Positions 1 to 64,000 of a stretch of DNA of 64,000 bases are shown here, piece by piece (positions within the stretch are counted from its first letter, which is position 1; each line of letters opens with the position of its first letter). The translations under genes were made by a program, and so were the position numbers. Below the pieces are notes generated by a model that worked only from the letters and a program-made list of their open reading frames with translations, did no database searches and was not told the origin of the DNA. This stretch comes from Lingula anatina (taxonomy: Eukaryota > Animalia > Brachiopoda), in contig CM120641.1 in the NCBI GenBank assembly GCA_051362555.1, positions 47,312,401-47,376,400 on the forward strand, written 5' to 3'.

Positions 1-357
1 ATAAAAGTAATGGTCATATTCATGAATCTAACTGGGGAAATCCTTCTGTTAGATAATATCCACTGTAATTTCTGAGGTAAGAAGATAGTGAAGATAGTAG
101 GGGAATAGAAAATTGAAGCAAGCGCTCTTTGATGTGAAAATAAGGTAGTTAAACTTAGTACTAGCATGTCCTATGAGAAGAAAAATACAAAGATTTCTAA
201 ACTGCCGTTCTCATGCTTTATTTCATGCTTTATTTAATAAGTTAAACATTTATAGGCTCATTAGGATGAGAGTAAAGTGTTACTATGAATTCAAAAACAT
301 TCAAATTATAGATTGAAATGAAAGCTAATTTTTCATGATGTTATAATTTTTTTCAAG

Positions 358-3300
358 ACATTACAAGAGGCATTCTCGCGTTGTGTTGGTGTGCTGAGTT
401 CTTCCACCAAACCTGAGGAGCTGGCAGTGAAGGTATCAGGCTTATATTAACACAGTATTTGAAAACAGGTTTAAAATAGGTGTATGGAGGTGTTAAATGG
501 AAATAATAAAAAATTTGCTAAAAATAATTTTTAAAAATCAGTATCTTTCTAAAGTGAATTGTTTGCTTTAATAAGTGCTGTTTATTGTGAAGTACATTAT
601 ATTCAACAAAACATGGGTGAAAGTTTTCGGGATTATGTCCGATTTCAGGATTTCCAGTCTTAATTTTGATCCTTTTTTCATATGGTTTAAAGGCGATGAA
701 AAATTGCAAGCTACGTTTGCAGGATTTTCAGTTTTTACAACTTTCACCATAACAATAGATGATGGGGTAAAGGTTTCAACAAACAGATTAAAATCATCTA
801 GATAAAATGAATTGAAAGTAAATTCTAACCCTAATTATTGTCACAAGACATGATGCTGTCTACCACCTAGTATTTTAAGAGAAATATTCTGTGTTTCAGG
901 TGTGCATTCACATAGCCAGATGTTATGCAGTTGCCTCCCAGTTTGAAGGCTGCAGAGAGAAGATCCAGGAAAATCCAACTATTGTAAAAGATCTCTGCAG
1001 AATCCTCTACTTCAAGGTGATCTATACACTATCAGTTCATTAAGAATTAATGTAGAAATATAGACATCTCTGTAGTGCAGATAATTTTTTTCATCCTGCT
1101 ATTAACAAAAATTGAAATATTATAATTGTTGTTACAAAGCCGTAAATTCTTTACAGAATCTGCCATATCTGAACACAGTGGTTGTGAACTGTGTCAGTGC
1201 TTTCTGTGTGGACTTTTACCTCCAAAACCACCTGTTCAAGTCTGGATGTATGTGGCACTTGTTACTGTTCCTGTTCAATTATGACTACACTCTGGAGGAG
1301 GGCGGAGTTGAAAGGAGTGGAGAATCCAATCAACAGGTAAATATACCATCTTAGAGCTGGTTATATTTATAAACATAAAAATAAAAATGCCAATTGGTTT
1401 TTAAAATGTTGAAAAGTGATGTCACATGTATTGATAAATCATGAAGATTGAAATAGAAATTTTACAATTTTGATAATTTTTTGCTCTTTGAAAATAGTTA
1501 TGTGTATTTATGCCGTTTTGTCTCATTTAAACAATTAAGGTAACATCAAGTTGTAATAATTTACGATGATTATTTACCTATTGATAGCTGTTCAGAAACA
1601 AAACTTTTTTATTTTTATTTTTTTGTGAGTGCTGTGGAATCCCACTAAATAATCAGAACCTTTTGAAATAGTTTCAATTGATTTATTCATGCATGTTTTG
1701 TAATAAAAGTGCACAATGCTGTTTAAAGGTAACAAGAGAAAATAAGAGAAAGATTTTATGGCTAGAACTGACATGATGAATACATTTCTTACACAGAAAA
1801 CAGCTTTTTGCCCATTGGGCCTCCAGCATCACATTTACTGCTCATGATCATGTTCACAATAATCAGTTCACTCTCTATAGGAAGTGGCAAACAGCTTGGC
1901 TAAGATCAGCATTCGTGCTCTGTCTCGTCTTGGAGGCTACACCCTGGGCGACGAGAGTACACCAGAGAACCCCGTGGTCAAGAAATCCCTGGCTGCGCTA
2001 CTGACACCATACATGTCTAGGAAATTAGCCAATGATAACCCTGCCGAGGTGAGTGTGCTCGATATGGCATAAATGTCCTGTCTATCTGATAAACACAGGA
2101 TTGGAGCTCAAGAAAAAGGGTACTTTTGATTTTATATGAAGAGCATGTGTGCCAAACCTTTACAGTGAATGAATGTCAGTTTACAATTTTCTTATATAAT
2201 CATCTCTGTGTTCTACATATTTGACTGTTTTTCTCTGTAGTCTCCAGAAATCCTATCTGAGGTAAAGAGAAAGCTTTCCTTATCATATTCAGTTCGTGGA
2301 TTTTACTCTATCATTGTTTGATTACATTGTAGTACCAATTACAATATATTTCAAAACAGCATATAATTACCAAACCCTCTCTTACCCTTCACACTGTGTT
2401 AAAAACCCAACACACAGTACAGTGTCACACCTAGCACAATATCACAAGAAGCACTGTCACACCTAACACACTGTCACACCCAATGCATTATCACAGCTTA
2501 CTGTCTCCCTTTGACACACACATGGCAAAACATGCCATACATAGTCACTTATGACACTGAAGTGCATAACAATAAATTGTTATTTTTGAATAGTTCACTT
2601 TTACATGAGATTTAAATCCACTTATTAAAAGACGGAACTATACCAATATTTTACAATGATTTATACCTGAGATCAACACATGATGGTTATTGACTTGATT
2701 GTTCATCATTCTTGGATTTTAGACTTGGGATATTGAGGTATGTAGTGCTGTATCAGTGTAGCATGGTCACTTAATGTATCTTACTACTTTGGACAGTTTT
2801 GTCAGAATAACTTCAGTCAAAAGTTGGTGTTAACTTAAATACCTAAGATTTAGGCCTAATTTGCCTAAAGGATAAATTATTGATAGTTTTCTTAAATGGG
2901 GATGTTGGGCTTAGCCTTTTTTTAATGAAAAGTGAGAAATAACCCAGGGTTGCTCAAGCTTTATTGAAGTTTATCCTTTGAGGAATTTCAGTCAATAAGT
3001 TAAGACCAACTTTATTTCATTGTAAAACTTTAAGTTTGTGAACACATTGTCCTTTCTGCATGTTATATAATATGGACAAGTAGGCCTACTAATGGCATTA
3101 TTCTGTATGGTGGCCCATTTGTATGGTGGGTACAGGTTTCTCTTCTTTCCCAGGAAAATTTCAGACTTCCTTTTAGACCTAATACTAGAGCTAAAGGAAA
3201 ACTTTTCAGAATTAGTTTTTCATTAACAAGTCATGATTAAGATTTTTTTGGTCTTTGTTCTTAAGTGACTGTATTTTCTTTTGTGGCATCTATGTTTATA

Positions 3301-5018
3301 CCCCTTTCACTGTTTTTGGGTGTGGGGGAGGGGGAGACTGTTTTGCTGGAGGTTTGAAACTGGCATTTATAAGTTTTATGAAAGCAAAACAATTGTTTAA
3401 TCATGTCTGTGCATCATATAAGTAGCATGTTTGTGTGGATGCATGATATTGGAATCACTTTTACTTATTATATTTTCCCCTCCTGTTGATAATAGTATAG
3501 ATTATAATTTATAAATGTTTTTGTAAAAATGTAGACTAAGATCCTTAGAAAGTGAAACATACAAGTGACTCAATTGGTGGGTTTAATTTGTAAATCTCCG
3601 TTGTCTGTGGTGGTAGATTTATTTTCCATCTTTGATTTCAGCACCATTTTAACACTATTCTTGTGATGAATGTCATTAACATGTGCACTCTTTGAATGTG
3701 ACTTTGATCCATTTGTTTCCAACTGTTTCATGAAATGTTTAACTCTCTGTTGACTTTACAATATTTTTTTTGAGGTCATTCGGTTTGTGATGATTAAAGA
3801 TTAAAGATTGTTTGACTTTCAACACTTAAGATCTTGAGTACTTACTTGAACTAGTGGAATATAGTGTACTTTTATTGGTTCAGCCTTTAAAAAATGGTAC
3901 ATTCTTCACAACTTGTTTTAAACTTTAGAAGTAAATGTATATTTTGTTTGGTTTCCAGGTATTGAAGATCCTGAACAGTAACACAGAGAACCCGTATCTT
4001 ATCTGGGACAACGCCACCAGAGCAGAACTCAACGAGTTTGTCAGTGATCAACAGCAGTTAGTGATAAGACATGTGAGTTCAGAGATATGGGTCTGGCTTC
4101 ACAAATAGTTTGTGTCCTTTTACAATGGAACATGTACTAGGTAGTTCTAACTAATTCTGCAGGGATTTTTGCTGAATGCAATCAGGTTAAAAGATAAACA
4201 TGACTCCTCCTGGCATTGAGTAGAATATAGAAAAGTGGCTTCTGGCAATGTTGACAATAAAATCTTTGTCAGACAAGCCTAATTTCCTCAAGAGGCTCAT
4301 TTAACAAGCCCTTGGGTGCATGTCCAGTGTTTACAGAAGCAGAAGAAAGTTAAGTCATAAATTAATTGCACCCAAAGACATCAAATTATCTTTCTCCGAA
4401 GGTAATTATTTCAATACTGAAATAAAAATAGGCAAACTTTTCACCATTTCCAGGGTGATTGTGACCCAGATTTTGGCTCCACATTTGTCTACACCATCCA
4501 CAGCAAGGAGTTGATAGTAGGAGAGATCTTTGTCAGGGTATACAACGAACAGCCAACATTTCCTCTGGAAAAACCTAAGACTTTCACCATTGACCTGCTG
4601 GACTTCCTAGGATCACAGGCTCAGGTAATTCTCAAAATTTTCAATTATTTGTAGATTAAAAATTGAAATGAAAAATCACCTCTTATTTTAACAAATTTAG
4701 CCATTGTGCCAAAAATAGAAAAAAAGAAAAACTTTTGTATCTTTATCTCTCTGTATTATTTATGATACATACCATGTGTCCCTCTAAATGAGGTACACAC
4801 CAACACACACAAAGACTGAAACATTTCATCTTTGATGCATTAAAATTTCACAAATGATAATAATTAGTCTATTTCTCCCCAGTATTTACATTCCCTGATG
4901 TCCCTGCAGCAGGCTGAAATCTGTGCCAACAAACAAGGTGAGAGATTGAAACAGGTGGAGCAGGCCCTGGAAGCACTGAGGAATGTCATCAAAAATAACC
5001 CAGGTAAATGTTGTAGTG

Positions 5019-5057
<39 letters not shown>

Positions 5058-8000
5058 TTGATGGATGGAGAGACACAGATAAATAAGTAAATGTCAGTAA
5101 TATGAATAATAATGGTTATCACACTTAAAGTGGTGATCTCCTTTGATAAATGTTATATTTTCTAAAGATATAATCCATTAACTTTCAAGCAGTTTGACTG
5201 GTGAAGGTGTCTGGAAGTTTTTTCAATCTCTCACTCTGATTCCAGGTGTAGAAATTCAGTGCATAGGTCACTTCAAGCTGCTGTTTGCTCTCCTCAGACT
5301 TCACGGCTGCAGTACAGTACAACAGTTTGCTTTAGAGGTAGGTATAACTAGCTGTTTGCTCTCCTTAGACTTCACGGCTGCAGTACAGTACAACAGTTTG
5401 CTTTAGAGGTAGGTATAACTAGCTGTTTGTTCTCCTCAGACTTCACGGCTGTGGTACAGTACAACAGTTTGCTTTAGAGGTAGGTATAACTAGCTGTTTG
5501 CTCTCCTCAGACTTCATGGCTGTGGTACAGTACAACAGTTTGCTTTAGAGGTAGGTATAACTAGCTGTTTGCTCTCCTCAGACTTCATGGCTGTGGTACA
5601 GTACAACAGTTTGCTTTAGAGGTAGGTATAACTAGCTGTTTGCACTCCTCAGACTTCATGGCTGTGGTACAGTACAACAGTTTGCTTTAGAGGTAGGTAT
5701 AACTAGCTGTTTGCACTCCTCAGACTTCACGGCTGTGGTACAGTACAACAGTTTGCTTTAGAGGTAGGTATAACTAGCTGTTTGCTCTCCTCAGACTTCA
5801 TGGCTGTGGTACAGTACAACAGTTTGCTTTAGAGGTAGGTATAACTAGCTGTTTGCTCTCCTCAGACTTCATGGCTGTGGTACAGTACAACAGTTTGCTT
5901 TAGAGGTAGGTATAACTAGCTGTTTGCTCTCCTCAGACTTCATGGCTGTGGTACAGTACAACAGTTTGCTTTAGAGGTAGGTATAACTAGCTGTTTGTTC
6001 TCCTCAGATTTCACGGCTGTGGTACAGTACAACAGTTTGCTTTAGAGGTAGGTATAACTAGCTGTTTGCTCTCCTCAGACTTCATGGCTGTGGTACAGTA
6101 CAACAGTTTGCTCTAGAGGTAGGTATAACTAGCTGTTTGCTCTCCTTAGACTTCATGGCTGTGGTACAGTACAACAGTTTGCTTTAGAGGTAGGTATAAC
6201 TAGCTGTTTGCTCTCCTTAGACTTCATGGCTGTGGTACAGTACAACAGTTTGCTTTAGAGGTAGGTATAACTAGCTGTTTGCTCTCCTTAGACTTCATGG
6301 CTGTGGTACAGTACAACAGTTTGCTTTAGAGGTAGGTATAACTAGCTGTTTGCTCTCCTTAGACTTCATGGCTGTGGTACAGTACAACAGTTTGCTTTAG
6401 AGGTAGGTATAACTAGCTGTTTGCTCTCCTCAGACTTCATGGCTGTGGTACAGTACAACAGTTTGCTTTAGAGGTAGGTATAACTAGCTGTTTGCTCTCC
6501 TTAGGCTTCATGGCTGTGGTACAGTACAACAGTTTGCTTTAGAGGTAGGTATAACTAGCTGTTTGCACTCCTCAGACTTCATGGCTGTGGTACAGTACAA
6601 CAGTTTGCTTTAGAGGTAGGTATAACTAGCTGTTTGTTCTCCTCAGACTTCACGGCTGTGGTACAGTACAACAGTTTGCTTTAGAGGTAGGTATAACTAG
6701 CTGTTTGCTCTCCTCAGACTTCACGGCTGTGGTACAGTACAACAGTTTGCTTTAGAGGTAGGTATAACTAGCTGTTTGCTCTCCTCAGACTTCATGGCTG
6801 TGGTACAGTACAACAGTTTGCTTTAGAGGTAGGTATAACTAGCTGTTTGCTCTCCTCAGACTTCATGGCTGTGGTACAGTACAACAGTTTGCTTTAGAGG
6901 TAGGTATAACTAGCTGTTTGTTCTCCTCAGACTTCACGGCTGTGGTACAGTACAACAGTTTGCTTTAGAGGTAGGTATAACTAGCTGTTTGCTCTCCTCA
7001 GACTTCATGGCTGTGGTACAGTACAACAGTTTGCTCTAGAGGTAGGTATAACTAGCTGTTTGCTCTCCTTAGACTTCATGGCTGTGGTACAGTACAACAG
7101 TTTGCTTTAGAGGTAGGTATAACTAGCTGTTTGCTCTCCTTAGACTTCATGGCTGTGGTACAGTACAACAGTTTGCTTTAGAGGTAGGTATAACTAGCTG
7201 TTTGCTCTCCTTAGACTTCATGGCTGTGGTACAGTACAACAGTTTGCTTTAGAGGTAGGTATAACTAGCTGTTTGCTCTCCTTAGACTTCATGGCTGTGG
7301 TACAGTACAACAGTTTGCTTTAGAGGTAGGTATAACTAGCTGTTTGCTCTCCTCAGGCTTCATGGCTGTGGTACAGTACAACAGTTTGCTTTAGAGGTAG
7401 GTATAACTAGCTGTTTGCTCTCCTTAGGCTTCATGGCTGTGGTACAGTACAACAGTTTGCTTTAGAGGTAGGTATAACTAGCTGTTTGCTCTCCTCAGAC
7501 TTCATGGCTGTGGTACAGTACAACAGTTTGCTTTAGAGGTAGGTATAACTAGCTGTTTGCACTCCTCAGACTTCACGGCTGTGGTACAGTACAACAGTTT
7601 GCTTTAGAGGTAGGTATAACTAGCTGTTTGCACTCCTCAGACTTCACGGCTGTGGTACAGTACAACAGTTTGCTTTAGAGGTAGGTATAACTAGCTGTTT
7701 GCTCTCCTCAGACTTCATGGCTGTGGTACAGTACAACAGTTTGCTTTAGAGGTAGGTATAACTAGCTGTTTGCTCTCCTCAGACTTCATGGCTGTGGTAC
7801 AGTACAACAGTTTGCTTTAGAGGTAGGTATAACTAGCTGTTTGCTCTCCTCAGACTTCATGGCTGTGGTACAGTACAACAGTTTGCTTTAGAGGTAGGTA
7901 TAACTAGCTGTTTGTTCTCCTCAGATTTCACGGCTGTGGTACAGTACAACAGTTTGCTTTAGAGGTAGGTATAACTAGCTGTTTGCTCTCCTCAGACTTC

Positions 8001-11000
8001 ATGGCTGTGGTACAGTACAACAGTTTGCTCTAGAGGTAGGTATAACTAGCTGTTTGCTCTCCTTAGACTTCATGGCTGTGGTACAGTACAACAGTTTGCT
8101 TTAGAGGTAGGTATAACTAGCTGTTTGCTCTCCTTAGACTTCATGGCTGTGGTACAGTACAACAGTTTGCTTTAGAGGTAGGTATAACTAGCTGTTTGCT
8201 CTCCTTAGACTTCATGGCTGTGGTACAGTACAACAGTTTGCTTTAGAGGTAGGTATAACTAGCTGTTTGCTCTCCTCAGACTTCATGGCTGTGGTACAGT
8301 ACAACAGTTTGCTTTAGAGGTAGGTATAACTAGCTGTTTGCTCTCCTTAGGCTTCATGGCTGTGGTACAGTACAACAGTTTGCTTTAGAGGTAGGTATAA
8401 CTAGCTGTTTGCACTCCTCAGACTTCATGGCTGTGGTACAGTACAACAGTTTGCTTTAGAGGTAGGTATAACTAGCTGTTTGTTCTCCTCAGACTTCACG
8501 GCTGTGGTACAGTACAACAGTTTGCTTTAGAGGTAGGTATAACTAGCTGTTTGCTCTCCTCAGACTTCACGGCTGTGGTACAGTACAACAGTTTGCTTTA
8601 GAGGTAGGTATAACTAGCTGTTTGCTCTCCTCAGACTTCATGGCTGTGGTACAGTACAACAGTTTGCTTTAGAGGTAGGTATAACTAGCTGTTTGCTCTC
8701 CTCAGACTTCATGGCTGTGGTACAGTACAACAGTTTGCTTTAGAGGTAGGTATAACTAGCTGTTTGTTCTCCTCAGACTTCACGGCTGTGGTACAGTACA
8801 ACAGTTTGCTTTAGAGGTAGGTATAACTAGCTGTTTGCTCTCCTCAGACTTCATGGCTGTGGTACAGTACAACAGTTTGCTCTAGAGGTAGGTATAACTA
8901 GCTGTTTGCTCTCCTTAGACTTCATGGCTGTGGTACAGTACAACAGTTTGCTTTAGAGGTAGGTATAACTAGCTGTTTGCTCTCCTTAGACTTCATGGCT
9001 GTGGTACAGTACAACAGTTTGCTTTAGAGGTAGGTATAACTAGCTGTTTGCTCTCCTTAGACTTCATGGCTGTGGTACAGTACAACAGTTTGCTTTAGAG
9101 GTAGGTATAACTAGCTGTTTGCTCTCCTTAGACTTCATGGCTGTGGTACAGTACAACAGTTTGCTTTAGAGGTAGGTATAACTAGCTGTTTGCTCTCCTC
9201 AGACTTCATGGCTGTGGTACAGTACAACAGTTTGCTTTAGAGGTAGGTATAACTAGCTGTTTGCTCTCCTTAGGCTTCATGGCTGTGGTACAGTACAACA
9301 GTTTGCTTTAGAGGTAGGTATAACTAGCTGTTTGCACTCCTCAGACTTCATGGCTGTGGTACAGTACAACAGTTTGCTTTAGAGGTAGGTATAACTAGCT
9401 GTTTGCTCTCCTTAGACTTCATGGCTGTGGTACAGTACAACAGTTTGCTTTAGAGGTAGGTATAACTAGCTGTTTGCTCTCCTCAGACTTCATGGCTGTG
9501 GTACAGTACAACAGTTTGCTTTAGAGGTAGGTATAACTAGCTGTTTGCTCTCCTTAGGCTTCATGGCTGTGGTACAGTACAACAGTTTGCTTTAGAGGTA
9601 GGTATAACTAGCTGTTTGCTCTCCTCAGACTTCATGGCTGTGGTACAGTACAACAGTTTGCTTTAGAGGTAGGTATAACTAGCTGTTTGCTCTCCTCAGA
9701 CTTCACGGCTGTGGTACAGTACAACAGTTTGCTCTAGAGGTAGGTATAACTAGCTGTTTGCTCTCCTCAGACTTCATGGCTGTGGTACAGTACAACAGTT
9801 TGCTTTAGAGGTAGGTATAACTAGCTGTTTGCTCTCCTCAGACTTCATGGCTGTGGTACAGTACAACAGTTTGCTTTAGAGGTAGGTATAACTAGCTGTT
9901 TGTTCTCCTTAGACTTCATGGCTGTGGTACAGTACAACAGTTTGCTTTAGAGGTAGGTATAACTAGCTGTTTGTTCTCCTTAGACTTCATGGCTGTGGTA
10001 CAGTACAACAGTTTGCTTTAGAGGTAGGTATAACTAGCTGTTTGTTCTCCTTAGACTTCATGGCTGTGGTACAGTACAACAGTTTGCTTTAGAGGTAGGT
10101 ATAACTAGCTGTTTGTTCTCCTTAGACTTCATGGCTGTGGTACAGTACAACAGTTTGCTTTAGAGGTAGGTATAACTAGCTGTTTGTTCTCCTTAGACTT
10201 CATGGCTGTGGTACAGTACAACAGTTTGCTTTAGAGGTAGGTATAACTAGCTGTTTGTTCTCCTTAGACTTCATGGCTGTGGTACAGTACAACAGTTTGC
10301 TTTAGAGGTAGGTATAACTAGCTGTTTGTTCTCCTTAGACTTCATGGCTGTGGTACAGTACAACAGTTTGCTTTAGAGGTAGGTATAACTAGCTGTTTGC
10401 TCTCCTTAGGCTTCATGGCTGTGGTACAGTACAACAGTTTGCTTTAGAGGTAGGTATAACTAGCTATAGGACACATATCTTTATCTATTCTACGTATTTC
10501 CATTTTTTAAAGTGATTATCTGACAACAATGTCAGATGATCTCCAATCAAAAAAATGGTATTGCTGGCTTAGTGGGAATATCTTTGAAGTAGCAGTTAAA
10601 GCAGTTTCACAACCAGCACATTACTTATATAGCAGTTCCCTGGCACATTTTAAATTCTTGGTGGTATTTCCTCAACACAACCTCTCAGATTTGTATAATT
10701 TTTACTATCTGTTCTCAAGAATAATGATGCTAGATTGATGCATCGTTGGTTTAATCTGTATAATATGTAATATTATTTTATATAGGTGCTGAACAGTGTG
10801 ACCACCAACAAAGAATGTGTCAATGACATATCTGCCTCAGAGGTCCTAGCATATTTACTTATAGTGATACAGACATTGCCAAAGTGTAAGTATAGAAGTT
10901 AACAATCTTCATTCATAGTGCTACAGATATACAGGCAGTTCCAGAATGTTGATGCTATCAGTATTTGATTTCAATGGCACTTTAAAATGACAACGACAAA

Positions 11001-14000
11001 TAAAATGGCTTACAATATCAAGCTTCTTTCCCACTTGACACACTGAGTTATATTTTCATATAATGGTACAATAAGGTAAATTATAATTTGAATATGTGAA
11101 TAGTTAATATCCATCTTATTAATGTCGGCATTTACCATATATTTTCTATTCCTTCCTTTAGGCCATACATTGATTTTAGAGACACTGTATGCATTGATGT
11201 CAAATACACAGATTGTAAAGGAGGCTATGCAAAAGGGTAAGTTATGCAATTAATTATTTCCCAGAATATTGTAAATATTGTCTAACCATGCTGATTATGT
11301 AGATAATACTTCAATCTGCCATTGTCTTTTTGTTGCATGCATATAATGGACCTGCACATACATGAACAGATCCAAATACACATACACACACCCACACACA
11401 CTCAGTTTGAAATCAAAGTGTGTATTTTGATTCACCCAGTAGATGTGACAATCAATAAAGAATGAAGTCTCAAACAGGACACTTATGAGATCTAGTCTCC
11501 ATTCTTTGACTGAGGGTGCATTCACAATGAAAATATAGTACTGGATGGTTCAAACTAACTCCATGGGGACTCTTGCTGAGTGCAGTCAGTTAAACAGACT
11601 AGGAGGTGTTATTTCCAACTTATTTACACAATCACCAGCTTGCCTGTATTGTACTTAACACCAGGAGGAGGCATGTAAATCTTGTCATCTGATTGCATTC
11701 AGCGAGAGCCTGGTGGAGTTAGTTCAAACTACATAGTATACCTCATTGTCACACCCACTATCTGCTATATTTTCAGGAGCTCTGATTTATTTACTGGACC
11801 TGTTCTGTAACAGCACCAACCCCGCAGTGCGGGAGCAGACGGCTGAGTTGTTTGGGAAGATGCTGGCAGACAAGCTGGTGGGACCCAAGGTACGCATCAT
11901 CCTCGCCAAGTTCCTCCCCAGTATCTTCATGGATGCCATGAGAGACTCTGCTGAGGCCAGTGTGCACATGTTTGAAGGTGAGAATTAATCAGCATATGCT
12001 CAGTACTGAAAACTTGTCTATTTAAAACAAAGAATGATTGAACAATTAAAAATTTGTAGAACATAAATATTGGACAGTCGTGTCTTTTTCTCATGTATAT
12101 CATTATACCATGTATTCTAAGTGTAAGTCTACATAACATTTTGATGGATTTTAATCTTAAAATAAAATTATTATTATAATTAAATACTGGATTTTTTTAT
12201 GCTTTGATCTGTGGTGAAAATATTTTTTTTAAACAATGTTTATATTCCATTGTTGAAGTTCTTATGAGAGTTTTTGAATCTTCATTGTTTGAATTTACCA
12301 GGAACACATGAGAACCCAGAGCTGATCTGGAATGATGACGCCAGAGACAGAGTGTGCAGGACAGTGAAGGAGATGAAGAAAGAGTGAGGGATCTCACTGA
12401 CCTGTTTATTTATTTATTTATTTATTTATTGTTTTAAATTCACAATACACAAGAAAACCAAGTTATAATAAATAATAGATACACAATGGCACAGTGTAAT
12501 TCACTGTAATTAAGGGTTACAAATAGCAGCATACAAATTTTAGTTTCCTTGCCATTAGTATTATGGAATTTCAATAGCAATACAAGTGTTGAAACTTTTG
12601 CTTATTTTAATGGAATATTTATGGAAACAGACATTTATTAATTCTAATTTCTGATATTCATCTAAATAGTAAATGCCATAATGTACATCGTTTCGATTTC
12701 CATTCTCCTCCAGATTTTACAGTGAGCAAAAAGACAACCCCACAGCCAAATGGAAGCTACCCCAGGAGTTTGATGTGACAGGGTCTGATGTAGAGGGAGA
12801 GGTGGTGGTGGCAGGAGTGTATCTGAGGCTGTTTGTCGCCAACCCGGCCTGGGTGCTCAGAAAACCTAAAGAATTCCTCACAGAGTTGTTGGAGAAGTGG
12901 GGGCAGTTGTGTGGATCACAGTCTCCTAATGTAAGTTATAGTATGGACACTGAAGTGATACTCCCTCCATAAAGATTTCACATTATGATCTGACCTTCCG
13001 TGTCTTGTGGCCAGGCACCATTGTTCTAAACATTGCAGATTCTTTTCTTCAATTATGTACTGAAAAAAAAAAATACAACATTTTATTGTAAATAGAACTT
13101 AGTCATGAATGTCTCTTACAAATTTTCTCAATTTGATACAATTTTTGTTACAATTTCGTACAAGATTTCCCCATTTTATTTCCAGGGAGACATGTTGGAG
13201 ATGGTGACGTCTGCCCTGGTGTTGTTCTGCCAGGCTCAGACGGCCATGGTGGACCAGGTGCCACAGCTAGGACACATCCCCAAGATATTCCAGTACATGA
13301 GTTCCAAGAACACAGCCATTCCCTTCTCTGCTGTACAAATAGTACGACAGCTGGCAGAGAGTGATGTAAGGACAAGATGTTGTTTCCAAAAACAAAAAGA
13401 ACATTTATTTACATTATGTATACTTTCAAAAGAGTTGTCTTATATTTTCTCATTAACTTTTGTCTGTTGGATACCGCTTTCCAATTTGTTTAATGGTTTG
13501 AACTGAACTTTCATTGCCAACATAGAAATTCATAAGTCAGAATTGTTTATAAAGTTCTGTTTCTTTATTGCCAGATCTGTATACGTGCCATGGCCCAGGT
13601 GGAGTGTATAGGACCAATGAAGATTGCTATGAAGATCAGGAAGGATGCAGTGGGCACAGCATGTGAGGCCCTCAACAAGATGTTCTCATTAGGGGAGGAC
13701 GAGCTTGTCCAGCAGGCTCTCAAAACAGAGATGGTGCAATTTTTACTCAGATTTTTAGAGACTGGACTTGAAAATGCAGAGAACCCAGCAGCCATTAAAG
13801 CTCAGATTGTGAAAGCACTGAAAGCCATGCAGAATAGTTTGGCCCATGGAGAAGCAGTAAGTTGGAACAGATGAACATGTTTATGAAATATATTATTGTT
13901 ACAGTATATTATTGTAACATCTACTCACATCAGTCTGTTGGAAGTTGTGTTTGTTAATTATCCAACTACCAAGCTGGTAGTTGTCATTGACTTAGTATTA

Positions 14001-14645
14001 AACTAGTGAACATTTTTCCATTATTGTTGCTGTTTAACTTTTTTTTCAATTTTTCTTTCTTAACCTTGGTTATCAATCCATAAGTAATTAAGCTGGATAA
14101 AAATTATAAACAAAGGGAATCTTACAAACTGTTACACTTCACATGCAAACTGTATTATTTATTCTTTCAGGTTACCACCATACTAAGTGAGTCTTCTGTG
14201 TGGAAGGAATACAAGGATCAGAAACATGATCTGTTCATCTCAGACAACAAGGTGGCAGGATATCTAACAGGTAGGTGGAGGACACAGCCACACTGAACAT
14301 GCCCTGTATATTTGATAAAGTGTTGACACTCACTGATATTTTAAATGCATGATTATTTAAAATCTGTTTCTGAATTTGCAGTGTCTGTCACTAGATTATT
14401 ACCAGGCAGTCATTTTAAATGCATTAATTTATAATTATGTATTTATTTTATCAAACTGCTTGTCATGATAAAATAAATTAAAAATTTAAAATATATTATA
14501 ACATATTATAACATATTCAACTCAGTAATACATATTATTGATACTTTGTTATATTTTAGGACCTGGTGTTGCTGGCTACCTGACTGCTGGCACCTCCTCT
14601 AATATGCCCAGTGCCCCACCCCCAGTCTTCCCTCAGGACCATTAA
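358..14645 (+). CDS. DNAJC13: DnaJ homolog subfamily C member 13 (RME-8), 3' part; gene begins upstream of the window
   Basis: 17 AG/GT-bounded exons in continuous frame: 358-432, 900-1016, 1157-1336, 1881-2048, 3959-4072, 4454-4624, 4883-5003, 5246-5337, 10786-10885, 11162-11236, 11777-11977, 12302-12383, 12714-12930, 13186-13365, 13575-13856, 14171-14270, 14560-14645 (TAA). Translation has motifs I recognise from RME-8: [64 protein letters not shown]. Confidence 0.97.
2790..3050. mobile_element. Degenerate inverted-repeat (MITE-like) element in DNAJC13 intron
   Basis: AAAGTTGGTGTTAACTTA (~2820) pairs with TAAGTTAAGACCAACTTT (~2996); AAAGGATAAA pairs with TTTATCCTTT further in. Ends are uncertain. 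Confidence 0.5.
5021..5057. repeat. (TAA)n microsatellite
   Basis: Direct reading. Confidence 0.9.
5281..10463 (+). repeat. Minisatellite, 73 copies of a 71-bp unit (57 nt of DNAJC13 exon end + 14 nt of intron start)
   Basis: Unit CTGTTTGCTCTCCTCAGACTTCA(C/T)GGCTGTGGTACAGTACAACAGTTTGCTTTAGAG-GTAGGTATAACTAG; first copy at 5281, second at 5352; 5281+73x71=10464, where unique intron resumes (CTATAGG). Copy 1 is the real coding exon end. Confidence 0.98.
11535..11740. mobile_element. MITE-like element with ~55-bp imperfect terminal inverted repeats
   Basis: GGTTCAAACTAACTCCATGGGGACTCTTGCTGAGTGCAGTCAG pairs with CTGATTGCATTCAGCGAGAGCCTGGTGGAGTTAGTTCAAAC. Confidence 0.6.
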
Positions 14646-16199
14646 CCCTTAAGGACTAATAAAAGCTCTGAGATTAGCACCAAATATCAGCAATGCAGTG
14701 TTATACCAGGGATCACCAAGAATGAACTGCAGGCAAAGGAACGCTCGCCTGTTATAATTTCATGATAAGTTTTCTAGGAAATGAGAACATGGGCAGGAGG
14801 TTCTTGTCTTTCTAAAGGATGTTCACTGTAAAAGGAATGGAAAGGAATTTGATAATATGCTTTCCTCACCAGATGATTGATTTATATTTTTTTCTTTTTA
14901 TTACATGTAAAAACCAGATTCCTATATATTCCAGACAGCTATAAACCCCAGAGATCAGTGTTGTCTCTTTTAACACCAAATCAGAAGGAAAGTAGTGCAG
15001 TCATACTAGCAGGCCAAAATGTCATGAAAATATATGGATATTTAATTATGCACTGACAGACTTGTGTTTCAAGCTGTTCAATCTAAACAAGAGCTCCCCT
15101 CTCCCCTTCACAGCAAAAGACGGGTTAAATGGCTTGGCTCAGTGGTGTTTGAATATTACATTACAAGCTGCAGTGTAACATTTTACGTAAAATAAAAATG
15201 AAGGATCAAAGATGAGTGGAGGGGGTGTCTGCCATTATTAATGTAAACTGCCTGTAAGAGTGGCACATAGATCATAAATCCAAAGAGGATTAAAATATGT
15301 GAAGGACCTTGTAGGACCAGTGAATGTTTCATTAATGTTATAGAAGATAATAGACAAAAACAGATGGCAAGAATAAGATAATAATCGTACGGATGCTTCA
15401 AACAATAATACTTTTCTGATTTTTATATTTTGTCCACAAGTGTAGAAAATACTTTAAATTGAATGTTTTTTATTTTTATTTCTCGAGATAATTGGTGATG
15501 AATTTCTTTATTTACCAAGTTCAACTGCTAGTATTAAGTGCTCTGTTGACAAAAGATATAAAGCACGATTCAAACTGGGACAATAGTGATATCTGTATGG
15601 AAGTTACAACATCGCTATGTTTTATAAATGTAGTTTCAAAAATGTGCAACTACTTTGTATGTATTTATTAAATAAGAATAATGAAGGATAACAAATTAAT
15701 TTTAGATGGTGCACATAAAGAAAAGAACATTTTTTAAGTTGAAGCAAGATTTTATTGAAAATGCGCCTGCTTTAAATTGAATCCACATGGTGCTACTCGT
15801 AAGTGATAAGTAGATTGTGCGACATTGAAAAAAAAGCGACTGATCTGCATTTTAATATTGATTCTTTAATTCTGTACTGTGTTAGTTAATACATGCGCAT
15901 AATTTTGTCTTTATCTTTAATATAGTAAAAGGAAAGCTGTGTGGATTGATGGAAGATTAACGAGAAGTGTTACTTAGGCTTATCATAACGATCTATTTTT
16001 GAAAAAAGTCAGTTCCTGAACATTGTGAAAAATTGTACAGAGATTATGAAATCACTTGTTAATGTAAATATTGTAAGGATCAGTGGAATATCATGTTACC
16101 ATTAAATAAAATATCGAATTTATTAAGAAAACACAATTGTTATATTTGTCTTTTCATATTCACATTTCAATGGCGGATTTATGGGGGGGGGGGGGGGGG

Positions 16200-16596
16200 T
16201 TCAGCACTTTTGGTGATTTTAAGAGGCATAGCAAAAATAAAGATGTTAAAAATTTAGTGTTATTCACTTGCATGAGTTTAAAATTGCTTTTCCTTATTCT
16301 GACCATGTGGGTTAAAATCGTAGGTGGCTGCATCAATAACGTATCGATCTTCAAGGTAGCCGCACGGAAGGCTAACGGCAACAGTAACGAGACTGATAAA
16401 GGGCTCCGCACGATCACTTTTCAACCGAAAAACCAATTTTCGTCACGTGACTTCAGGTTCGTGTTGTAGGAGTGACACGGCACCCGCACGTAATGTAAAC
16501 GTAATCAACGTAGCCCGAAGCTACCTACGATGTCGAATAGAAAATTTTACGGAAATCATACACGATTTCATACACGGCAAGAATGTAATCTAGGCT
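16200..16596 (-). mobile_element. Partial copy of the non-autonomous DNA element at 27095-27905, opposite orientation
   Basis: Its reverse complement aligns by eye over ~400 bp with 27095-27610 (shared CGGGCTACG, TCGGTTGAA.AGTGATCG, CCTTGAAG.TCGA, TCATGCAAGTGAA) and it ends in the same terminus AATGTAATCTAGGCT. Confidence 0.75.
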
Positions 16597-17285
16597 TTAG
16601 GCAGCCTGTCGGGAAGAGAATGTGAACGCGACTTTAGATAGTTAACTCTTGTTTTAGTTTAATCAACTTGCTTCTATAAATGTTAAAACAAACAATTGTC
16701 CATTCATATTCAATATCAACATTAAATCAGAATCATGTTTGGAAAGTATTGATAGGGATACAAGGCGATCGAATTTTATTTTTGAAGTACTATTGTTTCA
16801 CTTAATCAAGTTTTCTTTTCATGTAATTAATAACAGTTAGTTGATCAAACAAATTAGATGTCAATTACATCATACATCCTGGTGAGGCCCCTATTAATTA
16901 CATTATATTAAGATCAATCGATACACACATATATATAAGTAGCAAACAACGATATCCCATTTTGAATACAGAGAGCAAATATTTCTGAACTCTAACAATA
17001 ATATAAACAATTTTACTTTTGACTAGATTTTTACCCGTATTTCATTCATGATTGTATGTCTTAACATTAGAGAAATATCATTTACAAGATTAGTTTGGCG
17101 TCAGCATTCAAAATAGACCACATTTGCGTCAAAGATCATTTGTTTTCGACAAATTTAAATATGTCATAAATCTTAATGTTATAGAATAGATACCAATATA
17201 ATAAAACCTGGTTACGATACTGAAGATACGCTAGACATCTTACGCTAACAGGACTAAGTTACTAGTACAACTGTTTTCACACCGG

Positions 17286-18188
17286 TCACTGTTTCTTCGA
17301 TAGTTCTCTGGTCTCCGATGTAAACTCTATTTTAGAATGAGTGGACCCCGAGTTATAGCTGAGTCTGCTGCTGTTAGACCTCTGATGTCTCGCCATGCTC
17401 GGCATCATGACTTTTATCTGTGGCTCGGTGATACTCCTCTGTGGGGCCCAGTTTGCGGGTATTTTACCATGTCTGGAGACACCTCCCCGCGTGGTTTGAG
17501 TCTGGAACTGAATAGCTTTGAGTGTAAGATCCTCCTGTACCGGCAGCGTTTCAAGGGAGGTAGCCAGTTTCCCAAAGCGTTCGTCCTGCGCTGGCACCCC
17601 ACGCACTAGGTAATCCTTTCCGCGATATTTCTCGTATCGCTCCATCGTCTTTGGATCGAGGTCGACCACCGTGGGGAATTTTGTGACAACAGTTTTATCG
17701 CGGTACAGCACTATCTCCGTGCGTTCCCTAGGGAGCTGAACCCTGGGGCTGAGGGGGACGTGGATTTTGCTGTGGTCACTGGTGGAGGAGTACCGGGGGT
17801 TATGGTATACTGTCTCCATCCCGCGCGGGCGTTCCTTGGCTTCACTGTACGTGTACGTGGGTAAATTCATTGACGCCACACGCACGTTGTCCTCCCTCCT
17901 CCATTTATTTTGTTTTCTCTTCTGCCTGTTCAGAAACGTGCGAATGTTTTGTTCGTGAAAGAATCTGTTTCGTTTCTGAGTGCTGGACAGGTGGGAGACG
18001 GTCATGTCCAGACGCCTGTCCTGGCCAGCGTTATCGGACAATATCGCCCTGTGGATCTTGGTCTTGGGCAGGGCATGACGGACGCTGAGATAGTGCTGGA
18101 TTCGTAAGGAACGCGGGCTGTTCATGTCCTTGTCCGTGCTGATGGCCAGGGCCCCCGTGAACTGTTCTCCTTCATTCGTAGGCTCCAT
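17286..18188 (-). CDS. Uncharacterised intronless basic protein, 300 aa
   Basis: 903-bp open frame, more GC-rich than its flanks and not repetitive. The ORF track starts at TTG 18197; the first ATG is at 18188 (MEPTNEGEQF...). No signal peptide, membrane helix or domain that I recognise. Confidence 0.75.
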   Translation of the reverse strand: MEPTNEGEQFTGALAISTDKDMNSPRSLRIQHYLSVRHALPKTKIHRAILSDNAGQDRRLDMTVSHLSSTQKRNRFFHEQNIRTFLNRQKRKQNKWRREDNVRVASMNLPTYTYSEAKERPRGMETVYHNPRYSSTSDHSKIHVPLSPRVQLPRERTEIVLYRDKTVVTKFPTVVDLDPKTMERYEKYRGKDYLVRGVPAQDERFGKLATSLETLPVQEDLTLKAIQFQTQTTRGGVSRHGKIPANWAPQRSITEPQIKVMMPSMARHQRSNSSRLSYNSGSTHSKIEFTSETRELSKKQ

Positions 18189-19322
18189 GATACACAATTT
18201 ATCCTCACCGTCGTCTTTTTCTTACCCAGAACACTGACGGGTTCATTCTACAGAGTCCCGTCCGTCCCTCTCCTACATAAATAGTGTACAGTTTTGACTA
18301 CTTGGTAACCTGTTGAGACGCACTGCTGAACATTAAACCGCGTTATGTGGAACAGAATGTCACCCTAAACCTTCCAATTCACCGCGAAGGGCATAGTTAC
18401 ACGTATAAAGTATTGGGTGACTATTAGTATGTAAAAAGCCCGTGTCTATCTCGAGTTCTCCTCATTAAGGGTGACGCAGGAGGCCGCAGTAGCTAAGTGA
18501 TACCTAACCAGAATGCACTGCACTCCCACGGTATTTACACTTCAATAACTTTCTGCCGAACAACATCTGAGTCAATTAAACAATCACCGCCATTTCAATG
18601 GACCATAGTTCAATTCTACAAGATATGTTAGCCCCACTTTTCTTTTGTAAGATTATGATTATGAGTATTATTTATAAACAGTGGGTATTCTCCCCTTGGT
18701 AAACAGTATTACGTGCAGGGCTAAAGCAAGGTTAATGTGGCAATAGGCAGTGTTTCTTTGTGAAGACGGGTTGCCCATAAATATCTCACCCGGCGTTCAC
18801 AATATTGAGAAAGGAAGGTCATTCTATTCACGAGAAAGCAAATGTCGTGCAGCAAACAAAATGTCCCCTTCCTTCGGGTTAGGTGGAGGATTGGTTTTCT
18901 TATTTTGATATTTTTTTTCATTCTGCTTTGCAAGAGGTCGAAGGCGCACTCGTTGTTGACGTTTTTGTTAGGACGAACATCTGTTCTTGTTTATGATTTT
19001 TTTTCTGCGTCAAATATGCGAATAATCGTGATTTCCGCCACGTATAACACCATTTGATTTAACAATATGAAGGATTAGCATGCCTAAATACTTGCATATG
19101 CTTTCCTTAATAAACACTAAAAATGGTAAAAAAAGTATCCAAAACAGACGTTAAAATGATAGAGTAAGTCAACCCAAGGTAGCTGAGGTAATTTATTTTT
19201 TAGTTAAAACGTATTTTTTAACATCAACATACGATCATGAATTTTTATTAATACGAAACTTGATATCTTCAAGTTCTGTTGAAGGTCTGCATTAAATGAT
19301 CATCACAGTTCTTTTCTATCAA

Positions 19323-19366
<44 letters not shown>

Positions 19367-19443
19367 AATCAAATCAAATCAAATGTTTAGATTAAATAAT
19401 AGTGGTTCTTTGCTATGACGATTATTTTGGACGTGTTCACAGT

Positions 19444-20922
19444 TTATTGCTGCCCTGATCTGGGCGCTATCCATGCCATGCTGTTTAACTCCAAAACATG
19501 CTCCTTTGCCCTCTGTCTCAGCTCCCCCAAACTGGAGGTACAGTCCTTCAAGTGATAGTTTATGGTAGCGGCTGAAGGGGGCAGCACTGGAGGTAAGACA
19601 GACAGAAACGGCGACCGCTCCTGTCTTTCTTCTTCCGACCTAAATGACACTTTGCCTTCGGAATCAATCTTCTTCAGCTTTTGAAATTTTCTCCATTTGG
19701 CGCGTCTGTTTTGAAACCACACCTGAGTATATAAAAATTAGGTACAAAGAAATAAATCACTTCTAAAAGAGAGCATTTGTGTCGTTAAAGAATTGTTATC
19801 GTTAGCTATCACTTCGTTTGCTCACTCCTTTCAATGCAAAGTCTTTATTGATCTTTATTTTAATCCATTGGTAGGAATATAGCCGAAATATATTTCACAT
19901 AGCGACGTAAAAAGCCCTCGGCGATGGATCAGATTGTTGAAATTATAATGCAAATCAATTTATTAAAAGTAAAATGTTTATCAAATGATATGATTCATAT
20001 TTTTCTTCTAACATGAATTATTTCCATGGACACATTTTAATCACTTTATGAATACATATAACTTTGCCACATTAAATTTTCACTTTAAAGATGAGCCTCG
20101 TTAATTCATTAGCACCTGTATTCTTGATTCCGCCAAATGCAGCCTGACAGCCAGCGTCTCTCGCATGAAGATATCAGGATAGTGTGTGGCCTGAAAAGTG
20201 CGCTCCAGCTCGCGCAGCTGATACGGCGTGAAGTTGGTGCGGACCCGAAGGCGCCGGGTACACGGTCTTTCTGGCACGTGCATTCTGGTGCCTACAGTTA
20301 AACAAAAACGTATAAAAAGTGTTTTCCTTATTACATAGTAACCGAGGAAGAATGTTCTGTGAAACGGATTTTGTATTCAGATTTGTATTTGTCTTTTAAT
20401 TTTGGTCGTAGACGAAATCCACAATCTTCTCTCATTATTGTACGCTACAGGAATTGATTTTGTGTTTCAACATTAAAAGTCGTATTATCTATCACAAAAA
20501 TTTCTACTTTCAATAAAGGGTGATTACTCCTATATAGTTATGCTATATCTGTTAATGAGGGTTTTTACAGTATTTTAAAGTGAAAAAATTAAAATTCGAT
20601 TTTGAGCAAAAATTCATTGGAAAAATGGTTGTGATGAGACATTGTTGTAGAAAATCCACATACCTTCCACATTATCTTGTACACTCGTTATCTCACAAAG
20701 CTCTTCTCCTCTTCCATTAGATGTCTGCTGGTATACTGTTACGTCAGGGCTCCCCCCTCTCTGTATATTATCATCATGTGTCCTTCTCCATTCATGCGCC
20801 TCTCTCTCTTCACTTATATTGCTTTCTTCAGCTGACGATGTTTCATTATAAATTCTGCGACTCGGTCCAGTTCCCAAAATTCTATCTATTCCAAAATTCA
20901 GTTTCAAGGATGTGTTTGCCAT
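19444..20922 (-). CDS. PRD-class (paired-like, Q50) homeobox protein with eh1 and OAR motifs, 237 aa
   Basis: Exons 20922-20664, 20291-20116, 19722-19444. Homeodomain [58 protein letters not shown] with the PRD-typical intron between Q46 and V47; N-terminal FGIDRILG (eh1); C-terminal [13 protein letters not shown] (OAR-like). Family not assignable by eye. Confidence 0.93.
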
Positions 20923-21774
20923 AACTTTTTAAACGCTTTAAAATACTTTCTTCTTTTTTACTGTACGTCCAATGTTCCTGGGAATGGATGCTTTTTGCTG
21001 TTTAACTTTGTGAGTCTCGTTTAATGTACAGAGCCGTCGCTGGGGTTATTAATAAAATAGCGCTAATATGGCTAATCCAATCAAGCAATTTCCTGAATAA
21101 TTAACACGTTTGAAACTAATGACTCTTGATTTGAATGATCTGATAAAAAAAAGCTGTATTCAGGTGGTATGTGCTACCTGGGATGAAAACAAGCCCAAAG
21201 AGTCGTAGATCAATCATTTTTTATCATTTAGACGGTGAAATAGTACACATCCAGCAAATAGTATGTCTACATCATTTTGCAGTAGTTAAAAGCAAGGTCT
21301 ATATTTAAAGTTAATGAAATGCATTGGGAGGTAATTGTACAAATTTCAGCCAAATATGTCTGGACTGAATCTAAAACTTCTGAATAATTGAACGTTACCG
21401 TGGACGTTTTATTTGCAAAATGGATTGATCTCGCGCCTTGTGTACCGTTGTCAGGAAGTGTGGGAAAGAAATCGTCTGCGCATTCTAAAGTGCCTGGGTT
21501 TTTCGTTCCAACACAATTTGTAGACCCCAGTGCGGCCTGCTTTCAGTCCAAATTTGTAATTAGTATTGGTATTTTCTTTTTGCCTTTTTAATGTCTCAGG
21601 ATATTAACGAAAGCATAAAAGTGCAAGGCGGCTTAATGTTCTTTTTATTATTGTGTTTACTGGTGCATTCTATACATATATTAGTAAATACGCCCTACTG
21701 TCCAATAACGTAAATTTCAATCTTCAAGATAGAATTGTTTATATTGAGTAGATATCCATGCTGTGACATCGGCA

Positions 21775-23106
21775 TTAAGAGTACATATGGCTAAAAGACA
21801 AAAGTGAGCATAAAATTGTCACAAATATAATTTTAATATTTGTAACTTCATTCTTCGCGCCGATATCATGAGCTACTGCGTCGTGGTTGCAGTCGTTTGT
21901 ATTGCAGCATGTCTTCAGGCACTGTTGTCCGGCGTAAGTCTTCCGACACGTGCCGACCCTGGCCTCCGCGCAACCGCCACCGTTCACGTGCAGCGTGCCA
22001 CGCCCACACTGGCGGGCCACGTATGTGACGTCAGAGCTGTTGGTGTAGAATAACGTCTGCAAGATATAAAAAGTTGAAAAAAGATTCCTGATTAAACAGT
22101 ATTCAGCAATGAGCAAGTGTGTATGTGTTGGAGGAGAGAGGGGTGGGTGGTTACGATTAAAAAAATGAATTAGCTACGGGGTATTCCCCTTAGTCTTGTT
22201 GTATCCCGCGTTTGTGACGTGTTTCAGAAAAATTAAGAAGCAAGCCCTTTCTTCCCGTTTACGTCTCTTAAGTCCGTGAACTTCCAACCTACCCAACAGT
22301 CTTGTCTTGTGCACGGCGCGCCCTCTCCAGTCTGCCGTGCTTTACACCGTTCAAAATGATCACTTCCCTTCCTAGCCTCACAGACATGACATCTTAACTG
22401 GATAAAGCAATACCACAGTATGTGCAGAAACATAAATTATTGTATTTGACCTTTGCAGGGAAATAGAGAACTACACTGATTCTAATAAGTACATAATATA
22501 AAACATATAGCTTATATATTTTGTAGCAGTATATATTCTGTAGAAGTAAAATTAATGGTGATGAATTTTCTAAATATATTTAATTGAGTTTCTCTAGATT
22601 AAAATAAAAAACTACAAATCACCTGTACCAGAGCCGACGTATGCTCGCCTAAGGCCGAGGCATTGAAAACAAGAACTGTAAAACGAAGATTTATCAATAA
22701 TGAACGCAGAGCATTTAATGAAAGATTCTGGTTTTCCCTTAAATGACGAAAGTTTATAGGTATGCTCAGTACACAAAAGCGGATTCTAAAAACCAGTTAT
22801 TGAACGTCTCAAATTTACAAATTCCATTTGAATTTGACGATATGGAGTTTTGTCGAAGAAGAGGTATTTTGATTTGAATTTTTTTTTATTGCTTTCTTTT
22901 TGCCTAGAAGGTCTAAAAAGCAAACATATGTTCGCTGACGCTGCTGACCTTATAATTAAGTTTACACAATACGCAGACTGACTAAGTTTTGCCATACCTT
23001 GATGGCCTTTAAACTGAGGCAATAGGTGCTGAAGCCTCAAACACTGCACCAGGACAATGTTTAATGTCACCAGCAGCGTCCAGAGTGCTGTATATGGAGG
23101 CGACAT
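21775..23106 (-). CDS. Ly6/uPAR-type three-finger protein, predicted GPI-anchored, 182 aa (cluster gene A)
   Basis: Exons 23106-22998, 22675-22623, 22397-22293, 22056-21775 join in frame: signal peptide MSPPYTALWTLLVTLNIVLVQC, domain LRCHVC...CCNTNDCN with 12 Cys, hydrophobic tail IIFVTILCSLLSFS. Probable 5' UTR exon ending at 23673 (GTAAGC donor). Confidence 0.85.
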
Positions 23107-24413
23107 CAGACTTCAGCCATCTACTGCCTCCGTGTTAGCTGGAATGAAAATACCTTGGAATACCTATCCACATTTATGCTATCAGATTTTGGTTCTATAG
23201 TTGTATTCACATGAATGCTCGGACATATGATATAAGGCGCAATTTTTTCCACATTTCATTCCTGGCATTTTTAAATTCGCAGAAAACGGAGACATTTAGA
23301 ATTTGAGGTGCCCGTATGTTATAACATGGAATTCTTTAATCAAGCCTTCTCCCCCTGTCGCAAACTAAGATACCCTCCTCTTATCCTCCGTAATTTAGGC
23401 ACTAACACATGTACACTGTTGTATGTCTTAGCTTCAATTTATATAGCGATACCTACGTAATGTATTGTATGTGTAGAGGAGTATAAATTCAACCTTTTGC
23501 CTGATGGTTCACAATAGACGCACAAAAACCGCCCATTTACCAAACTAAACAGGTCACATATGGAGTTGTTTTTGTCTACATACTTCATATTTAGGAGGAC
23601 AGTATTTAATTTCGCATTTTTATACTGAGAATTTCATAAAATTAAAGGAAAGCTGAAAACGCACAAGCTTACCTTCCGTTGCCCAGCTCAACACATTAGA
23701 TCTTTCATCCATATAGTTCAGTAGAGGCCGAGCCAGGTGATATGTTATTTGGACTTCTAATTAATGTCGATTTGATATAGTAAGTTTGAGATAACATTAT
23801 AACTTGCGGATACGGTTCTTTCAGACTGTATCAGCATCGTTTGTGCTATATTGTGAAAAGAATTTGGTTAATCAGCAAATGTCAGCCGGCCTCTCAAAAT
23901 AAGAAGTAAAGGCCGAGGCACTAGTGCGCGTATTTAAACATACCGGGTATGTAGGACATATATGCGTCTTACTCTCGCACCCTACTCTCCTGTTTATAAC
24001 GCGTTTCTTAACGTGCATTAATATCGAATAACATTATAAATGTTAAACTAATAATACTTAAATCTGCCTTATGTATATAGGTGAAAATAAAAGGATAAGA
24101 AGACATTATATAACTAGTAAGTATTATTTATGTTATGCAACTCATCCGTCAACGAATTCATAGTCACACAAGAAGGTGCTCGATTATATGATATACATAT
24201 ATACAAAAACACAGTTTTAGCAATATTAAACAGCATTTTGCAAGGAATACAAAGCGACATCGTGGAAATATTTCCAACAAAAATCACTTACTTCGATCTA
24301 AATATCTCAGTAAATCAAGTACATCATACGATGGATGTCTTTAATGTAAACAGGTATGCTCATATAATTATATATATACATGAAATTAGCAAGAGTGAAT
24401 TTTCATACACTGC

Positions 24414-24577
24414 TGTGGCAGGAATGGTAGTCCATTAGGAACCGTAGTCCGTTCCCCTTTACTTTGTACATGTGACCTTCATCCCATATACTAACCCCAA
24501 TACTACGACTACCCCTAACCTGTACTCATCAAATGGGACTCCGTGCTTCAATTCCTAATACTACCATTCCTGTCACA
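24414..24577. mobile_element. Short MITE-like element
   Basis: TGTGGCAGGAATGGTAGT pairs with ACTACCATTCCTGTCACA (17 of 18); degenerate CTAACC motifs inside. Confidence 0.65.
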
Positions 24578-24974
24578 ACAGGACAAAGAATCTATTTCCA
24601 AATACCCCCTCCCATCCCAGCATGATTTATAGTCGCATTCAAATGCTACATTCCGCTGATATAATTCTGCGTGGTGCAATGTCAATTGCAAGTATGTCAA
24701 ATAAATAATACAAATAGAATTCACACTAAAAAGCAAAGGAATCTAATATATCAAAAAGAGAAGAGACAAATTGAAATACGCAAATCTTAGAAAATGGAGT
24801 GAATAATTCACAGTTTACACCCAAGCATTTCTGTGCCGTTTTCAAACTTTTTTCCTGAAAGACCTGCCTCTCAATGACAAGTTAAAACTTTCAAATGCAT
24901 GGATTAGATCAAGAATGTATCATTGTTCTAAACAGTACCCAGTGGCACCGCTCGCCCTCTATAATACCAAACGT

Positions 24975-24977
<3 letters not shown>

Positions 24978-25022
<45 letters not shown>
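24978..25022. repeat. (TG)n microsatellite
   Basis: Direct reading. Confidence 0.9.
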
Positions 25023-25024
<2 letters not shown>

Positions 25025-25284
25025 AGGGGGGGGGGTTCGCATTCGCGAATTCCTTCAAATAATCCTGGACCCGCCCCTGATGTACATTCTTGATTAGACC
25101 AACAGTGATGTAAAAAAAATCACTCGTAATTATTAGCCTCAATACCACATATCATACGTTGTTACATTTTTACATCAAAAATGTTGAATTCGAGTTCGAC
25201 CAAATAAAATCTTTTTTTGTTTTTAAAATGTTTTTACATATTGTTTTTTGTACACATATACCGTTCATCAGTCACCGTACAACA

Positions 25285-26034
25285 CTATATCAGGATTTTC
25301 CCCAGCAACACTATGCTAAGGAATCCGATGAGGTGTAAGGACAGTGAGCAAGATGCGCTCATAGCTGCCCTTTTAGAATTGCATTCGTCAACGAGTTCGC
25401 TGTCTTCGTTGCATTTGCTTTCCTTGCAGCAGCATTGGCAGCTTTCTGCGGTATACTGACATTCGTTTTTCTCACAGGTCATTTTGCTGTTAATGTAGGA
25501 CTTACAGCCCACCGTTATCCGTTTAGGCGATTTGTCTCCAGTGGTGTAGTTCACAAACAACTGAAACATAATTAAGACAATTAATTAAGCTTCTGATAGC
25601 CGATGTGGGCAATAAACATTTCACTGAATTACTGATGTGACGGTGTATACCTTTTCTTTTATAGTGCAGCAGTGGCCAATGTATGCATGTTGAATGGTCT
25701 ATTTTAGCAGCAGTACAATGCTCAGTTCGAAACACGTAGGAAGTTTGGTCTAACATGCAAGTCAAATGAGGTATGGACGATTCAAGACAAAAATACCAAG
25801 TAACCTAATAAAGGTATTACAATTACGTACCCAACAGATATCCGACGAGCACGTGTCGGTGATATTATGCAATTCTTCTGATTTTGTTGTGGTGCCCTGA
25901 GTGCAAGTAAACTGAAAGTTGAAATTAATAACAAATGTCAGCAAGAGTATGTCCAGTAATTCGTGATATTTTCTTTAGCATTTGTCATACAGATGATTAT
26001 GTGATGGCGGTGAACACGTGAAGAAGAAGAAGAA

Positions 26035-26078
<44 letters not shown>

Positions 26079-28328
26079 AAAATTAACTCTATTATATGAC
26101 TGAAACGCGAAAAAAGAAGATAACAACCTTTCCAGATTTGGGTGTAGTCCCGCCCTTTGTTGTTTCTGGCTGCGTGACACCACCCCCCGTGCCGGAGGTG
26201 GTCATTTGGGCCGTGGGTGGTGGAGTCGGTGCTGCACTGCCGGTACTGTTGGACGGGGCGGAGCTAGGAGTTGTGGATGAAGCGCCCTGTGATGATGTTA
26301 ATGGCGGCACTGATGACGGAGCTGATGGTGGCGTTGATGACGGAGCTGATGGCGGCACTGATGACGGAGCTGGTGGTGGCGTTGATGACGGAGCTGATGG
26401 CGGCACTGATGACGGAGCTGATGGTGGCGTTGATGACGGAGCTGATGGCGGCACTGATGACGGAGCTGGTGGTGGCGTTGATGACGGAGCTGATGGCGGC
26501 ACTGATGACGGAGCTGATGGTGGCGTTGATGACGGAGCTGATGGCGGCACTGATGACGGAGCTGATGGTGGCGTTGATGACGGAGCTGATGGCGGCACTG
26601 ATGACGGAGCTGATGGTGGCGTTGATGACGGAGCTGGTGGCGGTGCCGATGACGGCGCTGTTGGCATTGCTGATGACGGCAATGACGATACAGTAGTCGA
26701 AATGGGTGTCAAAACTGAAGACGTAGGGAGTTGTGTCGTATTTGTTTCCACTGTATCAGTTGCCGAACTGCTTATCACAAGTGGAGATGCTGTTACCATT
26801 GTATTATTTGTAGTGTTTATCGCTAATGTTGCATTCTGGCAGTGTATTACTGTGAAAATATAAATCAACAATTCTGGTTAATAAAATCTGTAAGACGTTG
26901 GTTGGAATAGATAAATTGTGTTATTTTATAGGCCTATATTTTTAAATATTAAAATCATTGAGATGCGTTGTGTATCTTCTTTGACCTACATGATTGCAAC
27001 CACGCCGTTACTTTACTATCGATAAGAACCATGAAGTACACTTTTAATAACATCGTCAAGGTGGGGCTAATGGCACAAAATATAAAATAACATGAGCCTA
27101 GACTACATTTGCACCGTGCGCTTTAAAGCGTATTTTCTGTACGATTTATTTATTTATTTATATCGTAAGAAGCTACGGGCTACGGCAAGTACGTTTTCAT
27201 TAATTGCGGGTCCCGTGGTATTTCTATGACATGACCTTGAGAACACGTAGGGAAAAATCGGCGGTCGGTTGAACAGTGATCGCACGGAGCCTTCACAATT
27301 TCAGTTGAGTTGTTGCACGCCTTCAGTGAGGCTTCCTTGAAGGTCGACGCGTTTTTTGTACACCCCCTATTATTTTAAACACCCATGGAATCAGAGTACT
27401 CTCTGACCACAGGGTGCACTAGTAGTCTGTTACAAAAATTGCTGATAACGGTGTGATTTTGTATAGTATTTAAGTGGGGCTCTGATACCAGAGGGAAGGA
27501 TCAGAGTAAAGAAAAGCACAACTTCATGCAAAATTCATGCAAGTGAACTTTTCTAAGTTTTAAACTTCTTTGCTATTTTATCTTTACCTCCTAAAACCAT
27601 CAAAGGTGTAAGGGAAGAGACCAACAACAGGTTCAATCATTTACACGGTCACCGCAAGCCCACCGAACAATACCCGTGAGGGAACTGTGCGATTCCGTCT
27701 ACGATAATGCTACGGCATACGGGCTTACGAATTTTAAAATTTGTAAAAAGTTTAAGCTTTGCAAAATCGTAGAGGTTACGGATGACTTGAATCCGTTTGA
27801 TTTTGTTCGATTCCGCGCGGCCACCGCCCGCCTCTATACAGACGCCGCACGAAAAAGGATTACTGGCAGTATACGAGCACCGCAAAGACAAATGTAATCT
27901 AGGCTTAAGAATTTTATTCGGAGATAATCAGAAAATACTTAGAAGCAGTCATAATCTGATATTTTTGATATCCGTAAAAATAGGCCAAACATTTATCACA
28001 CTGTATAAAACTCATGTTTGTACAGAGATAAGTTACAAGACAGTTATATACCATTCAGTTTTTTTCAATCGACCCCCCCCCCAAGAAAAAAAGAAATGCC
28101 AAACTCATATTTGTTTTGTCTTTTTACTACAAAAAACTTGTTCATTGTGAAATCAATTATTTTCAGTACAGTTGCAAATTACATTAATTGCATGAAAACC
28201 ATTGCTTGTGTTTTATATACTTTGTAAAACACGTGTGTTATCTAAAATCCATTCCAGACCGTCTTACCTCCGAACAGTGCCACAAGGACGGTCAATGTCA
28301 CAGTTGTTCCCGTAGTCATGGTGACCAT
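25285..28328 (-). CDS. Mucin-repeat plus three-finger domain protein, predicted GPI-anchored, 379 aa (cluster gene B)
   Basis: Exons 28328-28268, 26849-26128, 25911-25831, 25560-25285 in frame: signal peptide MVTMTTGTTVTLTVLVALFGVIHC, Pro/Ser/Thr region, domain FTC...CSSDICW...CQCCCKESKCN...DEC, hydrophobic tail LSLHLIGFLSIVLLGKILI. Confidence 0.88.
26300..26660 (-). repeat. Coding tandem repeat, 24-bp subunits alternating in a 48-bp period (PSSTPPSA/PSSVPPSA)
   Basis: TGATGACGGAGCTG(A/G)TGG(T/C)GGC(GT/AC) repeated about 14 times inside the mucin exon of gene B. Confidence 0.93.
27095..27905. mobile_element. Non-autonomous DNA transposon (~810 bp) in intron 1 of gene B
   Basis: Terminal inverted repeats AGCCTAGACTACATTTG / CAAATGTAATCTAGGCT (16 of 17); second diverged copy at 16200-16596; no transposase ORF. 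Confidence 0.8.
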
Positions 28329-28880
28329 ACTTGACCTTATTTACCTGAAGAAGATATGATAAATACGTACAAGATTAAACTATCGGTTATCTGAGTTTTA
28401 GATATGAGAACTATAGATATGTTCTTTATGCATCTGCATGCAGCTCTTAGATTGCAAATCCCACATACTAGAAATTCGTGTATTTTCTTCAAACGAATCG
28501 TTGATACTTGTACAAAAATAAAATGAATTACAAAGGTATATAAAGTTACATGCACGAGTAGGTTCATTCAATAATGATTAATTTGTGACAATGATAAGAA
28601 AAATTAAAGTTGAAAATTTTTCAAAATTGTAAAAAGCAATATGATAAAAGCTTTTAAAACATCGCATAGTGTACTAGCATATCGAAAAGTATGACATTAG
28701 CCTTTGGAGTGTATGTAGACACATGTTAAATCTGTCTCACATTTACCTAGAGACAACTAGTATTGCTACTTTTTGATGACACAAATGAAGACGACGACTA
28801 CTTCAGCAAAGTAGGTAATTTTATGTTTTTTAGATGCTCTTCCCATATTGTTGTAGATCCATGAGTGAAATTCCTATCCC

Positions 28881-28882
<2 letters not shown>

Positions 28883-28957
<75 letters not shown>
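28883..28957. repeat. Compound (CT)n(CA)n microsatellite
   Basis: Direct reading; related TC/GA tracts at 19325-19362, 26041-26077, 33684-33743, 52969-53004 and 59868-59930. Confidence 0.9.
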
Positions 28958-28959
<2 letters not shown>

Positions 28960-29550
28960 TTATACTGAGCTCGTGAATCCGAAGTGACATGGCATACACA
29001 AATCTTGTTTTCTACCTCAGCATTGCTTAATCGATATTTTTTCCCGTGACATGCCATTGGCTGGTTCTCGTTATGTCAAGAGGGTATCCTTTATTTCTTT
29101 ACTGTATTTCCCTCTTATCTTATGCAAACAAAACCTTTAATATCAGGTAGTTAATCATGCTTTATGTTCACATTTTATGGAGTTTTGATTGAATCCGAAT
29201 AGATCTGCCAGACACACTCACTACAGCTAGAGGGCGGTGCGTGGTGTTTCCACAGTCTCACACGGGTAAGCCTTCCATTTGGTATAACGATGTGTGTCGT
29301 GTGTGTTAGCTTGCCTTCACTCAGGGACAACGCTTGTTTGACGCAATTTAATAAATAGCCACGGTTAAGTTTTCATAGATAAAAACATTAAAGGTATCAA
29401 GGTAAATGTTTTCTGATAGACTCTTCTTTAATAAAAAAAATCTGTGTGTTTACCTTCCGGAGACAAACGTATTAAATCATATCTTAATGGAACATTAATG
29501 TTGACAGCTTGAGAAGGCCGGCCGCCGAGGAAACGGCCCCTGTGAAAATA

Positions 29551-29781
29551 TGTCTCGTTTGACGCTAACTTACGGTTCTCAATCTGTCCTAGAACATGAT
29601 GTTTTTCTCTTTTAATGAAAAATGTTCTTTATCTGTTCTAGGACATTCTGAAGGACTTAAAGAAAAAAAAAAACAGTTCTCAAGCTGTTACATTCATTAC
29701 AGAACAACATTAGAACTGTAAAAAGATACACCAAATGTTCTAGAATAGATTGAGGAGTGTAAGTGAACGTTAAACGAGACA
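29551..29781. mobile_element. MITE with ~47-bp imperfect inverted arms
   Basis: TGTCTCGTTTGACGCTAACTTACGGTTCTCAATCTGTCCTAGAACAT pairs with ATGTTCTAGAATAGATTGAGGAGTGTAAGTGAACGTTAAACGAGACA. Confidence 0.8.
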
Positions 29782-31315
29782 ATGAGGGGGGGAGGGTCAA
29801 TAAAAAGCCACTAAATGTATGCTATCGACATTGGAATAAAATAAACATAAAAAAATACCAGAAATATAATTTGTCCATTGTATACCAGAGCAAGCCTCTA
29901 GATTGCGACATCTGCGAAGTTGCACAAACAACGTCTGATCTATCGTTTTTGTTTACATTAAGAAGTGTCAGAGATAGCGTTTAGTACCATCTAACAACGC
30001 CGACTGTGTGAGCGTGTTCTACCACACAGATTGCTACCTGCACATTGAAGTATTGTGTCAAGCAGTCATAGCTCTGATGTCTAATTTCTGGATTCTCATT
30101 TATTATATACTTCTGTTCAATTTCTTGATTCCTATGATTACGCGCGCTGGCTGCTGCAAAGTTCATTTATACAAAGTAGAAAATGAGCCGTATACAAGCG
30201 TATTAAAATATCACATGTGTACTTACTTCATGTATTAAGTAAGGTAACAATTATATGTAAGTGGTATTAATATGTCAAAGTATGCTATTCAGTATTATCC
30301 TTATTGTATACATGTATATAATACTACTCTTCGTAGATTAGTGGGCCAGCAAATGTCAAACCATGTTCACATTTGGTGCTCAATGAATATAACTATTTTA
30401 AAATTATAATATTACATGATTTAGATACACCATCCGATTAAGTACCCCACTCTTACAAAGAGGCCGATACTGAAGCTGTAGACAAAAATGAAGACATTTT
30501 GTTTCTTGTAAACTGACTTGAAACAATAATTTATAACATCAGTAGAACAATGAAGAAAGGCCACGACATCCCTTTTGTTAAAAAATATGAACGAACAATG
30601 ACCAAAATTCAGGAAATTCTAACATAGAAAAGTCACATTCTTCATATGACTATACATTCATTAAAGATGATAAGAATCCTTTAATTCCATTTTATCACCT
30701 CCCTTTTTTATTTTCATATTTGTTTTGCCTTTGACGTAATGTTATTGTACACAAACCGCTACCGTATGTACCATTTATTGCTGATATACTTGACTCAAGC
30801 GTGCAATAAAGACGTTTGCCACGACAACAAAAAATAGACAAACTAGTCGGATCCACCCACTGTAAAAATTGTGGCTCATCAGCCTTTTTCCTTCGCTAGA
30901 GATGACCCTATTCCCAGTGTTAAAGCGCATGCCACAGAATGCTGGCAGCGGTGTTATTTCATAAGGAAGTCCTTTTTGGGATACATTAACCCGAATCAAT
31001 ATCCACTTAGGACATGAAAACACTGACATCAAGGTTAACAAACGCATCTCATATATTATGATAGGAAGAAGCGCAAGAAAACAATTGTTCTTAATTAATT
31101 GAATCAAAATACAGAACATGTAGCCTGTAATTCAACCAAAGTAAAGCGACTTAAAATACTGACAACTGTCGTACTTAATATGAGTAACAATCCGTTTGTG
31201 ATTACTGAAATGAAAGAAAAAGAAAATGTTTTTATCTATTTATTTTTGTTTATTTTCCTTTTTATCCTTTTCGTGTGAGTGAAGATAAAACGTGTTCTAT
31301 GGCAAGCCTCAAATA

Positions 31316-31960
31316 TTAGCCAAAAGTAAAAGAAGAAAGTTTTTTCTGTCGAGTTTCATTTTCTAATATAATAAAAAAAAAAACACATTTCTTCGAACGT
31401 ATCTCTTCGAGAGATAATATGTGAACAACGAAAGTTAATCTTTTTGATATTAACCCAAGCTGTTTCAGCGTAATTATCCAAACAAAAGTAAAAGAACAGA
31501 GACACAGTTTTTTCTGTCGAGTTTCATTTTCAGTCAATTTTGATAGACTATATTTTAGTTTCTCCTGATTCTTCCAAACTTTTAAGTTAAATCAATGAGA
31601 CCTAAGAGAAATTAAAGATACTCAAGCACGAGGCACTACAGAAAACCTTGATTATCACTGAAAATCAAATTAAATGTTCCAGTAGATTATAAGCCAAATT
31701 TTGGGTTAAAACAAATAACAGGAACTACTTTTAATTATTTTTGATACACACTCCATAGCTAATTAAGTTTAAATTTTATCTATGTAGAGAACCTAATTTG
31801 AAATTTTTGATGAAAAGATTCTTTTCTTCAAATATTTCAAATTAGGTTCTATAAAAATTCTCATATAATAAAAAACATATTTCTTCGAACATATATCTTC
31901 GAAAGATATGTGAACAACGAAAGTTAATCTTTTTTATGTCAACCCAAGCTGTTTTCAGGG
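31316..31960. repeat. Local direct duplications and a 63-bp palindrome
   Basis: 31366-31470 resembles 31863-31960; 31320-31363 resembles 31480-31531; 31788-31850 (AGAACCTAATTTGAAAT...ATTTCAAATTAGGTTCT) is a near-perfect palindrome. Confidence 0.75.
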
Positions 31961-33683
31961 TGAATCTACGTAACGTTTATCATATGATAATAAGTGGTAA
32001 CTAAAAAACATCTTACCGAATTAATCCAGAATATACTCTTCTCGTGTCTTCTCTTTTGTTGTCAAAGCTGTATTAACGACAACCACCACAGCGTCTGATA
32101 CCAGTGTTTCCTGATAAACCTTGTTGCCATGGTGAAATCATAACTTTATCGTGTTGGCGAGAATCATAAGATATGACATGAGGGGGCACCTGCAGCGTGA
32201 CCAAGATGTCCAATATGACATGTCGGTATCTTAATGACCGTATTGAACATAGTATAAAGACTTTTCTTCATTGTTGATTTTTATTATTGTGTCCAATTTG
32301 TATGGGATATTAGATGAGATGAAATTGGACATTTAGAAAAGGGACATGTGCTTCCTTACAACGTCAGGCAGCACAGTTCAGTCCACATTTAATTTAAAGC
32401 TCAATTTCAAACCATGCAATGATTTCGTGCTGTCGAACGTTTAATAGTACTATGAATATCAATTTTAAAACATCGGTCTTATAATTCTAGTAGAAAATGA
32501 TGCATTTACTTAGCGGATAACCAAATAGGTTCTGGCACCTTCTACTATAGACAGAGAGTGCCCTCCTCGGGTTTTCCGTTCTCCGAACTAATCAAGTGTT
32601 CTTATACCAGTTGAAGAGTCACCACGCTGCGTAATAAAGATAAGATCTGTCGGACAGACAGCTGGCTGTTCAGTGGGTTTATATGGATTAGTTCACAGCA
32701 ACAAGGATGTACTTATGAGGGACTGCTTTTGGTTTCCAAAATAAACCGAAGATACGAATTTATTTTTTCATTATTTTATCTGAATATTTATCAAAAGATT
32801 ATCTCGATAGATCCAGAGTCCAGATCCGTATGCCCTCTTCGCTCCATGGAGGGAGCAGGGTGGGGGGGTGGGGATAACTTAGGGCCTGGATCCCAGGCTG
32901 ATCAAAAGCCTTGCATTGATAAACAAATGTCACACACGACATCATTATTTGGACATTTGGCATGATCAGTCACTGGGGTATGGGGGTTAGGGCGTGGGGT
33001 ACAAAAAGTAAAGTAAAATCTCTGATGTTTGTCCAGTGACAAATTGGTGATGTACATATTATTGGTATTGGAGCGATGATTTTGCCCCAAGTCCGGGTTC
33101 AAACAGGATGTCCCCGGTTTTGGTACAAATTGATGTCGATACTTCAAAATGTTTTTTTTATGTAGAGACGGATGCTTAAATGTCATAAAGAATAACAAGC
33201 TATATATCAGTTGATGTTTATTGCTCATTTATTGGCGCCATTTTGATATGCTTCAAAAGAACACACAAGACACTTTGCCTAAATTAGCTGAGGAACAAAC
33301 TTCATTTTTTATCGGGCCGTACTGTATACTAGTATATGTCACTCTATAAAAACAGAGACATAATGCTTAAAGGCAAACAGCAGAAACATTGCGACCTTCA
33401 TTCGTGACTTTTAGCCTGTGGTTCAATTGACTTCTATAAAAAAAACCGACACACCATGCCAGAATATGATAGCCTTGAAACTCTTTTGCTTAACTGTGAC
33501 ACAACCCATCCCATCTCTCCACTTGTAAAATACTAACTGAATGGATAATTGTTGTACTCTTTGACCGGGAGATAAAACTGTTGGTCAGGTGGGTTGCAGC
33601 TGCGATGTTAAAGCGGGTACAACTCGCTGCAATGATGTAACCACTGAGAGCGCAACTAACACAATGTCACGTCACTGTTGAAC

Positions 33684-33748
<65 letters not shown>

Positions 33749-34244
33749 GTCTTCTTGTACCTCCACAAACAATTTTGGTCCATCTCTTACTGAATGTTGG
33801 TTTCTGTGAGTTTTTTCTCCTGGATAATGCAATGCATATAAAGCAAATAAAGTCACAAGACTACACATGGTTTTGACACAGAGCTCACTATTCATCTTCT
33901 CTTCTGTCACGTCTGGTCACATATTTCTGTCTTGAAAAGACAACTGTATACATCAACATTAACTTAAATCATCAATATAGAAAATTAAGGTTAACGAACA
34001 ATGTTCTGTTTTATGTTCAATAATTTACATAGTTTAAAATTAACAAGCTATTTTCTTAACAGTATATGACATTCAGTTAATTTACCCATTCTTTACTAAG
34101 TATAAAAATACACTCATAAAATAATTGAAGAGAAGTGCCATACACATTACAGTGTATTTCTCCTACGGTCGTTATCTTACATGGATTCTTTTTATGCAGT
34201 CGGTTATCGGAGATGATCAAATCTATTTCCATGCTTGAAATAGC

Positions 34245-35310
34245 TTACACCTTGTTGATGGTTACCATGGCAACCAATATGGCCATCCACAGGCCAGGTT
34301 GCAAGAGGCCCATGTTCAAGGAAGACGTCGCTGAAGTTGGCGAGGGAGTCGGTGTGGAGACCGTCGAAGTGGTGTTTACTCCCAAGGCCGTTGCCCCTAC
34401 TGCTGTGACTGATCCATTAGCCGAAGTTGTGGCTGTTACAGCAAAATTGAGAAACCCGTAATTAGGTTGTAATCAAACGACCCCCTTATTAATACATGTA
34501 GAACCGGGGACGATTCGAACCGATGCAGCAAATTTTATTTATATTTTTATCTAAATGGCTTACTACTGGTTTAATCGGAAAAAAGGCAAAATAATGCTTC
34601 GTAATAGTTCATATCTTTCAAAGATATCTTACAAAAATGTCAAACTAATTGCTGGATTAAAGCTGGTCAACCATGCCAGTTTTCAAAGTAAAAATTTACT
34701 TGGTGAGAGTATTACGTGTTACATATCACTATCTCACACCAATTTTCAAAGTAGCAAAATAGGCAATAAACGCTTGGCTATCCTATACTTCTATGTGCAG
34801 AAGCGCGTGGGTGGTGAATTTAACAACAAAAAAGGTAGATTTGCTTTTAAAGTGCTCGTTTTTATGGTAATATTATTCAAATAACATTATAAAGGGATAA
34901 CAACCGTTCACTGGGGCCAAAAAAATGAATTTCCCATGGGTAAACGACGATTTCCCATACTTATCAAAAGTTAAAGAATCCGTTCCAACATACGAAGTTA
35001 GTCCCTGTTTTTAACAAAATATTGTTATTTATTTATTTATTTATTTATTTATATTTTTTTATGATCACTAATGATCTAAAATAACGCTAAAAAAAGCTTT
35101 TTTTGCCAATTTTATGTATGCCAAATATAAGGTATTGTAAAATTCACCAGCCCCTATACTGCATTGGCTAAAATAATTTTGTTAGACTTACCGACTGTTG
35201 ATATCGCAGCGGTTGAACTGGAAGCACTCTGGCTGAAGACGCTAACACATGCTAATACTAAAAACAGAAAAATCATCTTTACAATTTTATATTTTAATCT
35301 TTTTCATCAT

Positions 35311-35408
<98 letters not shown>

Positions 35409-35664
35409 GTTATTTATTTATTTATTTATTTATTGTCTTCCACATGCACTAGAAAATAATTTAGTAAAGCCGTTTGTCAATGCTTTGTTTGTTTCAAATA
35501 TTAAAAACAAAATTCACTTCGAAAGAATAGCATTTGAATTATCCCTTTATAACGTTTCATGATCATACCGTCACTAGATTTCAATCTAATTTAACGAAAA
35601 TTCCCCCTGTATCAAGTGTCCACTCACCTAAACAAAACAAGCTCACTGAACGAAGTCTTGCCAT
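34245..35664 (-). CDS. Small Ser/Thr-rich predicted GPI-anchored glycopeptide, 96 aa (cluster gene C)
   Basis: Exons 35664-35628, 35257-35192, 34432-34245 (two phase-1 introns, donors GTGAGT and GTAAGT): MARLRSVSLFCLVLACVSVFSQSASSSTAAISTVATTSANGSVTAVGATALGVNTTSTVSTPTPSPTSATSSLNMGLLQPGLWMAILVAMVTINKV. Not shown in the ORF track. Confidence 0.8.
35315..35403. repeat. (AT)n microsatellite
   Basis: Direct reading; another (AT)n at 38842-38893 and (AAAT)n at 47861-47911. Confidence 0.9.
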
Positions 35665-37339
35665 GATCAGTATCTTATCAGTATATCACCTCCAAGGATT
35701 TGGTCTTTCTGAGGATCTCGACTAAGAACAAATTTTGAGTTCAAACAGCTAAAACACAACAAAATAACAAATATGAAAATATATATATGTAAATGAAAAA
35801 AGTAAGGTGGGTTCCATTCTGTGGTCTCCGTGGATATTTGGCATGCTGTATACACATGCTGCTATCTCCTACCTACTTACTGGTAGTCTAGTTTTGTATC
35901 AACAAACACAAACCAAATGCTTGGGTTACCACATGTATTAAGTATGATTTCACTCCAGCCACCGTAAACCAGTGTTTAGCTTGATAATCCCGTAAATCTC
36001 AGGTCAGTCATTCAACAATCGCATCTTGCTTCGCAACTAAGGCATCAACAAAGTGATACTGCGTAAAGAAATGACTCTCAAGTCAACTCTGATATTTACC
36101 AGATGGATTTATCAGATATAAGGTCGGATTGCACTGTTATATTTAGTATCATATACTTGTACCGTGTGTAAGTCTTAATATAAGAAACAACCACTTCCAT
36201 TTTAATGGTTTTAAACAGGAAAAAGTTAAACTCCGTTTAAATGTTTTAGAATAGAAACATAAACCAATATCTACAAGAGATAAATCAAGTCTAGATTCAT
36301 AGTCAAGAAATATTTTACAACAAATTGTGTAGGTTTTTGCTACTATAAACATCATTACTGAGCGTATGTATCTTAGATTCACAAACCCAATTCTGAATTT
36401 TTTGACATTAAGTGGTACCATAAAATTTTCTATTGAAATATGTCAAAATTAGTGTGCTTTTCGTGGGCAAAGACAAAGACATGTAATTACACCAATTTAA
36501 TCGATAAATAACTGCGGTTGGTATAATTAAAATAAATAAGTCGATCGCACTCACCTGATGCCTAAGATTTCGGTTTTGATCACCAAGTGGCGTGGAAAGT
36601 AAAGTTTCTAAATTCTTGTGACAAAAATGCATTTAGTCATCATTTGTTTATAGGCAACACCAAAACATCCTGATAAAACAAGCTTATCAGCGTGGAGACG
36701 AACGCGGTGTGAACCAATCACGTACAGACTACGGGAACAGCTGAAATTGTTTACCAAGAAACAAAGAAATGTGTATGGAAAACACTTTCGCTGCCGCCGC
36801 CGCTGCGACTGATATGGCCGCGGGTGCTGCGTGATTCTTCTCTGCTTTGTTTTGGACCATAAAGAGATATCTAGTTTTGCAAAAGCCACAAGTTCAACTT
36901 TTGAAGTAGGGTTATTGATGATAGATTTTTAAATGTTCCACATAAAACTTCGTACTTAAAACGCGTTCATGCATCTTAAATGAGTATTTAATTTAGCTTT
37001 TCATTTGTTCCTTTCTCTTGGACATGTACTCGGCACTTGGACACGTCTTCTTCTAGTGGGTGTTGCTAATAGTTTATCAATACACATGGGTCTTAACATT
37101 TGCAGTCTCTCGGCAAACTATTTTTAAGTTGTTTCACTCTTTTGCTTAACGCCAAAAAAACAAAAAACAATATATATATACAGACTTGACATTTAATATG
37201 GAATATTTTTTTCGAAATAATTTTTTATCAGTTTTTTCCTATTTTGCTGACTGATAAATGAAAATAAGGATTAAAATCGTGTTTTAATAACTTTAAATTA
37301 TCTCTTTGATGTCATTGTGACATCAGTTTATTTATGGAA

Positions 37340-38555
37340 TTCGCCAGAGAAGCAAACAAAAACACATTGCCTACTCCATGTCATACGACAACCATTAAAA
37401 GAGATATTTTGGATCTCCATATTTTACAAATTATCGTATGTAAAAGGGTAATACGCTCCACAGAAGACCCTCATGTCAGTTGCTAGTCACAGTAATGGTC
37501 GTTGTAACGCCTGGCCTCTACGTGGCTGTTGCCAGCGCTCTCAAGCGGCAAGGCATTTCTTGGGGGTAGGTTTTTAGAGTTCAATCTGAATAGCATTCCA
37601 GGCAACGGTCTAAAATTGTCCAATCTGGTCCAGTTTTGTTGTAGGACATGTAGGCAGTTGATTGGTGAGTAATGGTCTACCGAAACATTGTGTATGTGGT
37701 TCAAATGTGGCGATTTTGATGACCAGGGTAGCTACTCATTCCCTTGGTTCTGTAAGTTATCTACTATTAAAAGTGTTCTGTGTGAACCTGCAACCTCATC
37801 GTGCAACCTAGAATTGTTCCTAAGGTGCCCCCTATCAAATGATAGACAAGTGGTTCCGAGATTATTCCTTTATTTGATCTGGTTCAGGTTTTCGTCGATG
37901 ACTACCATTGGTGTTTTGGCACCAATGTGGAATCTACTCCAAATACTGGCGCTGTCAATCACCCTTGTCACTTTAGACCCGGCATATGCTTCGTCGTAGG
38001 CCTCTTCTGGATATCTGTAAACTCTGTTTTGACTAATTGGGCGGTACAGGTGAGATCTGACCTCAATAAAGAAAGCCACGCAGTTTCATTGTTCTACCCA
38101 GAATCGTTCATGGCCCCCAATTCATTAGAGAAACAGACGACGATGTTTTGCTGTATACAGTGGGTACCTCGGAGGTCATTTGGTGTTCTTACCTGGTAAA
38201 ACCAGTTTGGTGTTCGCTAAGGGCTTTAAAAAACGCATTTTAGTGGCAATTTACCCCTCGTTCTGATCGGACTAAGTGTTTTTTGTTTAGTTGCAGCAGC
38301 GTATCCCGAAAGTCAGTTGGTCCTGTACCCTGTAGGTAAAATTGTGATACATTGGGGGTGTCCTCTGTGTAGGCACATCAGTCTGGGCATTACTCTATAA
38401 AACTGTGGGGACCGTTCCGTTTGGCGCTATGATCTGTCTGGTTATGTCTGTCTTTTTCGCGCCATTCTGCCTTAGATTAACACATGTGTAATGCACTACT
38501 TGACTCATCTTACGCACTGCAAAACTGACCGCTTGCATGCAAAATTTCAAATTTT
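37340..38555 (-). mobile_element. Decayed Tc1/mariner transposase relic
   Basis: Minus-strand fragments in the Tc1 order: KHRRLFL, VAFFIEVRSHL (cf. VLFSDESRFxL), RVYRYPEEAY, KTPMVVIDENLN, LPWSSKSPHLNHIHNV (cf. WPxxSPDLNPIEH); many stops and frameshifts. Confidence 0.8.
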
Positions 38556-38837
38556 TCTATGCAGTAGTTGCCGAAATATGGATACTTTTTTGACAGAACC
38601 AAGCTTTGCCTAAGCCAAGCTTTGATCAGCCCAAAGGAACACTACCCAATTAAATCACTGCACATTACATAATGTAGCAGAGCAATAGGCATGAAAGTCA
38701 GTTAATTGGTAGTGACACACCTGACTGCACACTTTTACATTCACAAATCTTATATGAGATCAGATTTTTTTTAAAAAAGAACTTATTTTTACCTAGGTAT
38801 ACCTTCGAAACTGAAATATTCCATATTAAATGTCAAG

Positions 38838-38897
<60 letters not shown>

Positions 38898-39502
38898 AGT
38901 TGTAATATTTTTTAATAAACTTGCATTCGCAAAAACTGAAACTGACTTTATGAAGATATATTCATTTTCAATATTAATAATTATTATTATTGTGACCTTC
39001 ATTCGTGACCTTGATCCAGTGACCTAGTTCAATCATAGAAAACATGACTAAAACATCTTTAAACAATCACCAAAGAAAATACAGTGACACAACACGCCAC
39101 TTACACGATTTCAAATTTTTGCAATGTAAACTTTGTTCAGAAAAACGAAATGCTTTCGGTGAAGTATTTAAGGAATATCCATCAAAACGTTTTCCTCTTG
39201 AACAGGTGACTTTCATTTAGGCACATCAGGCACAGTGACGTCCATGTTGGAAAGATTCACACGCAAAAATACACTCGTACTAACAGCTCAAGTTCACTGA
39301 ATCCGCATGCAACGCTTTTAGAAAACTTCGATTATGTACTTTTTAGTATTACGCTGATATGTAAAAAATAATTTTTCAGTAAAATCCATAATCACAGCGT
39401 TTGTTGATAAAGAAGACGATAAAAACAGTTTTTAAGTTCCATTTTACAATTATTACTTGTTTAGTTCTTGCAAATTGTAAATATCTACTAGTCAGAGCAT
39501 TC

Positions 39503-42500
39503 CTACAATGTCTTCATCATCATGAGTACAAGTATCACCAAGCCCAGCCATGGTGGTGACAGGCGCACCCCTCTACTGCTGGCACGAGCTCCAGCACACT
39601 TATCTTCGAAGTTGTCGTTATTACATCTGTCAGTGCTGCAGCAACATTCACAGGAACCGCTTGCATATTTACATTCACCCTTGTTACACGTCGAGGTTTC
39701 CACTTTCGAGGCGCAACTCAACTTGATTTCGGTCACATCGTCATCTACGTAGGTTGCCAACACCTATAAAAAGGGATGCGTGGGGTATTACGGTTTAAGT
39801 TTTAGTCTGAAAAACTGAATGACTCCAAAACAGAATGCATCATTCAGCCGTGAAACACTTCCTCGAATATTCACTGTTTTCAGTGGCCCTTGAAATGGAA
39901 ACGACAGTCCGATATTCAACATATCTTCTGTGATAGGGCCTATTATTGTTTTGAAATTTGGTCTGTCCTTTCTCCGCATGTCTTGATTTTACAAACTCTA
40001 GTCATCGCACGTTATATTTACTTACAGTACTTGTATATAAGGTAAATGGGTCAATGACGCGTACTGCCGACTGAATTTTTTCTTGCCGTAGGCTACAGTG
40101 CTGATCAAATATACTCACCCAACAAGTGGAGGATTGACAAGAGCCAGAGACATTCTGTGTCCCACTCCAATCAGTTGTGGTTCCGTTTATACAAGTGACC
40201 TTTAAGAAGGAACATTATGGAATTAACAATTTGACAAATAAATGATGATAATTATAATGATGAATAAATTGATAAATAAATTGATGAAAATGGTTAGTTT
40301 TAAAACCACATCCACTGTCTAGCATATATCGGTCAAAGTGGAACTGGAAAAGAGAAAATAACCGTGTATCGGTAGTCTGGGAATAAATATCCCCCGCAAA
40401 GAAAAAAATAGTATGCAGTTTTTCAAGAGATCACGAGTTAAAATGGATAAAAATTTCGACCTTTTTTTTTTTATTACTAAAGGCAATTAATGTTACGAAA
40501 ATGATTAAACTAAAATCTTCAGGTTGTTAGATGCAAATTTACCTAGCGTCCAGATGTTCACGACTCTTAACTACTTACCTTGGCTGCCGGTGTTAATGAA
40601 GTGTCTGAAGTGATAACGGAAGCGGCAGTACCGGATGCAGTGGTTTTGACAGTGGCCTGTGATCCATCACCGCCGGCAGTGGAATTAACAGTGGCTTTGA
40701 TAGGGGGCGCTGTAGTAGTAGAAACAGTGACAGAGGACAGTGGAGTTATAACTGGAGTAGGTGTTGGTGAAGGCTCTGGCGGTCTTGCTAGAAACCACAA
40801 CAGGGAGGCGTTAAGTGTCACATTGTCAAAGAACAAGTTCTGTATCTAAGTCCATATCCATGATTTCTTGAAATATAAAAAGCAATCCTTATTATAAACG
40901 AACGCTTTAAGCCATGCATAAAGTAACTTAAACGAACAAAACATGCATAAAGAACGGGCAGTTAATAGTTGTGTCAGTGTAGAAAAGTTTAACTTGTCTT
41001 GAACTATATTTTCAAAGGATCTAGGGCACTATTCATAATACGCCTAGCAAGAGGATCTCTTTTTCTAAACGTTTAGCGCTAGAAGTGAAAGGGTTAGACG
41101 CAATTACTTGATATTTGTTTAAATTGCAATTTGGGGTGGTAACATCTAAAATTGGTAAAAAAAAGTCGGAATTAAAGAATGTCAATGGAATTTCTCGCAC
41201 ATATTTCAAAATTTTGAATTTTCTATAGAGGAAAAGTAGGCCTATATCTCTCCGGATTAAACTTTGTTAGTTGTAAGAAGTCATGACCTAGATTCACTTC
41301 GTGCAATTTGATGTTGTTACACCGTAAATTTCTATAAAAAAATTCAGATTTTTTCTTAAATTGCCGATTGGCACTGTTCATGTTTATTTCAAAACTACGA
41401 AATTAACATGGGCATTGAAAATTGAAAATCAATAGATTTCATACTGGGCCAATTCCCATTCTACAAAACAAAATCTCTAAAATTTTCGACTTTATCACAG
41501 GACAAAAAATTATTCACAAACAAATAAACTGACAGAGATATAAAATTGCTAACGAAATATATAATATAAAAGATCGACCAAATATAAATTTAGCCACCAG
41601 AGTTGTACTTTTTTGTGTAAAACAAAGGGATAAGAGAGTGCTGGAAATTTGGGCTCTTAACTTGACAGTTAAGTCTTAAACTGCGTTCCCGTAATCTTAT
41701 CGTACTAGCAGGATCAATCGATCTCAGCAGGGATTCTCGCTAAAGCTTAGGTCCCAACTACGTTTTGGACGCACGGTTTTTTAGGTTCCTTGCGGCCGGC
41801 TAGGGGAAGCTAGAACGCACGTAGCGGCTCTTGATCATGTCGAAAAGTTTCTACGTGCTGTTTGCGGCCTCCAAAAGTCGGACGATGGACGTGCTCCTCA
41901 CGCATGAACTCCCACGTTTTCTCCATTTTTTTGGCCGTAGACCACACGTAGCAGCCCGTGCGTTCGGTTGGGACCTAGGCTAAGGTGCAGTCAATGTAAT
42001 CAGCCTGGCGCGCTCCAGCACGTCTGTCTGGCACGCTCACGCAGCAACAGCACCCTCTACCAGGGTCAGAGATTGATTTCACAGGATATTCACAGATATA
42101 TCTTTACATCATCAGTTTTTTCCTATTTTGCTGACTGATAAATGAAAATAAGGATAAAAATCGTGTTTTAATAACTATAACTTTTAATTATCCCTTTGAT
42201 GTCAATGTGACATCAGTTAATTAATTGGATTTCATCTATGCAGTAGTTGCCGACATACATGTATGGCTACTTTTTTAACAGAACCATGCTTCGCCAAAGC
42301 CAACACTACCCAATTAAGAACGCATTTTTACCTAGACAAACCTTTGAAACTGAAATATTTCATATTAAATATCAAGTCTGTAAATAGATGGTCATTTTAC
42401 TATCTCTGGCTTTTCTCATTTTCCCTATATAATCAGCCACCCTGGTAGTGGGTACAGCAACGGCGTGTGTGGAGGTGGGGAGACCATCAGAGAATTAGCG

Positions 42501-43413
42501 CCATCGCTTTTTAACTGGATCGGTTAGACTGCAGATCATCTTTTCTGAATGCACTCCAAGTCAAAGTACCACAAACAATATTTATGAGCATTTGTTAATT
42601 GTCTTAAAGTACAAAACGGCTCTATTTATTAGAAACTCATTCCTCCACTTAAAAAGTTCATTGCCTAAAACTACAAAACGTAATTACAAACTCATTTCTT
42701 TGTTAAACCAACAGATTACTAATGGTCTTTGTGACAGTGTTATCAATTTAATTGTGTTAAACACATCATTAAACCGCGAACTCCCTCTTCACACTCAAAA
42801 TGGGAGTTTAAAATTAAAAAATATTGCCAATCATAATTTATTCCTTATGAAAATCAAATCAGTTCGTCCTGGCCCTATTACCAATCTTCAAAAAAATTGA
42901 AACAAAAATCTGTAAAATTGTTACTTTTATCGCAAGACAAAAATTTAACCACAAATGCACAAACTCGTAAGCGAGCAGACTAATAAACTAATAAGCGATT
43001 TTTTTCACACGTTATGTTATATCCTTGAACTTTTTGTGCTAAAATAGAGTTTTTAGTGTTATCCTACTTTCTTTGCTAGTTTAAAGTTGATGTTCACAAC
43101 ATTTTGCCTTACTTGTTGGTGTTATGGTTGTAGGTGGAAAATAAGGTGTTGCGAGCACTTTATAACAGGTTAAAACTGGAAATGAAAATAAAAACAAACT
43201 TTAAATATCAAGTTTCCAATGAAGGCTAAACATCTTTAAACAACAAACTGATCGAAAGATCTTATGTGCTAATTACTCGAATATTTTCACACTCAGTGAA
43301 AAAACATTTGAAAACATTCCAACATATAATGAGATCAACATTATCATGAGCTAGCAATACAGTATATACGTACCTAAATAACAGCAAAATATGCTGGAAA
43401 TTTGCTGTGCCAT
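39503..43413 (-). CDS. Mucin plus three-finger domain protein, predicted GPI-anchored, 217 aa (cluster gene D)
   Basis: Exons 43413-43374, 43175-43113, 40787-40579, 40199-40119, 39763-39503 in frame: MAQQISSIFCCYLVLTCYKVLA, Thr/Ser/Pro region, VTCINGTT...CQSSTCW...CECCCSTDRCN...DKC, tail PPWLGLVILVLMMMKTL. Confidence 0.88.
41744..41981. mobile_element. MITE (~238 bp) in intron 2 of gene D
   Basis: Termini AGCTTAGGTCCCAAC / GTTGGGACCTAGGCT (14 of 15); GC-rich interior; TAA at both junctions would fit PIF/Harbinger but the duplication is not clean. Confidence 0.75.
42105..42380. repeat. Fused copy of the two flanks of the Tc1 relic
   Basis: 42108-42230 matches 37227-37340 and 42235-42380 matches parts of 38556-38842; the 1.2-kb transposase segment is absent. 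Confidence 0.75.
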
Positions 43414-43903
43414 GATAAAGCTGTGTGGCCTTCGTGTCGGTACCGCCTTCCTGTATTTCTCCACCTGTATTTCTCCAAGACTAAATAAACTAAAATTTAT
43501 AACAGACGAGTGTCATGTGCATTAAACATGTCGGATTCTTATTCGTTCTCTTGTAATACTTATTGCTGTAACTAAGTAACATCCAATTGATTACCAACCT
43601 TTTTTTAATTTGAGAGCCAAAATACAATGCAAACTGTGAACGGAATTTTGGATAAGAAAATGTTATCCATCTGTTATCAAATCCCTCAAAGCCTTAAACT
43701 CAAAACCACTATTGTGTCATTGCATTAATGTATAAGCAATGGCACCAAATCAATCAATTAAGATAATTTTTAAACTGTAAATCAAATTCGTTGTAGAAAC
43801 AAAGTGCAAATACACATTTGTAACAAAAAATTGATAAGGTATTCTTATAAGAATAATATATTGCATATGTGAGAGTCAAGTGGCTGGCTCAAAATATATT
43901 GAC

Positions 43904-43987
43904 TCAAAGAGTGGAGTATTGACAAGAGTCAAAGACATTCTGTGTTCCTATCCAGCCACCTGCTGTTGTTCCTGCTGGACAACTGAC
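43904..43987 (-). pseudogene. Orphan degenerate copy of the first three-finger exon
   Basis: Intact acceptor (TTTTCACAG) then VSCPAGTTAGGWIGTQNVFDSCQYSTL-stop, homologous to 40199-40119 and 46903-46820; the CW codons and donor are destroyed and no last exon follows. Confidence 0.8.
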
Positions 43988-46202
43988 CTGTGAAAATGAC
44001 AATATAGAAAACTTACTTCCAAAAAAAAAAAAATAAATAATAAAGTAAAGGAAAATATATATTTTAATATATTAATTTCAATAGTCAAGAAAGGGTAAAA
44101 TGCTCCGGACACCATAATCTCTAGTCAATATAGAACCAGTTATCCAAACAATTAATGGCATCTTGCTTCGCAACAAAGGCACCAAAAAAGTGATACAGCA
44201 TACCAACTATGATATTTATCAGATGGATTTAGGAGATAAAAGGTCAGATCAAATTTCACTGTTATATTTATTATCATATACTTGTACCATATATAAGTTT
44301 TAATATGCAAAGCTATCACTTCCATATTGGTTTTGGACCAATAAGAAACTAGGAGTAAATGTTTTATCATCTTTGAGAATAAAAATCTAAACCAATGTCT
44401 ACAAGACATACATCAAATCTAGATACATAGTAAAGAAATATTTTATGACAACTTATACAGGATTTTGCTACTATGAACATTGTTACATGTACTTGGCGTT
44501 ATAATTCTTGGATCCACAAGTACTTTTTCTATTTTTTTTTCCACAAAATTAATTTTTTTTTCATCAAAATATTTCAAAATAATTGTACCTTTCATGGTCA
44601 ATGAGACATAATTACATCAGTTTAATTGATTAATAAACGTAGGAAGTTAACTCAAATCGAACAAGAAAGAGTCTCTCACCTAATGCCTAAGATTTCGGTT
44701 TTGATCACCAAATGGCGTGGAAAATAAAGTTTCTAAATTTATGTGACAAAAATACATTTAGTAATCATTCGTTTATAGGCAATACCCAGACTTCCTGATA
44801 AAACAAGCTTATCAGCGTAAAGACGAACGCGGTGTGCACCAATCACGTATAGACTACGAGAACAGCTGAAATTGTCTACCAAGAAACATAGAAATGTGTA
44901 TAGAAAACACTTTCGCTACCGACGCCGTTGCGACTGATATGGCCGCGGTTGCTTCGTGATTCTTCTCTGCTTTGTTTTGGACCCTGAAGAGATATCTAGT
45001 TTTGCAAAAGCCAAGGGTTCAATGTTAACATGTTTAATCTTTTTTGTAGTAGGGTTATTGTTGATATATTTTTATGTTTCATATAAAACTTCGTATTAAA
45101 AACGCGTCCATGCATCTTAAATGACCATTTTATTTAGCTTTCCACTTTCCACTTGATTCACTCTCTTATGCACGTACTCGGTACTTCTTTTAGTGGGGTT
45201 GCTAAAAGTATATCAATACACATTGGTCGTAACATCCTTTCTTTCAAACTATTATATACTTGCTTCATTCTTTTGCTTAACAGCAAAAATAGATTTTCAG
45301 GAATTATTTCATTTTAATTTAGTTTTATTATTTTTTTTATTAAATTGTAATCACAAAACAGGAACTGACTTTAAGATATTTTATTCTATTGATTTTTATT
45401 CATTTTCAACATTAACAATAATTATTATAATAATAATTTATTTGTATTTGGCGCATTCCATTAAAGGCCTTACTGCGCCTTACGATTTAAGAGCTAAATA
45501 TTACATTTAATAAAGATTTTAAATGACATGTTTCACATATGAAATACAAAAACATCATAAACATTTAAATAGCAAAAGTATCAAAATTATATTTTTCTGT
45601 TGAACAGATCGTTAAAATTTTTTACAATAGCTATATTTACAACAATAATGAACGTAAATGTAGTGACCTTCATTCGTGACCTTGATCCAGTGACCTAGTT
45701 CAATCATAGAAAACATGACAAAAACATCTTTAAACAATCACCAAAGAAAAAACAGTGACACAACGCGCCACTTACACGATTTCAAATTCCTGCATTGTAA
45801 AGTTTGGTCAGAAAAACGAAATGCTTCCGGTGATATGATTAATGGATATATATCAAAACGTTTTCTTCCTGAACAGGTGACTTTCATTTAGGCACATCAG
45901 GCACAGTGACGTCCATGTTGGAAAGATCCACAAGCAAAAATACACCTACTCGTGTTGACAGCTCAAGTTCACTGAATCCGCCTGCAACGCTTTGAAAAAA
46001 CTTCGATTATGTACTTTTTAGTGTTACGCTGATATATAAAAATGATCAGTTGTGGTCACCTCGCTTTCTCTTTTGGCGTCAAATCCATAATCACAGTGAT
46101 ACTTTATAAACAAGACGATAAAATACAGTTTCTGAGTTCCATTTTACAATTATCACTCGTATAGTTCTTACAAATTGTAAATATCTACTAATCAGTGCAA
46201 CC

Positions 46203-47864
46203 CTACAATGTCTTCATCATCACGAGTACAAGTGTCACCAAGCCCAGCCATGGTGGTGACAGGCGCACCCCTCTACTGCTGGCACGAGCTCCCTCGCACT
46301 TCTCGTCGAAGTTTTCATTATTACAGCTATCAGTGCTGCAGCAACATTCACAAGAATCATTTGCATATTTACATTCATCCTTGTCACACTTCGTGCCTTG
46401 TTCTTTCGGGGCGCAACTCAACTTGATTTGGGTGACTTCTTTGTCTGCATAGGTTGCCAACACCTATAAAAAAAGACACACGCGGCATTAATTCTAGCTT
46501 AAATGTAGTAACTGAATGATGCCAATGTGGATAGCACCATTCAGCCTTAAAGTACTTTCCAAAGAATTCACTTCTTAAATCATCCACTGTTGACATACCT
46601 AAAAAATGGAAACACATGTCAATCCTAAAAAAAAAACATATCTTTATCCGCATCTTTAAAATAAAGTGTAGACCTATCTTTATTGATAAGATGTTTTTAA
46701 TTTTGGTCGATCATCTCTTGCCATTTTCGACTTCACAAGACACACTCAGTAAAATTAATATGCATAAAGCAAATGGCTCATTTTTCCCGTGTTAAATACA
46801 GCTGATCCATTATACTCACCCAACAAGTGGAGGACTGACAAGAGCTAGAGGCATTCTGTGTCTTACTCCAACCAGTTTTGGTTCCGTTTATACAATTGAC
46901 TACCTGTAAGGAAGAACAATATAGAAAATTTAACTTCCAATACACACCGATAATAAATAAATAAATAAAATAGTAAAATTTTATCAGTTAATCAACATAT
47001 TGTTGGCCATCTAGCCGAGGAAGCGTATGTTGGTCACCAACAGAAGAGAAAAAATAACTATATTTCGGAAGCCTAAGAAGAAATATTCCTGAAATATCTC
47101 ACGACATGATTGATCGTAGATAGAAATAAATATATATTTGGTAAATTGATTTTGAAATTATCTCAAAGAACACTAGTAAATGGCCGAATTCGGACATGGC
47201 ATTTTTGCACATCATTTATGTACTTAGGGCAACATGCTAAAGTTATTGAACGAACATCGGCAAAAAGGCACCTACATATGTGGATGACTGCTAGATGTTC
47301 ACAGCCCTTACATAATTAACTGCTTACCTTTGCTGCCGGAGTTGTGGCGCCTGAGCTTGATGTGGTACTGGAAGCGCTAGCACTCGCCGCTGTACCGGAA
47401 GCAGTGTTTGAGACAACTGACGTGGCTCCGCCAGAGGAAACGCTGCTGCTGCCGCCGCCGCCACCAGAGTTCGTTGTAACAGTACCCAGAGGAGGAGTAG
47501 TTGATGGTGCAGACGATGCTGTAAACAACACGAGATAGTGAGGTATAGCAGAGTCAAAGCGTCAAGAGTCAAGCTGTGTATTTAAATCTTTCTTGCAATA
47601 TAAAGACAATTCTTTATGAAAATTAAGCCCTTTTCCCAAACTATGTAAAAAATATGGACAGTCAACATATGCGTCCCGATGTAAAAATCTGACATAAATA
47701 TATCACTTATTTTTCTTACGTCTAGGGCAACATGGTGCGTTTTAAGACAGTGATGACTTGGCCTAAATGACTATTTTAAAATACGGCCAGAATGGGTAAA
47801 GTGATCTTTGATATAAAAATGTTTGTTGCGAAAATAAATCATTGTATTTCTAAGGAACGAAAAA

Positions 47865-47911
<47 letters not shown>

Positions 47912-48351
47912 GCCAAAGGTTGAAAGAACCAAATCTCCTTTGCAACACAAAAGTTCATGTTAATAACACTTTTATTCTACCTGTCGTTGCAGATGTATCT
48001 ATTGTGGTACTATTTCCGAGCACGTTGCAACAGGCTACAACTGAAAATATGAAAGACAAACTTATCATAGGAAGTTTAAACGATGTCTTAATATTTCTTG
48101 AACACACACACTGAACAAAAATATAATTTTCACAAGTTTTAGGGATGTCCAAATATTCTCTTAATATACGCATGTACAACTGTATAAAAATATCCCTTTT
48201 CATAACCGCTGAATATTCAAATATTTAATTAGGCAATTACAATATATGATAGTCATTTTATATATGTTATTAAAGCAACAAGATCATAAGACGATATCAT
48301 GAACATACATAAACAAATCCAAAATAACATGCTGGAATATTGTTGTGTCAT
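46203..48351 (-). CDS. Mucin plus three-finger domain protein, predicted GPI-anchored, 212 aa (cluster gene E, paralog of D)
   Basis: Exons 48351-48309, 48040-47981, 47518-47328, 46903-46820, 46463-46203 in frame: MTQQYSSMLFWICLFVACCNVLG, Ser/Thr/Gly region, VNCINGTK...CQSSTCW...CECCCSTDSCN...EKC, tail PPWLGLVTLVLVMMKTL. Confidence 0.88.
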
Positions 48352-51020
48352 GGTAAAGCTGGGTTGCCTTGGTTTCACTTGTCAGGGTGTCACTTGTCAG
48401 GGTTTTCGTCTTTATATTTCTATACCTGAATCACAACATTAATCCGAATAAACTACAGACAAATGAAAATAATAAGTCAGAGTATGAAAATAATTTTTAA
48501 AGAGCATCATGACAACCACAGAAAAGATATTCATTACAATTGGTTTATGTGTCATGTAGATTAAGCATGTAGGCTTCTGATTCGCCCTCATGTAATATTC
48601 ATTGCTGTAACTAAGTGACATTCAATTGTTTACAAACATTTGCAATTTGAGCATATAAATTAATGCAAACTGTGAACGAAATTTTGGATACGAAAATATT
48701 GGTGTGAGATGCGTTATCCATCTGTACTCAAACCCGTCCCAATCTTGTGCTTTAAATCAGGATTTGAAGGATCTTATCTGGTGAGTCAAGTGCGTCATAA
48801 CATTAATCTATATGCAATGACACCAAATCTATCACAAGAAATTTAATCAAATCCGTGGTAGAAACAAAGTGTGTCTACACAATTGTAACAAAACAAGGAG
48901 TTCCTTTATGATAGATTTCTCCGAAACCGAGCGTCCTGGAATACCGCCTTATTGCCAAACGGTGAAATTGAAAGGTCGATTACGGCGAATTCCAGTCACT
49001 GATCTGTTAAATCTGAATGGCGTTTCCTGTACCGGCCTAGCTCTTATTTTTTCTTACCGAGCGAGAGAAGGTATAAGAAACAAGGTGTTAGATATCAAGT
49101 GACTATGGTTTGAAAGAATATTTTAATCAGACTGAAGTCTCGTGGTATAGTGCCCACACACATACAAGGTATAATTAAAGGTTGTACTAGAAGAAGTATA
49201 CAGCTTAAAGGTCTGACACAGTTTTTTTATTATTAACAACACTGCCAAGACTGTGTAGAAGTTTCTCTTTAAACATTGAAAGATAAGACAAAGATTGGGT
49301 CAAAAATACCCCCATAAAAAGACCTTTCCTTCAGCTAACATTTGCCATTGCCAAAAATATAAGAAGGTAATTTGTTATTGTATAATCGGTATATGAATTT
49401 ATCTCGATATTTACAGCTAAAAAGGGACACTAATTATCTTCAGAATTAGCAAACATATGTTTGTGTATTTTTGGAAATCAGAAATGAAGCCTTGGATGCA
49501 CTACAAGTGTAGATATTTTGAAGATAGTAACAGATCTACTAAATAAAAAGCTTCAATGGTGCATTTGTCTTCATCCTAACGTCTTTTTTCAATTCTATTT
49601 TATTTTACTTACGTCGGGTACATGATTAAAATTTTGACAAGAATTATTGCGCGTTGAATTTTTTCAGCGTAAATACGATAAAGCAATCCCTGTAACCTGT
49701 TCCATATTTTAAAGAAAAAAATTAAAATGGACACTTAAAATCTATTTAGTAACTAGTAAAACAAAAAGACACTCACCAATTGCGTTCTTCTCCCCACTCA
49801 CTGCTAGATTGAACTGAATAGTATGTGTATCAGTCAACTCTGGCATCACGTTCCTTTTTATCATTGTTTCAATGACAACACCACAACATCTCGACAAAAC
49901 AACCTTATCAGCTTAGCGACCAGCCGGCTACCAACCGATCGTTCTCAGTTTGTAATGTCGAACAGGGTCGTCTGCCAGGAAGAAGAGGCACGTGTTTTCC
50001 CACCGTTGGCATGGTAGCGCGTGAACTAAAGGAGATACAGTGCACCTCCCAGTGATAATGTGACTGAGAATATAAAGCGTTCGAGAGACCTCTATTGAAA
50101 CCTTGTAGAGGTCGCAACCCCACCTTATAAATTTTTCTTCATATATATTTTAATTTCTTATCGCCGTTAGTCCGTTGCTAGCTTGAGGCAGACGGTTGAC
50201 ATAGCCCATCCGGAATTTGCATTAAATTTATAGAAGGATAACTCTCTAGATTGTATGTCCGGACCACTCCTGGCATCTCGGGATGGGGTGCACTTGTTTC
50301 AAATTATCTAAGCATTCAGTAAACAGCTTTTCTTTTAAATAATATAAGATTTTAACTTAGGCAGAATTGATACGGAACTAATCAGTTTTAAGGAATTTTC
50401 TCCTCAATGATATGATGATATACATTACAATGCGAGAACATACACTTACATGTTAGAAATGTTGTCAGTATAGGATATTCTGTGATTAATAATATCTAAT
50501 ACCTATTCAAATATTAGACCGACAGTGGGATTTTTTTTCGTTCAGTTAAGTTTTTCGCCTTAGCGAAGGTGAGACTAATCAAATGTGTCTGATGTTTTAG
50601 GCAAGCGCATTGTCTGAAACAATGGCTTCGTCAGTAGCTAAGTTCAAAGCTTAGAGTGTGCGCAGGCCTATAGATTAGACTGGCTAAGTTACAATTTCCA
50701 TTACCATATTGAACAGCTCCGTGCTGCAGAAATAGAAAATCACATTACGATTTTAGATCCGATATAACCCCAAAGTTGCGGGTTAGACGGCCCCATTGTT
50801 TTAGCTTATTCCGTATACCCCTATCATGTATTATCCGTCATGTAATTTACGGAGCTGTTAATTAAAATACAACAAGTTTTAACGGCGCTGTGTACATACT
50901 TGATAACCCAAAGTCATGATAACGCACGTCTATTTTAGGCTGTATTGCCTGATAAATAGCTGATATGTACTTTACGACACCTTTATTTCACATGGAGAAT
51001 AAATACACTTAAAAAAATCT

Positions 51021-52965
51021 TTATTTGCTATAGTCATCTCGGAGATTTTCAATTGTTTCCTCTTTCTCCTTATCGCTGTCGTCATCATTGTGGTTTAAAG
51101 TCTAGGGAAGAAAAGTAAAAATATATAGCAACAGAGATAACTCCTCCTAAATTGCAGACTATATTTCATTTGGACGAATCAAAAAAAAAAAAAATTATTC
51201 ATTCATTTTAAAAACTGCACTCAAGACCAAATCTGCCACAGAGACTGCTTTTAAGGATTTTCAAAATGGCCGCGAGATTCTTTTATGGAAACTGTCCAAT
51301 AATTTGCTAAATGGTTAACCTCGTACTTACCCTTAGTGGGGCATTTTCTACAGCAAAATTTTTTTCGTCCTCTCCAAAACAAGATATCTGGGCAATTGCC
51401 GGGAGGATATATTTTCTATCTATCTCTTTAGGTGGCGTATATCCTGGAAATGCAGAAAATGAAAAAAATAGAACAAGATTATCACACGCGGTCAATGAAC
51501 ATGCAAGTAAGTAACATCCGTTTTAATATTCGTTTTTCAGAGTTCTTCAGTAAAAAGTGTATGTCTAGGTAAAAAAAATGCACTGTCAACAAAACAGGTT
51601 CTTTGCGAGGAATTTTGCAGGTCACAATGCCAGATGACCACTGCGGTAGAATCTCTTAGACTATCTGGAGAGGTCAACATCGTCTACTTCTGCAATAGGT
51701 GAGGAACCATCTGTACCCCCAGTCACAACACTGGAACACCGTGGCTTTTACCGATGAGGTCAGGTTCGATATGTACAGCCATTGGTCGAATGAGAGTTCA
51801 GACTTCTTGAAGAGGCATACGACGAAGCGTGAGTCGTTCGCTGGTACCCGCATGACTCGGCACGAGATCAAGCGTGCTACTGACTGTTTCTGTGACTAGA
51901 CACTATCGATATGATATTGTGTCACAATTTTACAGTTGATAGTTTGGATAATGCAAAGGGCCAAATAATCACGTAATGGTTGTTTTATAATTTAAAATTA
52001 GCCATATATTTTTGTAATGTAATGCTCTGCTGGTGAATTCATTGACAGAGTTGATATAACAACGACACTGGATAAACTAACAATAATTATGCAAATATCA
52101 TAAAATTGTTGTTTTCATTAATTATTCAGAAAAACTGAGGGAAACGAAGAAATATTTTGGGGAAAAATCTATGTTGAATTAAATGTCAACTGTCTTTTGT
52201 AATGAACATATTTCCATATTAGCCATAAGAATTTTGCTATGCATGTGCATGCCAGAGAGAAAATAAACGCTTGTAGCGTCTCACCTGTCGCAAAACTGAC
52301 GATGACTCCGACAAAGACCGTAATTATCAGCCCTAGCCATGTGTACCACCAATATGATATGCTGTAAAACTTCTCCAACGCGGACCTGCAACAGAACGAA
52401 AGGGTAACATAAATCTTAATGCTTGCTGGCTGACTTGATAATATCGGTAAACTCAGTTGTTTGGATTTTAAAAATTTAGGGAAAAATGTGGTGATGTAAA
52501 CACCAAAAACATGTTATTAGCGAAGCGATCAAAATAATCAAAATACCCTTGGTGATTGGCATGCATTGTAGTATTTTGATCAATATCTTCTCGATACGCC
52601 ACTGTAGAGATTGTCTCATACAAGGATTCATTAAACATGGACGCATTAAGGAGGGAAAGCTGTACGCCAGCAATGACAGGTGTTGTAAAGTTAGTGGCTA
52701 TGGTGGTATTCTCGGTGTCACACCCAGATGTGTTAGTTGGGAGGAAGTGATTGTGTCGTGTCACTGTGAATGATCCAAAGGCCACCCACAGAGCGATAAT
52801 TACACCTGCTATCGCGCCCCCAACAACTCCCTGAAATAGAATGGGATATCATGTTGTACTGTGACAGTTTAAAATATTCGAACTATTGTAAAATTAGATT
52901 TTATGTGAGGCTGTATTTGACAAGAAATTATGCTTACTGTGATACTCATTTGTAGTCTAGTAGAT

Positions 52966-53007
<42 letters not shown>

Positions 53008-56000
53008 ACTTTCCAATTACTCCATGGAATGCAACAACCCAGCAAAAACATTCCCAAGAAAGGCCCATACAATGCACCACTAAACGCAATGGTTAGCTAC
53101 CGGTAAATATAAAATATTCACATAAGCAATTATAAACCTGGAAAAATATGCTTCAATTTCTTTTTTGTTTTCTTTGCCTCTATCCTACCATTGCAAATCA
53201 AATGATTTGTTCAAATAATAAAAAATTAATCACAAATCTCTTAACCTTAATCCTAACGACACTTTTTGGCAATTAAATACAATATGAAACATGTTAAGAA
53301 AGCACGCTGCAATGATTAATGGAAATGAGTAAAAACATAGGGATGCATCATCCAATCGGATATTATTATTATAACTTATTACTACTTATTATTACCATTT
53401 ACCTGTATCACAGTTGTACCCTTTACCACTCCAATCATGAAAGCCAAACCCGCCGATATTATCCCATAAAATATCACTGAAAAACAAAAAATTAATCGAG
53501 CAGTGGAGAAATAGATTCAGCAAATTTTCAATGTTTCCAAAGTAGGTTTCTATGAGCTGCTTTATCATATCGTCCAAAGTCAAAATTGCTTTGCAGCCAT
53601 AACATACATGTAGTTTCATCGGGGTCAATCTAGACCGGTAGCAGTTGGAGAATGAGAGCAAGGACTGTCGGTGCGTAAAGTAAGCCAATAAAGCAAATCT
53701 GTGATCTGTAGGCTAAATGAACAAAAACAACATGAAACAAAACCAGATAAAATAGCTAAGCCGCCATATTTGTGCCGCTTTTAAGTCTAAAGTTTAGTTT
53801 ACTTTATAAGTACTTTAGACTTACTAAAAATCACATTTTCTCTTTGCAAAATCTGAACTTTGTCAAGTGATTTCTCCGTGAAATACAGTTGTATTGAAAT
53901 ACCCCAACCCCCACCCCCGATACTCACCCAAACATTGACAGGCTACCACCTTTCTCCGCTCACTTATATGACCATATTTGGCTTTGAGGATATCTTCCCA
54001 CGTCACGGCAGCGAGCGCCACCTGAACGGCTGAGGTGGAGCTAATAAAACGAAAGTGAAAGACGTAACTTACTACGCTCCAATCAGTAATGAAATAATAT
54101 TAATGCATAAATAAGCAAATTAAATAAAATCTACTTTGCATCAACAATCGGCTTAAACGCAACGTATCATCTTAGTTAGCCAGACCTGACCACTGTCGGT
54201 AAAGCACTCGGGCAACACTCTGACAAGATTTCTACTGTAATTCGAACTGTCTTACCAATATTAATAGTGCCGCGTGTTTTTGGCTCTTTTCTTATTTAAA
54301 TTGCGTACCGCTACATACTCTATTACTAATAATATCATAATTCCAGGTACAGTTTAAACAAGCATTTAAAGAAAAAGAGAACCGGAGGCGTAAAATAACT
54401 CATGTTTCTCTCACCGAGCAGGCACTCTTAATTTTAGAGCGAGACAGGCCATTCACATGTAACACCAACAGTGAACTATTTCCAAGTTGGTAAATACGTG
54501 TACAAGGATATAACTCCTTGGTAATCACGTGTATAAATACATAACTATGGAGTAATGTAAGAAATCTTTTAAAGAGCAGCAGCATACCTGAGAGTTCCGC
54601 TGAAGAGACTGGCTAGATATATACCAGGAACCCCAGGGTAATATAATGTGTCCATCAAGTAGTAAGGAACTATCTAATAAAGGAAAAATAAAATATACAA
54701 ACTGAAAACAAATGACGATTAATATATTAATGCAACGTTTATGAGATCAAATGCAGGATAAGTGCCGTGCTTCCTCCAAGTAAAAGTTGTTGTGTAGAAA
54801 AAATATCATATAGGAGTAGCTGCATAATGAGATACCAATTTTACCTGGTTGATGTTTTTCAAGTAATTTGCACGAAGGGGATCACACTGCTTGGAAGAAT
54901 AGAAAGCAAAAATGACGAGACCCGTCAATGTAACAAGTGAGATATAAACCACCCATATCAGTAGACTGCCGAACACGACCCTGAAAGTACAAGGTGAAAA
55001 TAAATAAATAAAAAGTATACAATGTGAAGGAATACCTTATTTAAAGAAATAAAGATAAAATCACTTGAAATACATATAGGTAGGCCTAATGATGAAAAAC
55101 CTTGATTGCTTCAAGTATATACCATTTTATCTACTGGTGATCTACTAATGCTGAGATCCTTACGTCCAATTTATAACTGATATAGTTGAGAAACAGAATC
55201 TTATATGCTGCTGGTTTAGTTTTTTGAAAATCATTTTACATTACAGTCATAAAGCCATTGTATCAAGACACTTCTAGTATGACGTCACTAGAGTCTAACC
55301 AATCAGAATTTTTTAATTTTTTTAAAAAATAAAAAAAATCTCAAGGTCAATTTCATTCTCTTTTTCATTAACAGCATTAATTTTGTAAATAAACTTATTA
55401 AGCATTTTATGTTTCTTTGCTGCCTTAAAACTGTACGTTACAGGCGCGCCTTGGTAAGGGTAGGTACCGCCTTGTACCGCTGGACGGAGGCAGGGTTTAC
55501 GGCGGAAAACACCAGAATCTGGGGGGCGGAACCCAGGACCAGAGACCAGAATGAATGACGGACTCGAAGATCGAAATCAAAGCTGAAATGTCACAATGCT
55601 TATAATTGTTTTCATTTAGTCTCGTACTCCTTTACATGGAACAAATTTTATCTACTGTTTACATTACAAATGTTAATTTAAAAGATAACATTGATGAAAA
55701 CTTTTCTTCTAAATTTGCTTCTATTTGAAATCTACACATAGTTTTATAGCCATTTCATATGTCAAATATACTTTTTGTCAGTCAGTTTCAACATTAGTGT
55801 CGAGTAGAAATGGGAAGATTTCACCGTAGCTGATATCTTTTTAAATAAACGCTGGTGTTGTAAGTCCAGTGAGAGAGTGAAAGGTCAAAAACTCGTTCAT
55901 TACTGTATTTGCTCCAATCTTCCTCCAGCCCTGCTTATATCAAACACCTTATCCATTCCTCCAACTTCAACTGTTCCCTAAGAAAACAGTGAAATAAAAG

Positions 56001-59000
56001 CTGAATGAAATTTTTGTGTATCTTTAATATGTTATTAAGAATTCAATGAAAGAGGTTACATGTACTTATTTAACATGAACGGATACCACTTGAAAACTAC
56101 ATAATTGGAAAAAGACAATTTCTTCAAATACATAGCAATTATAATCAAATACATTTGTTGTAAAAAAATAAGTTGTTCTGTTAAAATAAAATATTCATAT
56201 ATAATTAAAGATGCTGCTGCTCATAAAACACAAACTGCTCCTTCACTATTTTGGCCAACAGACTCATATTTCACACTGAAGGTAGTCCGTGACTATTTTT
56301 CGAAACAAATATATGGTCCCATTCAAAATAGGGGAATAACTAGTCCGAGGGTCAAATATGGTCGCCCACTTGAATACTTCCCCACGGGATATCTATTCAG
56401 TGTCTATTAGCGGATTAGACGGCGAGCTTTGTAGTATGTCGCCATATTTGACCCTCGGACTAGTTAGTCCCCTATTCTGAATGGGGCCTGTGAAAGCTTA
56501 CCTGTATAATTAGTGCCAAGAACCCGCTGACAATCACCACCATTTGTACGGCGTCTGTTAAAACGACCGCACGAAGTCCGCCCTGGAACGAGTTTTGACC
56601 CATGTAAACACACCGAGAGATATTATTAGACCGTGGCTATATTGGCGTGGCGTTTTCGGTGTAGTGCGAGCACTTTCTTTTTGTATGTCAAAGGTAGCAT
56701 TCGCATAGAGAAGAGCCGAGGTCTAGTAAGGCCGCGCCTAAATATGGCGGATTTACATGAAAGGAAGACCGCTAATCCTGTTCATCTTCACCACGCGTCG
56801 TCCCTGCAGGAGCACAGTAATTAAATCTCAGCTCAATTCAACCGGTCGAGGGACAACGCATGGGGAGGCGTGTGAGAGGCGGAGAGACCATTTAAAGATT
56901 AGCGGTCTTCCTTTCATGTAGGTCCGCCATATTTAGGTCGCGGCCTTACTAAACCTTGGCTCTTCTCGATTTGAATGCGCCCATAGAGACCATTCCCAGA
57001 CCCTATCGTACTAACTTCCTACTAACTCCGAGGGCATTAAACATTTTATGTTGTTTTGCTGCATTTAAACTTGATTTGCAATTTACTTCGGCGGCTTAGA
57101 TGTCTGTCACGCCTCCTGAGGCTGATAGGGGGTAATAACTATCGTTTAGCAGCTTTAGAGGGTGTCCCAGACTTCTAAGCCACTTGGCAATTTAGCGACG
57201 GACCCCGTGGAGATGGACCGATCCCGTTAGATCGATCTAGGAATGGGAACCCAGTCAAACAATACACCGCCCCACGCTATATGTCTTGAACACCCGTCTC
57301 CCCGACGCATGTGGGCTTCTCAATTCAATTTCAATTTCAATTTATTAAACCTTTAAGCCCTACGGCTCATCAGAATATCACATTGCATCATTTCACACAA
57401 AATAATGTACTTCGAATAATCCATAGAAATCCTAAATGTGCTACATATTAATTGGAAAAGTCAATGCACGGAGAAAAAACAAAATAAGGGTAAATAACAA
57501 TATTTCATGTATGTAGATATAGCTTTTATATAAATCTAAACATATCTTACAAAAAAGGAAAACACGAAACATGGATGCACCTGTATTTATTATGGTGAAA
57601 CATTTACGCTAAATTGTCTTTAAATGCACATATCTTATTAAGAGTAGGACAAAGTATGTCAACACTTTAAACATAATCTCCAGTAAAGAAACAAGTAGTC
57701 TGTAAGATGAATTTCTTACCAAAGCCGTGTAGATAGTGGACACCACCAAGACACATAGAATGGACAACCAAACGGGAAACCCAGTCACTAAAATACGAAA
57801 TTTTACAACAAATATTAAATGGTGTTCGAATTTAGGGAAGAGAAGTTTGTTTTTTAGCTATTGACTGCCATACATTGGATATTTTTGATGTATATGGTGT
57901 TGTGTCGGGATTTGCTGCCAAATATACTCAGTGGCGCGATTAATGAGAAAGTGAAAGTGAAATTGTAGAGGTTGGCCATTATCGACCTTTAAAGTTCTAT
58001 TTTTGGAGATTGTTCAATAACCGTACTTTTATGCATTGCGGGTGTTAGCAAAAAAAAAAAATTAATTAATTAATTAATTGATTAATTTAATATATATATA
58101 TATATATATTACATGGACCAATGTTAAATTTATTGTTAATTATTTGCTAAACGTAACCTCGTGAAGACGTTAAAAAAACAACCCGGACCTCTGTATCGGC
58201 CGTGAAAGACGAGGGTGACACGTACAAGGAGGTAGTATGTTGTTTCTTGTATGTATTCGAGATCCCCCATGCCGACAGCATCACTTACCTGCCTCCAATG
58301 CAACTGAAGGTGAATACATCACCACTGCTAGGTAGAATAGCTATTAAAAAACACAAATTCATATGATTGTTGTCGTTATCAAAGATTAAAGATAACGTTC
58401 AAAGATTAAAGCTAACGTTTGAACGTAAGCTTTAATCTTTGATTGTTGTTGTTATCAAAGATTAACGTATATCGCTGATACTAAATACGACGTTCACCCT
58501 AGGGAATTACCAACTGTGTTGTCATAAAATTTTGATAAGTGAAATCAAAATACTTACCGACTGAATGACGATCAATATCGTTGCCGTTAACTTGGCTGCT
58601 TTTGACTTGAACCGGAGCTCCAGATACTACAAATTATTTGGAAAAAAAACGTCAAACAAGTGAATATTTCATATATCATATTGAATACATAATGTATAAT
58701 GAATCAAAATCAATTTTAGAATAAGTACATGTTAATGCTTATTCATGTTGGTAGGAAGAGGAAAGACAAGTTATAAGCTTCCATTGCAATAATAATAATA
58801 AGAAGAAGAAGGAAAATAACTTAATTAATTAAGACTTGCCTCCAGTGAGCTTGTTAACTTCAAATCATAAAACAGAGGAACGAACTGCCAGCCGGCAATG
58901 AGTAGCGCTACAGCCACCCCTGCTATCAAGTAAATATACTCTATACCACCCATATACACCTCAGCCGGCATCCCCAGCATGGACGTAGCTGAGGCCAAGG

Positions 59001-59864
59001 ACAGGACCATTGCTATGGCAACGGGGAGCACGTGGAGCTCTTGGTTGCCAAGGAGATAATCTCGGTTCGATGGTCCTTGCCGCTTGGCTCGAATGGCGTA
59101 GAAAACCCCAATGCCAGCGGATACTGCCATAAATAAGGCGAAGAGCACGAAATCGAAGGCTTGCAAGTACCTGACTTCCGAAGTTTCCTGAAGAAAAATC
59201 AGATATTCTGATGACAATATTAAAGCTTGTCTAGAAACTATGAAGTCAATTTTCTTCATAATTGCATCTTTGTTGGAATTCATTAAATGCTGGCAAGTCA
59301 ACAATAAAATATGAAGCTCAGTTTAAATGACGAATACATTTTGTGTTGAAATATGGACATTCATCAACGTGGAACTTTGGACCCTTTCAAATTTTTTTGT
59401 AATCTTCATTGGTCCAACAACTATTTGAATGTATGGAGTAAATAAGATAACAATTTGCTTTGCTTCTATTACAAGAGGAAATAATTTTTATAAAATGTCA
59501 ACAATGATTATTATTCTCAAAATAAGCATAACCTGGATGTAGACCCGCTTTTCTTCTTTGCACGCGCACGTGTACACGAAGAGCCACTATTCAACGCATA
59601 TTCAGCGGATTCATTATTCAGCAGTTTGTTTTTATTTAAAATTTTTCTTTTTTACTATGTTTATTTGCTGTATAAAATACTTTCCAAAAAGTAAATGCGG
59701 GTTGTTCTTCATAATAATGAAATTGTCTTCCGACAATATCACAATAAAATATTTTCGTTTATGTTATAAACAGTAGGCCTATACTTCTATTGGTGTATTG
59801 ACCCAATTTACACCCAGGGCCAAACATTGACTCCAGAAATCAATGTGCCAGCTAGTGCATGAAC

Positions 59865-59924
<60 letters not shown>

Positions 59925-61847
59925 TGAGAGTGTATAATTTATTCACCCATATCGAGTCACTAGCGGATACCGTAAAACATCCTACATTACAATGAATCCC
60001 GTCACTTTATGTAAATGTAAAATACATACATTTTAATTAAAAGGTTGGAGATTTGGGACGCAGCATTCATTTGAAACAAAACTAAAGGGCAATTAAATAG
60101 AAAGAAAGAAGATTTCACATCATAAAAATCCCATAAACAGTAGCATTCTACGTGTAAAAGATATCCCTGTAGAGACAAGCTCAGGTAGTCATAATGAATG
60201 TACCATGTGACTAAGTAAAATGTAAGAAATCAAAAATAAGAAAATGTGTGTAGTACCTCTCTCTAATTGAATATAACACCCAATGGAACCCACCCGAGAT
60301 TATCTAAAAAGAGGCTGCATGGCGGGAGTTCATACAAGACAAGAAAACGTTCGAGATTCCGGGCGAGGTACATGTAGGGCTAACCTTTTAGCTATAACAG
60401 TGAAACTCGATGAAAAAGAATTAACCGCAGACAAATAAAAAAGAAGTTATCTGCATCAGCTAGCCGCACCACATTCGCTAGTATGCAATTATTTTGGCCC
60501 CACTCTCCTCTTAATCTGGCCAAATCTCGAATGAATTAAGCATAATTCGAGACTCTGACCTATTCCCATTGGCATCTACACAGGCTTACAAATCAATAAA
60601 AACTTTATAATTAAGATAAAATCTTACAGGGTACCTACATCTTATCAAAAAAAGTGCAAACAACAAACAACGGGTCCCTTTTTGTCGAATTTTGAACGAT
60701 AACAATTTAACTTTAATCCCAAAATACACCGTGCTACATGTATATATCCGATACACATATTGTGTTTATAACACGGTAGTGTTACATACTTTGTCTATGT
60801 CTTTGAATTAAATCACAATCACGGAAGAGAAACCAAAATTAGAAACAAAAATCTCGGTAGAGTAATTTATTTAAGTAATTGAAGATACACCCCTTTCAGA
60901 TGACAGAAAATGGAAACCAGGTGACGACTCTTAATTGTAAAAATTCCTTGGGCCTCATTTAAGTCACTTCGCTCTTTTGATCTCTTCCACCAAAAACAGT
61001 CACTACACCTACCCTCTACCAGGGCGACTGATAGATTTTTACAGCAATTCACAGACATGTCTCTAGCTAGATAGATGGCTTCAGCCCAAAATGACCATCT
61101 ATCTAGCTAGAAACATATCTGTGAATTTCTGTAAAAATTTATCAGTCGCCCTGGTAGAGGGTACACTACACCTGGGAAAATTTTAGTTGAGGCCAATCCC
61201 AGGTCCGAGCGTTAAGTAACCTTCCTACCAGGAGAACATATCCGTGTTCAGGGCCCCTATGAAAAGTAATATAGTCCCTGCGTTTAGTTTTATCATACTT
61301 CCTATTAATCACGTATGTTACATTTAGTTCCTTTATTATTCCTATAAATTGCACACATTTAGTATAGTTATTGGGCACGCAGGACTTAGATCGATCCTCT
61401 AGAAAAGGAGGGCTTTTCAGTTAGTGAGATAGAGAACCCCGGAGATCGTTGTAACAGTCCCTGTATGCGTGCCAGCTTGTAGCCCGTCGGTGAATAAAGA
61501 TCTACATGAGCTACAATTGAAGTCGTTGCTACTCACTCAGAAATAAGTAACCAACCGGGTTACAGGTTGACTACAAACACCCATGCAGTTGCACGCGGCT
61601 AAGACACATCTCATTTCTAAAAGTCAGAGTCACTGATCCGTCATCAGTCTCTAGTATAGAATTGAAACGCTCAAATCTCTATAGCTAGGCTGCATCAGCC
61701 TTCATGAATTTTTATTCCATATCCGAAGTCAACTCAACTTTTTGCTCTTTCAACGTTGATATCCCCCTTTGGGTTTCTTGTTAATGACAATGAAAATGCA
61801 TTTTGTAAATAAAAATAGTTGAAAACCCTTACCTTGTCCACATACAT
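51021..61847 (-). CDS. SLC5 sodium:solute symporter (SMCT/SMVT/NIS-like), about 640 aa
   Basis: 17 exons: 61847-61833 (MYVDK, least certain), 59187-58840, 58626-58558, 58340-58289, 57787-57720, 56582-56502, 55977-55904, 55582-55442, 54980-54845, 54673-54588, 54040-53928, 53476-53403, 53096-53010, 52830-52547, 52385-52285, 51443-51331, 51101-51021; total 1923 nt. Family motifs DYLLGN, LGMPAEVY, EYLELRF, GGLRAVVLTD, SVQRY, CDPL, PGIYLASLFSGTLS, GPFLGMFLLG, FYSISYWWY. Orthology to a named SLC5A gene cannot be fixed by eye. Confidence 0.95.
51670..51860 (+). mobile_element. Short Tc1 transposase fragment in SLC5 intron
   Basis: QHRLLL and WNTVAFTDEVRF match the first-Asp motif of Tc1 DD34E transposases; DNA resembles the reverse strand of 38040-38150. 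Confidence 0.6.
56315..56488. mobile_element. MITE with ~47-bp terminal inverted repeats
   Basis: GGTCCCATTCAAAATAGGGGAATAACTAGTCCGAGGGTCAAATATGG pairs with CCATATTTGACCCTCGGACTAGTTAGTCCCCTATTCTGAATGGGGCC. Confidence 0.88.
56697..56978. mobile_element. MITE with ~80-bp terminal inverted repeats
   Basis: GAGAAGAGCCGAGGTCTAGTAAGGCCGCGCCTAAATATGGCGGATTTACATGAAAGGAAGACCGCTAATC pairs with GATTAGCGGTCTTCCTTTCATGTAGGTCCGCCATATTTAGGTCGCGGCCTTACTAAACCTTGGCTCTTCTC. Confidence 0.88.
56988..57250. mobile_element. Older degenerate inverted-repeat element
   Basis: CCATTCCCAGA pairs with TCTAGGAATGG; inner GGCTTAGATGTCTG pairs with CAGACTTCTAAGCC. Confidence 0.5.
61010..61163. mobile_element. 154-bp hairpin MITE with a perfect 9-bp target-site duplication
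   Basis: Arms of ~68 bp (TACCCTCTACCAGGGCGACTGATA... / ...TATCAGTCGCCCTGGTAGAGGGTA) flanked on both sides by CACTACACC (61001-61009 and 61164-61172). Confidence 0.92.
61316..61552 (+). mobile_element. Possible LTR remnant
   Basis: Starts TGTTAC, has AATAAA at ~61493 and ends AAGTAACCA; upstream 60890-61240 could be a decayed Gypsy 3' end. No second LTR or intact ORF. Confidence 0.35.
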
Positions 61848-62880
61848 GGTGCTTGTTTCTCTGTGACACAGCGTTTTCTACACAGGCTTTGTGGCATATA
61901 AATGCGCAGGCTCCAGATATATGATATTTGTAGGTCTATATATACATATCCTTCCTACAATACTCATTTATATGCGGCATACATGCGTGTGATACTTTGA
62001 AAATGACTACAGACTTCTTCTTAAGTGGAACGATTCAACATAAAAAGATTTGTAAACTCGAACTTGTGTCTTTTTTCAAAATGCTTCATGTATGTTACAC
62101 TTAAGTTATTTACTTGCAAAGATAACTATTTTGTCGTTGCCAAGTATGAAGAGGGATCAGGTCAGGTCCAGTTACATGTACGAGTACCGATCGGTGTCTC
62201 TGATATCTTGATACGTTTCTACAGTAATTCAACAGCCATAAAGAGACAGGTGAAGCGCGCTTGCCAAATATGACACCGGCATGTTTTGCCACAGGTGTCA
62301 TTCCCGTCACTCATGGGTCAATAGCCATTCTACGATGGCCTGTAAGCACTGTACAAGCAAGTCACTATATAAGCAACTGAAAAAAATCCAATGGTTAAAG
62401 TAGCAGACTTTTTGTTCTTGCTCATGATTTTTCTTTGATGTAAAGCTACTCATAAATACAACAGTTTCAGTCTCAACTCTTTTTTTTTCTCGTGAGAAAC
62501 TTTGAGTTTATGTAAAAAAAAAAACAAAACAAAAAACATTTCATTAGTTTAGTAGGTACGTGTTAAGTTTTTTCTAAGTTTGTGACAAAAGAGCTTTGAA
62601 TATTTGCAGAGTTAGACACATATTTGGGCAAGAATGAATTACAGAATTATTTGAGAGAACCAAAACAGGCACGTACATGTACCACAGATCGCTCAGAATT
62701 CAACAAATGGAATGCCTAAAGATGCTGAGTTACGCCAAGGGGTCGTTACGAGCCATCGTACGATTGGTGTCTTCCACACGTTTTTAATTTGCATTACACA
62801 AACGTACCATCCAAAGATTTTAACACGGTGACACAGATCTTTGCATTGTTAACAGCATAATGGGCAAGTTAAATGACCAG

Positions 62881-63453
62881 TTAATTGGCCAAGCTGCCAG
62901 TTTGTTTGTATGGCATGTGCAGGCACATATTATGATACTTACAGGTGTGGCAAATGAGATAAACTTGTAATTTGTAAAAATACATCTGAGGATGATACTT
63001 TTAAAGATGTTTAATGTTTAAAGAAAAGACATGTAGATTGATTTAGTAACATTTACTATATACATTTGAGGATGATACTTTTAAAGATGTTTAATGTTTA
63101 AAGAAAAGACATGTAGATTGATTTAGTAACATTTACTAAAGAAATGTTAAATTAAAGGTTGGCTCCATTTGTTAGTGCGTTATTTTAGTTATCTAGATTT
63201 TATACAGATTATAGGAAAAAATCTGCCCTTTAATGTTTTGTTGACCTTTTGGAAAAATCTCTGCATTTTCTTAATGATAAATTACAAAGAAAGGTGTGAA
63301 TTAATAGTAAAACTTTGCTCTATTATCATCCTCAGATATATTTTACAAATCACAGGTAATGAAGTACAAGTATATCTCATTTGCCACACCTGTAAGTATC
63401 ATAATATGTGCCTGCACATGTCATACAAACAAACTGGCAGCTTGACCAATTAA
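62881..63453. mobile_element. Non-autonomous element with ~115-bp inverted arms, bounded by TTAA
   Basis: 62881-62997 is the reverse complement of 63323-63453 with few differences; internal 80-bp tandem duplication at 62980-63138. Confidence 0.85.
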
Positions 63454-64000
63454 AGAATCTAAAGAAGATCGATCTAATCTCTGGAAATGGGGTCATAGGG
63501 TCTGGGCTTTTCATGCATAGGACTAGATTTGGTCCGGGCCTTTGACATATCCATTGTACACATGTCATTCGTCTGCTACCCGTACTGTCAAGAATAGGAT
63601 TGTGACATGCGGGCAACGTTACATGAAGTCTGTGCATCACTACGGGCACCAGAAAAAGACATTCAAATAGATTCATATTTCACAGTATGGGTTGGTGCAA
63701 ATGATCTGACAATCATATTATAAAATTTTCAACATTTTTTAAAAGCCTCATTTTCCTAAAATATCCTGTTGAACTGTTAGAGGAATTAAACTTTCAAATA
63801 CTTAATTTTTTGGCAACACGATATATAACAGATTAATGTTCAGATTCTTTATTGATAAACACATACACATAGGCCTACAATTAAGGTACAATCAATGTGA
63901 GTACAACTAACTATAACAGGGCACAAACAAATGAATAAATAGATGATCATGTTTATATTTATATGTTTATATTTTTTTATATATACTAGCCCCCCATCTC

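What the first reader, a model, noticed from the sequence alone, without database searches (positions are those of the whole stretch)
25285..48351. Kinase-less, GPI-type proteins with an activin/BMP type II receptor-like cysteine frame: candidate decoy-receptor family
Seen: genes B, D and E share a 12-Cys domain, C-x17-C-x4-CW-x16/19-C-x8/9-C-x4-C-x6-C-x-CCC-x4-CN-x7/8-C, followed only by a short spacer and a terminal hydrophobic tail. Known: canonical Ly6 domains start CxxC and end CCxxxxCN, whereas ActRII/BMPR2 ectodomains have a single first Cys and end CCCxxxxCN (from memory ACVR2A FCCCEGNMCN and BMPR2 FCCCSTDLCN; gene D reads ECCCSTDRCN). Ten of the 12 Cys fit that receptor pattern; the other two (before CCC and after CN) could form an extra disulfide. 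Inference: an expanded family of lipid-anchored type II receptor-like ectodomains acting as TGF-beta-family decoys or co-receptors, or a Ly6 branch that converged on this frame. Caveat: of the ActRII aromatic ligand-binding triad only the position after Cys3 (Trp) is aromatic.
Basis: partly seen in the sequence, partly recalled or inferred. Interest (0 to 1): 0.8.

Follow-up and report, generated by a model that had tools for sequence, protein, structure and literature searches.

The report
Mucin-stalked three-finger proteins in a brachiopod
Three intact brachiopod genes encode small proteins with a serine/threonine-rich stalk and a 12-cysteine domain predicted to fold as a lipid-anchored "three-finger" module; they likely descend from an ordinary Ly6-type neighbour and likely serve as a sugar-coated cell-surface layer rather than as growth-factor decoys, since two of the three key receptor binding residues are absent.

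Summary
Genes B, D and E (minus strand, GT-AG introns) encode 379, 217 and 212 aa proteins with the 12-Cys frame, followed by a stop after a GPI-type tail; D and E match Lingula anatina database proteins. The receptor likeness is real but weak: the best solved-structure hit is the BMPR2 ectodomain (E 0.057), B's is a type I receptor (E 0.091), and Pfam finds nothing. Against a decoy: only 1 of 3 BMPR2 hot-spot aromatics is present, and the adjacent CxxC Ly6-type gene A has that Trp too. A, B, D and E share two phase-0 introns at matching places, unlike human BMPR2 (phase 1, elsewhere). Loss of the CxxC disulfide is common in LU proteins, and Lingula has about 101 three-finger proteins. Best reading: a Lingula-restricted, fast-changing LU subfamily that converged on a type II-like frame and acts as a glycosylated surface protein (0.6). 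Working TGF-beta decoy: about 0.1. Disulfides, GPI anchoring and binding were not shown; my structure models failed.

The parts
25285..25560 (-). Gene B last exon: Cys4-Cys12 of the domain, GPI-type tail, stop
   Evidence: no RNA junction seen
25831..25911 (-). Gene B finger-1 exon (Cys1-Cys3, ends C-x4-C-W), phase 0-0
26128..26849 (-). Gene B mucin-like exon, Ser/Pro/Thr-rich, with a 24/48-bp tandem repeat at 26301-26679
28268..28328 (-). Gene B signal-peptide exon (phase 1)
34245..35664 (-). Gene C: 96-aa Ser/Thr-rich GPI-type protein without the Cys domain (exons 35664-35628, 35257-35192, 34432-34245); signal peptide resembles D/E
   Evidence: signal similarity reached by 9 and 2 of 1000 shuffles; no RNA junction seen
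39503..39763 (-). Gene D last exon: Cys4-Cys12, GPI-type tail, stop
   Evidence: P0001
40119..40199 (-). Gene D finger-1 exon, phase 0-0
   Evidence: reads join a D-like copy of it to an E-like last exon
40579..40787 (-). Gene D Ser/Thr/Pro-rich exon
43113..43413 (-). Gene D signal-peptide exons (43413-43374, 43175-43113)
43907..43987 (-). Dead copy of the finger-1 exon (Cys3 lost, in-frame stop) upstream of D's first coding exon
   Evidence: 23-25% different from D/E exon
46203..46463 (-). Gene E last exon: Cys4-Cys12, GPI-type tail, stop
   Evidence: P0002
46820..46903 (-). Gene E finger-1 exon, phase 0-0
47328..47518 (-). Gene E Ser/Thr/Gly-rich exon
   Evidence: 5' junction in 6 reads
47981..48351 (-). 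Gene E signal-peptide exons (48351-48309, 48040-47981); a 5' UTR exon lies near 49775
   Evidence: junctions in 11 and 3 reads
21775..23106 (-). Gene A (outside the finding): 182-aa Ly6-type protein with CxxC start, 12 Cys, CC-x4-CN, hydrophobic tail; exons 23106-22998, 22675-22623, 22397-22293, 22056-21775; same two phase-0 introns as B/D/E
   Evidence: no RNA reads and no database copy found

Best explanation
B, D and E are tandem paralogs that encode a signal peptide, a Ser/Thr/Pro-rich stalk, a 12-cysteine domain predicted to be a three-finger (LU) fold and a tail predicted to be a GPI signal; they likely descend from a Ly6-type gene like neighbour A and likely work as glycosylated cell-surface coat or recognition proteins, not as TGF-beta traps. 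Shown: gene structure, Cys frame, stop after the hydrophobic tail, splicing of part of E, shared intron positions with A, and loss of two of three hot-spot aromatics. Inferred: the ancestor lost the finger-1 (2-3) disulfide and carries two extra pairs, probably Cys6-Cys8 across finger 3, as in BMPR2/ACVR2, and Cys7-Cys12 tying finger 3 to the C-terminal linker. The stalk would be O-glycosylated and project outward as a brush, while the disulfide-locked domain would sit at the membrane as a protease-resistant base whose variable loops contact a partner. The likeness to type II receptors would be convergence on a small fold with few ways to place cysteines. Origin is better supported (about 0.7) than the surface-coat function (about 0.45).
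For: Introns: in A, B, D and E the finger-1 exon starts in phase 0, 2-3 codons before Cys1, and ends in phase 0 directly after C-x4-C-W (4 of 4 genes). Human BMPR2 exon ends are c.76, c.247 and c.418, all phase 1, and the intradomain one splits codon 83, just before core Cys4 (derived from table passages of PMC3163544). Vertebrate LU genes are generally phase 1 (PMC6600238 passages), so this layout is a shared local trait. Gene A scores 9.5 bits on the B/D/E profile, reached by 9 of 2000 random sequences with its Cys frame; its domain alone (8.0 bits) is reached by 4 of 500 Cys-fixed shuffles. A also has the Trp after core Cys3 and the same 17-residue Cys3-Cys4 spacing as D/E. Hot spot: W, K/A/A, Q/E/E at the Y67, W85, F115 positions; PMC9234707 passages say these aromatics are critical for binding. 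Loss of the 2-3 disulfide 'often occurred' in LU proteins, and LYPD6 has a finger-3 disulfide like type II receptors. The Atlas model of P0001 residues 103-192 matches quiver (TM 0.71), LYPD6B (0.69), activin type I receptor (0.68) and PSCA-like (0.64) about equally. Lingula has 101 three-finger proteins (PMC13719153). No relative outside Lingula among 1.84 billion representatives (the one other hit, P0003, is a cysteine-free repeat protein). D and E differ at 26 replacement and 10 silent sites in 81 codons, dN/dS 0.56. Gene C has a D/E-like signal peptide, a Ser/Thr-rich body and a hydrophobic tail but no domain.
Against: The B/D/E profile scores BMPR2 (17.1 bits) above gene A (9.5 bits), and BMPR2 chains are 4 of its 5 PDB hits; no Ly6 chain appears. 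D/E spacings 17/8/4 and the CCC-STD-x-CN end are close to BMPR2's 17/9/4. Gene A's model has no RNA or database support, and the introns of Lingula's own bmpr2 and acvr2 were not examined. Pfam gave no LU-clan match for either side. Both AlphaFold2 models failed (pLDDT 41 and 43), so disulfides are inferred only. No glycosylation, GPI or tissue data; the stalk-to-domain junction was not seen in reads. The B/D/E domains fail the CxxC criterion for canonical Ly6.
Confidence: 0.6

Rival explanations
1. The domain is a duplicated BMPR2/ACVR2 ectodomain that acquired a GPI tail and a mucin stalk, then lost ligand binding and took up a surface role.
For: Best PDB hit is BMPR2 (E 0.057); 2 of 2000 and 0 of 2000 frame-only random sequences reach that score. 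Ten of 12 Cys map on the type II pattern. A TGF-beta receptor II cluster ranks second by Atlas features (0.79). A partial acvr1 duplication is reported in Lingula, so receptor fragments do arise there (PMC13121700 passage).
Against: E-value not significant and picked as best of 177,635 sequences. B's last exon prefers a type I receptor, BMPR1B (E 0.091), and E's domain alone hits no receptor. Intron positions match gene A, not human BMPR2. The Cys6-to-CCC loop is 8 residues against BMPR2's 16. bmpr2 is described as single-copy in Lingula.
Confidence: 0.17
2. The proteins are working lipid-anchored decoys or co-receptors for BMP/activin-family ligands, whatever their origin.
For: Type II-like Cys frame, Trp at the Y67 position, no kinase, GPI-type tail. 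AMHR2 binds through an aliphatic rather than aromatic hot spot and TGFBR2 through an edge strand, so the triad is not the only mode (PMC9234707 passage).
Against: W85 and F115 positions hold Lys/Ala and Gln/Glu in 3 of 3 genes; hot-spot variants of BMPR2 lose binding. Paralogs diverge quickly (B is 35% identical to D over the last exon), with no relatives outside Lingula, whereas the BMP ligands are single-copy and the toolkit conserved. A bulky N-terminal stalk would sit over the domain.
Confidence: 0.1
3. They act in cis on a membrane receptor or ion channel, in the manner of quiver/sleepless, Lynx1 or LYPD6, with the stalk as a regulatory disordered arm as in GPIHBP1.
For: Quiver (TM 0.71) and LYPD6B (0.69) are among the top Atlas structure matches; QVR and UPAR_LY6 clusters are the best named feature hits for D's last exon (0.89, 0.87). 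GPIHBP1 and SP-10 show that an extra N-terminal disordered exon can serve partner capture (PMC6600238).
Against: Scores are below the tool's bar for naming a family. Conserved modulators usually keep orthologs across phyla (my knowledge); none were found. The stalks are neutral Ser/Thr/Pro-rich, not acidic.
Confidence: 0.13

Closest known systems
Single-domain GPI-anchored Ly6/uPAR (LU) proteins, including Lingula gene A, quiver and LYPD6/6B
   Same: Signal peptide, predicted three-finger fold (TM 0.64-0.71), terminal C-x4-CN, hydrophobic tail, tandem clustering, domain split over two exons with the tail in the last; same introns as gene A.
   Different: No CxxC start (2-3 disulfide lost); CCC end; two further Cys; N-terminal mucin-like stalk; no Pfam match.
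BMPR2 / ACVR2A ectodomains
   Same: Single first Cys, CCC-x4-CN, spacings 17/8-9/4, aromatic after core Cys3.
   Different: No membrane helix or kinase; W85 and F115 equivalents missing; loop before CCC 8 against 16 residues; 12 against 10 Cys; introns differ from human BMPR2.
GPIHBP1 and SP-10 (ACRV1)
   Same: An extra exon encoding a disordered N-terminal segment in front of one LU domain (PMC6600238); GPIHBP1 is GPI-anchored.
   Different: GPIHBP1's arm is acidic; these are neutral Ser/Thr/Pro-rich, with a different Cys frame. No homology implied.
BAMBI
   Same: Kinase-less three-finger protein of the TGF-beta receptor neighbourhood.
   Different: BAMBI is a conserved, single-copy gene already annotated in Lingula, type I-like with a membrane helix (recalled); these genes are not it.
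Kinase-less nematode proteins annotated 'Activin types I and II receptor domain'
   Same: Small (118 and 142 aa) proteins in which Activin_recp matches 64% and 36% of cluster members with no kinase family listed: receptor-like frames without kinase are not unique.
   Different: No sequence link shown; no mucin stalk.

Membership tests
LU (Ly6/uPAR, three-finger) superfamily | Three-finger fold | tested here: inconclusive
   Atlas model matches only three-finger or unnamed clusters, TM 0.60-0.71 in 10 of 10 rows; own AlphaFold2 models failed and Foldseek found nothing.
LU (Ly6/uPAR, three-finger) superfamily | Core Cys 1,4,5,6,7,8,9,10 and Asn after the tenth Cys in 60-90 residues | tested here: met
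   All eight positions and CN present in 3 of 3; pairing inferred.
Canonical Ly6 (10-Cys) family | C1-x-x-C2 start (2-3 disulfide) | tested here: not met
   Single first Cys in B, D, E; met by gene A. Criterion from PMC4492491 passages.
Canonical Ly6 (10-Cys) family | Pfam CL0117 match (UPAR_LY6, QVR, Toxin_TOLIP) | tested here: not met
   No match up to E 10 for last exons, full D/E proteins or D/E domains; B could not be scanned whole.
GPI-anchored proteins | Signal peptide, small omega residues, spacer, hydrophobic end, no cytoplasmic tail | tested here: inconclusive
   Rule-based scan gives 4-5 candidate sites per gene and tails with 1 charged residue in the last 16; no GPI predictor or experiment.
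TGF-beta type II receptors (BMPR2/ACVR2) | Membrane helix and Ser/Thr kinase | tested here: not met
   Stop in the domain's own exon; no kinase motif downstream; no strong donor inside D/E last exons, two donor-like sites in B's, both inside the domain.
TGF-beta type II receptors (BMPR2/ACVR2) | Aromatic hot spot Y67/W85/F115 | tested here: not met
   1 of 3 positions aromatic in each gene.
TGF-beta type II receptors (BMPR2/ACVR2) | Type II Cys frame (no 2-3 bond, extra finger-3 pair, CCC-x4-CN) | tested here: met
   Ten Cys align, plus two extra; frame described in PMC6600238.
TGF-beta type II receptors (BMPR2/ACVR2) | Activin_recp or ecTbetaR2 profile match | tested here: not met
   No Pfam match; PDB profile hit to BMPR2 only E 0.057.
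TGF-beta type II receptors (BMPR2/ACVR2) | Shared intron positions | tested here: not met
   Against human BMPR2 only; Lingula receptors not tested.
TGF-beta decoys / pseudoreceptors | Binds ligand or receptor and lowers Smad signalling | not testable with these tools

The most novel reading that the evidence does not exclude
A brachiopod-specific family of GPI-anchored BMP/activin decoys or co-receptors, born from a type II receptor ectodomain or converged onto it from Ly6, that bind ligand through a remodelled surface and are tuned by mucin stalks of different length. It would be a lipid-anchored type II counterpart of BAMBI and a living intermediate between Ly6 proteins and TGF-beta receptor ectodomains.
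Probability: 0.1. Interest if true: 0.7.

Novelty: new variant of a known kind. Interest (0 to 1): 0.27.

Why it matters
As most likely read, it is a modest addition: an undescribed Lingula LU subfamily that Pfam misses, with a mucin-first architecture and a cysteine frame that mimics BMPR2. It shows that CCC-x4-CN plus a single first Cys does not diagnose receptor ancestry, and that intron positions can separate the two. If the domains did bind BMP or activin, they would add a new class of modulators to a brachiopod BMP network described as conserved and mostly single-copy (PMC13121700 passages), and would bear on how Ly6 proteins and TGF-beta receptor ectodomains are related.

Tried and rejected
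No whole genome was held, so Lingula's own receptor genes and other paralogs could not be examined. Pfam: no relevant family in 4 scans. Protein searches: only P0001/P0002; none at 38-154 aa; none for gene A at 164-2000 aa (lengths below 164 not searched for A); B is not in the hits. P0003 rejected as chance. AlphaFold2 with a 3-row alignment and with a single sequence gave pLDDT 41 and 43; Foldseek on both was meaningless; the wide structural search could not be run. No co-folding job was sent: no BMP/activin sequence was available. No indexed RNA holder was listed; raw reads gave nothing on A, B or C, which is not evidence of silence. Positive selection between D and E was not shown (dN/dS 0.56; 0.70 without Cys codons, Fisher p 0.37). 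Tail similarity of C to D/E was not significant (61 and 85 of 1000 shuffles), nor were signal or tail similarities of A to B or D. PDB hits of gene A's exon to PRDM9 zinc fingers and WDR5 rejected as chance; its three-finger hits are weak (E 0.36-4.1). Ten literature searches listed no paper on this family; the supplement of PMC13719153, which lists the 101 Lingula proteins, could not be read and may include these. Three supplement files of PMC13121700 held no match to the accessions or to BMPR2/ACVR2. Earlier-findings look-ups by sequence and by the decoy wording returned nothing.


Full report
Setting. The window is animal DNA with spliced genes. No whole genome was held. A search with the last exons returned two proteins, P0001 and P0002, named Lingula anatina. 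They read the same as my models of genes D and E. The cluster lies on the minus strand between a homeobox gene (Pfam Homeodomain E 1.6e-13) and a sodium:solute symporter (SSF E 2e-05).

Observation. B (379 aa), D (217 aa) and E (212 aa) have open spliced frames with GT-AG introns. The stop follows a hydrophobic tail in the same exon as Cys4-Cys12. A rule-based scan finds 4-5 candidate GPI attachment sites per gene; no predictor was available. A scan for four kinase motifs gave one match, upstream of E. RNA reads from 4 of 9 listed runs show three E introns and the finger-1 to last-exon junction, the last in a diverged allele or paralog. The junction between stalk and domain was not seen. Four of 9 runs showed no junction for A, B or C.

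Between signal peptide and domain each protein has a Ser/Thr/Pro-rich stretch: 239 aa (67%) in B, 82 aa (55%) in D and 77 aa (55%) in E. In B it includes a 24/48-bp repeat. Gene C, between B and D, is a 96-aa Ser/Thr-rich protein with a D/E-like signal peptide (9 and 2 of 1000 shuffles) and a hydrophobic tail but no Cys domain. A dead finger-1 exon lies at 43907-43987. Gene A, just downstream of B, is a 182-aa protein with a CxxC start and CC-x4-CN end, which meets the Ly6 criteria given in PMC4492491 (passages).

Fold. Pfam found no LU-clan or receptor family. My two AlphaFold2 models failed (pLDDT 41, 43), though both placed strands where fingers 2 and 3 are expected, and Foldseek on them found nothing. 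The Atlas's own model of P0001 (whole-protein pTM 0.45, pLDDT 0.60) matches quiver (TM 0.71), an unnamed nematode cluster (0.71), LYPD6B (0.69), an activin type I receptor (0.68), PSCA-like proteins (0.63-0.64) and kinase-less nematode Activin_recp proteins (0.63). The three-finger fold is therefore likely, but the fold does not choose between Ly6 and receptor.

Evidence for receptor likeness. A profile of the three domains has BMPR2 as 4 of its 5 PDB hits (best 17.1 bits, E 0.057). Spacings 17/9/4 and the C-terminal motif agree closely with D/E; the loop before CCC does not (16 against 8). Random sequences with BMPR2's Cys frame reach that score in 2 of 2000 (background composition) and 0 of 2000 (own composition) trials; one interval of that frame was recalled. 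This null ignores that BMPR2 was the best of a library and that all three-finger domains share a strand pattern. B's last exon prefers BMPR1B, a type I receptor (E 0.091); E's domain alone hits no receptor. Gene A scores lower on the profile (9.5 bits) but also above its own nulls (9 and 0 of 2000; 4 of 500 Cys-fixed shuffles for the domain alone). Sequence alone leans slightly to receptors and is not decisive.

Evidence against receptor ancestry and decoy function. (1) Introns. In 4 of 4 genes (A, B, D, E) the finger-1 exon begins in phase 0, two or three codons before Cys1, and ends in phase 0 directly after C-x4-C-W. Human BMPR2 exons end at c.76, c.247 and c.418 (table passages of PMC3163544); by arithmetic all are phase 1, and the intradomain one splits codon 83, just before core Cys4. 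Vertebrate LU genes are generally phase 1 (PMC6600238 passages). Two matching phase-0 introns in adjacent genes point to common descent of A and B/D/E. The limits: A's model is unconfirmed, and Lingula's receptor introns were not seen. (2) Binding surface. BMPR2 and ACVR2A bind through Y67, W85 and F115, and interface variants lose binding (PMC9234707 passages). B/D/E have W, K/A/A and Q/E/E there, and gene A has the same Trp, so that Trp is no sign of receptor ancestry. (3) The frame is reachable from Ly6. Deletion of the 2-3 disulfide 'often occurred', and LYPD6 has a finger-3 disulfide resembling that of type II receptors. (4) Tempo. No relative outside Lingula was found among 1.84 billion representatives. 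B is 35% identical to D over the last exon. D and E differ by 17% in the domain part of the last exon against 4% in the tail and 8-13% in the 3' UTR, with introns near saturation; dN/dS is 0.56, with no proof of positive selection. Seven read differences listed in E's last exon (among 40 of 196 rows shown), four of them D-like, would change four loop residues if on one haplotype. Lingula's BMP ligands and bmpr2 are described as single-copy (PMC13121700 passages).

How it most likely works. Inferred: the protein is secreted, O-glycosylated along the stalk and attached to the outer membrane by GPI. The domain is locked by six disulfides: the four core pairs, a cross-strand Cys6-Cys8 pair in finger 3, and Cys7-Cys12. 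It would form a stable base, with variable loops for a partner that changes fast, and the stalk would add a hydrated brush. Gene C, which has a stalk-like body and tail without a domain, suggests that the stalk alone has a use in this cluster. I put the Ly6 origin at about 0.7, this overall reading at 0.6, a receptor-derived but non-binding origin at 0.17, a cis-acting receptor or channel modulator at 0.13, and a working TGF-beta decoy at 0.1.

Comparison and novelty. They belong most likely to the LU superfamily but fail the CxxC test for canonical Ly6, and they fail the kinase, hot-spot, profile and intron tests for type II receptors. An extra disordered N-terminal exon before an LU domain is known from GPIHBP1 and SP-10. 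Lingula is reported to have 101 three-finger proteins (PMC13719153; parts 1-3 of 4 of the text read; its supplement could not be read, and may list these). PMC11595613 and PMC4595640 were seen as passages and add only context. Ten searches listed no description of this subfamily. Verdict: a real, lineage-restricted variant of a known kind; the decoy-receptor idea is not excluded but is unlikely. Interest 0.27.

Noticed in passing
window 5280-10465: A 73-copy tandem array of a 71-bp unit, 98% matched, upstream of the plus-strand exons at 12300-14640 and probably in an intron of that gene.
   Followed up: no
window 12300-14640 (+): Last exons of a gene that I recall as DNAJC13/RME-8-like; one exon scanned gave no Pfam match, so the name is recalled.
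   Followed up: partly
window 19440-20950 (-): Spliced homeobox gene of paired-like appearance (Homeodomain E 1.6e-13; class recalled).
   Followed up: partly
window 17300-18191 (-): An open frame of at least 296 codons with no assigned family, downstream of the homeobox gene.
   Followed up: no
window 36017-37158 and 44154-45289: The upstream regions of C and D, with a probable 5' UTR exon, are 76% alike over about 1.2 kb: C and D likely share a duplicated promoter.
   Followed up: partly
window 40116 and 46460: Reads in two runs join a D-like finger-1 exon to an E-like last exon with several further differences: a chimeric allele from gene conversion or an extra paralog.
   Followed up: partly
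window 40839-43031: Five reads of one run skip 2191 bases of D's intron with 29 other letters in place: likely an insertion polymorphism.
   Followed up: no
window 52200-59190 (-): Sodium:solute symporter family gene upstream of the cluster (SSF E 2e-05).
   Followed up: partly
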